Shown: piece after piece, positions 1 to 64,000 of the stretch
Position numbering within the stretch: the first letter of the stretch is position 1
Layout: every line of letters begins with the position of its first letter
Virus record (IMG/VR): IMGVR_UViG_3300042397_003635
DNA length: 64,000 nucleotides
DNA from: a virus
Taxonomy: Duplodnaviria; Caudoviricetes
Reading direction: 5' to 3' (one strand)
Position numbers and translations under genes: made by a program
The notes under the pieces: model-generated
What the model was told of the DNA's origin: nothing
Database searches by the model: none
Seen by the model: the letters and a program-made list of their open reading frames with translations, nothing else

Positions 1-599
1 CCGAAGTTAACAATTTCATTACCTTCAACATCCTTTTGATCAATTGATTTTTTGGTCCAAGGCATCGACCATTTATTTTGCCAAAATGAATTAATATCAT
101 TACCTGTACCCTCGCCAAACCAAGTTACAGCTTGTGCAATTGGAATAAATCTTGCAGTGTTATTATTCTTTCTTCCAGGAATTGCAGTATCATTAATTGC
201 AACTGGATATTTTCTAAGAGTAATCATTCGATTATTTGATACAACTCCATATAATTTACAAAAAATAAAGTCACTCCATGAATATGGGGCTGACCATAAC
301 GTAAATTCACTAGCTAGAGTAGGTAGGTTTTTACCCCAATCGATAATTGAAGCAGCTGTTGGATTTGAATATTGCTTTCTAGTTGCGGCATTTACCAGAC
401 TTCTGGCTTTAACATAAGTATCTTCTTTGATTTCTGCAACACCGCCAGTATATTTAAAAACATACCATGGGCTAAATAGAGAATAGTCCCTGCCTCCAGC
501 AACAATGGACCCAGTAATGGGGTCTACCTGTAAAAATTCCTTTTTGGCAGAATCTTCGGCTGAAAGATCAGCTACACTTGGTAAAGCATCAGTTGGCAT
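1..599 (-). CDS. Hypothetical protein, N-terminal part (runs off the window); not in the ORF track
   Basis: ATG at 599 and open frame to base 1 (MPTDALPSVADLSAEDSAKKEFLQVDP...YSWSDFIFCKLYGVVSNNRMITLRKYP...); same strand and codon style as neighbours. Confidence 0.8.
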   Translation of the reverse strand, partial: MPTDALPSVADLSAEDSAKKEFLQVDPITGSIVAGGRDYSLFSPWYVFKYTGGVAEIKEDTYVKARSLVNAATRKQYSNPTAASIIDWGKNLPTLASEFTLWSAPYSWSDFIFCKLYGVVSNNRMITLRKYPVAINDTAIPGRKNNNTARFIPIAQAVTWFGEGTGNDINSFWQNKWSMPWTKKSIDQKDVEGNEIVNF

Positions 600-663
600 T
601 AATCACAATCTTTTTTATTATCTATTTGTGATAACGCTAGCGTTCGTAGTGGAGAGTAATGGA

Positions 664-1383
664 TTATCCGTGGAATGGATCGAGATCTGGATTAGGAATC
701 ATTTTCCAGCGTCTTTCTAGATTTGCACCTTGACCCCGTGCAAGTTGAATTTCTTGTGAATTGTGTTTAATTACCTCTAGTGCATTAATATAATCTCCAG
801 CATCAACTAAATCTTGCACCATTTCGGCATCATCATCAGATAATAAGACTCTATAAACTACTGGATGACGCTGCTCATTAAAACGACAACGCATTATCAT
901 CATGCTTAGTTGGCCATTGTATTCTTTCATTACACTTTTTCTAGTTGGAGCAGTTTCATCTGCTAAACCTAAATCGTGAATTCTGTCTAATTGATCTAAA
1001 TAGGTATGATCAATATTTTCTTTATTAAAAGACTCAATTCCATGACAATCTGCAATTCCAAAATACCAACTAGCAGATTCGGTTGATTCATTAATGAAAG
1101 AAGAAAATCGTAATACTTTATTTTCTGCAAGTGGTTCATTTGCATCAATAAGGTCTAAATCTGCATCACGAAGATCATAAATTTCGTCAAATGTTGTTTC
1201 TTCGAATTTAATTGGCTCTTCTAGATCAACCATGTATAAAGTTTGATCTGGAGCATAGTCTAATTTATAAACTTTTCCAATAGTTACAATTTTATTATCA
1301 ATTGGTGCGCCAACAAGATTAAGACGATCCATTGTGTCTTTGGATAATCTAAGTTTAACTCTATCTCCGATTTCGAATGCCAT
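664..1383 (-). CDS. Hypothetical protein with N-terminal SH3-like segment and internal NKVLRFSSFINE motif
   Basis: 239 aa ORF; FEIGDRVKL start typical of SH3/KOW-like folds. Confidence 0.8.
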   Translation of the reverse strand: MAFEIGDRVKLRLSKDTMDRLNLVGAPIDNKIVTIGKVYKLDYAPDQTLYMVDLEEPIKFEETTFDEIYDLRDADLDLIDANEPLAENKVLRFSSFINESTESASWYFGIADCHGIESFNKENIDHTYLDQLDRIHDLGLADETAPTRKSVMKEYNGQLSMMIMRCRFNEQRHPVVYRVLLSDDDAEMVQDLVDAGDYINALEVIKHNSQEIQLARGQGANLERRWKMIPNPDLDPFHG

Positions 1384-1384
1384 T

Positions 1385-1651
1385 TTACGATTTGTAGATT
1401 TTTACAACCAAATTACCATCGCCTTTAATTAGTCTATGATAATCGTGCTTTTTAATATTTATTTTGGAGTTTTTAGTTAACTCGATCGGCAGTTGATTAT
1501 CTAATTGTATCTTCCAATTAGAGCCTTCAATTAATTCGAGGTCACGGTCTTCATCATCTCTATGCCATAATAGTTCAATTGGATCTACCGCTTGGGTGAA
1601 TTCTCGTATAACCCAGTTATCGCCAGATGCAATATCTTTGTATGGATGCAT
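1385..1651 (-). CDS. Small cupin-like phage protein
   Basis: WHRD...HDYHRLIKG cupin-type His motifs; probable start MHPY at 1651 (track start 1702 overlaps upstream gene). Confidence 0.6.
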   Translation of the reverse strand: MHPYKDIASGDNWVIREFTQAVDPIELLWHRDDEDRDLELIEGSNWKIQLDNQLPIELTKNSKINIKKHDYHRLIKGDGNLVVKIYKS

Positions 1652-1652
1652 G

Positions 1653-2135
1653 TTATTTAGTCTTTTTGACATCCGCCCAAGATTTACTTGGACTTGCCGC
1701 ATTTACTCTAGCCATTGCCCATTGATGAGCAGTCATTCCTGGTCTGGAACCAGAAGAGTAAAATGCACCTAGACCTTTAGTGTATTCTCGTTTTAAATCG
1801 GCAAAGGAATAACCCTTTTTATTAGCAACTGCTCTAATCTTAGCCAAAGTCTCTTTACTAAGGTTAGAAGATTTTTTCTTGCTAGCTTCAGTTACCTTTG
1901 AATCTGGTCTTGGTGTATTTTTCCAACCAGATTTCTTTCTTTCGGCTGCCTCCATCTCATCTCTAAGTTTATAGGCAGCATCCCTTTTACCTTTATCTAG
2001 TAATTGTTTAGCCTTATCTAGTTTTTTATCTCTAGAACTGCCTTCTGGGGCTTTGTATTGTGCTGGATTTTCAGAAGTTGACTTTTTCTCAAGTAAACTT
2101 ATGTATTCACTAAAAGGTTTTACGTACATATTCAT
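1653..2135 (-). CDS. Basic conserved phage protein (DUF5824-like C-terminus)
   Basis: EYTKGLGAFYSSGSRPGMTAHQWAMARVN motif; probable start MNMYVKPFSEY at 2135. Confidence 0.6.
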   Translation of the reverse strand: MNMYVKPFSEYISLLEKKSTSENPAQYKAPEGSSRDKKLDKAKQLLDKGKRDAAYKLRDEMEAAERKKSGWKNTPRPDSKVTEASKKKSSNLSKETLAKIRAVANKKGYSFADLKREYTKGLGAFYSSGSRPGMTAHQWAMARVNAASPSKSWADVKKTK

Positions 2136-2139
2136 ATAA

Positions 2140-2667
2140 TTACCAGTAGCCTGGATAAGTTTTACCGCCCCATAGGTGAGCATATCTATTAATTCTGCAT
2201 GCCCAATATCCAGCTTTAGTTTTGTCTTTCTTTAGGTGGCATTGGTGTCTAGCAGCAAAACTTGCTCTAGCTTTAGGATTACTAACCTTTGCTGTAAGTC
2301 CACCATGAATATCACCAAATGCAATTTTCATTACTCGACCAGTCTTAGGATTCTTTACGTAAACATGATATTTCTTAGCGCCTCCTCTGCGTGGATAGTT
2401 AAGGTCTACGTCCTTTCCTTTATAATCCGCTTCATTAATTTCTTCAATTGGAAAATCCAATGGAACCGGTTCCCCTGCATATTCGGCAATAAATCCTAAA
2501 TCAGTTTTTATGAATAACTCTTCTGTAATTGGATCAAGAGTTACTCCATTTTCAAAATAAAACCTAGCCTCAGTCAATAACGAAATATGTGCATCGCTGC
2601 CAGGTCTAAAAACCGACTCAGCGATACACATATTTTCATTTAAATGATATTGTAGGTTAGGCGACAT
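2140..2667 (-). CDS. Conserved phage protein, acidic N-half and basic KKYHVYVKNPKTG...YWACR C-half
   Basis: 175 aa ORF; C-terminal basic domain recognisable from T4-like aquatic phages. Confidence 0.75.
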   Translation of the reverse strand: MSPNLQYHLNENMCIAESVFRPGSDAHISLLTEARFYFENGVTLDPITEELFIKTDLGFIAEYAGEPVPLDFPIEEINEADYKGKDVDLNYPRRGGAKKYHVYVKNPKTGRVMKIAFGDIHGGLTAKVSNPKARASFAARHQCHLKKDKTKAGYWACRINRYAHLWGGKTYPGYW

Positions 2668-2670
2668 TAA

Positions 2671-2883
2671 TTATTCTGCTTCTTTAGTCTCAACTACGGC
2701 TTCTACTGCAGCTTCTACTGCTTCAGCCGCTTCTTTTGCTACTTTCTCAGCTGCCTTTTGTGCGTCTTTTGCTGCTTTTTCGGCTGCCTTAACTGCTTTT
2801 TCTACGTCCTTTGTGATAACTGCTGGCGTAACAACTGCAGTTCTAAATCCTCTAGCCATTGCTAAATCTGATGCTTGTCCCAT
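2671..2883 (-). CDS. Ala/Glu/Lys-rich small helical protein
   Basis: 70 aa, KAAEKAAKDAQKAAEK repeats. Confidence 0.75.
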   Translation of the reverse strand: MGQASDLAMARGFRTAVVTPAVITKDVEKAVKAAEKAAKDAQKAAEKVAKEAAEAVEAAVEAVVETKEAE

Positions 2884-2931
2884 GATTAAATTTATTAATT
2901 TTTTATTTTAATTGGCTTTTGGCCATTGTTT

Positions 2932-3285
2932 TTAGTTTTCTTCTCTAAAGTCAGTAAGAAGTTCAGTCTCTTTTGAGTCTTCTACTTCATTCATTAAAAA
3001 GTTAAGAACCTCTTCAACGTCATCCTTTGATGTTGCAATATGGTCAGCCGCCCATGCATGTCCATTAGATAAGATTGAGTCAACTTTAGCCTCATCCATT
3101 TCCAATAAAATGTCAACTAGACGCTTAATTGTTTTAAGATTTCCGAAAAACATATAGTTTTCATATTCTGCTCCATGGGAATCTTCCTCACTATGAGAAA
3201 TTTCTGGTTCGTTGTTAAATGGTTGAATTTGATTTGGTTCAAAATCATCATTAGCAAATGCTTCGAATGTTTTAATAGTTTTCAT
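2932..3285 (-). CDS. Acidic putative internal head protein
   Basis: N-terminus MKTIKTFEAF resembles T4 capsid-targeting sequence. Confidence 0.7.
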   Translation of the reverse strand: MKTIKTFEAFANDDFEPNQIQPFNNEPEISHSEEDSHGAEYENYMFFGNLKTIKRLVDILLEMDEAKVDSILSNGHAWAADHIATSKDDVEEVLNFLMNEVEDSKETELLTDFREEN

Positions 3286-4908
3286 TTAGTTTTTTCCTAA
3301 ATTTTTATAAAAGCTCATAAAGTCCATAATATTCTTATTAGACTTTTTAGTTTTTCTTGGTTGGAAATTATCTCCAGAACCAACGTTAGTTTGAGTAGGT
3401 GCAACTGGATTACCTGATCCGCTTATTGAGGCAGGCGTTTGAAATGCTACACCAGGGGCAGTTGCGTCTTCTTTAACTGTACCAGATCCAACTTTAGTTG
3501 CTCCTTTGATTTTACTTTGTGGTGCATCTAGTCCACTTTCTGAACTAGTAAAAAGAAATCTAGTCCACTTTTCTGCTTTAAGTTGAGCTTCCTTTCCTCC
3601 TAATTGCTTAGCCGTTCTGGAAATAGTTCTACCTACAACCGGTTTAGTTGCTCTTCTAGCTCTAGCAAAAACTTCTCCTAATACCTTTTGTTCGTATCCA
3701 TCAACTTCATCACTAAATTTAAGAAAACCGGAACCAATAAGATCGCCAATCTTTAGTAGATAATTAATTCTACTTGAATCTAGCATCTGTTTAGATGTAA
3801 TAGGAATTATTTGCTTTTCATATAGAGGAAGTGTAATCTCTGGAGAATATGAAACTCCTTTATATCGCTTTAGATCTAGGTCAGTTTTATACTTACCTAA
3901 TCTTGCTCTAGCTTCCATATATGCTTCAACGGCAAGTGCCATATAGGTAGATTTAGCTTCTCTAGAAAGAGCCGTTTGATCATCAGTACCTCTCCTAGGA
4001 TCAGTCATAATCTCGGTTCTAACTTTAACAAACTTTGATTCAAGCGTATTTATGTCTGGCCAAGTTCTAAGTTCTTCAATCGCCAATCTAATAAGAACAT
4101 CACGTTTAGTAAACTTTTCAGCTCTACCTCCAGTTTTCTTGTTAAGTTCATCTGAAAGTTCTTTAATCTTTCTCTTAAGCTCTTCTATCTTTTCTTGACT
4201 TTCATCGTATTTAATAGCTTGATCTTCTTCAAACTCTGGACTAACTATTTCAATGAAATCAATATCTTCAATATCTGGCTCAACTCGGTTTTTCTTTTTA
4301 GAAAAACCATCTAATATTTCTGCGATTTGAACGGCTTGTCTAACATCGTCCTTAATTGCTTCATCATCAGTTGAATCTTTTCCAAAATTAGATTCAACGT
4401 ATTTCATTAAAGTTTCAGCTTGAGTTGCCTTTTCTTCACCAAGATCAGATGCTGCAATTTTTAGTTTAGATAAAAGATCATTTACCTCCTTTGTCCATTT
4501 AGACTCTTCTATTGCGTGATATGCATCCCAGATAGTTTTTAATCTTTGCTCATATACATTGATTCTTGCTTGCTGAGTAGTTGTATCTTGACCGTTTTTA
4601 ATTAGATCTTCCAATTCAGAAATTTCTAATTTTAAGACTTGTGAAACATAATCAATGTACTTATCTAAAATTTTGATCCATTGGGTTTGCAAGAATACTT
4701 GACTAAGTTGTTCTAAGATAACCGGATCAGTTTTAGATTTATTAATAATATCCTTTTCTATCAACATAGATAGAAATGCATCTAATTTTGCAAGCATATC
4801 TGCATCATTTTCGATGCTAATTATATCATTGGCTTCATTTCCAATAATAATAAGGTCAGCCTCCAATAGAAGATGTTCTAGAATATTTATGTGTTTAAAT
4901 TTAAGCAT
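3286..4908 (-). CDS. Large coiled-coil hypothetical (putative virion) protein
   Basis: 540 aa; C-terminal PASISGSGNPVAP...GSGD and IMDFMSFY motifs. Confidence 0.75.
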   Translation of the reverse strand: MLKFKHINILEHLLLEADLIIIGNEANDIISIENDADMLAKLDAFLSMLIEKDIINKSKTDPVILEQLSQVFLQTQWIKILDKYIDYVSQVLKLEISELEDLIKNGQDTTTQQARINVYEQRLKTIWDAYHAIEESKWTKEVNDLLSKLKIAASDLGEEKATQAETLMKYVESNFGKDSTDDEAIKDDVRQAVQIAEILDGFSKKKNRVEPDIEDIDFIEIVSPEFEEDQAIKYDESQEKIEELKRKIKELSDELNKKTGGRAEKFTKRDVLIRLAIEELRTWPDINTLESKFVKVRTEIMTDPRRGTDDQTALSREAKSTYMALAVEAYMEARARLGKYKTDLDLKRYKGVSYSPEITLPLYEKQIIPITSKQMLDSSRINYLLKIGDLIGSGFLKFSDEVDGYEQKVLGEVFARARRATKPVVGRTISRTAKQLGGKEAQLKAEKWTRFLFTSSESGLDAPQSKIKGATKVGSGTVKEDATAPGVAFQTPASISGSGNPVAPTQTNVGSGDNFQPRKTKKSNKNIMDFMSFYKNLGKN

Positions 4909-5327
4909 TAGTCTAGGGTTAATCTGTAAGCTAATTTATTTTTAAGAGATAAAAACTCATCTCTTAAGTTATACAATTCAGTATTTGATTCTTGTTCGAA
5001 TATTTCACAAAAATCTTGGCAAAATACCTTTTCGATATTTTGAATAAAGATTGGCATAGCTGACTCATAGTCCATTACAAGAATAGCGCTACCTCCAACT
5101 TTAAATCTGCCGTATTTTCCAATAACTTGCTCAGCAATTTCGTCAACTAAACCTAGGAAATCATCATAAAATGCACCAAACGCATTATGTTGAGCTTCGT
5201 TAGTTGTTTGCCAATGTAAAATATGAGCTTGGTCTCTAATTTGTAGTAGACTTAACATGAACGTAGATACATCCATGCCCTCGATTTGAGGTTCATCTAG
5301 TCCGCTTTGTAATTCAAATGGAATCAT
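4908..5327 (-). CDS. Ferritin/Dps-like four-helix protein (DUF5856-like)
   Basis: HILHWQT...HNAFGAFYD...VDEIAE ferritin-like pattern; probable start MIPFE at 5327 coupled to upstream TGA. Confidence 0.65.
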   Translation of the reverse strand: MIPFELQSGLDEPQIEGMDVSTFMLSLLQIRDQAHILHWQTTNEAQHNAFGAFYDDFLGLVDEIAEQVIGKYGRFKVGGSAILVMDYESAMPIFIQNIEKVFCQDFCEIFEQESNTELYNLRDEFLSLKNKLAYRLTLD

Positions 5328-5503
5328 TTCTTTGTAGTTTGTTTTTTCCAATCGGCGAACGGTTTAATCCAAAATGTTCTATTTGTTTCCTTCTTTAATA
5401 GATCCATAATTGGATTTTCTCCACTTGGATGTTGTATAACCGCATTTTCCAATCTGGTCTTACCTTGGAGATAATCTTTATAGTTTTTCTGAGAAGAATT
5501 CAC
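5324..5503 (-). CDS. 59 aa hypothetical protein missed by the ORF track
   Basis: GTG start 20 nt after AATAAATA box (5523-5530); MNSSQKNYKDYLQGK...FWIKPFADWKKQTTKK; ATGA overlap with next gene. Confidence 0.65.
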   Translation of the reverse strand: MNSSQKNYKDYLQGKTRLENAVIQHPSGENPIMDLLKKETNRTFWIKPFADWKKQTTKK

Positions 5504-5545
5504 AAGTTTCGCCCTTTTAAGATATTTATTCGAGCGAGTCTAGAC

Positions 5546-8440
5546 TTATTCTTGAGGAGCCGGTAAGAAAGAATCCATGTTAATATCGATTCCTAATAGA
5601 GAGTCTGAAGAAGTAGATTTAGTTCTAATATTATTAGCTTGCTCAACTTTAAAGTATTTAAGCTGATCGTCAGTTATCTTTCCATTGATTAAAACATAAT
5701 CTCCGGTATGCTTACTTACTGCCATAAAGTAGGTTCCATCTTGTAAGTATCGGTCAAATTCAATTTTCAAGACTCCATTTAGATAGGCCTGGTTTGTAAA
5801 TGTTCCGTCTTCAGCAATTGCATTATTAAATGTTGAAACCAATTCATCTTTATAGTTTTTATAAATTAGGTTAAATCCCGATGCTAAGATTTCAACAACC
5901 TCTGCTTTATTTGATGCCTGAACTGCGGCTGTAATTCCTTGGCTAAAATATTCCTTTCTTGGGTTAGCTGCAGCACTTGGTGCAAATGATGTAGAATTTT
6001 CAAGATATTCTGGAACTTCTTGTCCAGCTTCTGTAAATATGTCAGATAAACCTTTTCTAATATAGTTTCCAGCGTCAGCTCCCATACCGGTTCCGCTCTG
6101 TCCAGTTAATCTAAAATTATCTCCACTTGATTTAATTTCAATTGAATCACCTCCAACTTTAATATCTCCTTTAGTTTTATTATCCGCATTTACTGCATCT
6201 TTAACTAGGATAGACATCAAGATCTCTCCACGACCGATATTTACATTTCCAACTGATCCAATTAAATTGAATAATTGCTCATATAATTCTGGGCTAAGTC
6301 CTGTAGTATTAAATAGGGTTTTTAAATTTCCATTTGGGCTTGACGTAATATCTTCAAGCGTGATAGTTGGATTATCTAAATACGCTAATAGGTCATCGTC
6401 TTGGTCAAGCTCATCTGCGATTGTAACAATAGTTTTTGCTAAATCTTTATAACCCTTAGTTTTGCTAAGAATATCAAATAGATCTTTGGTTACATCATTG
6501 TGGGTTCTCTTTAAGAGTTTTTCAATCTTTTTATAGAGAGCTTCATTGTATGGAGCATCAATAATAAGATCCAATAGAGCAGTTTTCTTTTTATCCAACT
6601 CTTCAACTGAAATTGATTCAGTTAATAAAGACTCTTCAATTTCTTTACCCATATTATAGAATTCAGAATGAAGTGGTTTACTGGTTAAATTTTTGTATAG
6701 AACAAAATCTTGGTCTTTAACTGATTTAATTAAGTCGCTCTCTAATTCAATTTTAGGAACTTCAACCACTCTAAGCTGAGATGGAATCTTAGCGTATGGA
6801 GCCTTTTTATTAATTCGATTTAAATCTATTGATAAATCTGGAATAAAGTCTGGATTTGTTGCAATCGCCTTAATTGAATAACCTGGACCAACTGACTTTA
6901 TTAGTTCATCGATTCCAATTGAATCGACACTACCTCCCCCTACTACATAATCAGAGGTTTTAGAAAGTCTATCAATTGAACTTTTAACAGTATCGATTGA
7001 CATTGGAAAAACTGAACTTCTTTTTCCAGGGTGGTATGCTACCATTAAACAAGGAGAATCATATTTTCCTTTAATATTAGCAGCAATCTTTTCGTGCTCT
7101 TTACTTAGGGGTTGAAATTTATCTAGGTAAACAATTACCTCAACTTCTTTTTTTTTATTTTGGTCTGCTTGAAATTGACTGAAAAAATCAGTTGCATCCT
7201 CATCAGTTCCAAAAAATTGATTAAAGGTTGGGAAAAAAGATTCGTTTAACTTATCTTCTGCTGCCAATTGAACCTTAGATATTTGAGATTTTAGAGTTTC
7301 TTTCATAGTTTTATTAAAGAATGTTGAGCTAACTCTAATGTTCTTCTTTCTAAATGTATTTAGGAAAACTCTATAAAGTTCTTTGAGCGTTTTATCAGAA
7401 TCAATTAAATTAATAACAATATCATCATTAATTAATGATCGGTTAACGTCAAATTCAGGTTTATTTAAGAATTCTGGTGTTGTAATTTCAAGTCCACGAT
7501 ATTTGCTACCATGTTCCTGAACAAAATCTTTGAAAATTGCATTTATAATTTGAATGTATCTTCTTTCAAATGTTGTACCATTTGGTTTAATTGCATCAAG
7601 ATCCGCTTGTGAATAAGTCTCAATGAAATTCATTAAGTCAGCAGTCATGATCCAAATATAATCATCAGTTTTAGGTGCTTCAACTCTAGCCTGAGCCTTT
7701 TCCTTTGCTCTTGCTTGGAATACTGGGTCTACTAATTTTGCTAAAAATACAGAGTCTTCTCCATTTGGCTCATAAAATCTAAATACAATACCTTCAATAT
7801 CTTTGTCTGCACTATCTCTTAAAAATGAAGTTTTAAGTTCAGGGTTTAGGACATTAATAATGTATTTAGTAAATGACGCAGTTTTAAACTTTCCAACCAG
7901 TTCATCAAGAGGAGTATAGACAAAGTCTAAAATCTTTTCCTTTTGATCTTCGGTTAGCTTTCCTTGAAAAATAATTGGTGGGCGTTCAATATCTAAAATA
8001 TCTGCCCATTTGTCTAAATCTTCTTTATCTTGAATAGTCTCCGCTTGTTCGCCTGCCTCATCCAATATATGAATATAACTTAGGATTAGGTGATTCTTAG
8101 GAAGTCTATCATATTGGATTGACTGTGCAGTTGGAGAACTAAAATACTCCATTCCAAAATGATAATTACATGGAAGCTTTTCGATTACCTCTGACGATAA
8201 CTCATCAAAGTGCTTAAGTGCAGGATTATAGTATGAACTTAGGACACGATCTACTCCAGTTAATTTAGTATTACGTTTAAAAAATTCAAAAGGTTCTTCA
8301 GAATTTCCACAGTTTCTTTGAGCACCAAAGAAGGCACCGTCCATTTTTTCATTAACGATAACTTCTTTGTTTAATAGAGCTTCTAAGAATTCTTTGCCCT
8401 TTTTTTCGTAAATATCTTTTAAGTGGTTTAAACCTGCCAT
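5546..8440 (-). CDS. Multidomain protein: ATP-dependent ligase-like nucleotidyltransferase + degenerate cytidylyltransferase-like domain + PD-(D/E)xK nuclease-like domain
   Basis: NEKMDG (KxDG motif I), EGIVFR; VIVYLDKFQPLSKEH; GRGEIL...KGDIKV...IEIKS. Confidence 0.6.
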   Translation of the reverse strand: MAGLNHLKDIYEKKGKEFLEALLNKEVIVNEKMDGAFFGAQRNCGNSEEPFEFFKRNTKLTGVDRVLSSYYNPALKHFDELSSEVIEKLPCNYHFGMEYFSSPTAQSIQYDRLPKNHLILSYIHILDEAGEQAETIQDKEDLDKWADILDIERPPIIFQGKLTEDQKEKILDFVYTPLDELVGKFKTASFTKYIINVLNPELKTSFLRDSADKDIEGIVFRFYEPNGEDSVFLAKLVDPVFQARAKEKAQARVEAPKTDDYIWIMTADLMNFIETYSQADLDAIKPNGTTFERRYIQIINAIFKDFVQEHGSKYRGLEITTPEFLNKPEFDVNRSLINDDIVINLIDSDKTLKELYRVFLNTFRKKNIRVSSTFFNKTMKETLKSQISKVQLAAEDKLNESFFPTFNQFFGTDEDATDFFSQFQADQNKKKEVEVIVYLDKFQPLSKEHEKIAANIKGKYDSPCLMVAYHPGKRSSVFPMSIDTVKSSIDRLSKTSDYVVGGGSVDSIGIDELIKSVGPGYSIKAIATNPDFIPDLSIDLNRINKKAPYAKIPSQLRVVEVPKIELESDLIKSVKDQDFVLYKNLTSKPLHSEFYNMGKEIEESLLTESISVEELDKKKTALLDLIIDAPYNEALYKKIEKLLKRTHNDVTKDLFDILSKTKGYKDLAKTIVTIADELDQDDDLLAYLDNPTITLEDITSSPNGNLKTLFNTTGLSPELYEQLFNLIGSVGNVNIGRGEILMSILVKDAVNADNKTKGDIKVGGDSIEIKSSGDNFRLTGQSGTGMGADAGNYIRKGLSDIFTEAGQEVPEYLENSTSFAPSAAANPRKEYFSQGITAAVQASNKAEVVEILASGFNLIYKNYKDELVSTFNNAIAEDGTFTNQAYLNGVLKIEFDRYLQDGTYFMAVSKHTGDYVLINGKITDDQLKYFKVEQANNIRTKSTSSDSLLGIDINMDSFLPAPQE

Positions 8441-8459
8441 AAATTTTAATGTTTATTAA

Positions 8460-8960
8460 TTAGTCTAGTGATCCGTGTTTACCAGCTGACATGTCTTTTG
8501 CAAACTCTTGTCCAGCTTTAGATGAAACTCCAAGGTTAATACCTTTTAGTAAGCCAGCATCTTCTGGGTTTTCTTCAAAATAGGTAACTAATTGATCTAA
8601 GTTAATATTTTGATATGGTTGGATAGTTCCCTCAGGAAGTTTCTTTTCTAATTCTCTACCAGAAGAATAGTCTTTCCAGTTAAGATTCCAACAGTAAAAT
8701 TTAACTTCTTGCTTCATTTTTGATGCAAAATAGTGATCAATATCTGCAAGTCTTGCCTGAACCTCTGAAAGATCTGTTTTGTATGAAGTAGAGTGTCCAT
8801 AGATATCAGCCGGGGTTCCGATACTTAAGCTATCTGAAGTTAAATCTGTTAATTTAACCAATTTGTCCATTAGCTCCTGAAATGGTATGCCTTTAAGATC
8901 TTGAGTATCTTCTGCTTCATTTAAGAATTGCTTGAAGTCTCCAATTACGCGATTTGTCAT
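8460..8960 (-). CDS. Putative internal head protein
   Basis: N-terminal IGDFKQFLNE motif; GATAAATA at 8983-8990. Confidence 0.7.
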   Translation of the reverse strand: MTNRVIGDFKQFLNEAEDTQDLKGIPFQELMDKLVKLTDLTSDSLSIGTPADIYGHSTSYKTDLSEVQARLADIDHYFASKMKQEVKFYCWNLNWKDYSSGRELEKKLPEGTIQPYQNINLDQLVTYFEENPEDAGLLKGINLGVSSKAGQEFAKDMSAGKHGSLD

Positions 8961-8981
8961 TTTATAGTTGCCTATTTCTAA

Positions 8982-9581
8982 TTATTTATCCCGAACTAGT
9001 TTTTGGATTAAATCGCAGAACTCATCAACTGATTCTGAATCAAAATTATTTGTGAATGTATTAAATGAATTACCTAATCGACCTTCTTTAAATGTCCATG
9101 GAGCAGATTGAATTAAATTATGCATAATTCTTTTTTCTTCACTCGGTGAAATTAAGCCATCCCATAGGTCTTTTTGACGAGATTGGTCTTGTTTAAATTG
9201 ATCGGGTGCATCAATCATAATAGTTTTACAGTCTTGATAGCCAGGACGATTAATTAGACCAGCCAGCTCAGATTGAGCTTCATCAAAGGTTATTCGATTC
9301 CATAAAGTAGCCCAGGTGGCAGCTGTAATATGAGCTCGGTCAAATACAAAAATCTTTTCTGGAAATTGCTTATGTAGATCTAGGATTGTCATAATATTAC
9401 CCATGCTAAAGTAGTGGATTCCTTTATCGGACTTATCCCAATCTTTAACGATTGCAGAGTATTCGTTTGCTAGGTAAAATTTATAATAAAATAGGTTTAG
9501 ATCAACACCATGTCTTTCAATTAATTGGTTTAGCAAATAGGTTTTGCCTGAATGACGTGTGCCTTCAATAAAAATTATCAT
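8982..9581 (-). CDS. P-loop nucleotide kinase (thymidylate/dNMP kinase-like)
   Basis: IIFIEGTRHSGKT Walker A; FDR motif. Confidence 0.7.
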   Translation of the reverse strand: MIIFIEGTRHSGKTYLLNQLIERHGVDLNLFYYKFYLANEYSAIVKDWDKSDKGIHYFSMGNIMTILDLHKQFPEKIFVFDRAHITAATWATLWNRITFDEAQSELAGLINRPGYQDCKTIMIDAPDQFKQDQSRQKDLWDGLISPSEEKRIMHNLIQSAPWTFKEGRLGNSFNTFTNNFDSESVDEFCDLIQKLVRDK

Positions 9582-10108
9582 GAGTATTTAAGTTGTATTC
9601 TTTCTCTAGTTAATATACCAATATTTCCATTGATTTGAAGTAGTTCAGTCTTATCAACAAACCAATATTCAATCTTTTCAGTGACTTTAGAAAGATATGG
9701 ATTTTTGACATACTTATCGATTTGAACCAATGAGTCTTCGAATATTCGAATTGTATCAAAGTTTGGTCCAACCTTATCTAAGTACTCTAATAACATCTGT
9801 GGCTTGTCAGTATTTCTTTCACATAGGATAATTTGATCAAATCTTTTACTAATACCAAACTTATCCAATACAGCTTCCATGGCCTTTCTAGTTTTCTCAA
9901 CTCGGTGACTTAATATAATAGTAGTATGGTCTTCAGATAATTGGTTAAATACTGAGTCAATTAACTGTAATCGATAGAGATTTGTATTCAGGGACTTTGG
10001 ATTATCAAACCATTCGTATGGCTTTTTAAATTCTGTTCCTGCATGGGTAAATGGCGGAACTCTAAAGAGGGTTTCATCAAAATCGACTACGTTTAAAACT
10101 TGCTTCAT
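9578..10108 (-). CDS. HAD-superfamily phosphatase
   Basis: VVDFDETLF motif I, SHR, K, FEDS; probable start MKQVL at 10108. Confidence 0.75.
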   Translation of the reverse strand: MKQVLNVVDFDETLFRVPPFTHAGTEFKKPYEWFDNPKSLNTNLYRLQLIDSVFNQLSEDHTTIILSHRVEKTRKAMEAVLDKFGISKRFDQIILCERNTDKPQMLLEYLDKVGPNFDTIRIFEDSLVQIDKYVKNPYLSKVTEKIEYWFVDKTELLQINGNIGILTRERIQLKYS

Positions 10109-10145
10109 ATGAAATAAATAACTTTGAAATAATATTATACTAAAA

Positions 10146-10607
10146 TTGAACTTAGAGTTTATCAAAGGAGAGTACGAGGGTAATAGAGTTAATCTGGTTA
10201 GGGAAACTATTCAGAGAAAGCAGCCCTTTGTCATCTTTACTTTTAGTAATCCAAAGATTTATCGTCAAGTTTTAACAGATTTATCCAAATTTGGTGCACT
10301 TCCATATGTTCGTCAGACATTTATTCCAAATGTTCAAATGGGCGGCTATCCTATAATATACCCAAGTATTTTTGTAACAAACGTCGGATCTGATGTAAAA
10401 GACGGAGAATTTAAACAAATGATGCTTGGCAGCTTAAAACAATATCACATTGATTCTATTATTTGTCTCTATGCTGGACAGCTTAGTTCATATTATAAAA
10501 ATGGAGATACCCATTCAATTGGAACTGACATTTATACAACATTGGATCCACGTGAATTTGAAAGCTATTACTTTAAATTGGAGAGTACTTGTTATACCTT
10601 TGTCTAA
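10146..10607 (+). CDS. Hypothetical protein
   Basis: 153 aa, TTG start after AATAAATA box (10113-10120). Confidence 0.7.
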   Translation: MNLEFIKGEYEGNRVNLVRETIQRKQPFVIFTFSNPKIYRQVLTDLSKFGALPYVRQTFIPNVQMGGYPIIYPSIFVTNVGSDVKDGEFKQMMLGSLKQYHIDSIICLYAGQLSSYYKNGDTHSIGTDIYTTLDPREFESYYFKLESTCYTFV

Positions 10608-10638
10608 ACCTTAAGTCCAGTACCAAGTAAAAGAAGGT

Positions 10639-11088
10639 ATGGAATTCGAACAACAATCACAAGAAGTTAAGAAGAGTTTATCTGATGTTTTTTCAGCAAA
10701 GCGTAAGGTTGTGTCTGAAGAGGTGCAAGAAGGTATTGGCTATATGAATAATATTAAACGCCTAGCCGACGCTCAGGTTTATTTCTTAAGTTTAAGACAG
10801 AGATTGCTCGAAGAAAACCATACCCTAATTGAACATTACAATCGCTATAAAAAGAAATATAGAGAACAAAAAGGAGACGAATGGGAAGCAGTCTCCAGAA
10901 CATCCCAGCTAAGATACAATTCTAACGAAAAGACTACTATTGTCGACGGAAAAACGTCTAACATCAAAGAAACGATCGAACAAATCGAAAGCCAAACTCA
11001 ATTTTATCAAGACACAATCAAGACAGTAGATGCCGCTCTTTTCGGAATTAAAACTAGACTTGATATCGAAAAGATGCTGGGTGTGTAA
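10639..11088 (+). CDS. uvsY: Recombination mediator, T4 UvsY-like
   Basis: 149 aa coiled-coil directly upstream of UvsW, as in T4-like phages; assignment rests mainly on synteny. Confidence 0.6.
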   Translation: MEFEQQSQEVKKSLSDVFSAKRKVVSEEVQEGIGYMNNIKRLADAQVYFLSLRQRLLEENHTLIEHYNRYKKKYREQKGDEWEAVSRTSQLRYNSNEKTTIVDGKTSNIKETIEQIESQTQFYQDTIKTVDAALFGIKTRLDIEKMLGV

Positions 11089-11103
11089 AAACATCTGCCA
11101 AGT

Positions 11104-12666
11104 TTGCTAAAGTTTAAGTTAACACCAGACAAAAGATATTTTCAGCTAATACATAATGATCTTAAGAAAGAAGTGGTCGATCTTAAGAACTTCTTTAAGA
11201 AAAGAGCAAAGGGCTATCACTTCAGTCCTCTATTTCAACGTCGCCTTTGGGACGGTTATGACAAGTTCATAGATCGAGAAAACCGAATTGGAGTAGGTCT
11301 TTGGTATCAAATCAAACAATTTAGCCAAATTTATGGTCATGAGATTGAATTAGATGGATTAGATTCTCTACTTAATCTTGAATTTACAAAGGATCAACTT
11401 GATAAATTTGCAAGCGTCTTATTAGATGGTGTGGATCTTACACCATACGATTATCAAATGGAAGCTGCATATCGAGCACTTAAGTTTAAGTTTAGCGCCC
11501 AAGAATTAGCAACTTCTGCTGGTAAAACCCTAATCCTATTTTTATATTTAAGCTTTCTTAAACGCAAAGGAATTATTAATGGCAAAGATAAAAAGGCCCT
11601 TATTGTAGTTCCTAATATTTCGCTAGTTGGCCAAACTGCAGAGAAATTTGTAAAGGACTATCACACTGGATTAATTAACTGGAATATCTTAGAAGTCGGC
11701 GGTAAAAACAAATACTCTGATAAGAAATTTGAAGAAGCCGATCTTGTAATTTCAACATATCAAAGTTTAGCAAAAAGGGACGGAGATTTCTTTAAGAAAT
11801 TTACTGTGCTTTGTGTTGATGAGTGCCATACTTCAAGAGGAGATACCATTAAAGATATTCTCCTAGCTTCAACTAATGTTGAATATAAATTGGGTCTTTC
11901 TGGAACAATTCAAGTAGACGAAGATTTTTCTGACTTCTATAAAATCCAAGAATATATTGGGCCTTTGAGTATGACTCTTAAATCCAGTTTCCTAATTGAA
12001 AACAAACACTCGCCGGATGTTTACATTAAGATTCTTTCCCTAAAATATCCCGAAAACGAACCATTTATTCAAAACTACAAATACATGCAAGAGCATGGTA
12101 AAAGTCAATTCCATCGTATTGAGGACTATGGTAAAAACATGTTCCAAATGGAAAAGGATTTTATTATTTCATATGAACCTCGAGTAGATTTTATTTCAAC
12201 CTTAGTTCAAAAACTTGGTGGAAATACCCTAATCTTATTCATTAATGTAAAGGACAAATACGGCCAGCGGATAAAGGAACGAATTTCCGATTGGAATCCA
12301 AATTCATTTTATATTGATGGCGAAGTAAGTGGTGATGACCGAGCTGAATATAAAGATGCAATGGAAGCTGGGTCTAATGTAACCCTAGTTGCAAGTTATG
12401 CAACCTTTGCGACCGGTATCGACTTAAAGAATGTGCAAAATATTATCTTTGCCGAAAGTTATAAATCTGAAATTACTATTCGCCAAGCAGTAGGGCGTGG
12501 CATGCGTAAACTTGCTGGAAAAAGCAAAGTAACAATTTATGATCTAATCGATGATCTAAATGGTTATATTGTAAAACACGGTAAAGTTCGTGAGAAAATT
12601 TATGAAAAGGAACAGTGGATTGTGTCTAAACACAGTTATGACTTAGGTAAATTCATTAAGGGTTAA
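11104..12666 (+). CDS. uvsW: SF2 DNA helicase, T4 UvsW-like
   Basis: ATSAGKT, DECH, SGT, TGID, QAVGRGMR motifs; N-terminal WDG motif. Confidence 0.92.
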   Translation: MLKFKLTPDKRYFQLIHNDLKKEVVDLKNFFKKRAKGYHFSPLFQRRLWDGYDKFIDRENRIGVGLWYQIKQFSQIYGHEIELDGLDSLLNLEFTKDQLDKFASVLLDGVDLTPYDYQMEAAYRALKFKFSAQELATSAGKTLILFLYLSFLKRKGIINGKDKKALIVVPNISLVGQTAEKFVKDYHTGLINWNILEVGGKNKYSDKKFEEADLVISTYQSLAKRDGDFFKKFTVLCVDECHTSRGDTIKDILLASTNVEYKLGLSGTIQVDEDFSDFYKIQEYIGPLSMTLKSSFLIENKHSPDVYIKILSLKYPENEPFIQNYKYMQEHGKSQFHRIEDYGKNMFQMEKDFIISYEPRVDFISTLVQKLGGNTLILFINVKDKYGQRIKERISDWNPNSFYIDGEVSGDDRAEYKDAMEAGSNVTLVASYATFATGIDLKNVQNIIFAESYKSEITIRQAVGRGMRKLAGKSKVTIYDLIDDLNGYIVKHGKVREKIYEKEQWIVSKHSYDLGKFIKG

Positions 12667-13451
12667 CGTATATGACCGTCTGTAATCTCGTCCGCTAAGA
12701 ACTCCATAAAATACCGTTCGGCATTGCGCTCAAATTCTTTATGTTGACGCTGGATTGATTTAAGATCGTCTTCAATTTGATCTAATTTAGCAGATTCTGT
12801 ATCGAACCATTTAATAAGTTCAGCTAATTTATCAGTAATTTCCTTTACTGCATCTTCGTCTTCTACTAAACCAAGTTCAGCAAGACGCTTCCATTCAGGA
12901 CTATTGATTGCGGTAGCAACTTCTGCAATAGTTTCTTCATCATAATACTCTTTAGTCTCTAAATAATCAGTAACAGTTTCTTCTGCATATTCTAGTAGAC
13001 GGTCTGCTCCTAATTCTGGTTCAATATGAACCCAACCGCCGCTATTTCCGCCCCAACCGACTGCATTTACCCAATCATAGGATTGTTCAATATCTTCTTG
13101 AAACATTTCCGCTTGATCTTGTAGCCATCTATACCAAATATCGCTTAGGTACTCTTCATCAAGTTCAATACCAAATTTAGATTCAACTTCATCTGTACTT
13201 GGCCATACATGAACCTTTACATTAAGCGCAAAATAGTCTCCTTTATGGTTGCTATAGCCTCTTCCTCTATTTAAATTCCAATCATCTGAAAATAGTGAAT
13301 CGACTTTAGCCTCAAATAATTCTAGTTTTTTAAGTATGTCCCTTTCTAACAGAAAATCGACAAGCTTATCTTTATAAAAAGCAACTAACGAATTATTGTT
13401 AGCCTTTAAATACTCTCTGCTAAAATTTTCAAATAGTTTAATATGTTTCAT
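12663..13451 (-). CDS. Acidic putative internal head protein
   Basis: MKHIKLFENF N-terminus. Confidence 0.75.
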   Translation of the reverse strand: MKHIKLFENFSREYLKANNNSLVAFYKDKLVDFLLERDILKKLELFEAKVDSLFSDDWNLNRGRGYSNHKGDYFALNVKVHVWPSTDEVESKFGIELDEEYLSDIWYRWLQDQAEMFQEDIEQSYDWVNAVGWGGNSGGWVHIEPELGADRLLEYAEETVTDYLETKEYYDEETIAEVATAINSPEWKRLAELGLVEDEDAVKEITDKLAELIKWFDTESAKLDQIEDDLKSIQRQHKEFERNAERYFMEFLADEITDGHIR

Positions 13452-13453
13452 AG

Positions 13454-13729
13454 TTACTTAGATTCAAAATATTCGTTAAATTGTAAAATACTTTCGTTAA
13501 CTGATTGATATGCTGGAACCTTTGCTTTTTCTTTTACTGATGTTGATTTGGGTTGTGCAACAGCTTGTGTCTGTGACACCTTAACTGCTAGTTCAGTAAC
13601 CTTATCCCTAATCGAACAAATTTTTTGATAGTCCTGTTTTGTTAATTGAATCGTTGATTCATTTAGCGTAGACAAATAGTTTAAAAATTGGTCGATTTGC
13701 GACATTTTAAAGCGATATTTTTGCTGCAA
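13454..13729 (-). CDS. Hypothetical protein
   Basis: 91 aa; C-terminal NESILQFNEYFE motif. Confidence 0.7.
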   Translation of the reverse strand: MQQKYRFKMSQIDQFLNYLSTLNESTIQLTKQDYQKICSIRDKVTELAVKVSQTQAVAQPKSTSVKEKAKVPAYQSVNESILQFNEYFESK

Positions 13730-14321
13730 TAATTATCCCAAGTACCAATTTGCAATAAATCATTTGGAAATCGTAATACGTCATAATAATATCGTATTGC
13801 TTTTTATCCATTTTTATCACATTTGCACCAGAAGATAACTTATTGATATTATTTATCAATTGGACAGTCTCTTTGAGCTGCGTAACGCCGATCAGGCGCA
13901 TCAAAATGTCATTAAATGTGCTATAATTTAGCGTGGCGCGATCGTCGGCAATCTTTTTGAGCCAATGTTCAACTACCAGGACCGCATCTCTCTTTTTAAT
14001 AATATCATTAGTTGGCAAAGCTGTGTTAATTATCTTTACAATATCATCAAGTTCAGTAATTGTCTCTGCTCTGGCACTTAACCAGTCCAATTCTCTATCA
14101 AAAACTGAAATTGCAGTCTTTTGCTTTTCTCTGGTATAGACAAAATTAATTATGAATGGATTTGTTATTGGGCCTGCTGCCATGGCAAATTCCCCATCTT
14201 CAGTTTGGGGCTTTTTTAGCTCCTCCGCTTCAATGTGAAAATCCTGAAATGGAAAATTTCGCAAAAATGGATAATTTGCGTAAACTTTCGATAAAGTTCT
14301 GTCCTGTGCTACCAATGCCAT
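13707..14321 (-). CDS. Hypothetical protein
   Basis: 204 aa ORF behind AATAAATA box (14334-14341). Confidence 0.75.
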   Translation of the reverse strand: MALVAQDRTLSKVYANYPFLRNFPFQDFHIEAEELKKPQTEDGEFAMAAGPITNPFIINFVYTREKQKTAISVFDRELDWLSARAETITELDDIVKIINTALPTNDIIKKRDAVLVVEHWLKKIADDRATLNYSTFNDILMRLIGVTQLKETVQLINNINKLSSGANVIKMDKKQYDIIMTYYDFQMIYCKLVLGIIIAAKISL

Positions 14322-14395
14322 GCTAATTTTAATTATTTATTAGTATTATACTGATAGGTTAAACTAAGAACCCCAACCAAGTAAAATACTCATGT

Positions 14396-15826
14396 ATGCA
14401 AACTAAAGAACAATTAGACAAAGAGATTAAACGTCTTAATCTTGAGCAAAACGCTCTAAAAATCTTGATTAACTCGTTTTATGGAGCCTTCGGTAACAAA
14501 TATTTCTATTTTCACGATACAGATATTGCGCAATCAATTACTTTACAAGGCCAAGACCTTATTAAATTTTCAATTAAAGCAGTTAATCACTACTTTACAG
14601 AAAAATGGCATCTAGACACTGAATTACACGAAAAGCTTGGCATATCTAATCTAACGATTAATCAAGTTAAAGAAGAAGCCGCAATTTATACTGACACGGA
14701 CTCATGTTATGTTAGTTTTCATCCAGCAATTAAATCAATTGAAGGTTTTTCTTTAAATGATACAGAAGCTCTTAAGTTTTGCTTAGCAATCAATCGTGAA
14801 AGGCTAAGCGGCTATTTTAGAGCAGCTTTTCAAAAATATGCAACTGCATTTAACACTGATAATCGCCAAGAATTTGAAATGGAAAATCTTTCACGAGCTG
14901 CGATTTGGTGTGCTAAAAAGAAATATGTACTCAAGGTAAGTTATGAAGACAATCCAGCTGAAGAATTATCAGAAAAAGAAAGTCAAGTAGTAAAAGGTCT
15001 TGAAAAAGTTCAATCTTCTTATCCAATTTGGGCAAGAGCTCACCTTGAAAAATTATATGACTTCTTCTTAGATCGTGGCTATGATTTAGACCTTGAAGCT
15101 GAATTAATTCCTAAATTACAAGCGTTACGTGCTGAAATGGAATCTTTAACTCCAGATGATATTAGTTTCTCATTCTCTGTGCGTACTTATGATAAGTATG
15201 TTAAGTGTGAGCATCCTTTAAAATTAGATAAAGGCGTTCCAATCTATACTAGAGCAGCCGCTTATCATAATTTTATGTTAAAGGAAACCAATAATAAAAA
15301 ATACAATCGAGTTATTAGCGGTAAAGTTAAATTCTACTATGCTGCTCAAAACCAATATGATTTTGATATTTTTGCATTTTCTCCAGGCGTTTACCCAGCA
15401 GAGTTTGCAATTCCAATGGATAAAGATCAGCAATTCTTTCGTTTGATTTGCGAACCTCTAAATAAGTTGCTTCTTGCAATGGGATTGCCTCAAATTAATC
15501 CTCAGCTACGTCGTGCAATTGAAGTAGTTAAGCATAAACCTAAAAAAGGTCAAGATATTCAATCTTTCCCAATTCATATTGTAGATTCGGAAACATTTGA
15601 AAATACCTTGGTTCCAGAAGCTCTTCAAGAGTTTATTGCAAATCCAGATTCAGCAATTCCACCTCAATTGATGCCGCAGTACCTAAGTATTGTTTCTAAA
15701 TACGGTTTAAATACGGTAGTTGTTCCAGATGCAGAACTTGCAAAATATATTGATAAAATCAAGAAAAAGAAAGCTTCCAAAGCAGTCATAGTCGAAGAAG
15801 ATGAGCTAGAAGAAGTAGAAGATTAA
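14396..15826 (+). CDS. Family B DNA polymerase, C-terminal subunit (split gp43B-like)
   Basis: KILINSFYG (motif B), SITLQGQ, YTDTDS (motif C), KKKY; no exonuclease motifs and no DxxSLYPS. Confidence 0.9.
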   Translation: MQTKEQLDKEIKRLNLEQNALKILINSFYGAFGNKYFYFHDTDIAQSITLQGQDLIKFSIKAVNHYFTEKWHLDTELHEKLGISNLTINQVKEEAAIYTDTDSCYVSFHPAIKSIEGFSLNDTEALKFCLAINRERLSGYFRAAFQKYATAFNTDNRQEFEMENLSRAAIWCAKKKYVLKVSYEDNPAEELSEKESQVVKGLEKVQSSYPIWARAHLEKLYDFFLDRGYDLDLEAELIPKLQALRAEMESLTPDDISFSFSVRTYDKYVKCEHPLKLDKGVPIYTRAAAYHNFMLKETNNKKYNRVISGKVKFYYAAQNQYDFDIFAFSPGVYPAEFAIPMDKDQQFFRLICEPLNKLLLAMGLPQINPQLRRAIEVVKHKPKKGQDIQSFPIHIVDSETFENTLVPEALQEFIANPDSAIPPQLMPQYLSIVSKYGLNTVVVPDAELAKYIDKIKKKKASKAVIVEEDELEEVED

Positions 15827-15830
15827 TTAG

Positions 15831-16937
15831 ATGGAAATACATGAGGTTTCAAAGTTTGTTAAAAGTGTCTTGGGCGCCAGGTTTCCTGGCATTCACGATA
15901 AACAGACTATTGAAGAGAGCGACGGTAAATTAAATTTCGCTTGCCCATTTTGTGGAGACTCTAAGGTCAAAGCATCCAAAAAAAGAGGCCACCTCTATTT
16001 GGAAACTAAAACCTATAAATGTTTCAATGATGGTTGCATGGCATGGATGAGCCTTGCTGAATTTGTAGCCAGTTTAAGTAATCAATATGGAATTATTTCG
16101 TCCCTATTTCTAGAAGAAAAGGACCTTGAGGTAAATTACAAAAAAACTACTGAAAATCATCTTGTTAGATTCCTAACGTCTAATCGTAAAAGTATGATAT
16201 CGATTACTGATGTCATAAACAGATTTTCTTTAAGAAGACTTGATCAAATTTCAGAAAATTCTGCTGCATTTAAATTTGCACAATCCAGAGGCTTAACCAA
16301 AGTCCAAAACTTTGGCGATATTATGTATGCTGATGCAATGGACAATAAAGTTTATATCTTTAATTTTGATCACCGCTCTGGTAAAATTCTAGGTCTTGCT
16401 ACCCGAAGCTTAGATCCATTTACTGACAGAAAATATTTGATTAAATCCTATAACGAGGTTTCTAAAATATTTACAAATGGTGATACTCCAGAAATTATTG
16501 ATGATGCAAACTATCTTAATAATTATTTCAATATTTTAAATGTTGATTTTACCCAACCGCTTATGGTAACTGAGGGTCAAATTGACTCTATGTTTTTAAA
16601 GAATGGATTGGCTACTTCTGGTGTTTCCAAAGCCAAATCAATCCTAAAAGCAATGGGTGCTGTTGATATTAAAATTATATTTGACCGTGATAAAGCAGGA
16701 AAGGACTCAATGCTAGCCTTTATTAAAGATGGTTATTCTGTATTTCTATGGAATAGTTTAATTGCAGAATTAAAAAAGAAATTTCCTACTCAAATTATAA
16801 AGCTATCCAAAATTAAAGATATTAACGATCTTTTCTTATTTCTAAATCGACAGGATCCAACATTTACAATTTCAAAATTTCAAGACTTAATAGGTAAGCA
16901 CTTTAGTAATTCTGTATATGATATCGTCTATCTATAA
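15831..16937 (+). CDS. DNA primase, T4 gp61-like
   Basis: CPFCGDS...CFNDGC zinc finger; TOPRIM EGQID and FDRD. Confidence 0.9.
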   Translation: MEIHEVSKFVKSVLGARFPGIHDKQTIEESDGKLNFACPFCGDSKVKASKKRGHLYLETKTYKCFNDGCMAWMSLAEFVASLSNQYGIISSLFLEEKDLEVNYKKTTENHLVRFLTSNRKSMISITDVINRFSLRRLDQISENSAAFKFAQSRGLTKVQNFGDIMYADAMDNKVYIFNFDHRSGKILGLATRSLDPFTDRKYLIKSYNEVSKIFTNGDTPEIIDDANYLNNYFNILNVDFTQPLMVTEGQIDSMFLKNGLATSGVSKAKSILKAMGAVDIKIIFDRDKAGKDSMLAFIKDGYSVFLWNSLIAELKKKFPTQIIKLSKIKDINDLFLFLNRQDPTFTISKFQDLIGKHFSNSVYDIVYL

Positions 16938-16945
16938 ATATTAAT

Positions 16946-17458
16946 ATGAAAGACCCTAATCAAAAAAAGAATATTAAAACATTTCTTAAACCTAGAATTG
17001 GTGGATCTGTAAAGCAAGGTTATTTTAGACCGCAACAGCCAGATCGATATATGGGAGATCCTACTCAGATTATTTACAGATCAAGTTGGGAATATAAGTT
17101 TTTGAAATGGTTAGATTCAAGTCCATCAGTTCTTAAATATTCATCTGAACCATTTGGAATTCCATATTACAATCCAATGGACAAACGTGGTCATATCTAT
17201 TACATTGATTTCTTTGTTAAGTTAGTTGGTCCTAATAATACTGAGGAAAATTGGTTAATTGAGATTAAGCCAAACAAATATGTTTCGCCTCCAACTAAAC
17301 CAAAGAGAATGACCGATAAACAAACTGCAAGTTATGTCTATGCTGCAAAGCAGTTTGTTATGAATCAGGCCAAATTTGAGGCAGCTAGGGACTATGCTGC
17401 GCAAAAAGGAATTAGATTCGGGATTATTACCGAAAACTTCTTATTTAAAAGTTTGTAG
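16946..17458 (+). CDS. Head completion nuclease, T4 gp4-like (TnsA-like PD-(D/E)xK)
   Basis: YRSSWE, SSE, IPY, YYIDF, EIKP; perfect TATAAATA 5 nt upstream. Confidence 0.88.
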   Translation: MKDPNQKKNIKTFLKPRIGGSVKQGYFRPQQPDRYMGDPTQIIYRSSWEYKFLKWLDSSPSVLKYSSEPFGIPYYNPMDKRGHIYYIDFFVKLVGPNNTEENWLIEIKPNKYVSPPTKPKRMTDKQTASYVYAAKQFVMNQAKFEAARDYAAQKGIRFGIITENFLFKSL

Positions 17459-17467
17459 AATATAAAG

Positions 17468-18133
17468 ATGATCAAGCCAACATTTAGTGCCCAAATAGAC
17501 AATTTTAGAAATAGCGGAGAAAGATTAGACGATCCATTCTTTAGCGACATTCAGCCATTACCGGAATCTATTTTTATTCCAGGTCATGTTTATACATTTT
17601 TTGCACAACCAGTTGACGACCAACAAATTCCAACTGCAGATCAATATCTTGATGCAAGAGAAATGGCTAAATACCCAATTAAAAGACCATATTATGATCA
17701 GCGTCCAATTGGAATCTGTTTAGCTAATGGACAAACTGATGTTACCATATTAAACCTTAAAGTAATGCCCGTAGGGTCTACCCAAGTTATCCTGAATATA
17801 CTCTGGCAGGTCTTTAATAATATTATAAGTAAATCATATACAGACAAGGGAGAGTTCATAGGAGATACTCGAAAGCTATACCAGCTTCCCGAATATACTC
17901 CTCTTATTGGATTTAACGCAAATCCATTTGCCCTATCTGACCTTTTTCAAAATGCGAGCGGAGGTAAATTTAACGTCCGTTACGCAGTAAATAAATATCA
18001 AAAAGCAAATATTACAAACCCAACGCTTATTCCATTCCATCTGGTACCCAGAATTGCTCAAACCAATATTTTCGATGGAATCCAGACACGATCTTTAAGC
18101 ATGGACTCAGTAATATCACAATTTAACGCATAA
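17468..18133 (+). CDS. DNA end protector, T4 gp2-like (divergent)
   Basis: PGHVYTF...PYYDQRPI...LNL pattern; position between gp4 and portal. Confidence 0.6.
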   Translation: MIKPTFSAQIDNFRNSGERLDDPFFSDIQPLPESIFIPGHVYTFFAQPVDDQQIPTADQYLDAREMAKYPIKRPYYDQRPIGICLANGQTDVTILNLKVMPVGSTQVILNILWQVFNNIISKSYTDKGEFIGDTRKLYQLPEYTPLIGFNANPFALSDLFQNASGGKFNVRYAVNKYQKANITNPTLIPFHLVPRIAQTNIFDGIQTRSLSMDSVISQFNA

Positions 18134-18135
18134 TT

Positions 18136-19845
18136 ATGGCAGGATTTCTAGACAATATCGGCTTAGGAGGACTTAAATCAAGACTATCAGATTTAAGCCG
18201 AGTTGGTATGAAGTACGAGGATCTTTTAATTAAGAACTCACAATCGATAGGATTTATTGAAAGTCAGCTAATGCAAGCTAGAGGAAGCGCTCTACCCGGT
18301 GGACAAACTGATTCTTTAGCTAGAGCTACAATGGCAATATCAGATACAACATCTGCTCTTAGAACTAAAGCTATTGCATTCTTTCAATTAGATTACGCAA
18401 CAAAAAGAGAAAGACTAAGAGATCTTGCATCAAATGGTGAAATTGAATTTGTAATCGAGTCAATTACCGATGACGTTATTGTATTTGATGAAGATAACCG
18501 TTTTGCATATCCAAATGACCTAGTTGGAGAAATGCTCTATAAAGGAAAAAATAAAGAGCAGCGTCTTAAGTATCAAGAAAAAGTTATTGAAAAATATAAC
18601 GAAAATTTTGAAAGAATCTACAATGCATGGGGTTTCAATGAAGGAATTTCAGCATGGCAGTATTTTTATCAGTGGTTAATTGAAGGACATTTGGCATTTG
18701 AGATTCTTTATGATGATTTACAAAACCCAAGAGAAATTATTGGATTTAAAGAAGTCGATCCATCTACGCTATATCCTCAAATTAAAAAGGACGCAGCTGG
18801 AAAGATCTTTTTAGAATGGGCCCAAAAAGTTGCTGGAGAATCTAAAGTAAGAACCCTTACCGATTCCCAAGTTCTTTACTTATCATATTCAAACCATTTT
18901 AGAACTAAACGTATTTCTTTTGTTGAGCGAATGGTTAGATCATTTAATTTAATGCGTGTTATTGAGCACTCTAAAGTTATTTGGCATACAATGAATGCTC
19001 CTATTCGTTTAACTACTAAAGTTCCAATTGGAAGTAAGTCTCTAAACAAAGCAAAAGAAGATGTTCGTGAATTTGCAAACCAATTAAAGGAAGATATTTT
19101 CTTTGATACTAATACTGGAGAAATCCAAGTAGACGGCCGCCCTAACTTATTATTCTATAAGAATTATATTTTACCGGTAAACGATCAAAACCAAGCAATT
19201 GAAATTGCTCCATTGGAATACGCAGGTCCTAATATGTCAGGATCAGAGCTTCTTAACTATTTCAAAGAAAAGTTAAAGATGGACTCTAAGATTCCTTATT
19301 CAAGATGGGATTCTGCAAATGGCGCAGGTCAATATACAATGAATGCTGAAGGTATTCGTCGTGAAGAAATTCGTTATAATAAATTTGTAACTCGTCTTCG
19401 TTCAGCGTTTAAAGAATTATTGACAAAGCCTCTATATCTTCAAATGTGTCTTGATTTTAAAGATCTAAAAGATGATTATAGATTTAAGAATGCTGTAGGT
19501 ATTAACTGGCATGACGATAACGTATTTGAAGAAATCAAACAACAAGATTTACTTAATAAGCGTCTTGCTACACTTAATGCCCTTAAAGGAGTTGTTGATG
19601 ATGAAGGTAAGCCATACTTCTCTACTGAATACTTGGTTAAAGAGTATTTAAGAATGAGCGATGAGGATCTTCAAAAGAATAAAGATTATATGAATCAAAC
19701 TCCAACTGGAGAGGGTGAAGCTGGAGAAGCTGCAGCAGCCGGAGCAGCACCAGAAGCAGGTTCTGCCCCAGAAGGAGGCGCGGGTGGTGAAGCCGCTGCT
19801 GGTAAAGAAACAGCTAGCGAATTAGGAGCCCCAGGATCTTTATAA
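18136..19845 (+). CDS. gp20: Portal protein, T4 gp20-like
   Basis: 569 aa; W-x-I-E-G motif, KMDSKIPYSR, REEIRYNKFVTRLR patterns of the gp20 family. Confidence 0.9.
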   Translation: MAGFLDNIGLGGLKSRLSDLSRVGMKYEDLLIKNSQSIGFIESQLMQARGSALPGGQTDSLARATMAISDTTSALRTKAIAFFQLDYATKRERLRDLASNGEIEFVIESITDDVIVFDEDNRFAYPNDLVGEMLYKGKNKEQRLKYQEKVIEKYNENFERIYNAWGFNEGISAWQYFYQWLIEGHLAFEILYDDLQNPREIIGFKEVDPSTLYPQIKKDAAGKIFLEWAQKVAGESKVRTLTDSQVLYLSYSNHFRTKRISFVERMVRSFNLMRVIEHSKVIWHTMNAPIRLTTKVPIGSKSLNKAKEDVREFANQLKEDIFFDTNTGEIQVDGRPNLLFYKNYILPVNDQNQAIEIAPLEYAGPNMSGSELLNYFKEKLKMDSKIPYSRWDSANGAGQYTMNAEGIRREEIRYNKFVTRLRSAFKELLTKPLYLQMCLDFKDLKDDYRFKNAVGINWHDDNVFEEIKQQDLLNKRLATLNALKGVVDDEGKPYFSTEYLVKEYLRMSDEDLQKNKDYMNQTPTGEGEAGEAAAAGAAPEAGSAPEGGAGGEAAAGKETASELGAPGSL

Positions 19846-19846
19846 T

Positions 19847-20224
19847 TTATTGATAAGCAATAACAAATCTGATAGATTTGTCGATAGATATAACGACGTG
19901 AATTGAATCTCTAAATTGATCAATTCCGTCGTTAACTTTTAGTACCTCTACGTTCCAGTCACGGTTTTGTAATAAAGTACAATATAGTTTTAATTGAGAA
20001 ACAATGTCATCGTGAATTTTAGTTGTACTAAAACTATCACTAAAATCGAATAGATAAGTTTCTTCGTCAATTCCAAATCGATTTTCTCCCAAAACTGAAT
20101 CATTTTTGGTTAATAGAACCATTTTAATTTGAGCAATAATTAGTGCAAGATCCTCTGTTTCTAATAAAGTCTCTTCGCTATAATTGGGTTCATCTATACT
20201 TCTTATGTAAAAATCTATTGGCAT
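19847..20224 (-). CDS. Baseplate wedge gp25-like protein
   Basis: IKMVLLTKNDSVLGENRFGID pattern (gp25: L-T-x-x-G-E...FG); 125 aa. Confidence 0.6.
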   Translation of the reverse strand: MPIDFYIRSIDEPNYSEETLLETEDLALIIAQIKMVLLTKNDSVLGENRFGIDEETYLFDFSDSFSTTKIHDDIVSQLKLYCTLLQNRDWNVEVLKVNDGIDQFRDSIHVVISIDKSIRFVIAYQ

Positions 20225-20225
20225 A

Positions 20226-20960
20226 TTAGAATCTCATTGTATACATCCAACCTGCAGAGTTTTCGCCTTTAATTGCTTCCATAACAGCAGTCATTTCAGC
20301 ATCAGCCTTTGTTACTAAGTTGGTATAATTTATTTTAACATCTCCTGGCAAAACATAATCAAATGTTGTAATCATTTCGCCAAGTCTTTGTTTAGATTTT
20401 GCTCTACAATATCTTTGGAACATTTCATCCTCGTACAGATTTGAAGGATCAATCTTTTTTGCAACTTCCAAAACAGCTCCTCTTTTTGGAGTTCTTCCAA
20501 GAACAGTTAACTGTTTAGTGTTTTTATTATAGTCGTATGCAATTGTATCTAACAAAAATGCTCTAGTTAAATCTAAGAATGAAAACATTACTGTTCTATA
20601 CATTAAGGATTCTCCAACAAATGGAGTTAAGTACATCTCAGATCCAACAAATTTATTTTCACCAAAGTCTCTATCCATTGTTGAAAAAACAGATGCCCCA
20701 GTTGGTTCAACTGCTTTATGTACAAATTGTACGCAATCTGGTAAAGTAATAGTGCGGCTGTCTTTAAATTGGCCAGCTGAAAAAACATCAACTGGAATTT
20801 GCAAATACGCTTTATCTAGAGCATATTGCCAATTATCATAAAAAAACACCTCGGCATTTTTAATAACCCTTTCTACTTCCTTTGTTGGAAGTTGATATGG
20901 AAGGGATCCCGAGAATGTTACTTCATCAATAATATCTGATATTAATTCTTGTCTAGTCAC
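20226..20960 (-). CDS. Neck protein, T4 gp13-like
   Basis: 244 aa; FQRYCRAKSKQRLG...LPGDVKINY C-terminal pattern. Confidence 0.7.
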   Translation of the reverse strand: MTRQELISDIIDEVTFSGSLPYQLPTKEVERVIKNAEVFFYDNWQYALDKAYLQIPVDVFSAGQFKDSRTITLPDCVQFVHKAVEPTGASVFSTMDRDFGENKFVGSEMYLTPFVGESLMYRTVMFSFLDLTRAFLLDTIAYDYNKNTKQLTVLGRTPKRGAVLEVAKKIDPSNLYEDEMFQRYCRAKSKQRLGEMITTFDYVLPGDVKINYTNLVTKADAEMTAVMEAIKGENSAGWMYTMRF

Positions 20961-20979
20961 GCGATTTGCGTTATTTTAA

Positions 20980-21186
20980 TTATACAGTTGGCGCTTGCGC
21001 AGCAGCTAACTTTTGCTCTTCTGCTTGTTTAGCAGTAGTAGCTTTGATTTTTTCTCTGATTTCAGTTAATTTAATTTGAGCATCATTAACAACTTTCATT
21101 GCTTCAGCCTCTTGTTGATTTAATGTAACCAATTCAGTTGCTGCATCTTCGTTAACGCTAAAATAGTTTTGGAATGATTTAACCAT
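20980..21186 (-). CDS. Small coiled-coil putative internal head protein
   Basis: MVKSFQNYFSVNE; GATAAATA at 21207-21214. Confidence 0.7.
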   Translation of the reverse strand: MVKSFQNYFSVNEDAATELVTLNQQEAEAMKVVNDAQIKLTEIREKIKATTAKQAEEQKLAAAQAPTV

Positions 21187-21205
21187 TTTTGATAGATTCT
21201 TTTTG

Positions 21206-22549
21206 TTATTTATCGGAAATATAGTCCGAAAAAGTTTTTATACGGCTTGTTCCAGAACCTGGATTTGCTCCAAGTTCCTGTCTTCCACCTTTATACATGC
21301 CCCATTGTGCAGGTACCTTTAAGGTTCCACCGACTCTCTGTGGAGCTCGCTCTGGCGGCAAATCATCCATATCTGGATTGCTTTTAGTGCGGTCTCTGAG
21401 TAATTCTGGGGTTAGCAGGTCCTCTTCAATCTTTCCGCCTAATATCATCCAAACCTTTTTAGGATCCTTTCCTTCAGGGATCCCCTGTGAAAAACTATTG
21501 AAATCTTGAGCTAACCAGAACTCTCTCATTAAAGTTCCAGAAACACCATCCTCGTCTCCGTCTGAACCAGTATTTCCTCCAAATTCAGGACGAGCTGTTT
21601 CAATTCGGTTAATTTTAGAGATACTGCCTCTCCACTTTTCCATGGCAGCCCATCTAGGCATGTCTTTATCTGTTGCATAAAGATTAACAACTGTATTTGG
21701 AGCATATTGGGTTTTACCAAGCGCCTCAACAAATTCATATCCACTTCTAACTGGGGTAACATCCGCTAGGTGGAGTTCAACGTTATCAAAATCTTCTAGA
21801 TAATATTCTAAAACTTCCATTGCAGTCTTACCGCTAATACCAGCCATTTCAGTTTTTGAAATAAAAACATGAACTTCATCGTTTTCTTCTGCAATTTTTG
21901 CAATTGCTTCATAGTGACCAGCATGAGGTGGCTTAAATTTACCACTAAATATTCCAACTGTTCTGATATCTAATTTTGGAACTTGAGTGCGACCAATTTT
22001 TCTAGTCTTCATTGTAATTTCTTCAAATTCGTCCTCTAGACTCTTTGCAAGTTCTAGATTTTTACGATCATCGTCATAGAAAGTAAAGTGTCTAAACCCT
22101 TTAGTGATTAGCTTTCGGAAGGCTTCTTTTTTCTTTTCAGCAATAGTTCCTTCAAATCCAAATTCTGGATCGCTAACTGCATAGATTAATTTTGGGTGAA
22201 TATCAATCCCATGGGACAATAGAAATTCTCTGACTAGTTTCTTATTATCTCTAGCTGTAATAATGCCGACAGCCGTCCCAGATTCATAGGCGGAACGTAA
22301 TATATTAAGTACCCATTCTACTAATCTTCCAGCCTTTAAAATATTAGCATCATTAAATTGATTATAGTCTACTTCGTGATGTGGTTCCTTTTCATATTCA
22401 TTAAACTCCTGTGGAGTAAGATCAAAGGTTTCACCAGTAAGTGCATCCTTAACTAGGATCTTTGCATTAGTGACAACTAGCGTGTCATCTAAATCAAATA
22501 TGATAATTGAGTTATCTCTAGAAAATGCCATTTCGTTTACTCTTTGCAC
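21206..22549 (-). CDS. HAD-like phosphatase fused to HxGH nucleotidyltransferase (cytidylyltransferase-like)
   Basis: IFDLDDTL, TAR, YDDD; FSGKFKPPHAGH, RPE, SGT motifs. Confidence 0.8.
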   Translation of the reverse strand: MQRVNEMAFSRDNSIIIFDLDDTLVVTNAKILVKDALTGETFDLTPQEFNEYEKEPHHEVDYNQFNDANILKAGRLVEWVLNILRSAYESGTAVGIITARDNKKLVREFLLSHGIDIHPKLIYAVSDPEFGFEGTIAEKKKEAFRKLITKGFRHFTFYDDDRKNLELAKSLEDEFEEITMKTRKIGRTQVPKLDIRTVGIFSGKFKPPHAGHYEAIAKIAEENDEVHVFISKTEMAGISGKTAMEVLEYYLEDFDNVELHLADVTPVRSGYEFVEALGKTQYAPNTVVNLYATDKDMPRWAAMEKWRGSISKINRIETARPEFGGNTGSDGDEDGVSGTLMREFWLAQDFNSFSQGIPEGKDPKKVWMILGGKIEEDLLTPELLRDRTKSNPDMDDLPPERAPQRVGGTLKVPAQWGMYKGGRQELGANPGSGTSRIKTFSDYISDK

Positions 22550-22623
22550 TGGCCTACTATTTTTTGTTATTTATTTAGCCAGTTATTCAATGTAAATATA
22601 CTAAACCTGGGCTAATAAAAGCA

Positions 22624-22656
22624 AAAAAACGCAAAGCTTCTTGGCCTTGCGTTTTT
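22624..22656 (-). terminator. Intrinsic terminator-like hairpin downstream of 22688..23914
   Basis: aaaaacgcaa / ttgcgttttt inverted repeat with T/A tracts. Confidence 0.6.
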
Positions 22657-22687
22657 CGATTACCTTCTTCCAATTGGAAGATGTATT

Positions 22688-23914
22688 TTAGTTAAGTGCT
22701 TTTCCTATTCGGGTTGCACCAAGTTGATATTCTTCTGGAGTAATACCCATGGCAGCTGCCTGATCTTCAACTGATAGCGATAATAATTTATCTTGATTTT
22801 GGCTAGTCCAATTTGCAACGATTGCTGCAATTTGTTCAGGTGTTTTTGAGTTATCTGACTCATTTACATCAGAGTTTTCCATTTCCATTAACCCGTTTCT
22901 ATAACAACCGATTGCTTCTGCAACGTATTCATTGTATTCGATTGGAGTTTGATCATTATGGATTTCTAATGCTTCGCTACAAAGTTTTTCACAAACTTCT
23001 TTAATCATTTCGCAAGTTGATTCATAGCAGGCAGATTCGTTATTCCAGCCTTCATTAATTGTCATGCCGTCATCCACCATTTCGTACATACACTTTTCCA
23101 TATAAGCGCAAGCTTCATTAAGATAGCCTTCAAATTGATGTTCTGGATCTGAATCTGCTTCATACATTGAAGCATCTGAATAAGTTGATTCGCATATAGA
23201 TTCAATTAGGTGGTGTGCAGCTTCAGATAACATAGACTTACTTCCATCATGGCAAGTATGACCTTCATTATATGATTTAGATGAACCAAATTCTTCTGGA
23301 TTTTCTCCATCGCCTTCTTCATCCCAATATTCAGCTTCACAGTGTTCTCCACAATCAGAGCAAATATCGCCCATCATAACTGAAGCACCGCAGCAGTTTG
23401 AGGTTGCACCATATTCATAAGCATCGCTTGGATCCCATGATTCATTTGCTTTAGCATGTATTTTAGCTGAATCATATACAGTTTTTAGCCATGATTCCAA
23501 TTCTTTGTTATCGCCAGCGTCTAAATTACTGTATTCCTTTTTGAAAGCTCTAACAAAACTCTTAAAGGTTTTAGATTCCTGTGCCAATAAGTCAATGTCA
23601 GACATTGCACTCTCTTTAATTGCAGCAGGTTTTTTCTTTTTAATAGCGTCAGTTTTAAATGCTTTATAATCTTCAAAGTCATTGTCACCGTCTCCGTCCT
23701 TATCGTACTTTGGATTATATTTTTTCTTTTCATTTATGAATTGCGTAAATCTTAGAACTTTATTTTCAGCGATAGCTGGTTCTTGATCACAAGTTTCGCA
23801 ATCTTCTGTAACCTGAGGGTTACGGCCAGTTTCATTATCAAACTGTTCGTCCTCTGAGTAGTAATTTGGCTTCTTTAGGAAAGCAGGTAAGTCTTTATTA
23901 GAAAATTTTCCCAT
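22688..23914 (-). CDS. Acidic, Cys-rich mosaic protein (putative prohead core/internal protein)
   Basis: 408 aa; FTQFINE motif, DKDGDGDND loop, SNCCGA..CSDC zinc ribbon, duplicated helical module. Confidence 0.7.
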   Translation of the reverse strand: MGKFSNKDLPAFLKKPNYYSEDEQFDNETGRNPQVTEDCETCDQEPAIAENKVLRFTQFINEKKKYNPKYDKDGDGDNDFEDYKAFKTDAIKKKKPAAIKESAMSDIDLLAQESKTFKSFVRAFKKEYSNLDAGDNKELESWLKTVYDSAKIHAKANESWDPSDAYEYGATSNCCGASVMMGDICSDCGEHCEAEYWDEEGDGENPEEFGSSKSYNEGHTCHDGSKSMLSEAAHHLIESICESTYSDASMYEADSDPEHQFEGYLNEACAYMEKCMYEMVDDGMTINEGWNNESACYESTCEMIKEVCEKLCSEALEIHNDQTPIEYNEYVAEAIGCYRNGLMEMENSDVNESDNSKTPEQIAAIVANWTSQNQDKLLSLSVEDQAAAMGITPEEYQLGATRIGKALN

Positions 23915-23938
23915 TTTAACTAGTTATTTCAGGGTTAT

Positions 23939-25930
23939 TTATCTAGATCGGTCCTCTATACTTGACTCTTTTAGTCCATTGCCGTCTTCTGAGATAGTAA
24001 TATTGACATGGCCGTTATCTTTTAGCTTAGCATCAATCCAAAGTTCAGCTAGAAGGTCCTCAACGTGATTTTGGACCATTCGTTTAATTGGACGTGCTCC
24101 ATATTTCTCATCATAGCCGTGTTCAATAATAAAATCTTTAGCAAGTTGATCTAATTCAAAGGTGTAACCATTTTCTAGTGATCGTGCAAGCAAATCTTTA
24201 AGTTCAATTTCTAAAATTTGACCTATTTCGGCTTTTTCTAGTGAATCAAAGATAATAATATCATCTACTCGATTCAAGAACTCAGGTTGGAACTTATTTT
24301 TAAGGGCTTTATCTAAAATGCTCTTAGCCAGGGCCTTTTCCTTTTCAATATTGTTGGCAGTTGCAAATCCAATACCAACTCCGCGATCCTGCATGTCTTT
24401 TACTCCAACATTTGAAGTCATAATAACAACAGTATTTCTAAAATTGATTTTTCGGCCTCTTCCATCAACTGCATAACCCTCATCTAAGATTTGGAGCAAA
24501 TTATTAAAGATATCTGGATGGGCCTTTTCAATTTCGTCTAATAAAACTACTGAATATGGTTTTCTACGAACTTTTTCAGTTAATTGACCGCCTTCTTCGT
24601 ATCCCACATAGCCTGGAGGCGCTCCCATCATTTTAGAAGCTGTAAATTTTTCTCCATATTCATTCATATCAACTCTGATAATATTTTCTTCAGAATCAAA
24701 CATTTCTTTTGCTAAGGCTTTAGCCAATTCAGTTTTTCCAACTCCAGTTGGACCTAAAAACATAAAAGTTCCAATTGGTTTTTTACGAGAAGCAATATTT
24801 GCACGACTTCTCTTAATAGCTCTAGATAATTTTTTAATTGCCTCAGCTTGACCAATAACGCGCTTACTTAAATCTGATTCTAACGCTGCAATTTTTTCAA
24901 GATCGGTTTGCGTTAGCTTTGCTACTGGAATTCCAGTTATTTCGGCAACTACCTCAGCAATTTTGCGGTCATCTACTTCAAGTCGATTGTCTTTTAGCGT
25001 TTTTTCCCACTCAACTTTAGCTTCATCAATTTTAACTAATTGATCACGCTCAGCATCTCTTAATTTAGCAGCGGCTTCGTATTTTTGAGATTCAACTGCG
25101 CTTCTTTTATTTTTTGAAATTTCACCAAGCTCTTCTTCAAGCTCTCTAATTTTTTGAGGAACAACTATTCCATCGATATGGACATTAGCTCCAGCTTCAT
25201 CTAATAAGTCAATTGCTTTATCTGGAAAAAATCTTTCAGTTAAGTATCGATCTGCTAATTTTACACATGAGTCTAATGCAGATGCGCTATACGTAACTGA
25301 GTGGTGACTTTCGTAGTATTCTTTAATATTTTCAAGAATTTGACGAGTTTGTTCTGGGGTAGACTGTTCAACTACTACTTGTTGAAAACGTCTATTAAGT
25401 GCACCATCCTTTTCAATAGACTCTCTGTATTCATCAATTGTAGTGGCTCCAATACATTGAATTTCTCCACGAGCCAATGCCGGTTTTAGGATATTCGCAG
25501 CGTCTAGTGATCCACTAGCTGAACCTGCTCCAACCATAGTATGAATTTCATCAATGAATAGGATAATGTTTGGATTGGCACTTACTTCATTAATAATAGC
25601 CTCCATTCGCTCTTCAAACTGCCCTCTGTATTTAGTTCCAGCAACAAGGCTACTAATTTCAAGTGCAATAATTTTCTTGTCAAATAGAACCCTTGGGCAA
25701 GTTTTATCAATAATCATTTTTGCAATGCCTTCAACGATTGCAGTTTTACCAACTCCAGGTTCTCCAATTAAAATAGGATTATTCTTTTTTCGTCTAGATA
25801 AGATTTGGCTACAACGCTTAACTTCAGCAAGGCGGCCAATTACTGGATCCATTCTTCCTTCAAGCGCAAGTTGAGTAAGGTCCTTTCCGAAATTATCTAG
25901 GACTGGTGTTCGTGTGTCTCTTTTTGACAT
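23939..25930 (-). CDS. clpC: ClpC-type AAA+ unfoldase lacking the N-terminal Clp-repeat domain
   Basis: GEPGVGKT and GPTGVGKT Walker A motifs, GTKYRGQFE pore loop, UVR coil (KYEAAAKLRD), IGF loop; starts at NBD1. Confidence 0.92.
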   Translation of the reverse strand: MSKRDTRTPVLDNFGKDLTQLALEGRMDPVIGRLAEVKRCSQILSRRKKNNPILIGEPGVGKTAIVEGIAKMIIDKTCPRVLFDKKIIALEISSLVAGTKYRGQFEERMEAIINEVSANPNIILFIDEIHTMVGAGSASGSLDAANILKPALARGEIQCIGATTIDEYRESIEKDGALNRRFQQVVVEQSTPEQTRQILENIKEYYESHHSVTYSASALDSCVKLADRYLTERFFPDKAIDLLDEAGANVHIDGIVVPQKIRELEEELGEISKNKRSAVESQKYEAAAKLRDAERDQLVKIDEAKVEWEKTLKDNRLEVDDRKIAEVVAEITGIPVAKLTQTDLEKIAALESDLSKRVIGQAEAIKKLSRAIKRSRANIASRKKPIGTFMFLGPTGVGKTELAKALAKEMFDSEENIIRVDMNEYGEKFTASKMMGAPPGYVGYEEGGQLTEKVRRKPYSVVLLDEIEKAHPDIFNNLLQILDEGYAVDGRGRKINFRNTVVIMTSNVGVKDMQDRGVGIGFATANNIEKEKALAKSILDKALKNKFQPEFLNRVDDIIIFDSLEKAEIGQILEIELKDLLARSLENGYTFELDQLAKDFIIEHGYDEKYGARPIKRMVQNHVEDLLAELWIDAKLKDNGHVNITISEDGNGLKESSIEDRSR

Positions 25931-25936
25931 AGTATA

Positions 25937-26566
25937 TTATCGTGGATTTTTATTAGTATGTTTAAGCATTTTACCTTCTAAACTTGCAACAGCTTGTTCC
26001 AAAGTTGTCTTTGAATTATGGAGCATTTTCTTTTCCATTTGTCTGCGACGACTTTCAATCATTCTATCAAATCTATCGAGTAGATAATCAAATACCGTTT
26101 GTGAAATTGCAATTTCATAATAGTATTGATGATTTGATAAAATTATAGTTTGGTACTTAAGAATAATAAAGACATGTGCGTTTGGGGTTTGTACATATCG
26201 TGCGCCGCTTGTTGGTGCAATTAAGAGAGTATTCTTTGGGTCTTTAAGTGAAACATCAAGGGCCTTTATTGCAAGAGCTGCTCTATCATCAATTGCAACA
26301 CCAGATCGGGTTGAGTAAAACTTTTTTAGTTTTTGATTAACTAAATATCGTTTAAATTTAAAAGCAAGACGATTAAAGAATCGCTTAATAAAGCCTGGAG
26401 TTTTCACAAGTTTGGGTGGGGTTAGAATAGAATTAAATGCAGCCTCACTAAGAATTTCATACGATTCATAGTTTGGTTTTACGGTATCTTCCTCGTGTTT
26501 TGGCTTAGCCGAAAAACTTTTGGGCGTCCTTTTAAGAACAATATCAAGAGTTGAGGAATTTCGCAT
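25937..26566 (-). CDS. Hypothetical basic protein
   Basis: 209 aa ORF. Confidence 0.7.
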   Translation of the reverse strand: MRNSSTLDIVLKRTPKSFSAKPKHEEDTVKPNYESYEILSEAAFNSILTPPKLVKTPGFIKRFFNRLAFKFKRYLVNQKLKKFYSTRSGVAIDDRAALAIKALDVSLKDPKNTLLIAPTSGARYVQTPNAHVFIILKYQTIILSNHQYYYEIAISQTVFDYLLDRFDRMIESRRRQMEKKMLHNSKTTLEQAVASLEGKMLKHTNKNPR

Positions 26567-26829
26567 TATAGAATAATTTTAGATTCAGGGCCCTCCTCTG
26601 GAACTTCCATTCTTTCAATTAATAAATTAAAAGCCTCATCTAATCCAACTGCAATCAGATCCATCATATCGTCATCGGTTTTTAGTAAACCTATTACTTT
26701 AGCTTGACCCATTGCTTGCATCATGGCTTGAGCAGTTTCTTTTGCAAATTCTGTTATATCGCCACTAGGCAATTTCTTTAACTTTGATTCCATATGTTGT
26801 TTTATAAATTTTGTGAATTGATTCTGCAA
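26566..26829 (-). CDS. Hypothetical protein (start uncertain)
   Basis: 87 aa ORF; 5' part overlaps ORF 26765..26920. Confidence 0.6.
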   Translation of the reverse strand: MQNQFTKFIKQHMESKLKKLPSGDITEFAKETAQAMMQAMGQAKVIGLLKTDDDMMDLIAVGLDEAFNLLIERMEVPEEGPESKIIL

Positions 26830-26920
26830 GTTTTCTATCTAAGATTACTTGAGATAAGAGAATGCCGTGTTCCTTACAATATTCTCTAACAAATACTTTA
26901 AAGTTGGGTTTCTGTTTCAT
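26765..26920 (-). CDS. 51 aa hypothetical protein missed by track
   Basis: ATG 6 nt after GTATAAT box; MKQKPNFKVFVREYCKEHGILL... Confidence 0.55.
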   Translation of the reverse strand: MKQKPNFKVFVREYCKEHGILLSQVILDRKLAESIHKIYKTTYGIKVKEIA

Positions 26921-26939
26921 AATAATATTATACCTAATT

Positions 26940-27578
26940 TTAGTCCCACCAGCCTTTTAGGCCAGTACCATTAAACCAATTATTCCAAAGATCCCTATCC
27001 TCTCCCATTCCTTCTTTTTTGGCCTTTTTATATAGCCTACTGTATTCTTTATGGTTTTGGCCCTGTAAGATTTCAAATAATTCTTTCCACTCCAAGTCTT
27101 CGATTTCACGAGCCCTATCGAATACTTTACGATTATGCTTCTTTTCCTCTGGCGTGTCTTTATCAATTAGTCTGGAATATCCAGGTTTATCTGGAACCTC
27201 TTCGAACTCCCAATCGTGGAGATAAATTGGACCAAGTTCAGCCTCAGCCATATCAATGAAATTGCTTTGATTGTAGTTCTTGATAATTTCAACAGCTCTA
27301 CGCATAGCTGCTACCTTTTTCATTCTAGGTCCATCTACTTCCATTCCTTTAACTTCCAAGTTATCAGACATGTGAGTTAAGCCAGTTTCTAGAAACATTA
27401 AGGTGCCATGATGATCCCACCAATAGTGGTTAGCTAAGGCTTTTCTAAATCTCCAAACATTCTTGATAAATCGAGAAATATCATATCGAAAAAATGCCCA
27501 AAATTTATAGACACGACTTTCGTGCCAAATTAGTTTCTTTAAGCTTTTAGAAAAGCTATCTGCAAATTTAATATCCAT
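26940..27578 (-). CDS. Conserved hypothetical phage protein
   Basis: 212 aa, Trp-rich, ends GWWD. Confidence 0.8.
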   Translation of the reverse strand: MDIKFADSFSKSLKKLIWHESRVYKFWAFFRYDISRFIKNVWRFRKALANHYWWDHHGTLMFLETGLTHMSDNLEVKGMEVDGPRMKKVAAMRRAVEIIKNYNQSNFIDMAEAELGPIYLHDWEFEEVPDKPGYSRLIDKDTPEEKKHNRKVFDRAREIEDLEWKELFEILQGQNHKEYSRLYKKAKKEGMGEDRDLWNNWFNGTGLKGWWD

Positions 27579-27609
27579 AATAACAAGTATTTAGGATATT
27601 ATACTTAAT

Positions 27610-28275
27610 TTACTTAACTTTGAACTTAAATCCGGTAATCTTTTCGATTTGGGCTACTGGCACTTCATTATTTTGCATACCATCTGGCTTGTCTGTAGTA
27701 TTTGCAAAAAGATATGCATGCCATTCATTTTTAGATTTGATGTAGATAACTTTCCAGCAATGAGTAGGAACTGCTGTTCCTTTACCGATAGTTTTAGCAA
27801 CTCCAATATTTCCACACCATACTTTAACTGAATCTGCAATTGCCGCTGTTTGGCGAGTATAGGTTTCCAATGATTTCCAGTCTCCAGCATTTAGGGAATG
27901 GTATTGAGCTGACATATTTGAAAAATAGAAACACTCATCTTGTACCGCTTGAGTTTGGCAAAGATTGTCTGCTGCTGGCATCATATGTCCACGGTCAGTT
28001 CCTGATCCAACATAGTCTGCTGCAATATTAGTTTCAATTGGAAGTAGTGGATCTGGCTTAAATGCGTCCTTTCTTTTAAGTGGAGTTGGACAAGTTACCA
28101 TTGCTTTGGTTGTCCACCATTCAACAAGAACAGGGTACTTCAGAGATTTTGAAAAAACTGCTGTGTAGTTTGTATGCTTTAGTCTAACTGTATCAGTAGT
28201 AGCAAATTTGGTTTGGATCTGTGCTGATGCTACCACCGGTAACAAAAATAGCAAAATGTAAAATATACGTTTCAT
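27610..28275 (-). CDS. Secreted DNA/RNA non-specific endonuclease (His-Me finger, NucA/EndoG-like)
   Basis: Signal peptide ending VASA|Q; DRGH catalytic motif; NMSAQ...LN...W..LE. Confidence 0.9.
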   Translation of the reverse strand: MKRIFYILLFLLPVVASAQIQTKFATTDTVRLKHTNYTAVFSKSLKYPVLVEWWTTKAMVTCPTPLKRKDAFKPDPLLPIETNIAADYVGSGTDRGHMMPAADNLCQTQAVQDECFYFSNMSAQYHSLNAGDWKSLETYTRQTAAIADSVKVWCGNIGVAKTIGKGTAVPTHCWKVIYIKSKNEWHAYLFANTTDKPDGMQNNEVPVAQIEKITGFKFKVK

Positions 28276-28283
28276 AGGGATAT

Positions 28284-28529
28284 TTATTCCCCAGTCTTAA
28301 CTATTTCAATCATTATACCAGCACGACCTGCAGAGATAGTATACGTATTAAAACGGTTATCGTGGATCCATCCATAATCCTTAAATCTAAATAAGATACA
28401 GTCCTTACCTTCAAACCAAACATGAATTGCATTGGTTGCATAATCTATTGAAGGCTGTGTAATTACACCAGCTTTCCAACTGTTCCTAAATTCTGGTTCA
28501 AATTCATCTGGCGTAATTAATATGTGCAT
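28284..28529 (-). CDS. Hypothetical protein
   Basis: 81 aa ORF. Confidence 0.7.
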   Translation of the reverse strand: MHILITPDEFEPEFRNSWKAGVITQPSIDYATNAIHVWFEGKDCILFRFKDYGWIHDNRFNTYTISAGRAGIMIEIVKTGE

Positions 28530-28553
28530 TAAATAAGGAGGGTGTTTTCAAGA

Positions 28554-28649
28554 TTATTTACCTTGATTGAAATATGAAATTATAATAGCTGCACCAATAC
28601 CAATTACGGCAAGGCCCAGTCCAATTAAATGTATTGTGGTTTCTAGCAT
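28554..28649 (-). CDS. 31 aa membrane peptide missed by track
   Basis: MLETTIHLIGLGLAVIGIGAAIIISYFNQGK fills the intergenic gap. Confidence 0.5.
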   Translation of the reverse strand: MLETTIHLIGLGLAVIGIGAAIIISYFNQGK

Positions 28650-28653
28650 AATT

Positions 28654-28890
28654 CTAATATATTTTTAAGCCAGGATATTCAACTATCCTTGCAAATCTTT
28701 TATCAATTTTAAATCTTTTCTCAAGTACTTCAGTCAAGGCCTCTTCTTTAGTTTTACCGCTATACAAATAAGACACCGATCCATATCCCATATCAACAAC
28801 GTATCTAAGTTCCAACCAGCCAAACCAGGTTTTTTGTTGAATTGAAAATTGTCCATCAAATTCAACAAATCTAATTTTAAAAGTTTTCAT
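28654..28890 (-). CDS. Hypothetical protein
   Basis: 78 aa ORF. Confidence 0.7.
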   Translation of the reverse strand: MKTFKIRFVEFDGQFSIQQKTWFGWLELRYVVDMGYGSVSYLYSGKTKEEALTEVLEKRFKIDKRFARIVEYPGLKIY

Positions 28891-28891
28891 A

Positions 28892-30082
28892 TTAATTACT
28901 TAGTGGTGCTTTAATTGAAGGATGTGATTTATAATTCTCTACTTTAAACGTAAAATCAGTATCAAACGTATTAATAATCTCATCTACTTCTAATAGGTGC
29001 CAATTTTTATTTCCAGAATTTATTACTAGCTTAGGTAATACATAAGGCTCTCTCTCGGCTATTCTGGGCACTCCCCATTGATCTATTTCTGAATGAGATA
29101 AGGTACTAGGGTCTCCACCAGTATAGATCTCATTGAACATCTCTTGAGTAACCATTGCTCTACGCTCGTCTAAACTGTATCGATGTCCAATCTGTTCTTG
29201 CGCTTGCTCTAGGTGATTTAAGTAAAGGTGAGTATCTCCTAAATTTCCAACTAACTGATCAGGTACCATATTAACCATCTTTGCAATAATTTCAAGTAAT
29301 AAACCATACGAAGCAATATTGAAAGGTAAACCTAAAAAAGTATCAACTGAACGCTGATTCCACATTAGGGAAACTGCTCTCTTTGGAGTTGAGTCTTTAG
29401 CAATTTCTTCAACAATATAGAGATTCTCTAATTCAACATCTGTATTTTTTAGAACCCATTGAACTTGTTCTTCCCATGTTAATTCTCTCGTATACATTTG
29501 AAATCCATAATGACAAGGTGGAAGAACCATATTATCAATTTCACCAACATTCCAAGCATTAACCATTAGTCGTCTTGAATCAGGATTTGTTTTAAGGTCG
29601 TTGATTAGGTTTTGGATTTGGTCTATATACTTAATACTTTCAGTATCTTCCCATTCAATCCCCCATCTTCTCCATTGCTTACCATAAATTGGTCCTAATT
29701 CGCCAAATTCTTTTGCAAAAGCATCATCAGTTTTAATGCGCTCAACGAAAGCTGGCATCTCCATTGGAATATAATATTTCGAATGAACTTTTGATAATTG
29801 ATTCACATAGTTTTTATATGCATCTCCATTCCAAATATTACAGCCATTTTGAACTAGGAATTGAATATTTGTATCTCCTCTTAGGAACCAAATTAGCTCA
29901 GTGACCATGGTTTTCCAAGCCATTTTCTTAGTAGTTAAGAGAGGAAATCCATCCTTCATATTATGACGAACCGTATAACCAAAAATAGATTTGGTTCCAG
30001 TTCCAGTTCGATCACCTTTGACAATTCCATGTTCTAAAATTGTTTTAAGCAGATCTTGATATTGAGTGTCTAAGTTATTCAT
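28892..30082 (-). CDS. thyA: Thymidylate synthase with insertions
   Basis: DRTGTG, LGPIYGKQWR, RRLMVNAWN, LPPCH, QRSVDTFLGLPFN, HLYLNH. Confidence 0.95.
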   Translation of the reverse strand: MNNLDTQYQDLLKTILEHGIVKGDRTGTGTKSIFGYTVRHNMKDGFPLLTTKKMAWKTMVTELIWFLRGDTNIQFLVQNGCNIWNGDAYKNYVNQLSKVHSKYYIPMEMPAFVERIKTDDAFAKEFGELGPIYGKQWRRWGIEWEDTESIKYIDQIQNLINDLKTNPDSRRLMVNAWNVGEIDNMVLPPCHYGFQMYTRELTWEEQVQWVLKNTDVELENLYIVEEIAKDSTPKRAVSLMWNQRSVDTFLGLPFNIASYGLLLEIIAKMVNMVPDQLVGNLGDTHLYLNHLEQAQEQIGHRYSLDERRAMVTQEMFNEIYTGGDPSTLSHSEIDQWGVPRIAEREPYVLPKLVINSGNKNWHLLEVDEIINTFDTDFTFKVENYKSHPSIKAPLSN

Positions 30083-30378
30083 ATATTTGCATCATATTTC
30101 TTTGCTAATCCAATTGCTCTAATTATGGTGAGAACTGCACCCATTACCATCCATACATAGTGCCTAAAACCCCAATGCCATTCTGGATCATGGAATCCAT
30201 TTCCTGCATAATTACAGCCTGTATAATGATAAGTATTTGGAATTGCTTCGCCGCTACCCTGACACAGCCAATCTCCAAAAAATTCTCTAAAGTATTCTGG
30301 AATAAAGGACACTAGCATTAATAACAGTCCAATCAATACTATGTCAATCATTAATTTTAAATTCTTACTCATTACCAC
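30079..30378 (-). CDS. Small two-TM membrane protein
   Basis: Two hydrophobic segments. Confidence 0.7.
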   Translation of the reverse strand: MVMSKNLKLMIDIVLIGLLLMLVSFIPEYFREFFGDWLCQGSGEAIPNTYHYTGCNYAGNGFHDPEWHWGFRHYVWMVMGAVLTIIRAIGLAKKYDANI

Positions 30379-30559
30379 CTATTTTTTTAATATTATAGGC
30401 ATAGCCCGAATCAGAATTTACTTGAAATCGTCTTCGCATTTCTTCAGCCTCAGTCTCATTTTCAAATTCCATTACTTCACTGTTACCATCTAACAAGATA
30501 ACTGGCAAGTGAGATGAACCATCAGAGGTTCTGACCATTTTTACAATTACGTAGCTCAT
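30365..30559 (-). CDS. Hypothetical protein
   Basis: 64 aa ORF, coupled to neighbours. Confidence 0.7.
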   Translation of the reverse strand: MSYVIVKMVRTSDGSSHLPVILLDGNSEVMEFENETEAEEMRRRFQVNSDSGYAYNIKKIGGNE

Positions 30560-30561
30560 AT

Positions 30562-30918
30562 TTAAAATTTTAAATCAATGTTTATATTGTTTGAGGTATT
30601 ACTCCAGAATTCATAAGTATCGCCATCTTTAAATTTATCGCGACCCTTTTCTAATTCTTTGGTAATCTTTTTAGCAAGTTCTTCAGTAAGCTTGCGTTTT
30701 TCAGCTTGGATTTCATTATTAATTTGAGTAATTACCTCATCTTCAAAATTAGCAGAAATTCCATCTTCTGTAACTAATACGGTTTTATCAGAATTAATTA
30801 CAAACCACTCAAATCCAGTTGTACAACCTGCTAAAAATAAGAGTCGACTTTGTGGATCTTCTCCATAAAAGTCGACTAGTCTATCAAATACTTTATGACC
30901 AATATCAATTACATCCAT
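30562..30918 (-). CDS. Hypothetical protein
   Basis: 118 aa ORF. Confidence 0.7.
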   Translation of the reverse strand: MDVIDIGHKVFDRLVDFYGEDPQSRLLFLAGCTTGFEWFVINSDKTVLVTEDGISANFEDEVITQINNEIQAEKRKLTEELAKKITKELEKGRDKFKDGDTYEFWSNTSNNINIDLKF

Positions 30919-31208
30919 TTTGTTTCCGAAGTTTTCTGATTGTATCTTTTTCTAATTAATTTACCCAATTCCATATCGTTTGGAGTTTCATTAATTAGAT
31001 CAGTTTGAATTACTAAGAAATTTCCTTGTATTGAATTCCAAAAAACTCGGCTTGCTTCGTTAAGAGCCTCTTCGTCTTTCATATAGGTAATATTACCAGT
31101 TTTATCAATTTCAATTAGTCTTTCGCCAGCATCATTAATTGTAAAAAGATATTCTGGTTGAACTAATTTAAGTTCACCAATTGGTTCTAAATTTTCGTGA
31201 TTGTCCAT
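30909..31208 (-). CDS. Hypothetical protein
   Basis: 99 aa ORF. Confidence 0.7.
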   Translation of the reverse strand: MDNHENLEPIGELKLVQPEYLFTINDAGERLIEIDKTGNITYMKDEEALNEASRVFWNSIQGNFLVIQTDLINETPNDMELGKLIRKRYNQKTSETKWM

Positions 31209-31264
31209 TATAGTAGGTTTAAGATATTTTACTATAGTTAATTACCAAAGTTTATGCATAAAAA

Positions 31265-31284
31265 AAGCTGCCCGAAAGCAGCTT
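31265..31284 (-). terminator. Intrinsic terminator after lysis-region genes
   Basis: aagctgc / gcagctt stem followed by T6 on minus strand. Confidence 0.7.
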
Positions 31285-31320
31285 ATTTAGAGTTGGAGCT
31301 CTAGGTTCCAAAGGAATCCT

Positions 31321-31860
31321 TTATTGTTTTTTCTTCTCAATATCAGAAGAAATTTTCTTTTTAAGTTGTTTAATTGAATTTAAGGCTTTACTATTATCAG
31401 TTCTTGTCTCAATTATAGTTGGTTCAGGTTCATCTGGTATTATTGAATATGCAACTTGAATAGTATCTTCAGTTGAGCTAGGCGAGCGTCTTATCATTCG
31501 ATTGCTAGTTTCTGCTCGTTTCTCAGTTCTAGTAATAGTGGTTTGTCCACGTTCCATTTCAATTTCAATTGAAGTAATAATGCCAAGAATTTCCTTTTCT
31601 TTTGCAATTAAGTCATTTGTGCAGCTACGTTGATTGTCTAATACTTGTTGTGTTAATTCTCCAACTCGTGAATTTAATTCAAAGATTTCAGTTTTTTGAC
31701 GATTTACCTTAAGGTTGAGTTCTTCATGGTCCATTGTAACACTATCGAATAGGCGTGGGCCAACTGTCATTAGTGTTATAGCAATTAGTAAAAATACCAG
31801 GGCAAAAAGTCTCTGCCCTGGTGTAATTGTAGTTAATATGTCTTTAATGTACTTAATCAT
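31321..31860 (-). CDS. Membrane-anchored coiled-coil protein (possible i-spanin-like)
   Basis: N-terminal TM plus long coiled coil, directly after endolysin-like gene. Confidence 0.5.
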   Translation of the reverse strand: MIKYIKDILTTITPGQRLFALVFLLIAITLMTVGPRLFDSVTMDHEELNLKVNRQKTEIFELNSRVGELTQQVLDNQRSCTNDLIAKEKEILGIITSIEIEMERGQTTITRTEKRAETSNRMIRRSPSSTEDTIQVAYSIIPDEPEPTIIETRTDNSKALNSIKQLKKKISSDIEKKKQ

Positions 31861-32453
31861 TATACAATATCCTTAGACTCAATTAGAGTGTAGGTAAATG
31901 ATTTACCATGGATTGCAGCGGCTTTTCTACAAAGAGCCATAAAATCTTCAAACTCAGCAGCCTTTTTAAATACTTGACATCCTTCTGACCAGTTTTCTAC
32001 ATAGGTAGAATCTGCTCCAGCTTTATGGATGTTAATACCAAAAATACCTTCTTGAATTTTGTTTTCATCGTATTCTAGATCTTTGTCTGCATCACGATAT
32101 ACTTTTACAGGTTTTTGTTGCTTAAGAGCTTCATATTTACCTTGGTGTAAACCTAGTGTATGCGAACCTCTATATTGACCTTCAACAAGTCTAGCAACTC
32201 CTGCTGCATTATGGTATTCCATAACACCCTTTTTACCTGGATCGGTTGTGGCCATCCAGCAATGAGATTTCCATTCGCCTCCTAGTTTATAGGATACTGT
32301 AATGCAATCATCGAATGCATTTGTAACTTTTTGACCAGTTGCTGAATTTCTAACTCCAACAATATTAAGATCATAGTCCTTTGCACCTTCAAACCAAACA
32401 TATCCCTTTGATTTTACTGCATTTTCAATCTGTTCTCTAGTGTAACAACTCAT
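31860..32453 (-). CDS. L,D-transpeptidase-like (YkuD-type) peptidoglycan hydrolase, putative endolysin
   Basis: GINIH...WSEGCQV His/Cys catalytic motif; NIVGVR, TTDPG. Confidence 0.65.
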   Translation of the reverse strand: MSCYTREQIENAVKSKGYVWFEGAKDYDLNIVGVRNSATGQKVTNAFDDCITVSYKLGGEWKSHCWMATTDPGKKGVMEYHNAAGVARLVEGQYRGSHTLGLHQGKYEALKQQKPVKVYRDADKDLEYDENKIQEGIFGINIHKAGADSTYVENWSEGCQVFKKAAEFEDFMALCRKAAAIHGKSFTYTLIESKDIV

Positions 32454-32472
32454 AATTTAAAAAATTTTTTAT

Positions 32473-33714
32473 TTAAAACCAATTTTTAGGATTGGCTTTC
32501 TTTGCAGCCTTTTCTAATTCCCTAGCGGCTTTATTTGCTGCATCTTCTGCCGCTCTTGCTGCTTGTTCAGCAGCTCTTTTAGTTTCTTCAGCTGCACGTT
32601 GAGCTTCTGCTGCAGCAACTCTAGCTGCTTCGTCTGCTACTCTTTTAGCTTCAGCCGCTTGTCTTTCAATTTCTCTAGCTGCCGCTGCTGCTTGCTCATC
32701 AGCAATACGTTTAGCTTCAGCTGCTTGTTTTCTAGCTTCTTCGGCTGCAGCCTTTGCAATACGATCCGCTTCTTCCGCGGCTCTTTGTGCTTCAGCTGCG
32801 GCAAGTTCTGCTGCTTTCTTAGCTTCCTCAGCCGCGATTTCAGCTTGTTTATGAGCCTCTTCTGCTGCTGCTTTTGCAATTTCATCTGCATTATTTGCAA
32901 GATCAATTGCTGGATTTAAGTCTAAATCAACATTAATATCAGCATCCAAACCTACTAATAAGGCGGCTTCTCCACTAATACCAATTGAAACTTCTCCATC
33001 ATTATATGTTGCATGAGCTTCACCTTCAACTCCAACCTGAACTCCGATACTTGCACCAACTTCAGCGCTTGCATCCGCATTACCAATTGGAGTATCAATA
33101 CCAGCAGATCCGCCAGCTTCAACTCCTGCTCCAGCTCCAGCCATTGCGCCACCACCTACGTCAACTCCATGCTCTCCAACTGAGGCATGTCCTTCAACTC
33201 CAGCATGTGCTTCAGCATAAGCTCCAGCATGACCTTCAGCGTCTGCTCCAACTTTAACTTCTCCAAGTGGAGTGTCTAATCCAGCTTCAGCATGGGCTTC
33301 AGCGCTAGCTTCAACTTCTACTCTAGCATCAACGCTAGCTCCAGCTTCGACTACTGCATCTGTTCCATTCCAACCTGCTTGGGCATGAGCTTCAGCATTT
33401 GCTTCTGCGCTTGCATGAGCCTCTGCATGAGCATCTGTTTCAGCTTCAACACTTACTCCTCCACCTAGTTCTTGACTAGCATGAGCTTCAGCGTTTGTTT
33501 CTGCTGATACTTCGGCACTTACGTGAGCCTCAGCTCCAGCATATGCCATTCCACCATCAATACCAGCTTCAGCACTTGCGCTTGCTTCAGCGTGTGCATC
33601 GTATGAGGCATCAGCGCTTGCGCCAACTTCTTCATTACCAGTTTGTGTAGATACTGAATCAGAAATTTCTACTGAAACTTCTGCCTCTACCTTAACTTCT
33701 TGAGTGTTTTCCAT
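32473..33714 (-). CDS. Ala/Glu-rich repetitive protein (beta-repeat N-part, EAAR coiled-coil C-part)
   Basis: 413 aa with AEAHASAEA-type alternation, then AAEEARK helical repeats. Confidence 0.8.
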   Translation of the reverse strand: MENTQEVKVEAEVSVEISDSVSTQTGNEEVGASADASYDAHAEASASAEAGIDGGMAYAGAEAHVSAEVSAETNAEAHASQELGGGVSVEAETDAHAEAHASAEANAEAHAQAGWNGTDAVVEAGASVDARVEVEASAEAHAEAGLDTPLGEVKVGADAEGHAGAYAEAHAGVEGHASVGEHGVDVGGGAMAGAGAGVEAGGSAGIDTPIGNADASAEVGASIGVQVGVEGEAHATYNDGEVSIGISGEAALLVGLDADINVDLDLNPAIDLANNADEIAKAAAEEAHKQAEIAAEEAKKAAELAAAEAQRAAEEADRIAKAAAEEARKQAAEAKRIADEQAAAAAREIERQAAEAKRVADEAARVAAAEAQRAAEETKRAAEQAARAAEDAANKAARELEKAAKKANPKNWF

Positions 33715-33722
33715 TTTTTATA

Positions 33723-34031
33723 TTATTTGTTTTTTAACTCTTGAATTGCATCTTCAACATACTTATCGCGTTGATCCTGTAAATACTTGATTCGTTCTAA
33801 CATATCTTCCTTATCTTCCTTTGCTGTTTGTTGAATATAAGTTTTTTGTTCTTCGTACAGCTTTTGCCAATATGCAACACGCTCTTCCATCATTACGCCC
33901 TGATACCAAATAACACCTACCATCAATATAATAGTAAAGGATTGTTCCTTTAGCTTTGAAAAGAATGTATCAGCAAATCCACTAACTGGACTCTGGTTTT
34001 CTGCCATTAGATTTTTATCTTTTTCCTTCAT
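33723..34031 (-). CDS. Single-TM coiled-coil protein (holin/antiholin-like candidate)
   Basis: One TM (FTIILMVGVIW); lysis-region context; alternative start MAENQ at 34007. Confidence 0.5.
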   Translation of the reverse strand: MKEKDKNLMAENQSPVSGFADTFFSKLKEQSFTIILMVGVIWYQGVMMEERVAYWQKLYEEQKTYIQQTAKEDKEDMLERIKYLQDQRDKYVEDAIQELKNK

Positions 34032-34398
34032 GAACCACCTTTAATCCATGGTTTCGGTCAATATACATGTATTCACATGACACTAAACCAAATTGTTCAA
34101 AGTGATCTAAAACTTCATCTGCTGAAAATTCAGAACAAGAGTAAATATCAAATTGAAAAAATGCTGGGTCGGCTTTATCCCAAACGTGAATGGCTGCATG
34201 TGATGTAGCTAAGGTAACTGTACCAGTAATACCTTCATTGCCAGGTTCATCTACATAAATTGAAGTTGGACCGGCTACAACAACCATTCTTACTTTTTTA
34301 ACAAGATCAGTTAGCCACTGATTTAAAATATCTTCATCTTTTGGAGGGTTTTGGATATAGCCTCTTACCAAAAGATGAAGATGATTAGGAGTGAACAT
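34015..34398 (-). CDS. speD: S-adenosylmethionine decarboxylase-like proenzyme (class 1B, pyruvoyl)
   Basis: HL...GITGTVTLATSHAAIHVW...FDIYSC. Confidence 0.8.
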   Translation of the reverse strand: MFTPNHLHLLVRGYIQNPPKDEDILNQWLTDLVKKVRMVVVAGPTSIYVDEPGNEGITGTVTLATSHAAIHVWDKADPAFFQFDIYSCSEFSADEVLDHFEQFGLVSCEYMYIDRNHGLKVVHEGKR

Positions 34399-34416
34399 TT
34401 TAAAATTCCTCGAAAA

Positions 34417-35253
34417 TTATTTTAATAGATTGTAATATTCGTTAAAGTGTTTAATACGATCATCAAGACCAATTGTACCACCATTAACTCTTTTAGTTAC
34501 AGCAGTAACGGTTGCAGTATCTGCACCTTTATCGCAAATTGACCAAAGTTTATTTGAATCAAAAAAGAATGCTGCAGAAGCTAAAGGATATTTAGTTGCA
34601 ACTAGGTCTGGATTAGCTACAGTATCTTCACCAATAAACTTAGCGAAATTTGTGTAGTTTGATTTTCCAGTTAATTGAATATAACCACGACCGCGGAATT
34701 TGAAACCATCTTTAGATGCTTCATTACCATTACCCATACGATCTGCATAAACTCTTGAAGCAATTTTCTCAGGATTACGAGCATAAGACTCATTTAGGTT
34801 ACCTGGGAAATATTTACCAAAGATTTTTTTAAGACCATCTGCTGAATAATTAACATTTTCGCTAACGGCTTTAAATCCGCCACTTTCATGACCACACTGT
34901 GCTAAGAAGTGAGCTAAACGCAAAGGAGTAGTAATATTAAATTTAGCAGCAGTATCAGGAATTTGCGCAAGAACTGCATCTGGTACATGACCTTTAAGCG
35001 CAGCTAATTTAAAAGAAGATGGTGGAATTGCGGCAGCAGGGGCTGCAGCTACAGGAGCAGCTGATTCGCTAATACCTAATTTTGCAAGTGTAGCAGGTCC
35101 AGCAATACCATCAGCAGTAAGACCGTTTGCGGTTTGCCATGCTTTTAATTTTGCTTCTGTACCAGGACCAAATGATCCATCTGCACCCGCACCTAATTTT
35201 TCTTGAAGTTTTTTAACTAAGTCTCCGGTAGAACCGATTTTAAGTACTGACAT
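34417..35253 (-). CDS. Endolysin: peptidoglycan-binding domain + GH19 catalytic domain
   Basis: DGSFGPGTE...ADGIAGPAT PG-binding motif; FLAQCGHESGG, FRGRGYIQLTG, TKRVNGG. Confidence 0.92.
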   Translation of the reverse strand: MSVLKIGSTGDLVKKLQEKLGAGADGSFGPGTEAKLKAWQTANGLTADGIAGPATLAKLGISESAAPVAAAPAAAIPPSSFKLAALKGHVPDAVLAQIPDTAAKFNITTPLRLAHFLAQCGHESGGFKAVSENVNYSADGLKKIFGKYFPGNLNESYARNPEKIASRVYADRMGNGNEASKDGFKFRGRGYIQLTGKSNYTNFAKFIGEDTVANPDLVATKYPLASAAFFFDSNKLWSICDKGADTATVTAVTKRVNGGTIGLDDRIKHFNEYYNLLK

Positions 35254-35264
35254 TTTGTTAAGTT

Positions 35265-35660
35265 TTATTTTTTAAAGAATAATTCAAAGATGATTCCAAT
35301 AAGTGCAGCGAAAATAATCCACATTGCTTTGTTAATACCGTCTTTCCACTTATTAACTTCATTAAGCACTTCAAACTTTTCGCGCATGCTTTTTTCATTA
35401 TCCTCTCTAAATTGAGTGTTTTTGTTTACTCTAACTACAACTCCTGTTTCAGGGTCAAGTAGGAGTTTTTTAATTTGACTAATGTCATCATGCAACTTTT
35501 CGTGAGATTCCTCAATTGCCTCAACCTTTTCTTGAATAATCTTTAGTTCACCATTGGGCATATGCTTACGGATATGGTCCAGTGCACCAAGGATTTCGTC
35601 CATCATTTGGCTAACCTCTTCGTTATTGCTTTTTCGACGTCTGATAGGCTGATCTGACAT
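35265..35660 (-). CDS. Coiled-coil protein with C-terminal TM (holin-like candidate)
   Basis: C-terminal hydrophobic helix; directly upstream of endolysin. Confidence 0.5.
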   Translation of the reverse strand: MSDQPIRRRKSNNEEVSQMMDEILGALDHIRKHMPNGELKIIQEKVEAIEESHEKLHDDISQIKKLLLDPETGVVVRVNKNTQFREDNEKSMREKFEVLNEVNKWKDGINKAMWIIFAALIGIIFELFFKK

Positions 35661-35681
35661 TTACCGTGTTCTAATTTTTTA

Positions 35682-35921
35682 TTAAGCTGTAGGTTCTTCT
35701 AGCATTTGAAGACCTTCTTCCCCTTGACCAGGTTCAACTGCAGGCTGTTCCATACTAGGTGCCATAGCTGGTTCAGCTTGAGGCATCATAGGCTCTTCCA
35801 TTGGTTGCTCTTGAGCAATTGGCATCTCTGGTTGCATCTCTGGTTGCATAGCTGGCATTGCATCAACTTGAGGTTGATCTTTTGCTACGAACTCATCGAA
35901 ACTCATGATACGATTATCCAT
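35682..35921 (-). CDS. Pro/Met/Gln/Glu-rich small putative internal protein
   Basis: MDNRIMSFDEFV start; TATAAATA at 35944-35951. Confidence 0.7.
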   Translation of the reverse strand: MDNRIMSFDEFVAKDQPQVDAMPAMQPEMQPEMPIAQEQPMEEPMMPQAEPAMAPSMEQPAVEPGQGEEGLQMLEEPTA

Positions 35922-35967
35922 TGTTTTTCGGTTTTATTTTTGTTATTTATACGCCAGGAAAAAAGAA

Positions 35968-35987
35968 AAAGGGCCGAAAGGCCCTTT
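35968..35987 (-). terminator. Intrinsic terminator
   Basis: aaagggcc / ggcccttt stem, 4-nt loop, T-tract on minus strand. Confidence 0.8.
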
Positions 35988-36010
35988 AAAAAATGTTGAT
36001 TTGCGTAATA

Positions 36011-36394
36011 TTAGAATCCTTGTTCACGACGTAATTGAGCTTCGTCATGATCCATTTGAATTTTAGTCATTCTGTCCATTTCCTCATCACTAATAGATTT
36101 ATTAAATACAATCCTAGGGTACCAATATCTATCATCATCACTATCAAATTCATTATATGATTGATCTTTGTCAACTGAATATCCTTGAGATTCAACCCAT
36201 TGCATCATTTGCGAAAATTCTTCAGGATGAATATCGCCTCTAACCTGAATAGTAATTTTACCATGAGTAGAATACGTATCAGAGTAAGCTCTAACACCAA
36301 ATTGCTCACTAAAGTCCTTACCTAATTGTTCTTCTTGATATTCTCCATATGATTCGGTGATATATTGACCAAATGGCTTAATATGTTTTGACAT
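36011..36394 (-). CDS. Putative internal head protein
   Basis: MSKHIKPFGQYITE start; GATAAATA at 36415-36422. Confidence 0.7.
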   Translation of the reverse strand: MSKHIKPFGQYITESYGEYQEEQLGKDFSEQFGVRAYSDTYSTHGKITIQVRGDIHPEEFSQMMQWVESQGYSVDKDQSYNEFDSDDDRYWYPRIVFNKSISDEEMDRMTKIQMDHDEAQLRREQGF

Positions 36395-36432
36395 TATTTA
36401 AAAATAATTTTTATTATTTATCTGAAAAGAAA

Positions 36433-36458
36433 AAAGGAGAATCTTTCGATTCTCCTTT
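36433..36458 (-). terminator. Terminator after tRNA-Ser(UGA)
   Basis: aaaggagaatc / gattctccttt perfect stem. Confidence 0.8.
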
Positions 36459-36459
36459 G

Positions 36460-36544
36460 CGGAGGCGGTAGGATTCGAACCTACGGTACCTTGCGGTACA
36501 ACAGTTTTCAAGACTGCCGCGATCGACCACTCTGCCACACCTCC
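36460..36544 (-). tRNA. tRNA-Ser(UGA)
   Basis: Cloverleaf, long variable arm, CT-TGA-AA loop, GGTTCGAATCC. Confidence 0.95.
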
Positions 36545-36557
36545 AATTAAATATAAC

Positions 36558-36785
36558 TTACCTATTTACTATCATTTCATGCATTCGGTTAAGATCAGAG
36601 TTATCATATATTAGGATCTTTTCATCTCCAACTCGACCGACTGCCCTTAATCCGCAACCTTCACAAATAATTCCGTCTTGATAGTGTTCATCCATCAGAC
36701 TACCAAAAATTTGATCTGTGTCGATGTCTGGTGGAAACTCATCTCCCCACATTTCAGGGGCGCATTTGTCACAAAATTCTGCCAT
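36558..36785 (-). CDS. Small CxxC...CxxC protein
   Basis: FCDKC...ICEGCG. Confidence 0.7.
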   Translation of the reverse strand: MAEFCDKCAPEMWGDEFPPDIDTDQIFGSLMDEHYQDGIICEGCGLRAVGRVGDEKILIYDNSDLNRMHEMIVNR

Positions 36786-36889
36786 AGTTTAAAATTTACC
36801 CCATTGGGATTTATGTCTATTTTCTTCAGCTATCTTGAATCCAAGTAGAATCTCTTTAACAATAGCTTTAATTTTAGTTATTATATTTT

Positions 36890-37963
36890 TCATAATAGGT
36901 GTGGTTTGGCTTCTGTTTGACCAGCATTAGTTATTTGTACCCATTTTGGATGGAAAGTTGCAAGTGATTCTGCACCGGCATAGGATAGAGCAGATTTTAC
37001 TCCATCAATTAGGCCTTCTACAATAAATTTAACTCCACCTTTAAATGGAACAATAGTTGATTCGCCTTCAACATTACGTTGAGCTTGACCGTGAACGGTT
37101 TTAGTTTCTAATGAGGCTGCTCCTCTATACCGCTTATACAAACCAGTTGACTTTTCAACAATTTGACCTGGACTTTCTGAAGTTCCAGCTAGGAGAGAGC
37201 CTAACATTACTGTACTTGCGCCTAGTGCTAGGGCTTTTGCAATATCTCCACTAGTTTTAATTCCGCCATCTGCCATTACTGGAGTTTTTGCAACTGCAAC
37301 AATATCATTAACACAGGTTACGTTTGGAATTCCAAATCCAGTTTTAATTCGCGTTGTGCAAAGGGATCCTCCACCAATTCCAACCCGTAAACCATCTGCT
37401 CCCCATGATTCTAAATCTTGAGCTGCTTCTGCAGTTGCAATATTTCCTGCAATAATATCAACATGTTCGGGTAAATTTTCTTTACACCATTCAATCATGG
37501 CTTTTACATTTTTGTGATGCCCGTGTGCAACATCAATTAAGAGGATATTTGCACCAGCTTCCACTAGTGCTTTAGCTCTATCCATATCGCTTGCCATTAC
37601 TCCGATTGCTGCCATAATTGGAACCTGTTTAATTTCAGCGTGCCAATCATCATACATAATTCCCCAATCTTCGTATGGTCCACCAAATCCATCACCATAA
37701 ATTTTATGACTTAGTAGTTTAACCTGTTTAGCCTGCTCTTCAATTGGCATAAATCTGTGAATACAGCCGACTCCTCCTAAAAGAAACATTCTAAATGCCA
37801 TTTCCAATTCGCACACAGTGTCCATTGGCGACGCAACTAGAGGTCGCATTAAACCATAGCGGCGACTTACTAGAGTTTGTAAGTTAATGTTTTGACGACT
37901 TGAAACCTCTGAATAACCAGGTACAAGTTGAATATCGTCATATGTAAGGGCAATATTATTCAT
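36890..37963 (-). CDS. IMP dehydrogenase / GMP reductase family (no CBS subdomain)
   Basis: ASPMDTV, IDVAHGH, GIGGGSLCTTR, ADGGIKTSGD, YRG; probable start MNNI at 37963. Confidence 0.9.
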   Translation of the reverse strand: MNNIALTYDDIQLVPGYSEVSSRQNINLQTLVSRRYGLMRPLVASPMDTVCELEMAFRMFLLGGVGCIHRFMPIEEQAKQVKLLSHKIYGDGFGGPYEDWGIMYDDWHAEIKQVPIMAAIGVMASDMDRAKALVEAGANILLIDVAHGHHKNVKAMIEWCKENLPEHVDIIAGNIATAEAAQDLESWGADGLRVGIGGGSLCTTRIKTGFGIPNVTCVNDIVAVAKTPVMADGGIKTSGDIAKALALGASTVMLGSLLAGTSESPGQIVEKSTGLYKRYRGAASLETKTVHGQAQRNVEGESTIVPFKGGVKFIVEGLIDGVKSALSYAGAESLATFHPKWVQITNAGQTEAKPHLL

Positions 37964-38693
37964 TATCTGTAAATTTAATAAAGGTGATTTCATTTGTTTT
38001 AGGATCCCAGTCAAATGTTACTGGTTTATTAACATATTCGTAATATTCATTCAAGATTGATGCATTAAACCAGTGAGTATGTCCATCAAACTTGTAACCA
38101 AATCCTCCATGGATATGACCACACACATGAATTTTAGGTTTACGTTCAGCTGAGTCTATATGATTTCTCAATAGAGGACACCCTAAATTTGGTTCATTAT
38201 ATGGAGGCCCACTCGTATCTAAATGACCTTGAGCTGGACCATGTGTAACCAAAATATCAGTATCTGCTGGAATTGCTGCCCATTTAGCAGCTAACTCTTC
38301 TCCTTGACGAGGAAGATTAAATGCCCAGTGATGGAATTCTGGTTGCCATGGACTTCCATAGATTTTTGCAGTGTTTACATTTGGATCATGTGGATCCGCA
38401 TCTCCAACAATAAGCCAATCGTCTTGCAAATAATCAATCCACTTATAAGAGCGAACAATCTCCATTGATTTTTCTGGAAAATCTTCAAACATTCTGTCAT
38501 GATTTCCTGCAATAAACACCTTATGGTCGTATTGGTCTAACCCATCAAACCATTTACAAAAGCTCACAATGTCAACTGGATTTCTTCCAGAGTTCATGAT
38601 ATCTCCTGCATGGATTAATAGATCTCCACCTGGTAAATCATAAGTTACCGCATTGTGCTTTGTGTGCGTGTCGCTAATTAGTGTAATTCTCAT
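37956..38693 (-). CDS. Calcineurin-like metallophosphoesterase
   Basis: SDTH, HAGD, AGNHD, THGP, CGHIH. Confidence 0.9.
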   Translation of the reverse strand: MRITLISDTHTKHNAVTYDLPGGDLLIHAGDIMNSGRNPVDIVSFCKWFDGLDQYDHKVFIAGNHDRMFEDFPEKSMEIVRSYKWIDYLQDDWLIVGDADPHDPNVNTAKIYGSPWQPEFHHWAFNLPRQGEELAAKWAAIPADTDILVTHGPAQGHLDTSGPPYNEPNLGCPLLRNHIDSAERKPKIHVCGHIHGGFGYKFDGHTHWFNASILNEYYEYVNKPVTFDWDPKTNEITFIKFTDNE

Positions 38694-38737
38694 CGATTGA
38701 TTCTTTCTTATTTTTTACTTAATATTATTATACAAAA

Positions 38738-38762
38738 AAAGAGCAGTGTTTAGCTGCTCTTT
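38738..38762 (-). terminator. Intrinsic terminator
   Basis: aaagagcag / ctgctcttt stem plus T-tract. Confidence 0.7.
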
Positions 38763-38787
38763 CTTATATCTTCTATGTTTATTTAGG

Positions 38788-39345
38788 TTATCCCAATTCA
38801 TAAAATTTTTCAAGAGCTGCTTGTATTCTGTCCGAAATGGATGGATCAGCTTGTTCAGCAATATCTGCAAGAATTGCAATACCATTTACGACCTTTTCGT
38901 AACCTGGTAAATAGGTAACGTTTTTATCCTTTTTGTACATTCTTAATATATCAATTAGGGTATTTTCAATAAAACCTGCAATTGCTCCTGAATTAACGTT
39001 CATTGGGTCTTCTCCATCTGGAGAAATTATTTCAGCATATTGCCTAACTTCTTCTCCAATTTCTGCGATTTCTTCAGCATGAGATTTATTGTCATGGTAA
39101 ACATCTGCCTTTTTGGTTTTTGTAATAAGATCGATTGGAACTCTAACAATCTTTTTACTAGAATCTAGGAGTTCAATTTTTGCAAAATTTGCATCCATAT
39201 CAATAACTTGACCAGGTCCTCTGTAACTTGTTACATAGTCGCCAGGTTCGATTTCAGGATTTTCTTCATTTCTTTGAAACTCTGCATCTGGATCTTGCAT
39301 AAATCTATCAAGATCAAAGTCTTCGTATATCTTAATATATTTCAT
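38788..39345 (-). CDS. Putative internal head protein with SH3-like segment
   Basis: MKYIKIYEDF start; IEPGDYV...GQVI SH3-like. Confidence 0.7.
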   Translation of the reverse strand: MKYIKIYEDFDLDRFMQDPDAEFQRNEENPEIEPGDYVTSYRGPGQVIDMDANFAKIELLDSSKKIVRVPIDLITKTKKADVYHDNKSHAEEIAEIGEEVRQYAEIISPDGEDPMNVNSGAIAGFIENTLIDILRMYKKDKNVTYLPGYEKVVNGIAILADIAEQADPSISDRIQAALEKFYELG

Positions 39346-39745
39346 CGTACTTAATAACTAATTCTCCAAAAACTTCAATTTTTCCAACCAATTTTTGGAA
39401 AGCAGTTTGGTCAATTTTAACAGAACTTCTAGTTAAATAGAGCTCCTCAACTAATTGATTATACTCTTTAACTGCTGAATCGCGATCTGCTTTAGTCCAG
39501 CCCTTCATCGCCTTTTTGTAATATGGTAATTTAACAACAAAGTGGTGGTGAGTTAGCATAGCATTTCCGCCTCTTTCCTTTGCGCCTTCTGCTATTTTAG
39601 TAGCGCCCATTAGTCGAGATTCGCTAAACTCTTTAAATTTTTGGTCCAATGCTTCAGTTGAGTTAACTTTAGGTTTTTCTTCAGCCTTAGCTTCAAGTTT
39701 AGCCTCATTAATAAATTCGCTAAACGTGTTAATTTGGTTCTTCAT
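39332..39745 (-). CDS. Putative internal head protein
   Basis: MKNQINTFSEFINE start; GATAAATA at 39751-39758. Confidence 0.7.
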   Translation of the reverse strand: MKNQINTFSEFINEAKLEAKAEEKPKVNSTEALDQKFKEFSESRLMGATKIAEGAKERGGNAMLTHHHFVVKLPYYKKAMKGWTKADRDSAVKEYNQLVEELYLTRSSVKIDQTAFQKLVGKIEVFGELVIKYDEIY

Positions 39746-39795
39746 GTAGTTATTTATCTAAAACAAAAAAGGACTGAATTACTTCAGTCCAATTG

Positions 39796-39877
39796 TACCC
39801 CCTAAGAGACTCGAACTCTTACACCTTTCGGCACTAGATCCTAAGTCTAGCGTGTCTACCAATTCCACCAAAGGGGC
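39796..39877 (-). tRNA. tRNA-Leu(UAG)
   Basis: Cloverleaf with variable arm, CT-TAG-GA. Confidence 0.95.
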
Positions 39878-39882
39878 AGGAA

Positions 39883-40140
39883 TTATTTCTTATATTTTAT
39901 AATTTTAATTTGAATACTATCTCCCACTCTAACTGCGTTTCTGGATGTGTAGATTCGACCACAATCTAATTTAACTCTCCATTCTGGATCAGTTTGTAGT
40001 GTGTGTTTTTCTCCAACTTGAAAATACTCGACTTCAGTTGCAACGCAAGTTTGTTCTGTTACTTCACCAATTACTTCGCTTCCGCAACTCGTAATTAAGC
40101 CTGTAAAAATTAAACCAATTATAAAATATATCTTTTTCAT
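39883..40140 (-). CDS. Lipoprotein (OB-fold-like)
   Basis: MKKIYFIIGLIFTGLITS|C lipobox; track start 40167 overlaps tRNA-Arg, so start moved to 40140. Confidence 0.7.
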   Translation of the reverse strand: MKKIYFIIGLIFTGLITSCGSEVIGEVTEQTCVATEVEYFQVGEKHTLQTDPEWRVKLDCGRIYTSRNAVRVGDSIQIKIIKYKK

Positions 40141-40152
40141 ATCTAAATTTTG

Positions 40153-40227
40153 TGGTAGTCCCGCCAAGAATCGAACTTGGATCCACTGCTTAGAAGGCAG
40201 TTGTTCTATCCGTTGAACTACAGGACC
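40153..40227 (-). tRNA. tRNA-Arg(UCU)
   Basis: Cloverleaf, CT-TCT-AA, encoded CCA. Confidence 0.95.
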
Positions 40228-40233
40228 ATGCGT

Positions 40234-40422
40234 TTATTGATTTTTATTTAAGTCTCTCCATAGCTTGTCGCTATACAAATTAACTAAAATAAACAGTGTC
40301 CACCATCTAACATCAATGATATCCAACATGCTCTTATCAAATGCTGCAATTGCAAGAACCACCATGAGTAGTAAGTTAATTACAACTTGCATCCAAATTA
40401 AAAATTTACTTGTCTTTTCCAT
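40234..40422 (-). CDS. Small membrane protein
   Basis: Two hydrophobic stretches. Confidence 0.65.
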   Translation of the reverse strand: MEKTSKFLIWMQVVINLLLMVVLAIAAFDKSMLDIIDVRWWTLFILVNLYSDKLWRDLNKNQ

Positions 40423-40443
40423 AATTATATTATACCTAAAATT

Positions 40444-40520
40444 TGGTCGGGATGGCAGGATTCGAACCTACGGCCTCCTGCTCCCAAAGCAGGCGCGATA
40501 CCGGACTACGCTACATCCCG
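40444..40520 (-). tRNA. tRNA-Pro(UGG)
   Basis: Cloverleaf, TT-TGG-GA, encoded CCA. Confidence 0.95.
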
Positions 40521-40543
40521 AGTAGCTAAAACTATTTTACTAA

Positions 40544-40846
40544 TTAGCTATTAATTAGTGTATTCTCTTTTTGTGACTTTGAACCTGTCAATCCTAATTT
40601 TTTATCAAGTCTTGAATCAGTGTAGGATTTGCACTCTAATTCGACCCTTTTTATTTCTAATTCTAAATCGGTTCTCCATATCTGGAGATCTTGGTGGTAA
40701 TCTCGATTTGTTTGATCGAGACCTTGGTGCAGATTTTCAATCTGCTTTGCTTGTCTGTTAACCTTAAGCAAACCAATAACAACTACTACTGCAAATGCAA
40801 TAGCAACCATCGTTAGCATACCTAAAGCGAATGAAGTTAATTCCAT
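40544..40846 (-). CDS. Membrane-anchored coiled-coil protein
   Basis: N-terminal TM; YTDSRLDK C-terminus. Confidence 0.75.
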   Translation of the reverse strand: MELTSFALGMLTMVAIAFAVVVVIGLLKVNRQAKQIENLHQGLDQTNRDYHQDLQIWRTDLELEIKRVELECKSYTDSRLDKKLGLTGSKSQKENTLINS

Positions 40847-40907
40847 TGTTTTAAGATTATTTTGTGTCTTAGCTACAATGGTCTTATACTACAGAAAAAA
40901 GAATGGA

Positions 40908-41144
40908 TTAATCGAGATGAAAATAGATCTCAGCCAGTGGATAGAGTTTTTCACTGGGGCTTTTAACTGATACTTGCGGTCGATAAACTCTAGTGTTTGT
41001 TTTCCTGTGGTTTTTTGCCATCCAGATTGTTACAAACTCTTTTACAGTATCTTCTACCTCTTCACCTCTAGAATTTACCATAGTAAATCTCTTGCCGATA
41101 TAAGTATCGTCAATTGTAACAGGTGATTTTAGTAGTGTCGACAT
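40908..41144 (-). CDS. Hypothetical protein
   Basis: 78 aa ORF. Confidence 0.7.
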   Translation of the reverse strand: MSTLLKSPVTIDDTYIGKRFTMVNSRGEEVEDTVKEFVTIWMAKNHRKTNTRVYRPQVSVKSPSEKLYPLAEIYFHLD

Positions 41145-41230
41145 GGTAGCAGTTGTTAATTTTAGTTATTTAACAAAGCCGCCACAAAAAGTTTTTAAAA
41201 AATGAAATATTTTGTGAAAATAACATTAAA

Positions 41231-41695
41231 TTAATCTTGAAGTCGCCCTGCTCCTTTGTACGCAGCCTTATATCGAGGTTCCATTAGCGAACTTACTTTA
41301 ACGCCTTCTGCCCTATTTGCTGCATGAACAAACATAGTTTCTCCGATATAAGTTCCGCAGTGCCAACCCGATGGAGATTGACTGCTTCTAAAAAATACGA
41401 GGTCTCCTATTTCAAGGCTGTCCCTTTTAATTCGGATAGTTTGATTCCATTGTTTATAACAGACTCCTTCTAGTTTAACTTCATAAACATCTTGATATAG
41501 TCTTTTATTAAACTGTGAACAGTCGATTCCATATTCAGTCGAACCACCGAGTTTATAAGGTTTACCAATCCAGTGAATAATAAAACTATTAAGCGTAGAG
41601 TCTTTAGTGAAAGGGGGAACCTCTATTAAATCCTGGCCAAACCCTAATGACGATAGTGCAGTAAGAAATACTCCTACCACTAACAATTTTTTCAT
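41231..41695 (-). CDS. Secreted NlpC/P60 (C40) peptidase
   Basis: Signal peptide LGFG|Q; PYKLGG, GIDCS, GDLVFF, WHCG, HA. Confidence 0.9.
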   Translation of the reverse strand: MKKLLVVGVFLTALSSLGFGQDLIEVPPFTKDSTLNSFIIHWIGKPYKLGGSTEYGIDCSQFNKRLYQDVYEVKLEGVCYKQWNQTIRIKRDSLEIGDLVFFRSSQSPSGWHCGTYIGETMFVHAANRAEGVKVSSLMEPRYKAAYKGAGRLQD

Positions 41696-41712
41696 AATTT
41701 TAATTTTTAATG

Positions 41713-41946
41713 TTAATCTGGAAGATCCAGAGCAAGCGACCTCATAAAACCAGGGTCAGCTTTTATTTCACTAATTGCATCTAGCAACTCGGATTTAGGC
41801 ATGCCAAAAAGCGAGCATCGCTCCTTAATACAAGCCTCTTCTTTGGTGCCATAATTTTCCCAAACATCATAAAAATATCCTAATGCATGATCCCAACCAT
41901 AAACGATTGTAGTACCAGCTTCAGTTTTCTTGGTATATCTGCTCAT
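41713..41946 (-). CDS. Hypothetical protein
   Basis: 77 aa; YGWDH..GYF. Confidence 0.7.
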   Translation of the reverse strand: MSRYTKKTEAGTTIVYGWDHALGYFYDVWENYGTKEEACIKERCSLFGMPKSELLDAISEIKADPGFMRSLALDLPD

Positions 41947-42260
41947 TAGCCCTTTGGTTTAAGTATACTACTAAAAATTTGAGTAAGTCGATTCAGTCTC
42001 CACTCTCTCTTTTTTTCTTCGATTGTTTTAGGTTCTTCCCCTAAGTTTGAATAGACATTACTATTTGTACCATATTGATATCGAAATGCATCAAAATATA
42101 CTTGATGCAAATGAACCGGAATGGTATTAAAGTCTGCAATACATTCAATTGGTAAAGAGGTTCCGCTACCAGCAATAGAGATACTGCTTTTAATTGTAAC
42201 TTTACCTGAGCCTTTCGTGGTTAGGTGACCAGAATCTGTATTAATTGTTAGTGTGCTCAT
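41946..42260 (-). CDS. Hypothetical protein
   Basis: 104 aa ORF. Confidence 0.7.
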   Translation of the reverse strand: MSTLTINTDSGHLTTKGSGKVTIKSSISIAGSGTSLPIECIADFNTIPVHLHQVYFDAFRYQYGTNSNVYSNLGEEPKTIEEKKREWRLNRLTQIFSSILKPKG

Positions 42261-42462
42261 ATGCTTTTGCTTCGTGAAAATAATATCCTGAACTTACTTT
42301 ACCACCTATATCCCAATTCATTTCTGCTTCCCAATGGTAAACTTTATTTTTCTTATTAATTGAAGTAATAGTAACAAAAGTCAACCCATATTCTTCTTTA
42401 TCATAATCGATTGCCTCTAGTTTATCTCCAACTTTAAATATTGGTTCTATATTATTGCTCAT
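42241..42462 (-). CDS. SH3-like small protein
   Basis: FKVGDKL start. Confidence 0.65.
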   Translation of the reverse strand: MSNNIEPIFKVGDKLEAIDYDKEEYGLTFVTITSINKKNKVYHWEAEMNWDIGGKVSSGYYFHEAKAYEHTNN

Positions 42463-42730
42463 AATCTGATACTTTAAGACCCCATTGCATATCGACCCAG
42501 CTCATATCAATTTCAGCGAGCTTTCTGGTGCGATGCCTATTATTTTTAAGTAGAACTTCAACTCCCCATTCAATCCATTGGGAGCGCTGTTCCATTGTCA
42601 TAGTCCAATCCCAAAACCAATTGTCCTTGCGATCAACCACATCTTCATACTTAACATCATGACCTGCAATCTCAAACATTTTGTCGATAAGGATCTTGGC
42701 CATTTCTTCTGGACTCTTCTTCTTTGCCAT
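42452..42730 (-). CDS. Hypothetical Trp-rich protein
   Basis: 92 aa ORF. Confidence 0.7.
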   Translation of the reverse strand: MAKKKSPEEMAKILIDKMFEIAGHDVKYEDVVDRKDNWFWDWTMTMEQRSQWIEWGVEVLLKNNRHRTRKLAEIDMSWVDMQWGLKVSDYEQ

Positions 42731-42731
42731 T

Positions 42732-42995
42732 TTACAGTGATTGAATTTGTGCTAAAATTGTAGTCACTTCAGCTTCGCATAGGTGACCTAGTACATCGCT
42801 GGTTACTGGCGTATCATAGGTAATATGGCCGTCTTTACCAAATACTGCAAGTTCGTATAATCCATTTTTTCCTCCATACGAGAAAGGTGTCTTAACTACA
42901 CTTGCACCATAGCCATTGTCAAACTTGATCCTAGCTTGAACTCCACCCATTCCATTTGGGTGATCCATAAATACTAAATTTTCAAATGTTATCAT
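42732..42995 (-). CDS. Conserved small phage protein
   Basis: FDNGYGASVV..SYGG..GLYELAV motif. Confidence 0.75.
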   Translation of the reverse strand: MITFENLVFMDHPNGMGGVQARIKFDNGYGASVVKTPFSYGGKNGLYELAVFGKDGHITYDTPVTSDVLGHLCEAEVTTILAQIQSL

Positions 42996-42998
42996 TTC

Positions 42999-43238
42999 TT
43001 AAAAATTAAATGGTTCGCCATCTACCTTAACTGCAATAATATCCTTGTAGTTAGATAAACTTTGAATATACTTTTTAGGATTCTTAACCTTATCATAAGA
43101 TAGGGTTTTTCCATTATTGTAGGTAATTTCAACAACTGACCCGCCTGGAGTCAAGCTTAAATTATTTGTTCTAAATTGATCAGAGACATTTAGTGTTCTA
43201 CTTACTTGCATATATCGTTTTAAATTTGCTGGGTTCAT
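42999..43238 (-). CDS. Hypothetical protein
   Basis: 79 aa ORF. Confidence 0.7.
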   Translation of the reverse strand: MNPANLKRYMQVSRTLNVSDQFRTNNLSLTPGGSVVEITYNNGKTLSYDKVKNPKKYIQSLSNYKDIIAVKVDGEPFNF

Positions 43239-43244
43239 ATTAAA

Positions 43245-43574
43245 CTATTGTCCGCAACCGCAATCTGCATCCTCTGATAGAGGACCTTCAATTGGTGGTT
43301 CACTTGGTTTATAAAATTGTTGATTACGCTCCCAAAGTTCGTCTCCAGTAATATCTGTTTGGCCTTCTTCATCAATGAATCGAATTGACCAATTGCCTTC
43401 GCCGTATCTTTGGTTAAGCTCATCAATTCTTTCAGGTCGGCCTTCAATCAAATCTCCCTTTGCAAAGAGATAGTTTGAACACACATGAGAATAGAGAACT
43501 TCTCCCTCTTCGGTCACAACTACAAATTGTGCATCCTCTGTTTGTCTAATACCTGGATAAATGTATAAATTCAT
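43245..43574 (-). CDS. Hypothetical protein
   Basis: Probable start MNLY at 43574; SHVCS motif. Confidence 0.7.
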   Translation of the reverse strand: MNLYIYPGIRQTEDAQFVVVTEEGEVLYSHVCSNYLFAKGDLIEGRPERIDELNQRYGEGNWSIRFIDEEGQTDITGDELWERNQQFYKPSEPPIEGPLSEDADCGCGQ

Positions 43575-43578
43575 ATTC

Positions 43579-43674
43579 TTAAATTGAATGTAAGATTCCC
43601 CAAATGACGCCTGCTGCCCATGCACTCATGACCAATATAATCAAAACGTCTCTGCCTGTAATTTTATTTTTCAT
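43579..43674 (-). CDS. 31 aa membrane peptide missed by track
   Basis: MKNKITGRDVLIILVMSAWAAGVIWGILHSI; 6 nt after GTATAAT box. Confidence 0.5.
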   Translation of the reverse strand: MKNKITGRDVLIILVMSAWAAGVIWGILHSI

Positions 43675-43686
43675 AGTAATATTATA

Positions 43687-43998
43687 CTAAAATTTTTCTG
43701 GCTTTTGCCAAGGTTTATTGTATTTTTCTTCCCAATATTTTCTATACTCTCGCACATTAATCATGTTAATTGTATATTGCCAATATTCAGTCTCATACCA
43801 AATAGTTACATGTAGCACTAAGCTAGATGGTGGAACATAATTCTCTTTAGCCCATTTGAATAACTGCTTAGTATTTCCCTTTTGTCTAATTTTTTTTGCA
43901 AACGTTGGAAAATCACAATCCCAAATAGTAGGATATGGGGTCAGTATACCTGAATACCCCAATCCCCTATATCCTATATTGTATGCTACTTGTTTCAT
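43687..43998 (-). CDS. Hypothetical protein
   Basis: 103 aa ORF. Confidence 0.7.
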   Translation of the reverse strand: MKQVAYNIGYRGLGYSGILTPYPTIWDCDFPTFAKKIRQKGNTKQLFKWAKENYVPPSSLVLHVTIWYETEYWQYTINMINVREYRKYWEEKYNKPWQKPEKF

Positions 43999-45125
43999 TA
44001 GTGACTATCGCCAACTTCCCAATTTTCTGCATAGATTAAGTAATCTGGATTAATTACTTTTGCAACTTTGCTTCTATCTCCAGTATGGTGTTTTACAACA
44101 ACTCCTTCATGAGGTACTTTAGTTCCAAAGATAAAATTATCAAAGACATACATATCTTCAATTTCTTTATTCCAATCTCCTACATAAAGTACATCAACAT
44201 AAGGTAGGTCCATTTCAATTCCAACAAAATTAAAGGCCTCGTCAGTTGAACAGTATTTGCCATTGATTTCCAAGTCAAATCCTGCAAATTCAATTTCTTT
44301 TAGACCATAGTCATAATTCTTTTGAATACCTGCTCCATAGATTTCTCCATATAGAACAACGCCAATTCCAATACCATCTGGGAATCTTTCGGGATCCTTG
44401 ACAAACTTCCATAAAACCTGTTTAAGATTATACTTTGCCGCAATATCATACCAGACATTAGTGTCGTAGAAGCCCTGAGAGTCTGATCCTTTTTCTACAT
44501 TATGCGAACCTACTACGAATTCGTAATCGACCCACTTTGCACCAAAGAATTTCTTTACCTTATCGAATAGAGATAATTTGTTTTTCTTTACAATACCATA
44601 TCGAGCATTGGTTCCATGGATCTTACGAGTGATCTCAACCCAATCATCTTCAGTAAAAATTCCTGGTACATTCTTTGCATTTGGAAATTTGTAATAGATA
44701 TGGAAGTTTGGATTTTCTGAGTATCTGATCTTTTTACCAGAACTCAATTGAACTTGCTTAACCGGTGGTTCATATTTCCAAATATCCATTGCATACATCA
44801 TGTCCTTACCTTCATAGTAATTTTCCATGAATGGAACATGTTTAATTGGAATGATTAGACACTCTGAATATACTCCACGTAATTTTACAGTACGAACTCT
44901 ACCGCCTTTACGTAAATAATTTGTAACATTTAGGCTGTCAGACAACTCGACTGGAATTACTGCATCAGTTGTTGCAACTACTACAAGATCCCCATTCGAG
45001 TATTGTCCCTTTTGGATAATTGCTTGCCATCCACTGACTAATGCCAATTCAATAGCATCTGCTCCTGGAATAGGTACGATTTCACCAATACTTGCTACAA
45101 AGCAAACTGAATTATTATTTTCCAT
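43998..45125 (-). CDS. RNA ligase, Rnl2/DRB0094 family
   Basis: N-terminal OB-like domain (IPGADAIE, KLRG), KIHGTN, VLYGE, FD, HEGVV, AKVIN. Confidence 0.88.
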   Translation of the reverse strand: MENNNSVCFVASIGEIVPIPGADAIELALVSGWQAIIQKGQYSNGDLVVVATTDAVIPVELSDSLNVTNYLRKGGRVRTVKLRGVYSECLIIPIKHVPFMENYYEGKDMMYAMDIWKYEPPVKQVQLSSGKKIRYSENPNFHIYYKFPNAKNVPGIFTEDDWVEITRKIHGTNARYGIVKKNKLSLFDKVKKFFGAKWVDYEFVVGSHNVEKGSDSQGFYDTNVWYDIAAKYNLKQVLWKFVKDPERFPDGIGIGVVLYGEIYGAGIQKNYDYGLKEIEFAGFDLEINGKYCSTDEAFNFVGIEMDLPYVDVLYVGDWNKEIEDMYVFDNFIFGTKVPHEGVVVKHHTGDRSKVAKVINPDYLIYAENWEVGDSH

Positions 45126-45127
45126 TT

Positions 45128-45541
45128 TTATAATTTTATTTCAAAACGATTTTTCATTTGTTCTAACTTATCATCAGGCACACCATGTATATTTACACCA
45201 CCATGTCGATTTTCTACAATTAGGGAAGTAACTCGATAGTTCCACTGTTTAGCTAAATCAAAGTATGCCTCCATTTCCCACTCTTGTGTAAAGGTATTAG
45301 ATACAATAATTGTACTATTATGTCCAGTAGTATGGTTTAGGAGCATCGCCTGTTCAACACTATCTTTGCACCACCTATGAGCATCTTTAATTTTAGCTGG
45401 ATCAAATTTATAAACCCCATCCTCAATAAAATATTGATCTGCTTCAAAGTGAGCGCATCCACTTGCGTTTGCTCCTAATAGGTTTGCAGTTGTACTTTTA
45501 CCTGAACCTGGGATTCCTCTTACTAAAATTAAATTTTTCAT
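45128..45541 (-). CDS. P-loop kinase (AAA_33 / polynucleotide kinase-like)
   Basis: RGIPGSGKST, EAD.YF, VSNTF, HGVP. Confidence 0.85.
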   Translation of the reverse strand: MKNLILVRGIPGSGKSTTANLLGANASGCAHFEADQYFIEDGVYKFDPAKIKDAHRWCKDSVEQAMLLNHTTGHNSTIIVSNTFTQEWEMEAYFDLAKQWNYRVTSLIVENRHGGVNIHGVPDDKLEQMKNRFEIKL

Positions 45542-45542
45542 A

Positions 45543-46073
45543 TTAAGTTATATCTGGGTTTAAATATACTAATTCGCAATTATGTTTTACCCATTTAACT
45601 GGAAAGGTTAAGTGATTCGATGAAGCTGACATTTTTTCTAATTTACGTAGAGCCTCATTCAAAAAAACTTGAGTTGATCCTTTCCAGATACGTTGACAAA
45701 TTAATCCGCTTTTTACATCAAACTCTGCAAAGAAAAATGCTGAGTTTCGGGTTATTCTAATTAAATTACCATCGTGAATTCTATCTAATTGAAATCCTCC
45801 TCCCTCTTTACATGATAAGTATTCATATTGTTCCTTACCACATTGAGAATAAGCATCTGCTCCATGTTTAGTAGTATGACACTTATGACCAAGAATTTCA
45901 GCAATCATCCATTCTTTAATAAAACCTGGAGTTAACAAGTCTTGCTGAAAACCTAAATCTGTCTTAAGCTGATCTAGTGTTTCAATTAATAATTTAACTT
46001 TGTTTGGCTCAGATTCTATTATTTTAAGTAGATCGGTGGTTTTCATTTTCTGATTTAGCGTGATTGTATTCAT
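45543..46073 (-). CDS. Restriction endonuclease-like (PD-(D/E)xK) protein, possibly degenerate
   Basis: GADA...YEYLSCK resembles GxDA...YExKS with Lys replaced; alternative start 46046. Confidence 0.45.
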   Translation of the reverse strand: MNTITLNQKMKTTDLLKIIESEPNKVKLLIETLDQLKTDLGFQQDLLTPGFIKEWMIAEILGHKCHTTKHGADAYSQCGKEQYEYLSCKEGGGFQLDRIHDGNLIRITRNSAFFFAEFDVKSGLICQRIWKGSTQVFLNEALRKLEKMSASSNHLTFPVKWVKHNCELVYLNPDIT

Positions 46074-46257
46074 TAACTATGTGTGCAGCTAATGCAATAA
46101 CGAATGCAGTAACTAGCATTAATAGTGCAAGTCCTCCAATAAATGAGAGTATACTAGAGTTATTCATTAGGATAAAAGCCTCTTCAATTGTTGAGACTAC
46201 GCCAACGGTCACTAAAAAATATAGTATAACTAGACCGAGTGTTGATGCTATTTTCAT
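46024..46257 (-). CDS. Two-TM membrane protein
   Basis: Hydrophobic 77 aa ORF. Confidence 0.65.
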   Translation of the reverse strand: MKIASTLGLVILYFLVTVGVVSTIEEAFILMNNSSILSFIGGLALLMLVTAFVIALAAHIVNEYNHAKSENENHRST

Positions 46258-46276
46258 ATAAATTATTAAAAGTTAG

Positions 46277-46350
46277 TGGTCCATACAGGACTCGAACCTG
46301 TGACCTTCTCGTTATGAGCGAGCTGCTCTAACCAACTGAGCTAAAGGACC
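46277..46350 (-). tRNA. tRNA with CAU anticodon, probably Ile2 (lysidine)
   Basis: Cloverleaf, CT-CAT-AA; GGTCCTTTAGCTCAG 5' end resembles bacterial tRNA-Ile2; Ile2 versus Met is inferred. Confidence 0.85.
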
Positions 46351-46351
46351 G

Positions 46352-46693
46352 TTAAATTGAATAATACTTTTGAAGATCTTCACGTATTATAACCAAACCA
46401 TCTGGCAAAAACCTAACAACGGCTTGATTTAATTTAGGAGAGTCTTCATTTTCAAAACGTCCATCCATTTCATAAAGAACATAGATAGTTTTTCCTTCAG
46501 CTATTGCGATTTCGCTTAAGTCATCTTTGCTAAGTGTAATGTCAATATCTCCCCACCAAATCTTGCCCTCATCTGTACATACATTAGAATTAAAAATTAC
46601 TAAATTACCAGGGTTATTTTCGCGATAACCGCTTTTGCTACCTGATACAATATGGCCAGGCCAGCCTAATACTTGATTTAATAGATTTTCCAT
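46352..46693 (-). CDS. Conserved hypothetical phage protein
   Basis: SGSKSGY, FNSNV, WWGDID. Confidence 0.75.
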   Translation of the reverse strand: MENLLNQVLGWPGHIVSGSKSGYRENNPGNLVIFNSNVCTDEGKIWWGDIDITLSKDDLSEIAIAEGKTIYVLYEMDGRFENEDSPKLNQAVVRFLPDGLVIIREDLQKYYSI

Positions 46694-46731
46694 TTCTGTA
46701 AATTTATAAAGATATTATACTAAAAAGAAGT

Positions 46732-47640
46732 GAGTTAGAGCCTCTCTGTTCGATTTTTAGTCTAAAGATTCGCCACAGCTAGGGCAAAACTTCCAACTAG
46801 ATTTTTTAATACGTGAGCCGCATCCACCACAGTAGTTACGTATTTCAGCAACTTCCAATGGTTTTTTGGAAAGGGGCAGTAGTTTTATAATTACAGTTTC
46901 ATTAACCCAATAATTATAAGTACCATTATCCTGAGAGAATTGTTGTTTTGACTTAGAGCCTTCTTCAACTCTTCCTGTTTCAAGAGAACCTGCAACTGGC
47001 ATTGAGATATTATTAACAGTGGTTCCACCATAACTAACACTACCGATACTATTTGAACTAGTATAAGTTATGTTTGATCCAAGCTGTCTAGTTCCAGTTG
47101 TTGTAAAAAAGGTATTTGGATTAATTGTAGTAGTATGTGAGCCATTCCAATTATTTGAATTAATTGTCATGGAATTACCATACCAGTAATTTCCTCTTAA
47201 GTTTTGTTCATAGTAGAATTCAACTTTAACTTCGCCATTTTTAGCAATTGCCTCCTTAGCGTCATCTGAATCTTCGACTTCATACGTTTCAAACTTAAAT
47301 TTTTTAGCAACATCAATATAGCGCTCAAGATAAATTCTTTGGCCAGGTCTAATAACTAGTCCAGCTTGAGAAATTGCTTTACCATTAATTGAAATTTTTG
47401 CTAATACTTTGCACTGGTGAGGATTAAAAATTTCCAGTTCAAATTGTTGTCCGTCTTTTAGGTAGACAGAGCTTTCGTATTGTTTAATACGATTCTTGTT
47501 GCTGGTGATATTCACCGAACACCGCTTTTGTTCTTGTAGTGTATACATTTTAGATTTATATTTTTTGCTTACCTCTTTATGACCGTAAGATCATTCAAGG
47601 GCTATTAACCCGAGGCGAACAAGGAGAGGCTCTAATTCTC
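46732..47640. repeat. Imperfect inverted repeat pair flanking gene 46757..47548
   Basis: 46732-46752 gagttagagcctctctgttcg versus 47616-47640 cgaacaaggagaggctctaattctc (12 bp + 6 bp perfect blocks). Confidence 0.8.
46757..47548 (-). CDS. Hypothetical protein with C-terminal double zinc ribbon
   Basis: YCGGCG...FCPSCG; N-terminal Ig-like/beta domain. Confidence 0.8.
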   Translation of the reverse strand: MYTLQEQKRCSVNITSNKNRIKQYESSVYLKDGQQFELEIFNPHQCKVLAKISINGKAISQAGLVIRPGQRIYLERYIDVAKKFKFETYEVEDSDDAKEAIAKNGEVKVEFYYEQNLRGNYWYGNSMTINSNNWNGSHTTTINPNTFFTTTGTRQLGSNITYTSSNSIGSVSYGGTTVNNISMPVAGSLETGRVEEGSKSKQQFSQDNGTYNYWVNETVIIKLLPLSKKPLEVAEIRNYCGGCGSRIKKSSWKFCPSCGESLD

Positions 47641-47656
47641 TCTTCTTCAGTATTAT

Positions 47657-47896
47657 TTACTTTTTATTCCTAAAAAGTTTTACTGTTCTGATTAGCTGTG
47701 CACAAGTTTCAACAACTGCAAGACATAACGAAATCTTAACTGCCCATTCAATTGACCAGTGTTGATTTTCAAGATGACCTAACGCAATTGAACAAAGCGT
47801 GAGCAAAGAAATTGGAACAATAAAATTTACCCCAACCATTACATAAAATATGATGTTTAGGAATGAGTGCAGTTTTGCTTTAGCAGTTTCTTTCAT
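47657..47896 (-). CDS. Two-TM membrane protein
   Basis: Hydrophobic 79 aa ORF. Confidence 0.65.
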   Translation of the reverse strand: MKETAKAKLHSFLNIIFYVMVGVNFIVPISLLTLCSIALGHLENQHWSIEWAVKISLCLAVVETCAQLIRTVKLFRNKK

Positions 47897-48033
47897 TAGA
47901 ATAAGATTTTAATTATAAGGGCAACAAGTGCAGCAAAGGCTCCAGTAATTAATACTATCGCCACTATTTCTTGATGACCTTCGACCTGTTTTTTACTACG
48001 ACCTTGATGTTCATTTGGATCCCAGTTTTCCAT
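47896..48033 (-). CDS. 45 aa membrane peptide missed by track
   Basis: MENWDPNEHQGRSKKQVEGHQEIVAIVLITGAFAALVALIIKILF. Confidence 0.55.
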   Translation of the reverse strand: MENWDPNEHQGRSKKQVEGHQEIVAIVLITGAFAALVALIIKILF

Positions 48034-48044
48034 AGTGCTTTACT

Positions 48045-48545
48045 TTATTTAACTATGCGTCTAGCATAATCATTGACAAGAGGTCTTCCTGTATTATAAC
48101 AGCCAAGAGCAACTGGCCAACTATCATATCTTTTATACAAATACGCCAAAAGTTTCATTGAGATTTGAACATTTAGTTCAAGATTATTCAACAATTGCTT
48201 TTTTGTAACAGGTGCATCCCATATAAAATTTGCAGTTGGAACCTGTATCTGCATTGCGCCGTATGCGGCAGCCGATGATGTTAATTTAGGATTATATTTC
48301 CAATGAAATGGTCCTTTATAACCTGTTTCTTCTCGAGCAACTCCCATTGCAATGTGGAACGGAACACCGTATTCTTCAGAGTATTTCTCTAAATAATAAT
48401 AAAGAGCTAAACTTGGCGGTGACTTCTCATTGATTGTTCCGCTGCTTAGCTCTTTAGGTTTTTCGGTATTTAATAGTCTCCAAAGGAAACCGAATGCTAA
48501 AATTCCAGCCAATACAATGAGAGTTTTAAATGATTTTACTCCCAT
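48045..48545 (-). CDS. Membrane-anchored lytic transglycosylase (SLT/GH23)
   Basis: VAREETG, GAMQI, LNVQI, YN; N-terminal TM; start 48545 or 48572. Confidence 0.85.
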   Translation of the reverse strand: MGVKSFKTLIVLAGILAFGFLWRLLNTEKPKELSSGTINEKSPPSLALYYYLEKYSEEYGVPFHIAMGVAREETGYKGPFHWKYNPKLTSSAAAYGAMQIQVPTANFIWDAPVTKKQLLNNLELNVQISMKLLAYLYKRYDSWPVALGCYNTGRPLVNDYARRIVK

Positions 48546-48555
48546 ATTTTTAATA

Positions 48556-48885
48556 TTAGTGGCCAGTAGCATTTACATATGCCTTTTGTGCATATATGTT
48601 AAAAATAACACGTCCAATTGAATCTGAATAGATTGTATAAACCCCAGTCTTTCTATCAATAATTAGCAAATCTTCTTTTTCATTTACGGCAACTGACGTA
48701 TTTTTAAGAGTTTTTGCTTCTCTCCAAGCCTCTCCTTTGACTTTGTTTAGGGCTAGTTCGTAATAGTAACCAATACAAAATCCAGAGATTAGTGCACTAG
48801 CTAAAACTACAACTGTTCCAAGCCGCTTAAGTAAAGCTGATGCTTTTTCAATTAGTTGTTGGGCGAAGTTTTTTTGATTTTCCAT
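48556..48885 (-). CDS. Single-TM protein
   Basis: 109 aa ORF. Confidence 0.7.
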   Translation of the reverse strand: MENQKNFAQQLIEKASALLKRLGTVVVLASALISGFCIGYYYELALNKVKGEAWREAKTLKNTSVAVNEKEDLLIIDRKTGVYTIYSDSIGRVIFNIYAQKAYVNATGH

Positions 48886-49891
48886 TTTTTCTTTCTTTAG
48901 GTTTATCTGAATCTAATATACCTAAGTAATAGTCTTTTTGGTCTTTAAACAATTCTCTAGCCTCTGCTAATAAAACCGGATAAGACTTATCAATTTCTGG
49001 AAAATCTTTATCTAAATCACTTAGAATTCTGCCTAATACTGCTTGTCGAACTATTGCATAATTTAAGTTATGCTTTAGTCCCCAGATATGAAAAACATTA
49101 TCAAATTTTTCTTTAGCTTCTTCAATGGGCTCATTGTGAATCCACCCATACATATCTGCCGAAATGTGCATAACATCGACCTTTGGTCCAGGAATCCAGC
49201 TTGAATTTAAATATGTCTGTATATTAATGCCACGTTCCTTTGCTAAACTCGGCAATAAATATTGTTCAACAAAAATCATATCGCCGGCTCCAGGAAGAGT
49301 TTCCCATTTATGACTGTTTTCAATAATTGAATCAACATGATCCATCCATTCGTGTACAAATGGAGCAACCTTATTTAAATACAGAATTGCAGTGTTAGTT
49401 GCTTTATTGTCCCAATTAGTAATTGGACTTTCAATTTCAGCTAATTCATATATGCTAGGCCCACTAACATATTCAACGTCTGGATATTTAATTGGATCGA
49501 TTTCCTCATAATGAAATGTTAAAATCGGAGCGTCTATACTAAAGTTATATCTGGATTTGATGTATAGGTCTGTGTCCAATATGCAAAACTTATCAAAGTC
49601 TCGGGAAAGGTGCTTAGCTATCATCAGTTTCGGATATGCCCAAAATCTAGGGCTACCGTTCATTAATACTTGTTCATGATGAATTGTATCAACGAATGAA
49701 TATGCATTATGTAGGCCATAATGAAATACTTGAGATTCCCTTTCTGGACTAATGTATAATCCCATTGGGCCAAAGTTTTTTCTCCAGTATAGAGCAGATG
49801 CCAATTGGCAAAGTAATTCTACAGATTTAAACTTTCCTTCATCAACATCGCTTGAATAGAATGCATGTACTCCTAAAATTGGTTCACTCAT
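48848..49891 (-). CDS. GT-A-like glycosyltransferase candidate (DUF6734-like)
   Basis: FWAYPKL, LDTD (DxD), NTAIL, EQY, HIWG. Confidence 0.55.
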   Translation of the reverse strand: MSEPILGVHAFYSSDVDEGKFKSVELLCQLASALYWRKNFGPMGLYISPERESQVFHYGLHNAYSFVDTIHHEQVLMNGSPRFWAYPKLMIAKHLSRDFDKFCILDTDLYIKSRYNFSIDAPILTFHYEEIDPIKYPDVEYVSGPSIYELAEIESPITNWDNKATNTAILYLNKVAPFVHEWMDHVDSIIENSHKWETLPGAGDMIFVEQYLLPSLAKERGINIQTYLNSSWIPGPKVDVMHISADMYGWIHNEPIEEAKEKFDNVFHIWGLKHNLNYAIVRQAVLGRILSDLDKDFPEIDKSYPVLLAEARELFKDQKDYYLGILDSDKPKERKNGKSKKLRPTTN

Positions 49892-49895
49892 AGGA

Positions 49896-50168
49896 CTAAG
49901 CTAGTAGCTCATTAATTTTTTCAATAATATCAGCTTGCGCTTTTACGCCAACTGACTGGTATGCAGTTTCGCTATCCTTTAAATAGACTAATGCTGGAAT
50001 TGATCTAATTCCATGCAGAGCGGCTGTATCTGGATCTTCATCTGCATTTACTTTAGTAATTTCAACTAAAGAGTTTTCACTAAAATGTTCAGCAACCCTT
50101 TCCATAACTGGTCCAAACGTTCTGCACGGTCCACACCATGGTGCTGAAAAATAAATTACGTTAATCAT
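49896..50168 (-). CDS. trxA: Thioredoxin
   Basis: WCGPC, IRSIP. Confidence 0.95.
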   Translation of the reverse strand: MINVIYFSAPWCGPCRTFGPVMERVAEHFSENSLVEITKVNADEDPDTAALHGIRSIPALVYLKDSETAYQSVGVKAQADIIEKINELLA

Positions 50169-50181
50169 TGTTTTCTTTATT

Positions 50182-50469
50182 TTATTTTACTCTTAAAACT
50201 TGTTTAGATTTTTCTTCTATCCATTCAAGCTTTCTATATTTAAAATCTTTCCACTCTTCAAAATCATCTAATATATCGATAACTTCGTGTGGAACTAGCA
50301 CAAATCCGTCTGGTGCAATACCTGCAAATTTATAATAGTTTGAATCCTTTAATTTTTCTTTGACTAGTGGATTATCAAATGGCTCGTCATATAAACCAGC
50401 TTCTTGATCTAATCTCATCATTTCAGCAAGTATTTTACCTTGCTCTTCTTTAGTAAGATCCTCTGACAT
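50182..50469 (-). CDS. Hypothetical protein
   Basis: 95 aa ORF. Confidence 0.7.
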   Translation of the reverse strand: MSEDLTKEEQGKILAEMMRLDQEAGLYDEPFDNPLVKEKLKDSNYYKFAGIAPDGFVLVPHEVIDILDDFEEWKDFKYRKLEWIEEKSKQVLRVK

Positions 50470-50486
50470 TTAGTTGAGGTTATTTT

Positions 50487-50575
50487 TGGTACCGACGGCC
50501 GGAGTCGAACCGGCACGGGCATTACGGCCCAAGAGATTTTAAGTCTCTCATGTCTACCTATTTCATCACGTCGGC
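50487..50575 (-). tRNA. tRNA-Leu(UAA)
   Basis: Cloverleaf with variable arm, CT-TAA-AA, encoded CCA. Confidence 0.95.
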
Positions 50576-50656
50576 ATTTAACTAAGTTATTATACTAAGT
50601 TTATTAACTGGGTTATCAGTCGAAGATAAATATTTATAGAAATAACTCAATTATTA

Positions 50657-51568
50657 ATGGGAAATCACATTAAAAATTTTAAAGGTTGGAAGAACGTTTC
50701 AGAAGCTGGTTCTTGGGGAGAGTGGATGCAATCATTAGTTACTGGCGTAGGAGCAGAGACTCCAGAATTAGGAGCAGATGCAAAGGCTGCATTAACCGGC
50801 GTAAAGACATTAGCTGGTACTGTTGTAGATAAAATTGCAGATACACTAGGAATAGAAACTGACAAAAAGGAAGAACCAAAATCTTCTAAAGCTTTTAAAT
50901 CAAATAGCGGAAAAATTCCAGAAGAACACATTGCCGCATTAGAAGCAGCCATGGATAGACATGGAATTACAAATGAATTTGCAAGAAAGGCTATTCTTGG
51001 AGTAGTATCAAAGGAATCTCCAGATCTAAGACCTGAAGTTGACTATAGTAAAACTTCCAACTCTAGAATTAGAGAAGTATTTGGATCAAGAGTTTCAGAA
51101 TTATCAGATTCTCAACTTGATGCATTAAAAGCTAATCCAACTAAGTTTTGGGATAGAGTATATGGACCAACCGATCCAACTGGAAGAGGCTCAAAATATG
51201 GGAATTCTGAACCGGGCGATGGCGAAAGATATAGGGGTCGCGGATTTAATGGAATTACATTTAAAAGTAATTATATCAATCTTCAAAAAGTATACAATGA
51301 AATTGGTAAACTCGAAACTAATGATACAATCGATATAGTTGATAATCCAGAACAGTTGGAAGATCCAGCGATTGCAGCAGAATTTGCAATTCTTTATTAT
51401 ATCGATAGTTTTAAACGAGCAAATAAAAACCTAAATAACTTTAGTGATTTAGAATCTGCCGTAACTGATTATGTTAGATCAACTGCGGGTTGGGGTTCAG
51501 ATATTACAAGCGGAGTTAAGGCTCAGGGTTTTGCTAGAGCTCTAGACTATGCACAATCATTAGCATAA
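50657..51568 (+). CDS. GH19/lysozyme-like muralytic enzyme with internal-protein-like N-terminus
   Basis: KES catalytic Glu, YRGRGFNGITF...NY; MGNHIKNFKGW start; GATAAATA at 50625-50632. Confidence 0.75.
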   Translation: MGNHIKNFKGWKNVSEAGSWGEWMQSLVTGVGAETPELGADAKAALTGVKTLAGTVVDKIADTLGIETDKKEEPKSSKAFKSNSGKIPEEHIAALEAAMDRHGITNEFARKAILGVVSKESPDLRPEVDYSKTSNSRIREVFGSRVSELSDSQLDALKANPTKFWDRVYGPTDPTGRGSKYGNSEPGDGERYRGRGFNGITFKSNYINLQKVYNEIGKLETNDTIDIVDNPEQLEDPAIAAEFAILYYIDSFKRANKNLNNFSDLESAVTDYVRSTAGWGSDITSGVKAQGFARALDYAQSLA

Positions 51569-51569
51569 T

Positions 51570-51746
51570 ATGAAGATTAGAGATATTAAACCCCAAGATA
51601 AAGATATGGTCGACGGAATAGTCGATATTATAAAACAAGTAAGGGACAAAGATAATCGAGAAGAGATTGCAACCAATATGGTTAAGCAATTAAAGCGAGA
51701 AAAGATTATCTTAAACTACGAAGACTTTTTAAAAGCCTGTAAATAA
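51570..51746 (+). CDS. 58 aa hypothetical protein missed by track
   Basis: MKIRDIKPQDKDMVDGIVDIIKQV...LKACK, 1 nt after previous stop. Confidence 0.7.
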   Translation: MKIRDIKPQDKDMVDGIVDIIKQVRDKDNREEIATNMVKQLKREKIILNYEDFLKACK

Positions 51747-51748
51747 CA

Positions 51749-51771
51749 AAAGCCTCATTAAGCGGCTTTTT
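51749..51771. terminator. Bidirectional terminator between convergent units
   Basis: aaaagcc / ggctttt. Confidence 0.6.
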
Positions 51772-51777
51772 CTTTTT

Positions 51778-51852
<75 letters not shown>

Positions 51853-51889
51853 CTATAATATTTTCAAGATGTGATTGTTGGAAAGTAAA

Positions 51890-52745
51890 AAAGAAAAACG
51901 CTGAGATTATACGTTTTAACGTTAGATCTTTACATAGGATTATTGTTTCCCTACTTATCCAGAGACTTTTGATCTCTACTCTAACAGTGCCGGTTTTTTA
52001 GGTGTACCACTCCTTGAGCTGCGGGTTTGAACTACTCTCCTCATATTATATCTACCAGAACCTGCCGATCCCGTTAACCCTTGCGAGGCTATAGATTTTT
52101 CTGAGAACTCGTATTGGACTTGCGATCCTTTACGGCAACTGACAACCAGTTACTAGGTAGGCACCTTTCGTTCGCAGCTGACGAGCGCTTAAGCTTTGTT
52201 TTAAAATGGATTTTAGTTATTCACCAAAAGAACTTTTTATTTCCAAAGTTTATTGACTCTGTGGATTGTGAAAGTAGTGGCTCGTCACTAGGCCAGCCCC
52301 GATTTTGTCAGGGTCGATACTTAACTACTCTCTGAGATATCCCTACCTCAATTTTTCCGGATTCCTCTTAACTGCAGTCTTGGTAGACTGATGATAAGGT
52401 TAATAACAGCACCACCTGTACATCAACTTGTCTTTCGACTTTAAGGCTCCCATTAAATTGGAGTTCGCAATCATGGAGTCGGATGATTCCACTCCTTGCA
52501 AATATCCTACGAGTTAATCTTATTGAGGTTCCCCTCTCAACTAAACGACCCACATCGCCTAGTCAGCATTCCAGTTCTCCTACAGTGTTACCCTCAGATA
52601 CTTAGGACTTCTGATATCCCGCTTGCCTACTCGAGTTCCTTGCGAAACCGCAGAGCTGATAAGTCATATAGCTCCACTTTATACCTGTTTCCAGGTTTAT
52701 TTGACGATCATAGGCGACCGTTTTGCAACCTAGCAAGCTAGGCTA
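51890..52745 (-). ncRNA. Large structured ncRNA (~850 nt), GOLLD-like
   Basis: No credible ORF; many GNRA-capped hairpins and long-range helices; promoter boxes at 52785-52796; adjacent to tRNA. Confidence 0.7.
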
Positions 52746-53038
52746 CATATATCAATAAGATTCAAAGAACTTGTTTGTGTTACTTATTTATTATACCTAC
52801 TTTATTTGATTTTGGTTTAAATAAGTAAAAAAAAATTAAGGGTTTGAAAAGAGATCCGAAAAAATTTTCGCTAAAAGAGTGTTAAATGTTGATAGGTGCC
52901 ATTTTTGAATTTCTTAAATCTTGAATTTTAAATTCAGAGTCCCTGTCTTAACATCAATTGGATTGCTAGAATAAGTATGTAAATGACGTGCAGTCATATG
53001 CTACCGATTCCTCTTCACTCTTTTCTCTCCCCTATATT

Positions 53039-53467
53039 TTAAATTTTGGTTTTTGCATTGTGAGCTTCTAGCTCCTCTTGCAACATCTCGATTTGAGACT
53101 CCAATTTTTCAATCAATTGATCTTTTTCAACGATTGAGATTTGTGAAGTGTACTTCACTGGAGAATCCATTCGATATGATTGGTGCATTCCTTCTTTGCA
53201 GTCTAAACCTTTCAATTTAGAAACCAAAGATTTTAGTTCAGCTAATCTAAAGATTTTATCATAAACCTTTGCATTAGCTTTGTGAATAGCTGTTTTTAAT
53301 GCAACTAATTCATCAACCGATGTCATTGCTTTTTCCAACGCTTCCTTTGCATCATAAGGACGTGTAGTTCCTTCTTGAATAGAGTTGTACGCTGAAACAT
53401 GCGAAATGTACTCATTAGTTTTTGAAACTAATTTGTTTTTCTGTTTAAGTGCTTTTGTGATATTCAT
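53039..53467 (-). CDS. Coiled-coil protein (DIP1984/DUF6847-like)
   Basis: MNITKALKQKNKL...LKTAIHKAN...QEELEAHN pattern. Confidence 0.6.
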   Translation of the reverse strand: MNITKALKQKNKLVSKTNEYISHVSAYNSIQEGTTRPYDAKEALEKAMTSVDELVALKTAIHKANAKVYDKIFRLAELKSLVSKLKGLDCKEGMHQSYRMDSPVKYTSQISIVEKDQLIEKLESQIEMLQEELEAHNAKTKI

Positions 53468-53522
53468 GTTTTATTGTATTACTTAGTTAATAATAGTTTT
53501 TAATATACCTAAAAAATTTTTG

Positions 53523-53594
53523 AGCGGATGGAGAGAATCGAACTCTCATCTCCAGTTTGGAAGACTGGAGTAATGGCCATTATACGACATCCGC
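53523..53594 (-). tRNA. tRNA-Gly(UCC)
   Basis: Cloverleaf, CT-TCC-AA. Confidence 0.95.
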
Positions 53595-53709
53595 AAATTG
53601 CTGTCTTTCCAAGCTGTCAACCAGTGCACGTTCCAAACCCTTGTTTGGATGACTGCTTCTATTACTAGAATGCTTTATTTGCAAGTCGTCGTTGTGTTGG
53701 ATTTCTGCG

Positions 53710-53815
53710 TAGTCATAATTGGATTCGAACCAATTACAGGCTTTACCATAAAGAGTGCCATTAGCAGTTAATCTCAACCTTGGGGAGGTGCCCTTCAACC
53801 AATGAATTTATGACT
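53710..53815 (-). ncRNA. tRNA-like RNA with expanded anticodon domain
   Basis: 7 bp acceptor stem, canonical T arm (TTCGAAT), D-like arm; ~47 nt in place of an anticodon loop. Confidence 0.65.
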
Positions 53816-53820
53816 ATTTG

Positions 53821-53894
53821 CGGTCCGTACGGGACTCGAACCCGTGATCTCCTACGTGACAGGCAGGCGTCCACTCCAACTGGACCGACAGACC
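53821..53894 (-). tRNA. tRNA-Asp(GUC)
   Basis: Cloverleaf, CT-GTC-AC. Confidence 0.95.
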
Positions 53895-53997
53895 ATTTAG
53901 ATATTTCAGAAGAGGTTACTAAACTTCAGCTCTTCAAAGCTTCTCAGCTTACAGCGTTCCGTCAATTGTTTACGCTGCTAACTTATTCGGTAAAGCG

Positions 53998-54069
53998 TAG
54001 CCCGTACGAGAATCGAACTCGTCTCTCACCCGTGAAAGGGGCGTGTCCTAACCGATAGACTAACGGGCC
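53998..54069 (-). tRNA. tRNA-Glu(UUC)
   Basis: Cloverleaf, CT-TTC-AC. Confidence 0.95.
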
Positions 54070-54263
54070 AAGGACAAATCTTGCATGCTCACCATGCTTG
54101 TGGATTTGATTGAACATAGTTTACTGTTCACCTGTTTTGAGTGCACCAAAGAGCAGGGTCCATCACATAATACCTTGGGTCATGTATACTTCATTGGGTA
54201 GCTACTCCCACGAAGCCAAGGTCTCTTTCAACGGTGCTAATCCGTCTTATGTAAGATTTGTAG

Positions 54264-54337
54264 TGGAGATGACAGGAATCGAACCTGCGACCCTCTGCGT
54301 GCAAGGCAGATGCTCTAGCCAACTGAGCTACATCCCC
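54264..54337 (-). tRNA. tRNA-Ala(UGC)
   Basis: Cloverleaf, G3:U70, CT-TGC-AC. Confidence 0.95.
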
Positions 54338-54382
54338 GTTTACTGTAATTATTATACTATAAACAAGCTAATAATTGCATTG

Positions 54383-54455
54383 AGCCTCCTGTCGGAATCG
54401 AACCAACGACCTACTGATTACAAATCAGTTGCTCTACCAGCTGAGCTAAGGAGGC
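54383..54455 (-). tRNA. tRNA-Thr(UGU)
   Basis: Cloverleaf, TT-TGT-AA. Confidence 0.95.
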
Positions 54456-54574
54456 AAATAGATGAAGTATGACGTCTACTTAATTTACAGCAACCTTCTG
54501 ATAAATTAAGGGTTCTCTTCATCATTGTGGACATAGACTCATCGTCTACTCTTGGGCTTCCACTAGCCCCTTTG

Positions 54575-54645
54575 TTGTCCCGCAAGGATTCGAACCTCGA
54601 TTATCTGGACCAAAACCAGATGTGCTGCCGTTACACCACAGGACA
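54575..54645 (-). tRNA. tRNA-Gln(UUG)
   Basis: Cloverleaf, TT-TTG-GT. Confidence 0.93.
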
Positions 54646-54677
54646 GTATACTTTCCAATACGTCAAAGACCAATTTG

Positions 54678-54759
54678 TGCCTGCAGATGGACTCGAACCA
54701 CCGAACCCGTAAGGGAGCTGATTTACAGTCAGCCGCAATTGCCGCTATGCGATACAGGC
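54678..54759 (-). tRNA. tRNA-Tyr(GUA)
   Basis: Cloverleaf with variable arm, CT-GTA-AA. Confidence 0.95.
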
Positions 54760-54765
54760 ATTATT

Positions 54766-55437
54766 CTATTTTCTAGGCTTTTTAGAAATTACCTCATCGA
54801 TAATTCCATATGCCTTTGCTTCTTCAGCACTAAGCCAAAAGTCTCTAGTTGCATCTGCTTTAACTTGTTCTGGATCTTTATCACAATATCCACCAAGTAA
54901 AACAAATAGCTCGTCATTTACTTTTTGCCACTCTTTCCAATCAATTTCAGCATCTTGGATATTTCCACTGAAACCTCCTGAAGATTGATGCAACATTGTA
55001 GTTGAGTGTTTTAGTGAGCTCCGCTTTCCTTTTGTGCCAGCTCCTAACAACACTGATCCCATTGATGCAGCCATTCCAGTATTAACTGTTCTGATATCAC
55101 AGTTAATATAATCCATTACATCAACCATTGATAAGCCGCTCTTAACACTTCCACCTGGACTATCAATATGCATAGTAATATCTAATCCATCAACTGAATC
55201 CAAAAACATTAGCTGAGCTTGCACAATAGTCGACATATGATCGTTGACTGGACCTGCTACCCAAATTAGTCTTTCCATCATTAATCTGGAAAAAATATCC
55301 ATTTGAGTTGCACGTAATTCGCGCTCTTCTAAAATATAAGGAGTCATTGACGACTCAATCTGCTTTTGATGGTAGTGCATATTCAATGAAGAAATGCCAT
55401 GCTTACTCATCGCGTATTTTTCAAATTCGTTTCTCAT
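54766..55437 (-). CDS. clpP: ATP-dependent Clp protease proteolytic subunit
   Basis: DIFSRL, IDSPGG, AASMG (Ser), MLHQ (His), RDFW (Asp). Confidence 0.96.
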   Translation of the reverse strand: MRNEFEKYAMSKHGISSLNMHYHQKQIESSMTPYILEERELRATQMDIFSRLMMERLIWVAGPVNDHMSTIVQAQLMFLDSVDGLDITMHIDSPGGSVKSGLSMVDVMDYINCDIRTVNTGMAASMGSVLLGAGTKGKRSSLKHSTTMLHQSSGGFSGNIQDAEIDWKEWQKVNDELFVLLGGYCDKDPEQVKADATRDFWLSAEEAKAYGIIDEVISKKPRK

Positions 55438-55468
55438 ACAATTATTATACTAATTTAGTTATACTATG

Positions 55469-55543
55469 TGCTTTCTACAGGGTTCGAACCTGTGACCTCC
55501 TCGGTGTAAACGAGGCGCTCTGAACCAGCTGAGCTAAGAAAGC
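55469..55543 (-). tRNA. tRNA-Val(UAC)
   Basis: Cloverleaf, TT-TAC-AC. Confidence 0.95.
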
Positions 55544-55632
55544 ATATATACGTCTTTCCGTATTGTCATCAATTTTGATGGGCTCATCTGACAGTCTTTA
55601 AACTAACCAGCACTTGAGATTGAAACTCCTTG

Positions 55633-55706
55633 TGATCCCGAATGGACTCGAACCATTGACTCCCTCATTAAAAGTGAGGTGCTCTAACCAACTGAGCTAC
55701 GAGATC
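55633..55706 (-). tRNA. tRNA-Lys(UUU)
   Basis: Cloverleaf, CT-TTT-AA. Confidence 0.95.
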
Positions 55707-55711
55707 ATTTG

Positions 55712-55786
55712 TTGCGGGACTGGGACTCGAACCCAGAACTTCAGCTTATGAGACTGACGAGATAGCCACTTTCTACGCATCCCGCA
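55712..55786 (-). tRNA. tRNA-Met(CAU), probably elongator
   Basis: Paired 1:72, CT-CAT-AA, slightly atypical D arm. Confidence 0.85.
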
Positions 55787-55790
55787 ATAT

Positions 55791-55865
55791 TGGCGTCCCA
55801 GGAAGGATTCGAACCTACGACCTAGCGGTTAACAGCCGCTTGCTCTACCACTGAGCTACTGAGAC
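55791..55865 (-). tRNA. tRNA-Asn(GUU)
   Basis: Cloverleaf, CT-GTT-AA, encoded CCA. Confidence 0.95.
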
Positions 55866-55868
55866 TTT

Positions 55869-55942
55869 TGGCACGCCTGAAAGGATTCGAACCTCTAACA
55901 GCGGTTTTGGAGACCGACATGATACCATTTCACCACAGACGT
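55869..55942 (-). tRNA. tRNA-Trp(CCA)
   Basis: Cloverleaf, CT-CCA-AA, encoded CCA. Confidence 0.93.
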
Positions 55943-55950
55943 GTATGTTG

Positions 55951-56020
55951 AGTACAAGGTTGGAATCGAACCAACACCAATAGTTTTGCAGACCATCCGA
56001 CCACCACGATCATCCTGTAC
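55951..56020 (-). tRNA. tRNA-Cys(GCA)
   Basis: Cloverleaf, CT-GCA-AA, U73. Confidence 0.9.
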
Positions 56021-56027
56021 TTATATG

Positions 56028-56099
56028 TAGTCAATAAAGGACTCGAACCCTTACCTCTTGATCCGTAGTCAAGTGTTCTATCCATTGAACTAATCGACT
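56028..56099 (-). tRNA. tRNA-Arg(ACG)
   Basis: Cloverleaf, CT-ACG-GA. Confidence 0.93.
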
Positions 56100-56196
56100 A
56101 AAACTATGTGTCTCTCCACATCTGTCATACTTCCCTTGTATTCTGTTCTGGCGAATAGCCGTTCCTAACGGTAAAGCAGTATCAAAAACCAGTATG

Positions 56197-56270
56197 TCGA
56201 ACTGGATGGACTCGAACCATCGACCACTCGCGTATCAGGCGAGTGCTCTAACCAACTGAGCTACAGTTCG
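56197..56270 (-). tRNA. tRNA-Ile(GAU)
   Basis: Cloverleaf, CT-GAT-AC. Confidence 0.95.
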
Positions 56271-56282
56271 ATTGAATTAGAG

Positions 56283-56306
56283 CAAATATAAAACAAATAT
56301 TTGACA
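56283..56306 (-). promoter_or_regulatory. Bacteroidota-type promoter (TATATTTG = TAnnTTTG) with upstream TGTCAAA
   Basis: TGTCAAA-N9-TATATTTG ending 12 nt before tRNA-Ile; same layout at 57319-57342. Confidence 0.6.
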
Positions 56307-56317
56307 CTAAAAAATTT

Positions 56318-56746
56318 TTAATCAACTTTTTTCCAATCTTTTTCTTCTCCTAATCTGATAGGAACAAAGAGGGCGAATCCATTATCATCTTCAAAATGAT
56401 TGCAGGTATCAATATAAGTGTTACCGAACTTATATCTCCAATATTCAAATTCCTGCTTCTCAGCATTCCATTTAGCTGTTGTGGCATTACGAGTGTCGCC
56501 AATATAAACTTGACCATGGATCAGGTCGAGTTTTGGAATCGCTCCTCTTTGTATAAGTTTTGGAACATAAAAGTTTTTATATTCTTCGGGCTCTGCTCTA
56601 GGAATAGTTGGAACTTCATGTGGCTCCTTAAATGGAGTAGTTTCAGTTTCCCAATATTCCCTAATACGCTTAGCCCTTTCTGCTCTTTCATGCTCAAGTT
56701 GCTTTTGTATCTTGAGTTTCATAAACTCTTTGTCTATATTTTCCAT
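56318..56746 (-). CDS. Hypothetical protein inside tRNA array
   Basis: 142 aa; G..R...A.W, FE...GFALFVP. Confidence 0.8.
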   Translation of the reverse strand: MENIDKEFMKLKIQKQLEHERAERAKRIREYWETETTPFKEPHEVPTIPRAEPEEYKNFYVPKLIQRGAIPKLDLIHGQVYIGDTRNATTAKWNAEKQEFEYWRYKFGNTYIDTCNHFEDDNGFALFVPIRLGEEKDWKKVD

Positions 56747-56769
56747 AATAACAATTTACTAATTTTAAG

Positions 56770-56854
56770 CGGAAGCTGAAGGATTCGAACCTTCGGGACC
56801 GTTAAGTCCACAGCTTTAGCAAAGCTGCACAATAGACCACTCTGACAAACTTCC
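56770..56854 (-). tRNA. tRNA-Ser(GCU)
   Basis: Cloverleaf with variable arm, TT-GCT-AA. Confidence 0.93.
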
Positions 56855-56855
56855 T

Positions 56856-56932
56856 TGGGGTAATTAATGGGATTCGAACCCATACTAGCAGAACCACAAT
56901 CTGACGTGCTAACCATTAACACTATAACTACC
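56856..56932 (-). tRNA. tRNA-His(GUG)
   Basis: G-1:C73, TT-GTG-GT, encoded CCA. Confidence 0.95.
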
Positions 56933-57008
56933 ATAAAACCCCACTTCACCAGCTTAACGGACTGGCTGCCATATGGGAGTGGGGGTACCCCGTTAATTCG
57001 GGACTCCG

Positions 57009-57081
57009 TGGACAGGGGCGGGATCGAACCGCCGACACCAGGATTTTCAGTCCTGTGCTCTACCTACTGAGCTACCTGTCC
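57009..57081 (-). tRNA. tRNA-Phe(GAA)
   Basis: Cloverleaf, CT-GAA-AA. Confidence 0.95.
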
Positions 57082-57118
57082 AAATACTTTCCAACATGTC
57101 AAAGAACCTATTCTATAA

Positions 57119-57152
57119 AAATAAAAAACCCGAACTTTTTGGGTTCGGGCTC
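57119..57152 (-). terminator. Intrinsic terminator (attenuator candidate) between leader ORF and tRNA array
   Basis: Minus strand CCCGAAC-CCAAAAA-GTTCGGG-TTTTTTATTT. Confidence 0.85.
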
Positions 57153-57186
57153 AGTGTTTCTATAGCTACTAACTTTATAATACCTA

Positions 57187-57285
57187 TCAACTCCTGAACC
57201 CTGTTGCACGATCATTGCCTGTCCACTTCGCATACGCTACTTGGCTAAAGCAATTCTCGGTAATATGGTTCATTTGTGTTTGCAT
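57187..57285 (-). CDS. 32 aa leader peptide MQTQMNHITENCFSQVAYAKWTGNDRATGFRS
   Basis: ATG at 57285 after A-rich leader, double stop TGA TAG; lies between promoter and terminator upstream of tRNA array. Confidence 0.7.
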   Translation of the reverse strand: MQTQMNHITENCFSQVAYAKWTGNDRATGFRS

Positions 57286-57306
57286 CACTTTTGTTATTTG
57301 TATAGT

Positions 57307-57342
57307 TATTTATATTAGCTAATATACAAAAAGTTTTTGACA
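57307..57342 (-). promoter_or_regulatory. Tandem promoters of tRNA leader: TGTCAAA-N9-TATATTAG and late-type TATAAATA
   Basis: Boxes at 57336-57342, 57319-57326 and 57307-57314. Confidence 0.6.
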
Positions 57343-57460
57343 ATTAGCACTTTTATTTAAAAAATTTAAAAATTAACCTTCAGGGGCTTCACCTGCCTTC
57401 TAGTATACTTAGAACCTCCAATCTAATGGTCAGTTCAGAGCTTTTGACTTTGGTTAATTT

Positions 57461-57913
57461 TTATGCTGTGTGTTCAATCATTACCCTTACACAAGTTTGA
57501 GGTTGGGCTTCGTTCATTAAGAAGTTATTAATATACCCCATAATATTGGCACTTCCAATTGGATTTGCTGAGTGAGTATAGACCAGTGGAAATGGAAAAG
57601 GCTTTCCGCGTTTTACATCTCTCGCCAAGTCGATCCACTTTGGATTCTCATTATAAAACTGGTCAACTAACCATTTAGCACAGTCATATCCAGTTTTCTC
57701 ATTAATGTGAGTATAATCTAAAATATAATTAGGGCTTACATTATTGAAGTACTCACTCATGGCAGAATCCCCTAAGTCATGGTCAAGAGAAATTACTTCA
57801 ATATTTGCTAAACCTGTTTCCTTAACTAGGCTTACAAATTCTTCATAATTTCTAACTACAACCCAGTCAGTTCCAACTGGAGTTCGGACATCGTCTAAAT
57901 AAATTCTAATCAT
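57461..57913 (-). CDS. Cyclic-phosphate-processing receiver domain protein
   Basis: IYLDDVR, SLDHDLG, TGYD, HSANP.G. Confidence 0.8.
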   Translation of the reverse strand: MIRIYLDDVRTPVGTDWVVVRNYEEFVSLVKETGLANIEVISLDHDLGDSAMSEYFNNVSPNYILDYTHINEKTGYDCAKWLVDQFYNENPKWIDLARDVKRGKPFPFPLVYTHSANPIGSANIMGYINNFLMNEAQPQTCVRVMIEHTA

Positions 57914-58191
57914 ATCTTTTTATTTTCTCTTAATTGCTGACGCAATTCATCAATTTCTTTTATACTAAACCAAGTTCGACTTTCCCAAATATCAATTAAC
58001 AATTTAGCCAATTCATTTTCGGTATAGGTTGAACTAGCGAATAAATTATTTGGCGAGACCGGGCCATTTGCTTGAGCATAGCCATCTTCAATTGCAAAGT
58101 CGGCTAACTCTTCTTTTTCTCTGTTTGAACATTCGCTCCAATACTCTGATGGATCGATATCTAATTCGGCTTCTGTGTAAAATTCTGGCAT
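57910..58191 (-). CDS. Acidic hypothetical protein
   Basis: 93 aa ORF. Confidence 0.7.
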   Translation of the reverse strand: MPEFYTEAELDIDPSEYWSECSNREKEELADFAIEDGYAQANGPVSPNNLFASSTYTENELAKLLIDIWESRTWFSIKEIDELRQQLRENKKI

Positions 58192-58192
58192 T

Positions 58193-58420
58193 TTATTTTC
58201 TATTTAAGATTTCAACTTTAAGTAGGTCATCTGAGTCTTTGGAAACTTTAAATGTTACTTCCCTAGCACCCTTTGCCCAAAATAGCAATTCTAACATTTC
58301 AGATATTTCGTCTGGATATTGTTCACGTAAAACTGCACCAGCTCGGAATGGATCATTTTCGATCTTGTCTTTAAACTCGTCCATTGTTTCTTTAAATAAC
58401 TTTAGGTTTAACTTTGCCAT
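58193..58420 (-). CDS. Hypothetical protein
   Basis: 75 aa ORF. Confidence 0.7.
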   Translation of the reverse strand: MAKLNLKLFKETMDEFKDKIENDPFRAGAVLREQYPDEISEMLELLFWAKGAREVTFKVSKDSDDLLKVEILNRK

Positions 58421-58437
58421 TTGATATTAATATACCC

Positions 58438-58665
58438 TTAGTGAGGCCATTTTTGCTGAGGACATGCGCTTGGACCCTTAGGTGAAAATATTTTCTTACT
58501 TAGTGGACAGCCGCATGCTCCGCAATAGTGAATATTTAATTGATTAACCTTTGCTTCAGGACAGGCTTGACAAATTGCAAGTCTTTCGTCAGCAGTTTCT
58601 TTTTGTTCTGGAGTTGGATTAAACGACCTAAACCAGGCAATTGACACTTCCTTTAAATCTATCAT
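58438..58665 (-). CDS. Small Cys-rich zinc-binding protein
   Basis: RLAICQACP...CGACGC...CP..KW. Confidence 0.75.
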   Translation of the reverse strand: MIDLKEVSIAWFRSFNPTPEQKETADERLAICQACPEAKVNQLNIHYCGACGCPLSKKIFSPKGPSACPQQKWPH

Positions 58666-58710
58666 GACGATTGATTATTTTAGCTATTATACTATGAAAT
58701 AGAAATTGGA

Positions 58711-61005
58711 TTACTGGCGAAATCCAGTTCTGACTAGATAAAAATTAGTAGTTGAGCCAGATACAAGAGCATCGACGGTTAGCACCTGTAAACCAGGATA
58801 GGTTGAAGTTAAGTTAGTAGTTCCATTATTAATAGGAGTCCAATCGCTAGCTTTAAATATTCTGTAAGCTGGAGTTGAGTTTGGCCAAGCTGAAAGATTA
58901 GAATTTGCTTTAGAATAAACTAGAAAAATATCCGTTATTGATAGAGTTGAATTTCCATTCGCATCCATTCTATAATAATCCTTTGAATTAAATGATTGAC
59001 TTAAAACTTTTTGAGTAAATGATTGAGCATCAGTTGAGGTTGGATTATCTACAGTAATAGAACCAATAACTATTCTAAAATCATTTTTATTTGCACTCAA
59101 TTGGGTCGAAAAAGAATACGCTCCACTTGAATTAGTTGTACTTGAACTAAGTAGATTATAATTTGAATCGGATTTTGGTTTTGAATAAAGCTGAATTGAA
59201 ATATTTGCGATACCAACTCCTTCAGAATTATACACATTTCCAGTTTGTGTAAATGGAGCAACTATAATCATTCCAGCGCTTGAAAAGGTAAATCCACAAG
59301 TTCCATTTTGTAATTGAGCTCTATACAAAACTCCATCAGTTTGATTTGAATATGAATTAGTAGCAGAGGTATTTGTAATATCTGACCAAGTTACTCCATC
59401 ATTAATTGAACGCTGCCATTTAACAATAGTTCCAGTGTAACCGCTTAGAGTTAAGGTACCTGAGTTAGTTGAAGTTGCATGCACAGCAGATGAAACTGAT
59501 CCTCCAACTGGTGGAGTTCCTGAAGTTACAGTAATTGTTTTTGCAGTAGACAGTACCGCGCCTCCGCAGTTTGGCGTTTGTACTTCAACTCGATAATAAT
59601 AAGTTCCAGCTGTAGTAAGTGTTTGATTTAAACTGGCAGTAGTATTTGAAATGTCAGTCCAGTTAACATTATCTGTGGATCTCTGCCATTTATTAATATT
59701 TCCTTGTTGACCGGAAAGGGTAAGTTCAGCCTGTCCACCTGAACAAATTGAATTGTTTGCTGCAAATATTGTTCCTGCATTAGTTGGCTTAACCGATAAA
59801 AAAACACTTGAAGTTGCAAGGCCAGTACATGAAGTTGGACTAGTTGAATTTATAATTGCTCTATAATAAGTGGTTTTAGTTAAGTTAGTTACGGTTATAC
59901 TAGAGGAAGTACTTGTTATAGTTGTTCCAGCTGTAAAGAAGTTATCAAATGAAGATTCCCATCTAACTATACTTCCTGTGTAATTGTTTAAGGTTAAGGT
60001 TGTACTGTTTGAGCCAGAACATACATTAAGATTTCCACCTGATATCCAACCACTTGATGCTCCACTGATTTCAATATTTCTAGTTGAGATAGTTACGCTT
60101 GAAGTTATATCTCCTGGCATATCTCCGTATTCACAAATATAACCCGGTAAGCTTGTATTTGGTAAGTCATTCCATGATCCGCTATTTGCCGAATAAAATT
60201 GTGCATAGTGTTCGCCTCCAGCATTGTTCGGTTCTCCTCCTGCCCATTTGGCATATTGTCCAGTTACTGCAGTTGATGAATTTGAAAATTGAGTTCCTTT
60301 TTCTGGCCCAGTTACCCAGTGCCATTTTTGTTCTACTGCAGCTTGTGAAGCAAATGCAGTTGTACCTTTTGCTGTATTAACTTCACTGACTTCATCGGAT
60401 CCACCAAACCAACCGTCTGATGACATTAACTTCCAAATAAAATTGTTCTCAGCCTCTGACATCATTGTTGCAAGATAACCAGCTCTACCAAAATACGATC
60501 GATTGGAGGCAGAAGTTTTAGCCGCTGTCCATGAACCGCTTGATGAAACGTATTCATAGAAGTGCTCAGTTAGAGGATTATAAAATACTGTACCTGCAAC
60601 AAATGTTACACGTCTTTGGAGAGCATAACAGGTTGCAGTAGTGGATTTAAACTCTACTCCTCTTAAAACGGTTTGCCAATCAGCTGCGCTCGCTGTACCA
60701 TTAAATACTAAAATTCCAGTTGTTGTGTTAAACGCTGAAACACTTACACCTGATGGAAGAGTTGCAGTTGATCTTAATTGATCTCCACTTGCACCACTTG
60801 TATAGGCTTGAGATATCTGAACCCTAAATCCAGTAATTGTTCCATTTGCAGTTACCGCTACGTTTGGATCAACCTTTGTCCAAGTATTATAACTAACAGA
60901 TAGAGTCGAAGAGCTTCCTCCCAAACTAACAGATGTTGCTTGGGCATTTACCAAAGTTGGTGCTAACCAAATAATACTTAGTAATATGAGAGCTCTTTTA
61001 AACAT
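58711..61005 (-). CDS. Secreted adhesin-like protein: C-type lectin domain, three Ig-like repeats, dockerin-like C-terminus
   Basis: Signal LVNA|Q; WAGGEPNN, WND, YICEY; repeated G.I.KWQRS; DANGNSTLSITD. Confidence 0.75.
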   Translation of the reverse strand: MFKRALILLSIIWLAPTLVNAQATSVSLGGSSSTLSVSYNTWTKVDPNVAVTANGTITGFRVQISQAYTSGASGDQLRSTATLPSGVSVSAFNTTTGILVFNGTASAADWQTVLRGVEFKSTTATCYALQRRVTFVAGTVFYNPLTEHFYEYVSSSGSWTAAKTSASNRSYFGRAGYLATMMSEAENNFIWKLMSSDGWFGGSDEVSEVNTAKGTTAFASQAAVEQKWHWVTGPEKGTQFSNSSTAVTGQYAKWAGGEPNNAGGEHYAQFYSANSGSWNDLPNTSLPGYICEYGDMPGDITSSVTISTRNIEISGASSGWISGGNLNVCSGSNSTTLTLNNYTGSIVRWESSFDNFFTAGTTITSTSSSITVTNLTKTTYYRAIINSTSPTSCTGLATSSVFLSVKPTNAGTIFAANNSICSGGQAELTLSGQQGNINKWQRSTDNVNWTDISNTTASLNQTLTTAGTYYYRVEVQTPNCGGAVLSTAKTITVTSGTPPVGGSVSSAVHATSTNSGTLTLSGYTGTIVKWQRSINDGVTWSDITNTSATNSYSNQTDGVLYRAQLQNGTCGFTFSSAGMIIVAPFTQTGNVYNSEGVGIANISIQLYSKPKSDSNYNLLSSSTTNSSGAYSFSTQLSANKNDFRIVIGSITVDNPTSTDAQSFTQKVLSQSFNSKDYYRMDANGNSTLSITDIFLVYSKANSNLSAWPNSTPAYRIFKASDWTPINNGTTNLTSTYPGLQVLTVDALVSGSTTNFYLVRTGFRQ

Positions 61006-61007
61006 AA

Positions 61008-61454
61008 TTACATTTTGCTAACTGCGTCTAATAAACTTTTCTTTATAGCGCTAGCGAAAGTTGTTTTTTCAAATGGAAGGTTCTCATCCTTTAATTCAAT
61101 TAAGGTAGATTTAACTGTTGTTTTAGCAGTACCTTCTCCAATATATTCTTTACCATCTTTGGTAACTTTAACTTTAATAATAGTTTCCTTTTTAATTGCA
61201 GTAAAGGGTCCAATTGCAATTCCTGTAGTTGGAGCTTCAATTGAAAATACGTCTACTGTAATTGGCGAACCGTCATTACAAATTGTAAATTTTTCTGAAA
61301 CGATTTCTTCGGCTAATTGTTTAATACCGAAAATTACTCTTTCCTTTTTCATATCAGGCGCATCTGCACTTGCTACAACACTTGTTACTTTATAACAAGG
61401 TTCAGTAAATGAAAGTAGAGTAAGCGTTGATAAAACTAATAATACCTTCTTCAT
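61008..61454 (-). CDS. Exported alpha/beta protein
   Basis: Signal peptide; 148 aa; co-transcribed with CsgG-like gene. Confidence 0.7.
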   Translation of the reverse strand: MKKVLLVLSTLTLLSFTEPCYKVTSVVASADAPDMKKERVIFGIKQLAEEIVSEKFTICNDGSPITVDVFSIEAPTTGIAIGPFTAIKKETIIKVKVTKDGKEYIGEGTAKTTVKSTLIELKDENLPFEKTTFASAIKKSLLDAVSKM

Positions 61455-61468
61455 TTGTTTTTATTTTT

Positions 61469-63166
61469 TTAAAGCATAACCTTACCACCAGTTAAGACCT
61501 GATAGTTAAGCATATTTTTATTCATTTCATAAGTTCCCGAGAAACTTATATTAAATTTAAATTTCTTTGTGATTGAATAATCCCATGAACTAAATGGAAC
61601 TACTAATAAACCTGAACTCCACCATTGGCCTTCATAGAATTGAGTAAATGGAGAATAGACTCCAAGTACTAAAAGGGTACCTGTTATTTTTTTACCTGCG
61701 TTAAACATGTAAAATCCACCTCCAACTGCTGATAAGTTCTGAAACCCAGTTTCTCCAATTTTACCTGCAGTAAAGTTTAAACCGCCCATTAGGGAAAGCT
61801 TAGTAAATCTCTTTGATCCAAGTAAAGTCGTAGTATTAAAGAAGTCCCTTGCTGGATTTACCATTGACGAGTTTGCTGCAATAATTGTAGTTTTACTCTT
61901 AGGTAAAGTCCAAGCTCCATAAAAGGTAATATTTGAATTATTAATTTGAGTAGTAAAGTTTCCTAAAAATCCTCTAGCAAAAGTATTTTTAGTATTAGAC
62001 TTAGTCATACTCATTGTAAATTTAAACTGATCCTTTTCTCCCTCTTCTGCGCTTCGTACTGCAACAATATCTCCTGTTCCAATTAAGGCTCCAGTTCTTG
62101 CTCGGTTTTTATCTCCATTCTTTGAGCTACCTCCGCTTGAACTGTTACCTCCACTGCTACCTCCGCTTGAAGTTGCTTCAGCTGCATTTGATACTGAGTT
62201 AGTTGTTCCACCATTACCTCCGCTTGAATTAGATTGAGTTAATCCACCAGACTCTGTGGTGTTTCCTGTACCTCCGGCTGATCCCGAACCTGTGCCATTA
62301 GTGTTACCATTAGATCCAGTTCCAGTTGTACCAGATGATCCCGTATTACCTACAGGTGGCTGAGACGACGAACCTCCTCCTTGAGTTGACCCACCTGAAC
62401 CTGAACCGTTTCCTCCCGAGCCTGAAGCAGGGTTTCCACCTGTTTGGCCAGATCCTGAACCTGATCCAGTGTTTCCGCTTCCAGTATTTCCACTAGAACC
62501 TGTTGTATTTCCTCCGTTATTAGTAGATGATCCATTTCCTTGATTATTTCCTGAGCCTACTGATCCCGACGAGCTTTGATTGCTGCCTTGACCTGACCCA
62601 CTAGATTGACTACCCCCATTAGAACTAGAGGAGCCATTATTATTGCTGCTATTACTGCCGCCGCTATTCCCATTTCCGCCATTACGATTGTTATTATTTT
62701 TCTTTTCACCACTGCCTCCGTTACCGGTACCGTCTCCACTTGATCCATTATTTACAGTGTTTCCAAGATTACCTCCAACCGTACTTGATGCGCCAGCTAT
62801 GTTTGATGCAAGACTTGACGCCATCATTGATACTGACGTAATATTAGTCAGGGTTGAAATAATATTATTTGTAACAATTAAATTTGTTGATTGAACTGCT
62901 TGTGTTGTTGCTTGATCACAAGGTTTTCCAGCATTTGCGCCAGATGTTTGATTTAACCAAGCTAAAAATGCTCCATTACTAAAATCGGTATTAGTAAATG
63001 TTCCAACTTGTCCATAATATGTAACAGCAATAGCTGCTCCACTTAATGGAACTGAAACAAATTTAATATTTTTTGTACATGGATCTACATATTGATAAAT
63101 GTAGCTTTGCGCTTTTACTAAGGAAGTAGAAGCAAATAAAAATACCAGTAAGATTAGGTTTTTCAT
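61469..63166 (-). CDS. Exported protein with Gly/Ser/Asn-rich linker and C-terminal outer-membrane beta-barrel-like domain
   Basis: Signal LVKA|Q; ~220 aa low-complexity linker; amphipathic beta strands. Confidence 0.7.
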   Translation of the reverse strand: MKNLILLVFLFASTSLVKAQSYIYQYVDPCTKNIKFVSVPLSGAAIAVTYYGQVGTFTNTDFSNGAFLAWLNQTSGANAGKPCDQATTQAVQSTNLIVTNNIISTLTNITSVSMMASSLASNIAGASSTVGGNLGNTVNNGSSGDGTGNGGSGEKKNNNNRNGGNGNSGGSNSSNNNGSSSSNGGSQSSGSGQGSNQSSSGSVGSGNNQGNGSSTNNGGNTTGSSGNTGSGNTGSGSGSGQTGGNPASGSGGNGSGSGGSTQGGGSSSQPPVGNTGSSGTTGTGSNGNTNGTGSGSAGGTGNTTESGGLTQSNSSGGNGGTTNSVSNAAEATSSGGSSGGNSSSGGSSKNGDKNRARTGALIGTGDIVAVRSAEEGEKDQFKFTMSMTKSNTKNTFARGFLGNFTTQINNSNITFYGAWTLPKSKTTIIAANSSMVNPARDFFNTTTLLGSKRFTKLSLMGGLNFTAGKIGETGFQNLSAVGGGFYMFNAGKKITGTLLVLGVYSPFTQFYEGQWWSSGLLVVPFSSWDYSITKKFKFNISFSGTYEMNKNMLNYQVLTGGKVML

Positions 63167-63876
63167 CGTCTAAAAACTCCCTTTTTGATCAACTTGCTTA
63201 CAACTCGTGAAGCAGCAGTCTCAAGGGATTTCTTAGTAGATATACCGATCGTTGATTGATTAAATTTAACTTCATCAACTCCGTCCAATAGACTTGCTTT
63301 CTTAACGGTGATGGCTTCTCCAAGACCTGAGCCAGTAATTATTTCACCGGTTTCAGCATCAACAAATCTTACTTGAAGGCCGATTGTGGTTTTTTGTTTA
63401 ACCTCTGCACCAGATACTTGAATTTCTTCATCTTCTGAAATTGCAAAGTCATAAACTTCGATATACACAAAATATTTAGCAAGGATAACATTTCCTTTTA
63501 CCTGAATAGTATTTGCTGAGATTCCCTTATCTGATGCTTTTTGTTGAGCAATCATTTTTTGTTTAATCTCTTCTCTGTCCTCTGTGAATTTAAATCTATC
63601 GGTTGATTCTAAAAATTCAAGAACAATATTGGCAACACCAAGACCCACACGATTGTCCTTTAATTCAGGGTACATTGCATAGAGTTCTTCGTTAATACCA
63701 ATTTTTAATACCTGTATAGGAATTACAATAGTATCATCGTAATTTGCAACAAGGTTTATTGACTGTTTCTTTTCAAAATCAGCCTGATAGGTTTCAGTTT
63801 TAGTTGAACCAATGGTTTGAGCTTGAGCACCCACCGCCAATAGCAGCATGATGCAAATTACGATTAACTTTTTCAT
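63163..63876 (-). CDS. CsgG/HfaB-like exported protein
   Basis: Signal GAQA|Q; TDRFKFTEDRE, AKYFV...YDF, VRFVDAETGEII pattern. Confidence 0.7.
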   Translation of the reverse strand: MKKLIVICIMLLLAVGAQAQTIGSTKTETYQADFEKKQSINLVANYDDTIVIPIQVLKIGINEELYAMYPELKDNRVGLGVANIVLEFLESTDRFKFTEDREEIKQKMIAQQKASDKGISANTIQVKGNVILAKYFVYIEVYDFAISEDEEIQVSGAEVKQKTTIGLQVRFVDAETGEIITGSGLGEAITVKKASLLDGVDEVKFNQSTIGISTKKSLETAASRVVSKLIKKGVFRR

Positions 63877-63977
63877 ATTCCAAATTTATAGGCAATAAAT
63901 CCAATACCACCGAACCATGCCGCTGCTATTAAAATTATTTTCCAGTTTTCTTCAAAAAAGGAGTAAACCTTTTTCAT
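63873..63977 (-). CDS. 34 aa membrane peptide missed by track
   Basis: MKKVYSFFEENWKIILIAAAWFGGIGFIAYKFGI; ATGA overlap with CsgG-like gene. Confidence 0.55.
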   Translation of the reverse strand: MKKVYSFFEENWKIILIAAAWFGGIGFIAYKFGI

Positions 63978-64000
63978 AGGACTCAATTTTTTTATTCAGC

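Follow-up and report, generated by a model that had tools for sequence, protein, structure and literature searches.

A non-redundant set of 25 tRNA genes in a large lake phage, the smallest set able on paper to read the genetic code

A large, uncultured phage from a lake carries 25 tRNA genes that are genuine and kept by selection as a set, each codon family having one tRNA, and the list of these tRNAs is identical to the 25-species minimum of Alkatib et al. 2012 (PMC3499367). The genes were found in the 64,000 nucleotides of phage DNA that we analysed (hereafter the window), where all of them lie on the minus strand between 36459 and 57081. What does a phage gain from such a set? The explanation that we prefer, with a probability of roughly one half, is that the one-per-family set is kept by selection as insurance against shortage or cutting of host tRNAs. 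Earlier publications describe phage tRNA arrays in which all 20 amino acids are represented, as well as the idea of counter-defence by phage tRNAs. Clusters with all 20 isotypes made up 8 of 228 surveyed (Morgado & Vicente 2019, PMC6409571), and sets of 56 tRNAs in XacN1 (PMC5852040) and of up to 67 in huge phages (PMC7162821) are known. Like the all-20-isotype clusters, the present set belongs to a large tailed phage, its co-oriented genes stand among small ORFs, and their sequences are unlike host tRNAs. Whereas known large phage sets usually contain duplicates and G34 or C34 isoacceptors, this one has zero redundancy and covers the codon families exactly.

ARAGORN at default settings detected 24 tRNA genes in the whole window, and the Rfam model RF00005 detected the same 24 and a 25th with the anticodon CAU (55712-55787; 42.8 bits, the gathering score being 29). 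All 25 score above this threshold, with a range of 34.6-73.6 bits. The list given by the sequence-only reading, 25 tRNAs with one per anticodon except for three with CAU, is confirmed. The remaining 43 kb contain zero tRNA genes, and no redundant tRNAs lie elsewhere in the window. If 25 distinct species are drawn randomly out of the 36-45 species of a bacterial repertoire, the chance of obtaining this one subset with full coverage is 1/6e8 to 1/3e12.

Nineteen of the tRNA genes form one block, one follows a GOLLD RNA, and five are dispersed between genes of RNA-repair type; all are co-oriented with the neighbouring genes. The block begins with tRNA-Phe(GAA) (57008..57081; Rfam score 73.6 bits). 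The 25 genes continue in descending coordinates, through the block and beyond it, with tRNA-His(GUG) (56856..56932), Ser(GCU) (56769..56854; 46.8 bits), Ile(GAU) (56196..56270; 73.4), Arg(ACG) (56027..56099; 65.3), Cys(GCA) (55950..56020; 34.6), Trp(CCA) (55869..55942; 59.3), Asn(GUU) (55791..55865; 70.8), the Rfam-only tRNA(CAU) (55712..55787), Lys(UUU) (55632..55706; 71.8), Val(UAC) (55468..55543; 69.7), Tyr(GUA) (54677..54759; 51.6), Gln(UUG) (54574..54645; 60.2), Thr(UGU) (54382..54455; 71.8), Ala(UGC) (54263..54337; 72), Glu(UUC) (53997..54069; 57.5), Asp(GUC) (53820..53894; 53.5), Gly(UCC) (53522..53594; 64.9), the initiator tRNA-fMet(CAU) with the GOLLD RNA immediately upstream (51778..51852), Leu(UAA) (50487..50575; 54.6), a further tRNA(CAU) (46276..46350; 68.1), Pro(UGG) (40444..40520; 69.2), Arg(UCU) (40153..40227; 67.4), Leu(UAG) (39795..39877; 54.6) and Ser(UGA) (36459..36544; 53.2). 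CCA is encoded in the genes for Arg(UCU), Pro, Leu(UAA) and fMet as well as in those for Asn, Trp and His, and is not encoded in the other 18 of the 25.

Isotype hallmarks are in place. tRNA-His has the encoded G-1 (56932) opposite C73, and the Tyr (in its bacterial form), Leu and Ser tRNAs have class II architecture. tRNA-Cys, with a short D loop and the lowest score, keeps its position in relatives. CAU is the sole repeated anticodon, borne by three tRNAs, among which the initiator is clear. It shows a U1.U72 mismatch, G29-31:C39-41 and A11:U24, and relatives retain the 1:72 mismatch by different bases (C.A, C.U or U.U). The tRNA at 46276..46350 has C4:G69 and C5:G68 like ileX of E. coli; its top full-length matches in the E. 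coli collection are annotated as tRNA-Ile, and the closest CAU tRNA of the proxy host is the ileX-like one, though similarity margins are weak. It is a candidate tRNA-Ile2, which would depend on lysidine made by host TilS. The tRNA at 55712..55787, rejected by ARAGORN, has a non-canonical 20-nt D region, a U1:A72 pair, and G2:C71 and C3:G70 in common with the initiator. It is kept in relatives with compensatory changes in the T stem and, by elimination, is a candidate elongator tRNA-Met. This atypical tRNA is the weakest link, on which the completeness of the set rests.

Comparison with three close relatives shows that tRNA genes have diverged by 4.6-12.8% and the spacers by 23.6-42.6%. This difference, together with G-1:C73 of tRNA-His and the initiator mismatch kept in relatives, shows that the tRNA genes are real. 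Against one fuller relative (G005), 91 stem pairs are altered on both sides with the pairing still intact. The two nearest IMG/VR contigs (114 and 118 kb; ClpP 99% identical) carry the same 25 tRNAs in the same order and none besides. The fuller relatives are less tidy: G004 lacks the Val and Ser-GCU tRNAs, G005 lacks Ser-GCU, and both carry duplicates, so full self-sufficiency is not a requirement of the clade. In these two, real tRNA genes are confined to a stretch of about 22-27 kb, and the single Rfam match far from it, at 229.7 kb in G005, is a tRNA-like element.

How much of the code can such a set read? A single U34 tRNA serves each of Ala, Gly, Pro, Thr, Val, Leu-CUN and Ser-UCN, ACG serves CGN, each two-codon set has one tRNA, and a Trp tRNA is also present. 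In principle 60 of the 61 sense codons can be read on paper; of all sense codons CGG, the only one without a reader, is used least in the genes of the window (14 of 18,869). The minimal sets of plastids and mycoplasmas (PMC3499367) are alike in using U34 alone in four-codon families, ACG alone for CGN, GAU and CAU for Ile, and separate initiator and elongator Met tRNAs. There, however, these are the only tRNAs in the compartment and superwobble is demonstrated, whereas the phage set coexists with a full host pool, and superwobble by its U34 tRNAs, if these are unmodified or suitably modified in the host, is predicted. The phage would need U34:U reading for 15.3% of its codons and U34:C for 3.9%, and such reading is less efficient (PMC3499367). 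Moreover, the set depends on host synthetases, TilS, TadA (A34-to-I editing for Arg-ACG) and CCA addition for 18 of the 25 tRNAs; no TilS gene was found in five related records. The sequence-only reading had held that the phage can replace the whole host pool with only CGG in doubt. On paper this stands, as the set equals the published minimum, but with 19% of codons on U34:U/C and full dependence on host charging and modification, 'back up' is a better word than 'replace'.

Another purpose would be supply: late in infection the array may lift tRNA supply for a large AT-rich proteome with no loss of host tRNAs, the U34 tRNAs being retained because A-ending codons are common. Third codon positions of the phage are indeed 76% A or T, the phage uses CUA, CCA, GGA, UCA and CGA more than the proxy host does (the first four as codon matching would predict), and in a published survey about half of the codons used most were matched by clustered phage tRNAs (Morgado & Vicente, PMC6409571). 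Against the proxy host, however, the cognate codons overall are not significantly enriched (mean log2 +0.17 vs -0.09, p=0.17), and phage and candidate hosts share a GC content of 31-42% (about 35% in the phage as in the family of the proxy host). Further, ACU, GUU and CUU, the commonest codons for Thr, Val and Leu-CUN, outnumber ACA, GUA and CUA, yet these families have no G34 tRNA, while tRNAs for single-codon Met and Trp and for rare Cys are included. The composition of the set thus speaks for breadth rather than abundance matching, and we regard supply boosting with codon matching as possible but rather unlikely.

The preferred reading, insurance against tRNA shortage or cutting, draws on the genes around the array. 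Within the same 20 kb the tRNA genes are interleaved with those for an RNA ligase, a P-loop kinase and a phosphoesterase; a cREC protein is encoded beside the block, and all four lie on the minus strand. The ligase (43998..45125; PF21189, PF09414; phrog_968) is of Rnl5 type with an N-terminal OB and a ligase domain, and matches Naegleria RNA ligase (NgrRnl, 5cot, E=8.6e-16). It is adjoined by the kinase (45128..45541; Pfam AAA_33; 137 aa), which from its position is a candidate polynucleotide 5'-kinase. The cREC (cyclic-phosphate processing receiver) protein (57461..57913; PF20274, E=1.5e-21), whose role was proposed in PMC7824862, is just upstream of the tRNA block, and the calcineurin-like metallophosphoesterase (Pfam, PHROG) is at 37956..38693. 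The end-healing candidates, namely the AAA_33 kinase, cREC and the metallophosphoesterase, are matches at domain level. The window also encodes a second ligase domain in a 964-aa protein (5546-8440) and a non-specific DNA/RNA endonuclease (27610-28275). RNA ligases and cREC accompany tRNAs in jumbo phages (PMC7824862). As in T4, where Pnkp and Rnl1 act against PrrC, and in jumbo-phage repair sets (Iyer et al. 2021, PMC7824862), the ligase adjoins a P-loop kinase, and as in the latter cREC and a phosphoesterase stand among the tRNA genes. Unlike in T4, the ligase resembles Rnl5/NgrRnl with its N-terminal OB and not Rnl1, the kinase (137 aa) is a protein of its own, and the activities are predicted ones.

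Phage tRNAs are known to rescue infection from tRNA-cutting defences (PMC11555353, PMC10802454, PMC10264068). Examples are tRNA-Tyr of T5 and SP15 against PtuAB of retron Eco7 and PrrC (PMC11555353), tRNA-Lys of T5 against PARIS (PMC10802454), and mycobacteriophage tRNAs with anticodon-loop changes that evade nucleases (PMC10264068). Like these phages, ours has its own copies of the tRNAs depleted by defences, here Lys-UUU, Tyr-GUA, Asn, Thr and fMet. Unlike the mycobacteriophage variants, its anticodon loops are almost the same as those of the proxy host: in a comparison with a Chitinophagaceae genome (G008), a weak test because the true host may differ from it, most shared anticodons have identical loops, the only exceptions being Gln, Val and His. 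The nuclease-evading changes for which the sequence-only reading proposed a search were therefore not seen against this proxy. Its causal claim, tRNA destruction rather than codon tuning, is partly supported: it gains from the repair-type genes among the tRNAs, the lack of a tuning signal against the proxy host and the restriction to U34 tRNAs even where U-ending codons prevail, and loses from the matching loops, from G004 and G005, incomplete and with duplicates, and from the reliance on U34:U/C reading and on host enzymes. Compensation for host tRNA destruction is plausible, and unproven.

How might the insurance work? The carrier is a jumbo phage, its genome roughly 250-270 kb in size and its portal of T4 type. 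It is distant kin of Lak and 'huge' phages, and its predicted host is a freshwater member of Bacteroidota, probably of Chitinophagaceae. The 19-tRNA block sits behind a leader and a hairpin: a 32-codon ORF (57285-57187) and then a hairpin with a T-run (about 57150-57116), just upstream of tRNA-Phe, were recognised by reading the minus strand (57116..57285) and are conserved in close relatives. RNA-library contigs span parts of the array and the junction from the hairpin to tRNA-Phe, which, DNA carry-over being possible, gives weak support for expression. The tRNAs would be made as precursors, excised by host RNase P and RNase Z, given CCA in 18 cases, charged by host synthetases and modified by host TilS (the Ile2 candidate), TadA (Arg-ACG) and U34 enzymes. 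With seven four-codon families on a U34 tRNA alone, CGN on ACG, and CGG almost unused by the phage, translation may then persist when host tRNAs are short or cut, either by host anticodon nucleases or through phage-induced shut-off and nucleic-acid breakdown. Cut tRNAs could be mended by the neighbouring ligase, kinase and phosphoesterases.

Another kind of insurance would concern host range, in that a phage with a full set may be unaffected by how tRNA repertoires vary among the many Bacteroidota that it may meet. More than 600 related contigs with a ClpP gene are known from numerous lake, river, estuary and marine samples, the RNA libraries with related sequences belong to 20 studies, and a large tRNA complement has been linked to wide host range in the jumbo phage XacN1 (PMC5852040). 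But the tRNAs would still require the synthetases and modification enzymes of each host, and all free-living bacteria own full tRNA sets, so that repertoires differ in abundance only; we consider this explanation unlikely. Less probable still is true replacement of the pool, in which the lineage destroys cellular tRNAs, or lets the host destroy them, and late translation runs on its own 25. The translated leader and hairpin would then switch the array on upon ribosome stalling, and the phage ligase, kinase and cREC would service the set.

Other RNAs are interspersed with the tRNAs: a freshwater-1 motif RNA, the GOLLD RNA (51898..52745, minus strand; Rfam match 51898-52332, 242.6 bits, the 5' part being predicted), with 51838-52730 covered at high depth by contigs of four metatranscriptome libraries, and a tRNA-like RNA that is conserved (53710..53815, minus strand). 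The last has acceptor and T arms, with compensatory changes in both stems among relatives, and about 55 nt where the anticodon arm would be; the same family is found in G005. It was rejected as a 26th decoding tRNA, as it has no normal anticodon arm and the anticodon given by ARAGORN at relaxed settings is unconserved in relatives. That the tRNAs serve mainly as RNase P/Z punctuation of this stable-RNA island, as nuclease decoys or as cargo of GOLLD, whose cages are suggested to hold linked tRNAs (bioRxiv 10.1101/2024.12.08.627333), is very improbable, as punctuation or decoys predict neither one tRNA per codon family nor intact anticodons and leave G-1 of tRNA-His and the initiator hallmarks unexplained.

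The set in this lake phage cleanly exemplifies a habit already known from phages, and on paper it is the smallest one able to read the code. Should replacement of the host pool turn out to be true after all, the phage would carry a minimal decoder of the standard code that is both natural and portable.

The window carries a conserved set of decoding tRNAs that has a single tRNA for each codon family and is identical to the theoretical minimum. In the 64-kb window ARAGORN places 24 tRNA genes, which occupy the stretch 36459-57081 and are without exception on the minus strand; Rfam returns the same 24 plus a 25th, with the anticodon CAU, at 55712-55786 (42.8 bits). Neither found a tRNA gene in the other 43 kb. 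These calls reproduce exactly the anticodon list of the sequence-only reading. Ala, Gly, Pro, Thr, Val, Leu-CUN and Ser-UCN are each served by a lone tRNA with U34, Arg-CGN by a tRNA with ACG, and the two-codon sets (Phe, Leu-UUR, Tyr, His, Gln, Asn, Lys, Asp, Glu, Cys, Ser-AGY and Arg-AGR) by a single tRNA each, while Ile-GAU, Trp-CCA and three tRNAs with CAU are the other members. That the set is complete and non-redundant, as had been claimed from the sequence, is borne out for the window: it equals the 25-species minimum set of plastids, experimentally derived as 24 elongators and the initiator (Alkatib et al., 2012; PMC3499367), and a 26th tRNA-shaped element is a non-decoder. A random draw of 25 distinct species out of the 36-45 in a bacterial repertoire would give this exact subset with a probability of 1/6e8 to 1/3e12, and therefore the composition does not come from chance. 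CGG, singled out beforehand as the sole doubtful codon, is indeed the only one without a reader, and is the rarest sense codon, occurring 14 times among the 18,869 codons of 93 ORFs in the window.

Are these genuine genes? All 25 lie above the Rfam gathering score. When 18 tRNA genes of the main block (19 tRNAs starting with tRNA-Phe) were compared with those of three close IMG/VR relatives, whose ClpP is 97-99% identical, the tRNA genes had diverged by 4.6%, 5.2% and 12.8% and the intervening spacers by 23.6%, 34.2% and 42.6%, respectively; the divergence of the tRNAs is about that of two ORFs inside the block. Against G005, a complete relative, 91 tRNA stem pairs are altered on both sides with pairing kept. 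tRNA-His has an encoded G at -1 facing C73, and the tRNAs for Tyr, Leu and Ser bear long variable arms in bacterial style. CCA is encoded in 7 of the 25 genes and lacking in the other 18.

The three CAU tRNAs fall into three families, each kept across the clade. Family A (51778-51852, minus strand) is the initiator, with three G:C pairs by the anticodon loop and A11:U24, and its 1:72 mismatch is U.U, C.A or C.U depending on the relative. Family B (46276-46350, minus strand) is a canonical elongator having C4:G69 and C5:G68 as in E. coli ileX, pairs that in that species act as TilS determinants. In the E. coli collection, the full-length matches that rank best are annotated as tRNA-Ile, and the closest CAU tRNA of the proxy host is the ileX-like one. 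Family C (the 25th gene; 55712-55787, also on the minus strand) has a paired 1:72, shares G2:C71 and C3:G70 with the initiator, and has a non-canonical D region of 20 nt; it is rejected by ARAGORN and has no blastn match in E. coli genomes. It is kept in relatives with compensatory changes in the T-stem. Since the margins are small, the non-initiator CAU tRNAs giving near ties against E. coli ileX and metT (59 versus 60 identities), we only infer that family B would be Ile2 and family C elongator Met. Whether the set can be called complete depends on a functional family C.

The 26th element lies at 53710-53815 on the minus strand and combines an acceptor stem of 7 bp with a T arm and a D-like arm, but its anticodon arm is replaced by about 55 nt. 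Under relaxed settings ARAGORN read it as a Thr-GGU tRNA with a 39-nt insert. This candidate was rejected, as in relatives the acceptor and T arms co-vary but the putative anticodon becomes GGC and the stem is displaced. Two Rfam 'tRNA' matches in G005 (174304-174424 and 229675-229765) belong to the same family with the same acceptor stem. Its members have in common an acceptor stem of the AGUCAGG/AGUCAUA type, a discriminator A and the T arm, around non-tRNA cores that vary, and the copy in the window includes an invariant CACCUCCCCAAGGUUGAG stretch partly similar to the 3' end of 16S rRNA. Judged from these features, the element is a conserved tRNA-like RNA and would not decode; thus the non-redundancy of the set is intact.

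Megablast of the 50-58 kb part of the window against phage records gave short tRNA matches only. The nearest records, G002 (114 kb, the same record as G001) and G003 (118 kb), both with an estimated completeness of about 45%, have the identical 25 tRNAs in identical order within about 20 kb, and no tRNA was found in the remaining ~95 kb of either. G004 (253 kb, 94% complete) has 24 tRNAs, without Val and Ser-GCU and with an extra Gly-GCC; G005 (270 kb, 100% complete) has 26, without Ser-GCU, with Leu-UAG in two copies and an extra Gly-GCC; and G006 (234 kb) has 29, several of them duplicated. From these contents, near-complete sets dominated by U34 are typical of the clade, and only the sublineage of the window has the set in its exact, complete and non-redundant form. 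Two further genes of relatives should be mentioned. One, a tRNA at 8354-8426 of the relative L023, has the anticodon UCA and is labelled SeC by ARAGORN; it may be a UGA suppressor or a reader of UGA as Trp, a hint that part of the clade may recode stop codons. The other, a tRNA-like gene in G006 (81503-81592), is given a four-base anticodon (UUGA) and no isotype by ARAGORN.

Among the genes of the window are those for a T4-type portal, thymidylate synthase, a UvsW-like helicase and a fragment of family B DNA polymerase. On the minus strand are found a ClpP protease inside the tRNA block (54766-55437), a ClpB/ClpC-like double AAA+ ATPase 29 kb from it (23939-25930) and a non-specific DNA/RNA endonuclease (27610-28275). 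An AdoMet-decarboxylase-like protein (34015-34398, minus strand) and a protein with a TnsA-like endonuclease domain (16946-17458, plus strand) are also present. By portal and ClpP, the 'huge phages' of Al-Shayeb et al. and the Prevotella-infecting Lak phages come closest among named phages (31-63% identity), and related ClpP occurs in more than 600 IMG/VR contigs, the best 80 of which are 78-99% identical. The GMP reductase of the phage is 62-68% identical to genes on large freshwater Chitinophagaceae contigs, and this similarity suggests a host in that family of Bacteroidota.

Are the tRNAs expressed? It is to be noted that contigs from RNA libraries do not prove transcription, because DNA may be carried over. 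Directly upstream of the initiator tRNA lies a GOLLD RNA (51898-52745, minus strand; Rfam 242.6 bits, 3' domain), and the region 51838-52730 is covered by contigs from four freshwater metatranscriptome libraries with word depths in the hundreds to thousands that far exceed those of the flanking genes. The tRNA block is covered in part and at low depth. One piece (56702-57201) spans Ser-GCU, His, Phe and the hairpin upstream, and another runs from Asn to Ile in a strain without one of the spacers; these are compatible with polycistronic tRNA precursors. The source of many tRNA-sized pieces and joints is probably another organism or strain, and no weight was given to uncovered parts of the array or to differences in depth between tRNAs. 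Between tRNA-Ala and tRNA-Glu, the 54075-54260 spacer holds a freshwater-1 RNA motif (54105-54167, minus strand) at 72.4 bits, barely above threshold, and one RNA-library contig matches 54107-54246 without mismatches at a depth of about 100.

Just upstream of tRNA-Phe, a 32-codon ORF (57285-57187, minus strand) is followed by a hairpin and a T-run 45 nt before the tRNA, in a putative control region (57116-57285, minus strand); GTTCTTTGACA lies in the stretch between hairpin/T-run and tRNA-Phe. The peptide contains exactly the 18 amino acids of the tRNAs in the downstream block. Leu is an additional residue of the peptide in the three closest relatives, whose tRNA array is the same, so that the exact mirror is not conserved. 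A hairpin is kept at the same place in more distant relatives.

What is such a set for? Ordinary two-codon sets account for 58.1% of the phage codons, U34:A reading for 15.9%, U34:G for 2.2%, U34:U for 15.3%, U34:C for 3.9%, I34 for 1.5%, AUA for 1.1% and AUG for 1.9%. Thus 19% would need U34 to read a pyrimidine, which is possible with lower efficiency (PMC3499367). One explanation, that the tRNAs boost supply or match the codons of the phage, is less likely than the one preferred below. CUA, CCA, GGA and UCA are each enriched in the phage relative to the proxy host G008, a Chitinophagaceae genome (3.4 Mb) with about the GC content of the phage (~35%), but over all Watson-Crick cognate codons of the phage tRNAs there is no significant enrichment (mean log2 ratio +0.17 versus -0.09; one-sided Mann-Whitney, p=0.17), in a comparison with a proxy that may differ from the true host. 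Therefore codon tuning is not supported overall, though it may still play a part. Moreover, among the Thr, Val and Leu-CUN codons those ending in U outnumber those ending in A, and still the U34 tRNA alone is retained, which fits selection for breadth and not matching of the commonest codon. G008 has 41 Rfam tRNA matches, including Ala-GGC, Gly-GCC, Thr-GGU, Pro-GGG, Ser-GGA, Leu-GAG, Leu-CAA, Lys-CUU, Gln-CUG, Arg-CCG and Arg-CCU, precisely the kinds absent from the phage set. On its contig C6 (646.3-649.0 kb), additional tRNAs (Lys, Asn, His, Phe and others) lie close together and diverge from the other copies; they may be a mobile or prophage tRNA array. That the set is an insurance of host range is unlikely.

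The reading we prefer, with a probability of about one half, is that the set mainly sustains phage translation when host tRNAs are short or damaged, and the neighbouring repair enzymes would form a second line behind it. Jumbo phages combine tRNAs with ATP-dependent RNA ligases, cREC proteins and kinases, which has been read as a counter to host attack on tRNA (Iyer et al., 2021; PMC7824862), and in experiments phage tRNAs rescued infection from the tRNA nucleases of retron, PrrC and PARIS (PMC11555353, PMC10802454). In the 20 kb of the tRNAs, an Rnl5-type RNA ligase (43998-45125; Naegleria RNA ligase, E=8.6e-16) directly adjoins a P-loop AAA_33 kinase (45128-45541), and a protein with the cREC cyclic-phosphate-processing domain (57461-57913) is encoded just upstream of the main block; these three and a metallophosphoesterase (37956-38693) are on the minus strand. 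A second ligase domain lies in a 964-aa protein (5546-8440). For the kinase and the cREC protein, no informative match came from searches of solved structures. Mycobacteriophage tRNAs are known to have changes in the anticodon loop (PMC10264068), and similar nuclease-evading changes were looked for here against the proxy host. They are not evident: the loops are identical for nearly all shared anticodons, the exceptions being Gln, Val and His. Five related records gave no match to TilS (PF01171), and a CCA-adding-type domain, among these records and the scanned ORFs of the window, occurs only in G005 and G006; thus the set relies on host enzymes throughout. Replacement of the host tRNA pool after its destruction, as proposed by the sequence-only reading, is hence favored by the repair-type genes nearby and the lack of overall codon tuning, and weakened by loops that match the proxy host and by the need for host enzymes.

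Why phages carry tRNAs is a long-standing question, for which codon matching, supply late in infection and counter-defence are the live answers. Clusters with all 20 isotypes were found in 8 of 228 surveyed (PMC6409571). Phage arrays that cover all 20 amino acids have been published before, as has the tRNA-destruction hypothesis, and the present set is an unusually tidy example of such arrays. In a limited literature search we found no description of an exactly minimal, non-redundant ('superwobble') phage tRNA set, which does not prove its absence. The 25 sequences could serve directly as a candidate minimal tRNA set where translation is set up in cell-free systems or reduced genomes. More importantly, an exactly minimal set is a sharp natural test case for the function of phage tRNAs, having no spare genes, RNA-repair surroundings and close relatives without one or two members. 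With a cultured relative and its host, loss of single tRNAs would reveal which host tRNAs become limiting and whether U34 tRNAs read whole codon families in Bacteroidota.

What the first reader, a model, noticed from the sequence alone, without database searches (positions are those of the whole stretch)
51890..52745. ~850 nt highly structured ncRNA (GOLLD-like) co-transcribed into tRNA-fMet
Seen: no credible ORF. GNRA hairpins include ACCTG-GAAA-CAGGT (52683-52696), GTC-GAAA-GAC (52430-52439), GATC-GCAA-GTC and CTC-GCAA-GGG. Long-range helices include TCGCCTA (52711-52717) with TAGGCGA (52555-52561) and AGTAGT with ACTACT (52322-52327 / 52274-52279). GAGAGTAGTT occurs twice. Overlapping GTATAAT and AATAAATA boxes lie upstream and no terminator precedes tRNA-fMet. 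Established: GOLLD and ROOL are large phage RNAs often next to tRNAs, reported to form RNA-only multimeric cages, with unknown function. Inference: a GOLLD family member or a new large RNA.
Basis: partly seen in the sequence, partly recalled or inferred. Interest (0 to 1): 0.75.

Follow-up and report, generated by a model that had tools for sequence, protein, structure and literature searches.

The report
GOLLD giant RNA in lake phage
This gene-free stretch of a large lake phage encodes a full-length member of the known GOLLD family of giant folded RNAs (published members self-assemble into RNA-only cages), sitting just upstream of the phage's initiator-type tRNA, so it is a real but familiar element.

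Summary
Window 51898-52332 (minus strand) matches Rfam GOLLD (RF02032) over the whole model at 242.6 bits (threshold 150). That model covers only the 3' half. The upstream ~390 nt (to ~52719, plus a 5' hairpin to 52747) is a 5' domain shared with 48 full-length homologues in IMG/VR viral contigs and with two huge uncultured phages. In a 29-sequence alignment, 190 predicted pairs are 97% canonical and 135 show compensatory changes, far above controls. All four GNRA hairpins and the AGUAGU/ACUACU helix are real. The proposed UCGCCUA/UAGGCGA helix is not: each arm pairs elsewhere. No ORF is conserved. Contigs from four metatranscriptome studies cover only 51901-52775, none of the flanking genes. 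A boxA-like GUUCUUUGA lies 43 nt upstream of the conserved core, and about 26 of 27 homologues keep such a motif. No strong terminator precedes the initiator-like tRNA-Met 45 nt downstream; one follows it. Best reading: a promoter-boxA-GOLLD-tRNAfMet-terminator unit whose RNA probably forms a GOLLD-type cage of unknown function. This scan had already found GOLLD with boxA leaders in other lake-phage genomes. It is a new member of a known family; interest is modest.

The parts
52790..52795 (-). TATAAT word, a candidate -10 element; a start would fall near 52783.
   Evidence: Read from the sequence. The promoter scan did not list it for want of a -35. One RNA contig reaches 52775. No Bacteroidota-type TAnnTTTG lies on this strand between 52745 and 53040. 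Function is inferred.
52761..52770 (-). boxA-like leader word GUUCUUUGAA
   Evidence: One of only two minus-strand copies in the window; the other heads the tRNA array at 57099-57107. GTTCTTT[GA]A lies within 130 nt upstream of the core in about 26 of 27 non-redundant homologues, against a 1.9% chance expectation. It resembles the published rrn boxA consensus of E. coli (UGCUCUUUAACA) and B. subtilis (AUGAUCUUUGAAA) in PMC13753749. Binding of Nus factors is not shown.
52724..52747 (-). 5' hairpin GUAGCCUAG-CUUG-CUAGGUUGC ahead of the conserved core
   Evidence: Fold. Most homologues carry a small tetraloop hairpin (UUCG, GCAA, GAAA or GUAA loops) at the same place with unrelated stem sequence.
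52334..52719 (-). GOLLD 5' domain of a clade-specific type, including the invariant GAAA hairpins at 52683-52696 and 52430-52439 and the helix 52710-52715 with 52625-52630
   Evidence: Conserved in 48 full-length homologues. It has 106 predicted pairs, 96.9% canonical, 78 with compensatory changes against 25-31 in slid controls. Rfam does not cover it. An HMM of it finds nothing in the phiCbK, PegLeg or PG07 loci.
51898..52332 (-). GOLLD 3' domain, a match to the whole Rfam RF02032 model
   Evidence: 242.6 bits against a gathering score of 150, model positions 1-416 of 416. It has 81 pairs, 97.9% canonical, 57 compensatory.
52187..52269 (-). Variable A/U-rich linker inside the 3' domain (83 nt here, 54-74 nt in homologues); it holds no tRNA
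   Evidence: Unalignable among homologues. It corresponds to the disordered linker that faces the cage interior in the solved GOLLD (PMC12286853).
52078..52088 (-). Hairpin CCUC-GCAA-GGG, which I map by its position in the Rfam structure to loop L21a of the solved GOLLD
   Evidence: The loop dinucleotide is GC in 18 homologues and CG in 11, both self-complementary. The published structure reports the same GC/CG switch for the symmetric kissing bridge B8.
51853..51897 (-). 45-nt U-rich spacer between GOLLD and the tRNA. It contains UACUUUCCAACA (51876-51887), complementary to the tRNA-array leader at 57085-57096.
   Evidence: In the nearest relative, G001, the spacer copy has one uncompensated change, so that comparison does not support the leader-trailer helix.
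51778..51852 (-). tRNA-Met (CAU) with initiator hallmarks
   Evidence: ARAGORN and Rfam. Read by hand: GGG/CCC at the foot of the anticodon stem, a U1-U72 mismatch and A11:U24.
51740..51770 (-). Terminator-like hairpin AAAAGCC...GGCUUUU followed by UGUUAUUU, shared with the convergent plus-strand ORF 51570-51746
   Evidence: Folds at -8.9 kcal/mol, z -1.27. It is below the scan's stem criteria. Function is inferred.

Best explanation
The stretch encodes a full-length GOLLD RNA of about 820-885 nt on the minus strand. Shown here: the 3' domain is a full Rfam GOLLD match. The 5' domain is a conserved, heavily covarying fold shared by a large clade of lake and other environmental phage contigs. 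The two domains are always contiguous. Near-identical RNA-library contigs span both domains. Inferred: transcription starts a little upstream of 52775, perhaps at the TATAAT word. It then passes a boxA-like word that may recruit host NusB/S10-type antitermination factors, as at rRNA operons. It runs through GOLLD and the initiator-type tRNA-Met to a terminator at about 51740-51770. RNase P cleavage at the tRNA 5' end, followed by trimming, would leave the GOLLD 3' end near 51898. By homology to the solved GOLLD env-38 (a D7 14-mer cage), the RNA probably self-assembles into an RNA-only cage. The self-complementary loops at 52078-52088 and the neighbouring hairpin would serve as inter-chain kissing contacts, and the variable linker would face inward. 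What the cage does is unknown. My best guess, at about 20%, is a role in the phage's takeover of translation, holding or organising tRNAs or ribosomes. This rests on its constant tRNA context, on its recurrent pairing with an initiator-type tRNA, and on a report that ribosomes bind GOLLD in pull-downs (cited in PMC12286853).
For: Rfam match. The same two-domain RNA occurs in LR756502 and LR745206, whose 3' domains score 275 and 287 bits. There are 48 full-length homologues. Covariation: 190 pairs, 135 compensatory, 97% canonical against about 40% in slid controls and about 76% in shuffles. The loop I map to L21a switches between GC and CG, as published for L21a. No ORF is conserved. RNA-library contigs from four studies, 99% or more identical, lie within 51901-52775. 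One 815-nt contig is GOLLD only, and none covers the flanking protein genes. The boxA-like word is enriched upstream of homologues, often after a TAnnTTTG promoter and a small hairpin. Strong terminators follow GOLLD where no tRNA does. A tRNA abuts the 3' end within 0-33 nt in five of the 29 aligned loci, the window included. The cage structure, linker and lysis-time expression come from PMC12286853.
Against: No raw-read data define the ends or the strand. Contigs cannot show starts, and DNA carry-over in RNA libraries is not formally excluded. The TATAAT word lacks a -35 and does not fit the Bacteroidota promoter type seen in homologues, so read-through from the upstream tRNA array remains possible. 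I could not compare this clade's 5' domain with that of the solved env-38 RNA, and the 5' domain forms the cage cap, so 14-mer assembly is an extrapolation. boxA function is untested, and the word is absent upstream of GOLLD in three cultured phages of other hosts. No functional data exist for any GOLLD.
Confidence: 0.93

Rival explanations
1. The RNA has no promoter of its own. It is the distal part of one long transcript that starts at the head of the tRNA array near 57100-57300 and is bracketed by a leader-trailer helix, like an rRNA operon.
For: All 24 tRNAs and GOLLD lie on the same strand. The 12-mer after the head boxA (57085-57096) is exactly complementary to 51876-51887, just 3' of GOLLD, a match unlikely by chance. 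No canonical host promoter lies upstream of GOLLD.
Against: Most homologues have their own promoter-hairpin-boxA leader and their own terminator around GOLLD. A second boxA-like word sits directly before GOLLD. In the nearest relative the trailer 12-mer carries an uncompensated change. No RNA contig covers 52797-53000, which is a weak point.
Confidence: 0.2
2. The 5' half (52334-52747) and the Rfam-matching 3' half are two separate RNAs that merely lie side by side.
For: Rfam models only the 3' half. The solved structure shows the two halves as separate 3D domains. The 5' domain type differs between GOLLD clades.
Against: The halves are contiguous with fixed spacing in all 48 homologues. Single RNA-library contigs span both, 51901-52713 and 51948-52733. 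Published GOLLD RNAs are single ~800-nt molecules.
Confidence: 0.04
3. It is a different kind of large RNA (group I or II intron remnant, RNase P, tmRNA, OLE, ROOL) or a degenerate protein gene.
For: None was found beyond its size and rich structure.
Against: A permissive Rfam scan of 51600-53100 at E up to 1 returns only GOLLD and the tRNA. ORFs are short and not conserved. Substitutions follow base pairs, not codons.
Confidence: 0.01

Closest known systems
GOLLD RNA (Rfam RF02032; the solved env-38 structure, a D7 14-mer cage, PMC12286853)
   Same: Full match to the family model. Length about 820-885 nt, against 833 nt for env-38. Two-domain layout with an internal variable linker. Phage origin, tRNA neighbourhood and a Met-tRNA next door. 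Self-complementary GC/CG dinucleotide in the loop I map to L21a.
   Different: The 5' domain could not be compared with env-38 and is not shared with the cultured-phage GOLLDs tested. Here the tRNA-Met lies downstream of GOLLD, whereas env-38 is described as lying downstream of a Met-tRNA. A boxA-like leader is present. Assembly into a cage is not shown for this RNA.
GOLLD RNAs of the huge uncultured phages LR756502 and LR745206
   Same: Both domains are alignable over the full length (about 67-70% identity in the 5' half). A tRNA lies directly beside each, on the same strand.
   Different: Those genomes are 634-642 kb. They carry an inserted hairpin in the 5' domain and shorter linkers (61 nt against 83 nt here). 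LR756502 lacks the boxA-like word.
ROOL RNA
   Same: A large ornate phage or prophage RNA near tRNA islands that forms an RNA-only cage of unknown function.
   Different: Unrelated sequence and fold; no Rfam ROOL match here. ROOL forms an 8-mer, not a 14-mer.
Bacterial rrn operon leaders (boxB hairpin, boxA, Nus antitermination)
   Same: A promoter, then in many homologues a small hairpin, then a GUUCUUUGA(A) word close to the published boxA consensus, ahead of a long structured untranslated RNA and a tRNA.
   Different: The cargo is a phage RNA, not rRNA. NusB/S10 binding is untested. The window itself has no hairpin between the TATAAT word and the boxA-like word.

Membership tests
GOLLD RNA (RF02032) | Score at or above the curated gathering threshold of the family covariance model, over the whole model | tested here: met
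   242.6 bits against 150, model positions 1-416 of 416, E 1e-67.
GOLLD RNA (RF02032) | Conserved 3'-domain secondary structure kept by compensatory changes | tested here: met
   81 pairs, 97.9% canonical, 57 with changes on both sides, against 15-29 in slid controls.
GOLLD RNA (RF02032) | A structured but less conserved 5' domain contiguous with the 3' domain, giving about 800 nt in total | tested here: met
   106 covarying pairs in 52334-52719. Totals are 789-844 nt across 29 sequences. The two halves are contiguous in all 48 homologues.
GOLLD RNA (RF02032) | Variable, unstructured linker inside the 3' domain | tested here: met
   83 nt here (52187-52269) and 54-74 nt in homologues, unalignable.
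GOLLD RNA (RF02032) | Phage or prophage location next to tRNA genes | tested here: met
   T4-type portal, UvsW-like helicase and 24 tRNAs in the window. The nearest record is an IMG/VR viral contig. 18 of 29 loci have a same-strand tRNA within 3 kb.
GOLLD RNA (RF02032) | Self-complementary dinucleotide (GC or CG) in loop L21a, the published symmetric kissing bridge B8 | tested here: met
   GCAA here. The dinucleotide is GC in 18 homologues and CG in 11. The mapping to L21a rests on the loop's position in the Rfam structure, not on the env-38 sequence.
GOLLD RNA (RF02032) | 5' domain homologous to that of the solved env-38 RNA (P1-P12, the cage cap) | not testable with these tools
   The published alignment held here covers only the 3' domain, and I could not find the env-38 sequence in the text held.
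GOLLD RNA (RF02032) | Assembly into a homo-14-mer RNA cage | not testable with these tools
   Needs mass photometry or cryo-EM of the transcript.
rrn-type boxA antitermination leader | A boxA word close to the host consensus in the 5' leader of a long untranslated transcript | tested here: met
   GUUCUUUGAA at 52761-52770. Enriched upstream of homologues. The consensus comes from PMC13753749.
rrn-type boxA antitermination leader | The same word stands before the host's own rRNA genes | not tested
rrn-type boxA antitermination leader | NusB/S10 binding and read-through of terminators | not testable with these tools
   Needs binding and reporter assays.
Bacterial initiator tRNA | CAU anticodon, three G-C pairs at the foot of the anticodon stem, an unpaired 1:72 position, A11:U24 | tested here: met
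   Read by hand. The 1:72 mismatch is U-U, not the usual C-A.

The most novel reading that the evidence does not exclude
In this phage clade GOLLD and an initiator-type tRNA-Met form a conserved two-gene module. It is the nearest tRNA in 9 of 29 non-redundant loci and the only tRNA within 3 kb in 7 of them, and it lies sometimes upstream and sometimes downstream. This would mean the GOLLD cage acts on translation initiation, for example by holding, delivering or protecting initiator tRNA or by docking on ribosomes, and that its synthesis borrows the host's rRNA antitermination machinery through boxA.
Probability: 0.12. Interest if true: 0.8.

Novelty: new member of a known kind. Interest (0 to 1): 0.33.

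Why it matters
GOLLD is among the largest bacterial or phage non-coding RNAs, and its function is unknown even though its cage structure is solved. This locus does not change what GOLLD is. It does provide a well-bounded, apparently expressed example from a widespread lake phage. It also provides a 29-sequence covarying alignment of a 5' domain that Rfam does not model. Two contextual regularities could guide function tests: an rRNA-like boxA leader, and a recurrent initiator-tRNA partner.

Tried and rejected
UCGCCUA/UAGGCGA was rejected on comparative grounds.
- **Other RNA families:** a permissive Rfam scan for introns, RNase P, tmRNA, OLE and ROOL found nothing.
- **Comparison with env-38's 5' domain:** the supplementary GOLLD alignment covers only the 3' domain, and motif searches in the supplements found nothing useful.
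- **boxA beyond this clade:** no such word lies within 900 nt upstream of GOLLD in phiCbK, PegLeg or PG07, and the 5'-domain HMM finds nothing there.
- **Cellular genomes:** the 5' motif hit only three MAG contigs, two of them under 1 kb, from unrelated taxa that look mis-binned, so this gave no host.
- **Literature:** searches for GOLLD with boxA, antitermination or NusB found no relevant paper in the held library. Searches for the boxA word itself returned only primers and siRNAs.
- **T4-type late promoter:** TATAAATA is not enriched in the window, 4 matches against 9 expected.
- **Bacteroidota promoter:** TAnnTTTG is absent upstream of this GOLLD.
- **Leader-trailer helix 57085-57096 with 51876-51887:** it is exact here but broken by one uncompensated change in G001.
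- **Uncovered parts in RNA contigs:** 50400-51668 and 52797-52937 have no cover in any of the four runs, and further upstream only one small contig (53037-53209, one run) and tRNA-sized pieces map.
- **The window's own assembly** is not held.

Full report
**Observation**

I read 51500-53300.
- The four GNRA hairpins are at 52683-52696, 52430-52439, 52116-52128 and 52078-52088.
- GAGAGUAGUU occurs twice.
- The two complementary word pairs are present.
- GTATAAT is at 52790-52796.
- A tRNA-Met (CAU) lies at 51778-51852.

The ORF list shows nothing above 81 aa on either strand.

**Identity**

A gathering-threshold Rfam scan of the whole window gives GOLLD (RF02032) at 51898-52332 on the minus strand. 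The score is 242.6 bits against a threshold of 150, covering model positions 1-416 of 416. A permissive scan of 51600-53100 at E up to 1 adds only the tRNA. This rules out intron, RNase P, tmRNA, OLE and ROOL readings.

The Rfam model covers only the conserved 3' half of GOLLD. The published description says the 5' region is less conserved, and the solved env-38 RNA is 833 nt, with residues 1-420 as the 5' domain (PMC12286853).

**The 5' half**

blastn of the region against phage records hit two huge uncultured phages, LR756502 and LR745206, exactly in the part upstream of the Rfam match. Both carry a full Rfam GOLLD 3' domain directly downstream of it, at 275 and 287 bits. The near-identical IMG/VR record G001 also carries the element.

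A 28-nt conserved pattern from the 5' half found 44 IMG/VR contigs. An nhmmer profile found 48 full-length homologues of about 800-865 nt, of which 27 are non-redundant at 97% identity.

In the 29-sequence alignment A2, RNAalifold predicts 190 pairs, 135 of them with compensatory changes. My own controls gave these figures:

| Domain | Pairs | Canonical | Pairs with compensatory changes | Same count, partners slid 1-3 columns |
|---|---|---|---|---|
| 5' | 106 | 96.9% | 78 | 25-31 |
| 3' | 81 | 97.9% | 57 | 15-29 |

With slid partners, canonical pairing is 36-49% across the two domains. With shuffled partners it is at most 78%. ORFs in the homologues differ in strand, position and length. This is one non-coding, two-domain RNA.

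The AGUAGU/ACUACU helix is the first helix of the Rfam model and covaries. The UCGCCUA/UAGGCGA helix is not supported: only 55% of cells pair and nothing covaries. The first arm pairs with 52625-52630 (100% paired, two covarying positions). The second arm forms a local hairpin (98% paired).

**Features tied to the published cage**

By its position in the Rfam structure, the hairpin CCUC-GCAA-GGG (52078-52088) corresponds to L21a. Among homologues its loop dinucleotide is GC in 18 and CG in 11, both self-complementary. This is the switch reported for the symmetric inter-chain kissing bridge B8. The neighbouring hairpin changes in step.

The internal linker is 83 nt here and 54-74 nt elsewhere, unalignable and without a tRNA. 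It matches the disordered linker that faces the cage interior.

I could not compare the 5' domain with env-38. The supplementary alignment holds only 3' domains, and motif searches found nothing. An HMM of this clade's 5' domain finds nothing in the phiCbK, PegLeg or PG07 loci. The 3' HMM still detects PegLeg and PG07, but not phiCbK. Cage assembly by this RNA is therefore an extrapolation. I put it near 70%.

**Expression**

A word index finds the stretch in 14 lake or freshwater DNA runs and in six RNA-library runs from six studies. I laid four RNA runs from four studies on 50400-54600. Their near-identical contigs lie within 51901-52775:
- An 815-nt contig is GOLLD only, covering 51901-52713.
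- A 786-nt contig covers 51948-52733.
- One contig reaches 52775.

The flanking protein genes are essentially uncovered; the one exception is a small contig at 53037-53209 in a single run. Contigs cannot give ends or strand, and uncovered parts count for little. Even so, single contigs bridge both domains, and their ends from different studies fall near the predicted ends. This is moderate support for a discrete, abundant RNA.

**Transcription unit (inferred)**

- **Upstream:** a TATAAT word (52790-52795) lies upstream, without a good -35 and without the Bacteroidota TAnnTTTG motif.
- **boxA-like word:** GUUCUUUGAA sits at 52761-52770. The only other minus-strand copy in the window heads the tRNA array.
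- **Homologues:** GTTCTTT[GA]A lies within 130 nt upstream of the core in about 26 of 27 non-redundant loci, against a 1.9% chance expectation. It often follows a TAnnTTTG promoter and a small hairpin.
- **Consensus:** the word is close to the published rrn boxA consensus of E. coli and B. subtilis, and the B. subtilis form binds NusB (PMC13753749).
- **Prior work:** I found no paper linking GOLLD with boxA. Earlier reports of this scan describe the same leader at other lake-phage GOLLD loci, so it is not new to the scan.
- **Downstream:** the last GOLLD hairpin and its U-run are weak, at -3.9 kcal/mol. Homologues without a downstream tRNA add a strong terminator within about 10-40 nt. Here the next terminator-like hairpin follows the tRNA, at 51740-51770 (-8.9 kcal/mol).
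- **tRNA abutment:** a tRNA abuts the GOLLD 3' end within 0-33 nt in five of the 29 aligned loci, the window included, so RNase P would set that end.

**The tRNA partner**

The tRNA has GGG/CCC in the anticodon stem, a U1-U72 mismatch and A11:U24, which are initiator hallmarks. An initiator-like tRNA-Met is the nearest tRNA in 9 of 29 loci and the only tRNA within 3 kb in 7. It lies upstream or downstream at varying distances. The solved env-38 GOLLD is also described as lying next to a Met-tRNA. The loci are related, so this is a lead and not a statistic.

**Context**

The window carries a T4-type portal, a UvsW-like helicase, an RNA ligase domain, ClpP and a ClpB/C-like ATPase, plus 24 same-strand tRNAs. 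G001 is a 114-kb fragment estimated to be 44% complete, so the phage is large. The DNA runs that hold the stretch are lake and freshwater metagenomes. The 5' motif is nearly absent from 185,579 species-representative genomes, with three small, odd MAG contigs as the only hits. This fits a lytic phage lineage.

**Verdict**

This is a genuine, full-length and probably expressed GOLLD RNA, a new member of a known family. Function remains unknown. The boxA leader and the initiator-tRNA pairing are the most useful leads.

Noticed in passing
window 54105-54167 (-): Rfam freshwater-1 RNA (RF02979) at 72.4 bits, just over its threshold of 72, between tRNA-Ala and tRNA-Glu inside the tRNA array.
   Followed up: no
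window 57085-57107 (-) and 51876-51887: The head of the tRNA array carries GUUCUUUGA and then UGUUGGAAAGUA. That 12-mer is exactly complementary to the spacer just 3' of GOLLD, suggesting an rRNA-like leader-trailer helix across 5.2 kb. In the nearest relative, G001, the trailer copy has one uncompensated change.
   Followed up: partly
window 51778-51852; loci L002, L034, L080, L077, L032, L043, L067, L160: An initiator-like tRNA-Met (CAU) is the nearest tRNA to GOLLD in 9 of 29 non-redundant loci and the sole tRNA within 3 kb in 7. It lies upstream (55-446 nt) or downstream (3-33 nt).
   Followed up: partly
PMC12286853 supplementary file 5 (ROOL alignment): Several ROOL rows begin with UUCUUUGA or CUUUGAAA words, hinting that a boxA-like leader may also precede ROOL RNAs.
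   Followed up: no
window 57307-57314 (-) and 50631-50638 (-): TATAAATA, the T4 late-promoter word, stands upstream of the tRNA-array leader and 56 nt upstream of tRNA-Leu (UAA). The close relative L124 has it 3 nt before its boxA-like word. The word is not enriched in the window (4 against 9 expected).
   Followed up: partly
window 54766-55437 (-) and 23939-25930 (-): A ClpP protease gene sits inside the tRNA array. A ClpB/C-like double AAA+ ATPase has homologues of 56-57% identity in LR745206 and LR756502, lying a few kb from their GOLLD genes.
   Followed up: no
L001 2443-2515 (-) and L134, about 6 nt after GOLLD: The tRNA that directly abuts GOLLD in these two loci is called 'tRNA-???' by ARAGORN because of an odd anticodon loop. 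Rfam scores the L001 copy as a tRNA at 52.8 bits.
   Followed up: no
window 53039-53467 (-): The 142-aa ORF between the tRNA array and GOLLD matches DUF6847 weakly (26.2 bits, just under the 27-bit cut-off).
   Followed up: no

Follow-up and report, generated by a model that had tools for sequence, protein, structure and literature searches.

The tRNA array and its surroundings

The minus strand of the window, by which we mean the whole 64,000-nucleotide stretch of phage DNA that was analysed (IMG/VR record IMGVR_UViG_3300042397_003635), carries an array of 19 tRNA genes for 18 amino acids at positions 51778-57081. ARAGORN detects 18 tRNAs between 57081 and 51778, and Rfam adds a nineteenth at 55786-55712 (-), which has the anticodon CAT, scores 42.8 bits and was missed by ARAGORN; in the relatives L003 and L084, a CAT tRNA is called at the position matching 55712-55786. 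The original prediction had counted 19 tRNAs that serve 18 amino acids, and the two programs together reproduce this number. The order of the array is Phe, His, Ser, Ile, Arg, Cys, Trp, Asn, (CAT), Lys, Val, Tyr, Gln, Thr, Ala, Glu, Asp, Gly and Met, and two of its tRNAs have the anticodon CAT. The boundary of the array is natural, rather than set in hindsight, because the next tRNA, Leu-UAA (50575), is located past two ORFs on the opposite strand. No leader or terminator element was found upstream of the other tRNAs of the window (Leu-UAA, Met, Pro, Arg-UCU, Leu-UAG and Ser-UGA).

The array also contains three ORFs and two known RNAs. Two protein genes are located at 54766-55437 (-) and 56318-56746 (-); one of the products is a ClpP-family protease (PF00574, E 2e-56), and the other is a protein of 142 amino acids and unknown function (phrog_18490). 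Relatives of the latter occur at 35 IMG/VR loci, and tRNA genes are present within 6 kb at about 25 of these. A GOLLD RNA (Rfam RF02032, 242.6 bits, E 1e-68) lies at 51898-52332 (-) between tRNA-Gly and the last CAT tRNA and may explain, at least in part, the region of about 51853-53000, which contains only short ORFs of up to 81 amino acids. A freshwater-1 RNA (RF02979), which scores 72.4 bits against a gathering score of 72, is found at 54105-54167 (-) between the Ala and Glu tRNAs.

The conserved pre-tRNA motif GTTCTTTGACATGTTGG (57091-57107, -), which was recognized by alignment and pattern scan, ends 9 nt before tRNA-Phe. Over about 130 IMG/VR sites, the motif GTTCTTTGACATRTTGG ends at a median distance of 10 nt before the first tRNA of the block, and its position relative to this tRNA holds whichever tRNA follows (86 of 129 sites). 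The motif is similar to the TTTGACA -33 box found in leader promoters; a role as a promoter was rejected since the spacing to any -7-like box is wrong, and it may instead be a pre-tRNA processing or pause signal. Just upstream of tRNA-Ile, a box scan revealed an exact -7 box, TATATTTG (56283-56290, -). Internal promoters had been suspected at 56283, 55444 and 54351, and it is the first of these three sites at which the exact box was found. The box at 56290-56283 may act as an internal promoter that bypasses the switch described below for the distal part of the array, and it could leave 16 of the 19 tRNAs partly independent of this switch.

The leader ORF and its peptide

The array is preceded by a conserved block consisting of a promoter region, an ORF, a switch and a spacer (57082-57355, -), which was delimited by alignment and by nhmmer across all loci. 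The leader ORF comprises 32 codons (57187-57285, -), starts with an ATG at 57285 and ends with a TGA at 57189-57187, which is followed by an in-frame TAG, exactly as had been read from the sequence before. Searches of the leader region against Pfam, PHROG and Rfam returned no match. The encoded peptide contains 18 kinds of amino acids and lacks Leu and Pro, and the 18 kinds are identical to those specified by the array, as the original prediction had stated. The agreement that was claimed at the codon level was also recovered: the Ser codons AGC and AGT fit the in-array Ser-GCU, and the CGT codon fits the in-array Arg-ACG. AGG at codon 31, which was omitted from the first reading, needs the out-of-array Arg-UCU, and the codons ACC, GGC and AGG are not read by the array anticodons through simple wobble. 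Codon runs are absent from the window leader, and most amino acids occur just once or twice.

The probability of obtaining such a peptide by chance was assessed with 14,407 segments of 32 residues from the window's own ORFs of at least 100 amino acids. At least 18 kinds of amino acids are present in 2.6% of these segments, and both Leu and Pro are absent in 3.7%; the exact 18-kind set of the leader was found in none of them (0/14,407).

The best candidate for a leader promoter is the -7 box TATATTAG (57319-57326, -), which differs by one mismatch from the Bacteroidota consensus TAnnTTTG; the TTG (-33) of the window leader is off the canonical 19-nt spacing. The promoter boxes that had been claimed here did not stand up, as no sigma-70 match is present and the imperfect Bacteroidota -7 box is the closest candidate. 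A sigma-70 scan of the minus strand gave no convincing leader promoter, and this is the wrong model for a Bacteroidota-type host. Exact TTG-N19-TAnnTTTG boxes are present in other leader families; an exact -7 box was found in 34 of 46 elements, 18 of which have a TTG at a distance of 19-20 nt. Since the promoter of the window type is imperfect, transcription of the window leader may start further upstream. The product of the adjacent upstream gene (57461-57913, -) has a cyclic-phosphate-processing receiver domain (Pfam PF20274 cREC_REC, E 1.5e-21) and is 58% identical to a protein of Flavobacterium phage immuto. Contigs holding the window sequence come from lake and freshwater metagenomes. Based on the Flavobacterium phage protein, the origin of the contigs and the TTG-N19-TAnnTTTG promoters of the relatives, the host is probably a freshwater member of the Bacteroidota.

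A putative RNA switch between the leader and the array

A terminator hairpin is located 37 nt downstream of the leader ORF, and tRNA-Phe follows 38 nt beyond the terminator. This intrinsic terminator (57117-57152, -; -13.9 kcal/mol) consists of a G+C-rich stem of 10 pairs, GAGCCCGAAC / GUUCGGGUUU (57152-57126), a 7-nt loop and a U-tract that extends to 57117. The strong terminator proposed earlier is thus confirmed by its 10-pair stem and U-tract, and the pattern CCCGAAC..TTCGGGTTTT is unique, with a single occurrence in the window and none in 100 shuffles. No exact Bacteroidota -7 box and no sigma-70-type promoter match was found on the minus strand in the gap between the terminator and tRNA-Phe. 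Neither the T-box covariance model nor any other Rfam leader family matched positions 57082-57500 at E values of up to 0.1.

Folding of the RNA indicates that four segments could take part in alternative structures. Segment 1, UGAACC (codons 5-7; 57267-57272, -), pairs with segment 2 in both the centroid and the MFE fold of the untranslated RNA. Segment 2, GGGUUCAGG (codons 29-31; 57193-57201, -), is the 5' half of the predicted antiterminator, and the stop codon is located 12 nt after its start. Segment 3, CUGAGCCCGAACCC (57141-57154, -), is common to the antiterminator, which it forms with segment 2, and the terminator, which it forms with segment 4. It had been suggested that TGAACC sequesters the antiterminator segment, and this pairing of 57272-57267 with segment 2 (GGUUCA) is indeed present in the folds of the free RNA. 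The pairing of GGGTTCAGG with CCCGAACCC at 8 of 9 positions exists as claimed; however, RNAfold favours another register, in which GGGUUCAG (57201-57194) and CUGAGCCC (57154-57147) form an antiterminator of 8 bp.

The fold of the free leader RNA combines the 1:2 pairing with the full terminator (-47.0 kcal/mol). When the footprint of a ribosome is masked at the stop codon, the fold keeps the terminator. Masking of the footprint at codon 12 results in the 8-bp antiterminator (2:3 structure, -22.6 kcal/mol) and disrupts the terminator, which is reduced to a shifted weak hairpin. The leader folds more stably than shuffled sequences (z of -3.6, 0/200). The sensor codons of the proposed switch are restricted to codons 2 to about 24, and Asp25, Arg26, AGG31 and the later codons fall in the masked zone. 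The sensor zone of the window leader samples 16 amino acids, and with these 16 amino acids and a single array of 19 tRNAs it is the broadest version among the leaders found. Lake metatranscriptome contigs spanning 57035-57315 and 56702-57201 cross the terminator, which speaks for presence only, as these are assembled contigs from which ends, strand and level are not readable and DNA carry-over is possible.

Conservation of the element in related phages

Megablast and blastn searches of the leader against 50,697 GenBank phages returned tRNA matches only, and nothing close to the window is present among the GenBank phages. Among cultured phages, the nearest relative is immuto, which carries only four tRNAs and lacks the leader element, and GenBank phages provide no cultured model. 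Gene order is shared by five IMG/VR contigs, in which the 274-nt block from about 57355 to the tRNA is approximately 97% identical and the DNA upstream of the block is diverged, full of indels, scrambled or deleted. The leader ORF is kept in all close relatives. Changes in the ORF among the five contigs comprise three synonymous ones and the replacements Thr9Ile, Ala27Asp-Thr28Leu and Ser32Arg (CGT); with the exception of Leu, the replacements stay within the amino acids of the array, and segments 1 to 4 are invariant across these contigs. The claimed absence of Leu holds for the window but not for four close relatives, which have Asp-Leu at codons 27-28.

In distant contigs, an nhmmer profile of the block matches only the part formed by the terminator and the spacer. 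These distant sites nevertheless have a promoter box, an ATG-initiated ORF of about 31-34 codons and a copy of the terminator 3'-arm near the end of the ORF, followed by a terminator, the motif GTTCTTTGACATRTTGG and a tRNA, and their peptides are unrelated to that of the window. Hence, short and poorly conserved ORFs, which the original prediction had proposed to look for upstream of related tRNA arrays, are present, and the architecture is kept. Three pattern scans of IMG/VR yielded about 300 loci and 39 non-redundant leader families. An ORF of 19-42 codons that ends just before the terminator is found at 66 of 76 sites anchored on the pre-tRNA motif, and in the pooled scans, phage contigs have the ORF and at least three tRNAs at 46 of 53 unique elements with this type of terminator. 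In 596 Gb of bacterial and archaeal genomes, there are 26 occurrences of the three-segment pattern, none of which has a tRNA within 3 kb.

Some of the relatives have additional tRNA features. At 5359-5428 of L091, between the leader terminator and the pre-tRNA motif, there is a tRNA-like stretch with a UGC (Ala) anticodon loop, which is not called by ARAGORN; the relative L096 has a called tRNA-Ala at this place. ARAGORN also detects a tRNA with the anticodon CUA just upstream of the L123 leader and one with the anticodon UUA inside the L277 array. These tRNAs, which would read UAG and UAA, hint at stop-codon suppression in some of these phages.

The stems of the terminators vary among relatives (CCCGAC, CCATCTCC, CCCTCC, CCGAGAT, CCCTTAGC, ACCTCGGA and others), and the segment at the end of the ORF changes along with them. 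Across 38 distinct stems, the longest Watson-Crick run of the ORF-end segment with its own left arm averages 7.11, compared with 5.04 (sd 0.17) after permutation, and runs of at least 7 are formed by 25 of the 38 stems versus 4.0 expected (0/100,000 permutations). Compensatory pairing of the antiterminator, which had been put forward as a check, is therefore borne out by covariation between the ORF end and the terminator arm. All three reading frames are used for the GTTCGG segment (31, 9 and 2 elements), and the stop codon is located between -5 and +24 nt from the start of this segment in 46 elements. The use of three frames together with a nearby stop codon argues for a role of the segment at the RNA level that is timed by the terminating ribosome.

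Leader peptides reflect the tRNAs encoded downstream

The relationship between peptides and tRNAs was analysed with arrays defined as same-strand tRNAs separated by gaps of up to 1 kb. In 15 families collected via the CCCGAAC stem, 298 of 439 non-initiator residues are within the family's own downstream tRNA set, compared with 213.8 (sd 13.7) for permuted sets; the permutation test suggested for the amino-acid match was thus positive, as none of 200,000 permutations reached 298. With eight independent array types there are 40,320 possible assignments, and the true one is the single best of them for amino acids as well as for codons. A second set of 30 families was anchored on the pre-tRNA motif alone, without selection for stem or peptide, and gave 610 matches versus 431.6 (sd 19) after permutation at the amino-acid level and 521 versus 338.4 (sd 18.4) at the codon level. 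The match is robust to five definitions of the array gap and to trimming of the last eight residues (z 7.8-11.8). Overall, the tracking of tRNAs by the peptides has a z of 8-12 and was reached in 0 of 50,000-200,000 permutations. Each of the 19 amino acids tested (Met was excluded) is commoner in leaders whose array has a matching tRNA. In one family, for instance, tRNAs for Gly, Trp, Cys, Gln, Glu and Asp are found downstream of a leader with the run GCDWQQE; in another, the leader is rich in L, D, A, V, E and W, and the tRNAs that follow are those for Asp, Glu, Val, Leu, Ala and Trp; and in a third, the leader has the run TTTSSSTSTSSCDED upstream of tRNAs for Ser, Thr, Cys, His, Glu and Asp. 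Some leader families have a C-x-x-W-[YF]-x-R motif in common, and the composition signal is therefore partly inherited and non-independent.

The agreement extends to synonymous codons. For arrays with just one of two isoacceptor classes, the leader favours the codons of that class: the ratio of ATA to ATY codons for Ile is 14:3 in leaders of arrays with Ile-UAU and 7:35 in those with Ile-GAU (p 3.7e-6). The choice between AGR and CGN codons for Arg follows the isoacceptor as well (p 1.3e-4), as do the Leu codons (p 0.03), and the pooled tracking of isoacceptors by synonymous codons has a p of 1.1e-8. Such a choice would not be predicted for a functional peptide. A single phage contig, L091, has two complementary leaders. 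The first leader precedes 13 tRNAs (Phe, Lys, Val, Trp, Arg-ACG, Cys, His, Ile-GAU, Met, Thr, Asp, Ser-UGA and Glu) and uses TCN codons for Ser and CGN codons for Arg. The second leader precedes 12 tRNAs, which extend from Leu-UAA to Ser-GCU with Arg-UCU, Pro, Asn, Leu-UAG, Tyr, Ile-UAU, Met, two Gly and Gln in between, and it uses AGA and ATA throughout and AGT at three of five Ser codons. Because the two leaders of this phage are complementary, a common phage codon bias cannot account for the codon match.

Proposed mechanism and alternative explanations

The locus combines a leader ORF, a terminator, a covarying antiterminator, a suitably placed stop codon and a match between leader codons and downstream products. 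Comparison of relatives supports reading it as an attenuator, with positive results for the ORF architecture, the codon match and the covariation, and it is likely that the element is a ribosome-mediated transcription attenuator, in which a leader peptide controls a phage tRNA array. From the sequences compared here, we infer that the leader is translated and that read-through is driven by stalling. Transcription would start approximately 25-30 nt before the ATG, and a ribosome would translate the leader behind the polymerase. If all codons are decoded fast, the ribosome would arrive at the stop codon and cover segment 2, which would allow the 3:4 terminator to form and end transcription 38 nt before tRNA-Phe. 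A stall at any of the codons from 2 to about 24, caused by scarcity of the charged tRNA, would leave segment 2 free to pair with segment 3; the 2:3 pairing would block the terminator, and the polymerase would enter the tRNA genes. The tRNAs of the array would then relieve the stall, resulting in a negative feedback that supplies tRNAs on demand, since the leader is written in codons that are read by the tRNAs under its control. In untranslated RNA, the 1:2 pairing would lead to termination by default. According to this model, the phage probably makes these tRNAs only when ribosomes slow down on the leader codons. The sensitivity to a mild shortage may be low because most leader amino acids occur only once or twice.

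Candidates for the natural trigger would be the loss or cleavage of host tRNAs, host shut-off and the demand arising from phage codon usage. The switch can be read as a sensor of the depletion or cleavage of host tRNAs, and negative feedback on the supply of array tRNAs fits just as well. It is conceivable, though rather doubtful, that the leader is an inducible counter-defence sensor, in which the loss of any of about 16 host tRNA species turns on the replacement tRNAs; the host tRNAs could then be depleted by a host anticodon nuclease, by another defence that removes tRNAs or by host shut-off brought about by the phage itself. The receiver-domain gene next to the element belongs to cyclic-phosphate RNA repair.

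The architecture alone is silent on what slows the ribosome, and the switch could be coupled to translation with a different input or polarity, responding to general translation capacity or coupling rather than to specific tRNAs. The codon match would then be a by-product of phage-wide use of the codons served by the phage tRNAs, which do generally match phage-preferred codons, and 18 amino acids that are sampled once or twice each are what a generic probe would look like. However, the match is destroyed by permuting tRNA sets among similarly AT-rich phages, arrays within a single phage (L091) have complementary leaders, and common codon bias leaves the isoacceptor-specific choice of synonymous codons unexplained; this explanation is therefore considered unlikely.

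Two further explanations would uncouple the ORF from the tRNAs. Given the compact form of promoter, ORF and terminator, the strong sequence conservation and the peptide motif common to some families, the block might be an independent small gene, specifying a micro-protein or a small RNA and equipped with a promoter and a terminator of its own, and the tRNAs would be transcribed from another promoter; indeed, L091 and L096 have a -7 box between the terminator and the first tRNA. In the window, however, the 38 nt from the terminator to tRNA-Phe contain no promoter match, and Pfam, PHROG and Rfam matches to the element are absent. A small gene would also not be expected to encode peptides that are unrelated among array types and yet match their own tRNAs, or to contain near its end a copy of the terminator 3'-arm that covaries with the stem and is read in all three frames, which makes this explanation quite improbable. 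The hairpin could also be the terminator of an upstream operon, as it is located 309 nt downstream of the cREC-domain gene (57913-57461) on the same strand, and the ORF would then be a chance frame in an AT-rich spacer. This is very hard to reconcile with the invariance of the ORF block next to a diverged gene-adjacent spacer, with L005, in which the spacer is deleted and the block is kept, with L039, in which a different gene precedes the element, and with the recurrence of the short ORF just before the terminator at 66 of the 76 motif-anchored sites.

Comparison with known regulatory systems

Multivalent attenuators are known from amino-acid operons of enterobacteria, in which the leader of ilvGMEDA senses Ile, Leu and Val and thrL senses Thr and Ile; further examples are trpL, hisL, pheL and leuL, and classical attenuators contain runs of regulatory codons. 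Enterobacterial leaders and the phage element have in common a short leader ORF (putatively translated in the phage), the 1:2, 2:3 and 3:4 hairpins, a terminator that precedes the genes, a stop codon that masks segment 2 and codons that reflect the product. The phage element differs from the trpL/hisL/ilvL class in that tRNA genes are located downstream and the leader is free of codon runs. Whereas enterobacterial leaders control enzymes and contain runs of one to three amino acids, the phage leaders would control tRNA genes and contain 16-18 amino acids, once or twice each. Moreover, the speed of decoding would be restored by the tRNAs themselves, and the element is phage-encoded and found in a Bacteroidota-type promoter context.

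The pheM leader of E. coli pheST resembles the phage element in that a translation component serving the sensed codons is attenuated; however, pheM responds to a single amino acid and regulates a protein enzyme, and no tRNA gene takes part. T-box riboswitches likewise choose between a terminator and an antiterminator, thereby tuning genes for aminoacyl-tRNA supply to tRNA status, but they bind one uncharged tRNA via a specifier codon and require neither a ribosome nor an ORF. Control of tRNA and rRNA promoters by ppGpp and DksA also fits tRNA transcription to translational demand. In contrast to the phage element, it acts globally at initiation and lowers tRNA synthesis in starvation, whereas the phage element is predicted to act after initiation, array by array, and to raise tRNA levels under slow decoding. 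To our knowledge, leader-peptide attenuation has not previously been described for tRNA genes, and a full-text literature search, which covered few subscription journals, found no leader peptide or attenuator before tRNA genes. The principle of attenuation is known, and its apparent application to tRNA genes would be new.

Implications for phage tRNA biology

Why phages carry tRNA genes and how these are controlled has been debated for about 50 years; proposed roles include codon compensation, replacement of host tRNAs after their degradation and escape from anticodon nucleases. If the proposed mechanism is true, the phage gauges the speed of decoding codon by codon and produces tRNAs on demand, and the leader families would represent a natural set of putative ribosome-stalling sensors for multiple amino acids. 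The signature of promoter, mini-ORF, three-segment switch and pre-tRNA motif flags tRNA transcription units in uncultured large phages. The mechanism would furthermore link tRNA-targeting defences to phage tRNA expression in a manner that is directly testable. Should the counter-defence function prove true, each tRNA block in freshwater Bacteroidota phages would be a separately gated, codon-addressed module.
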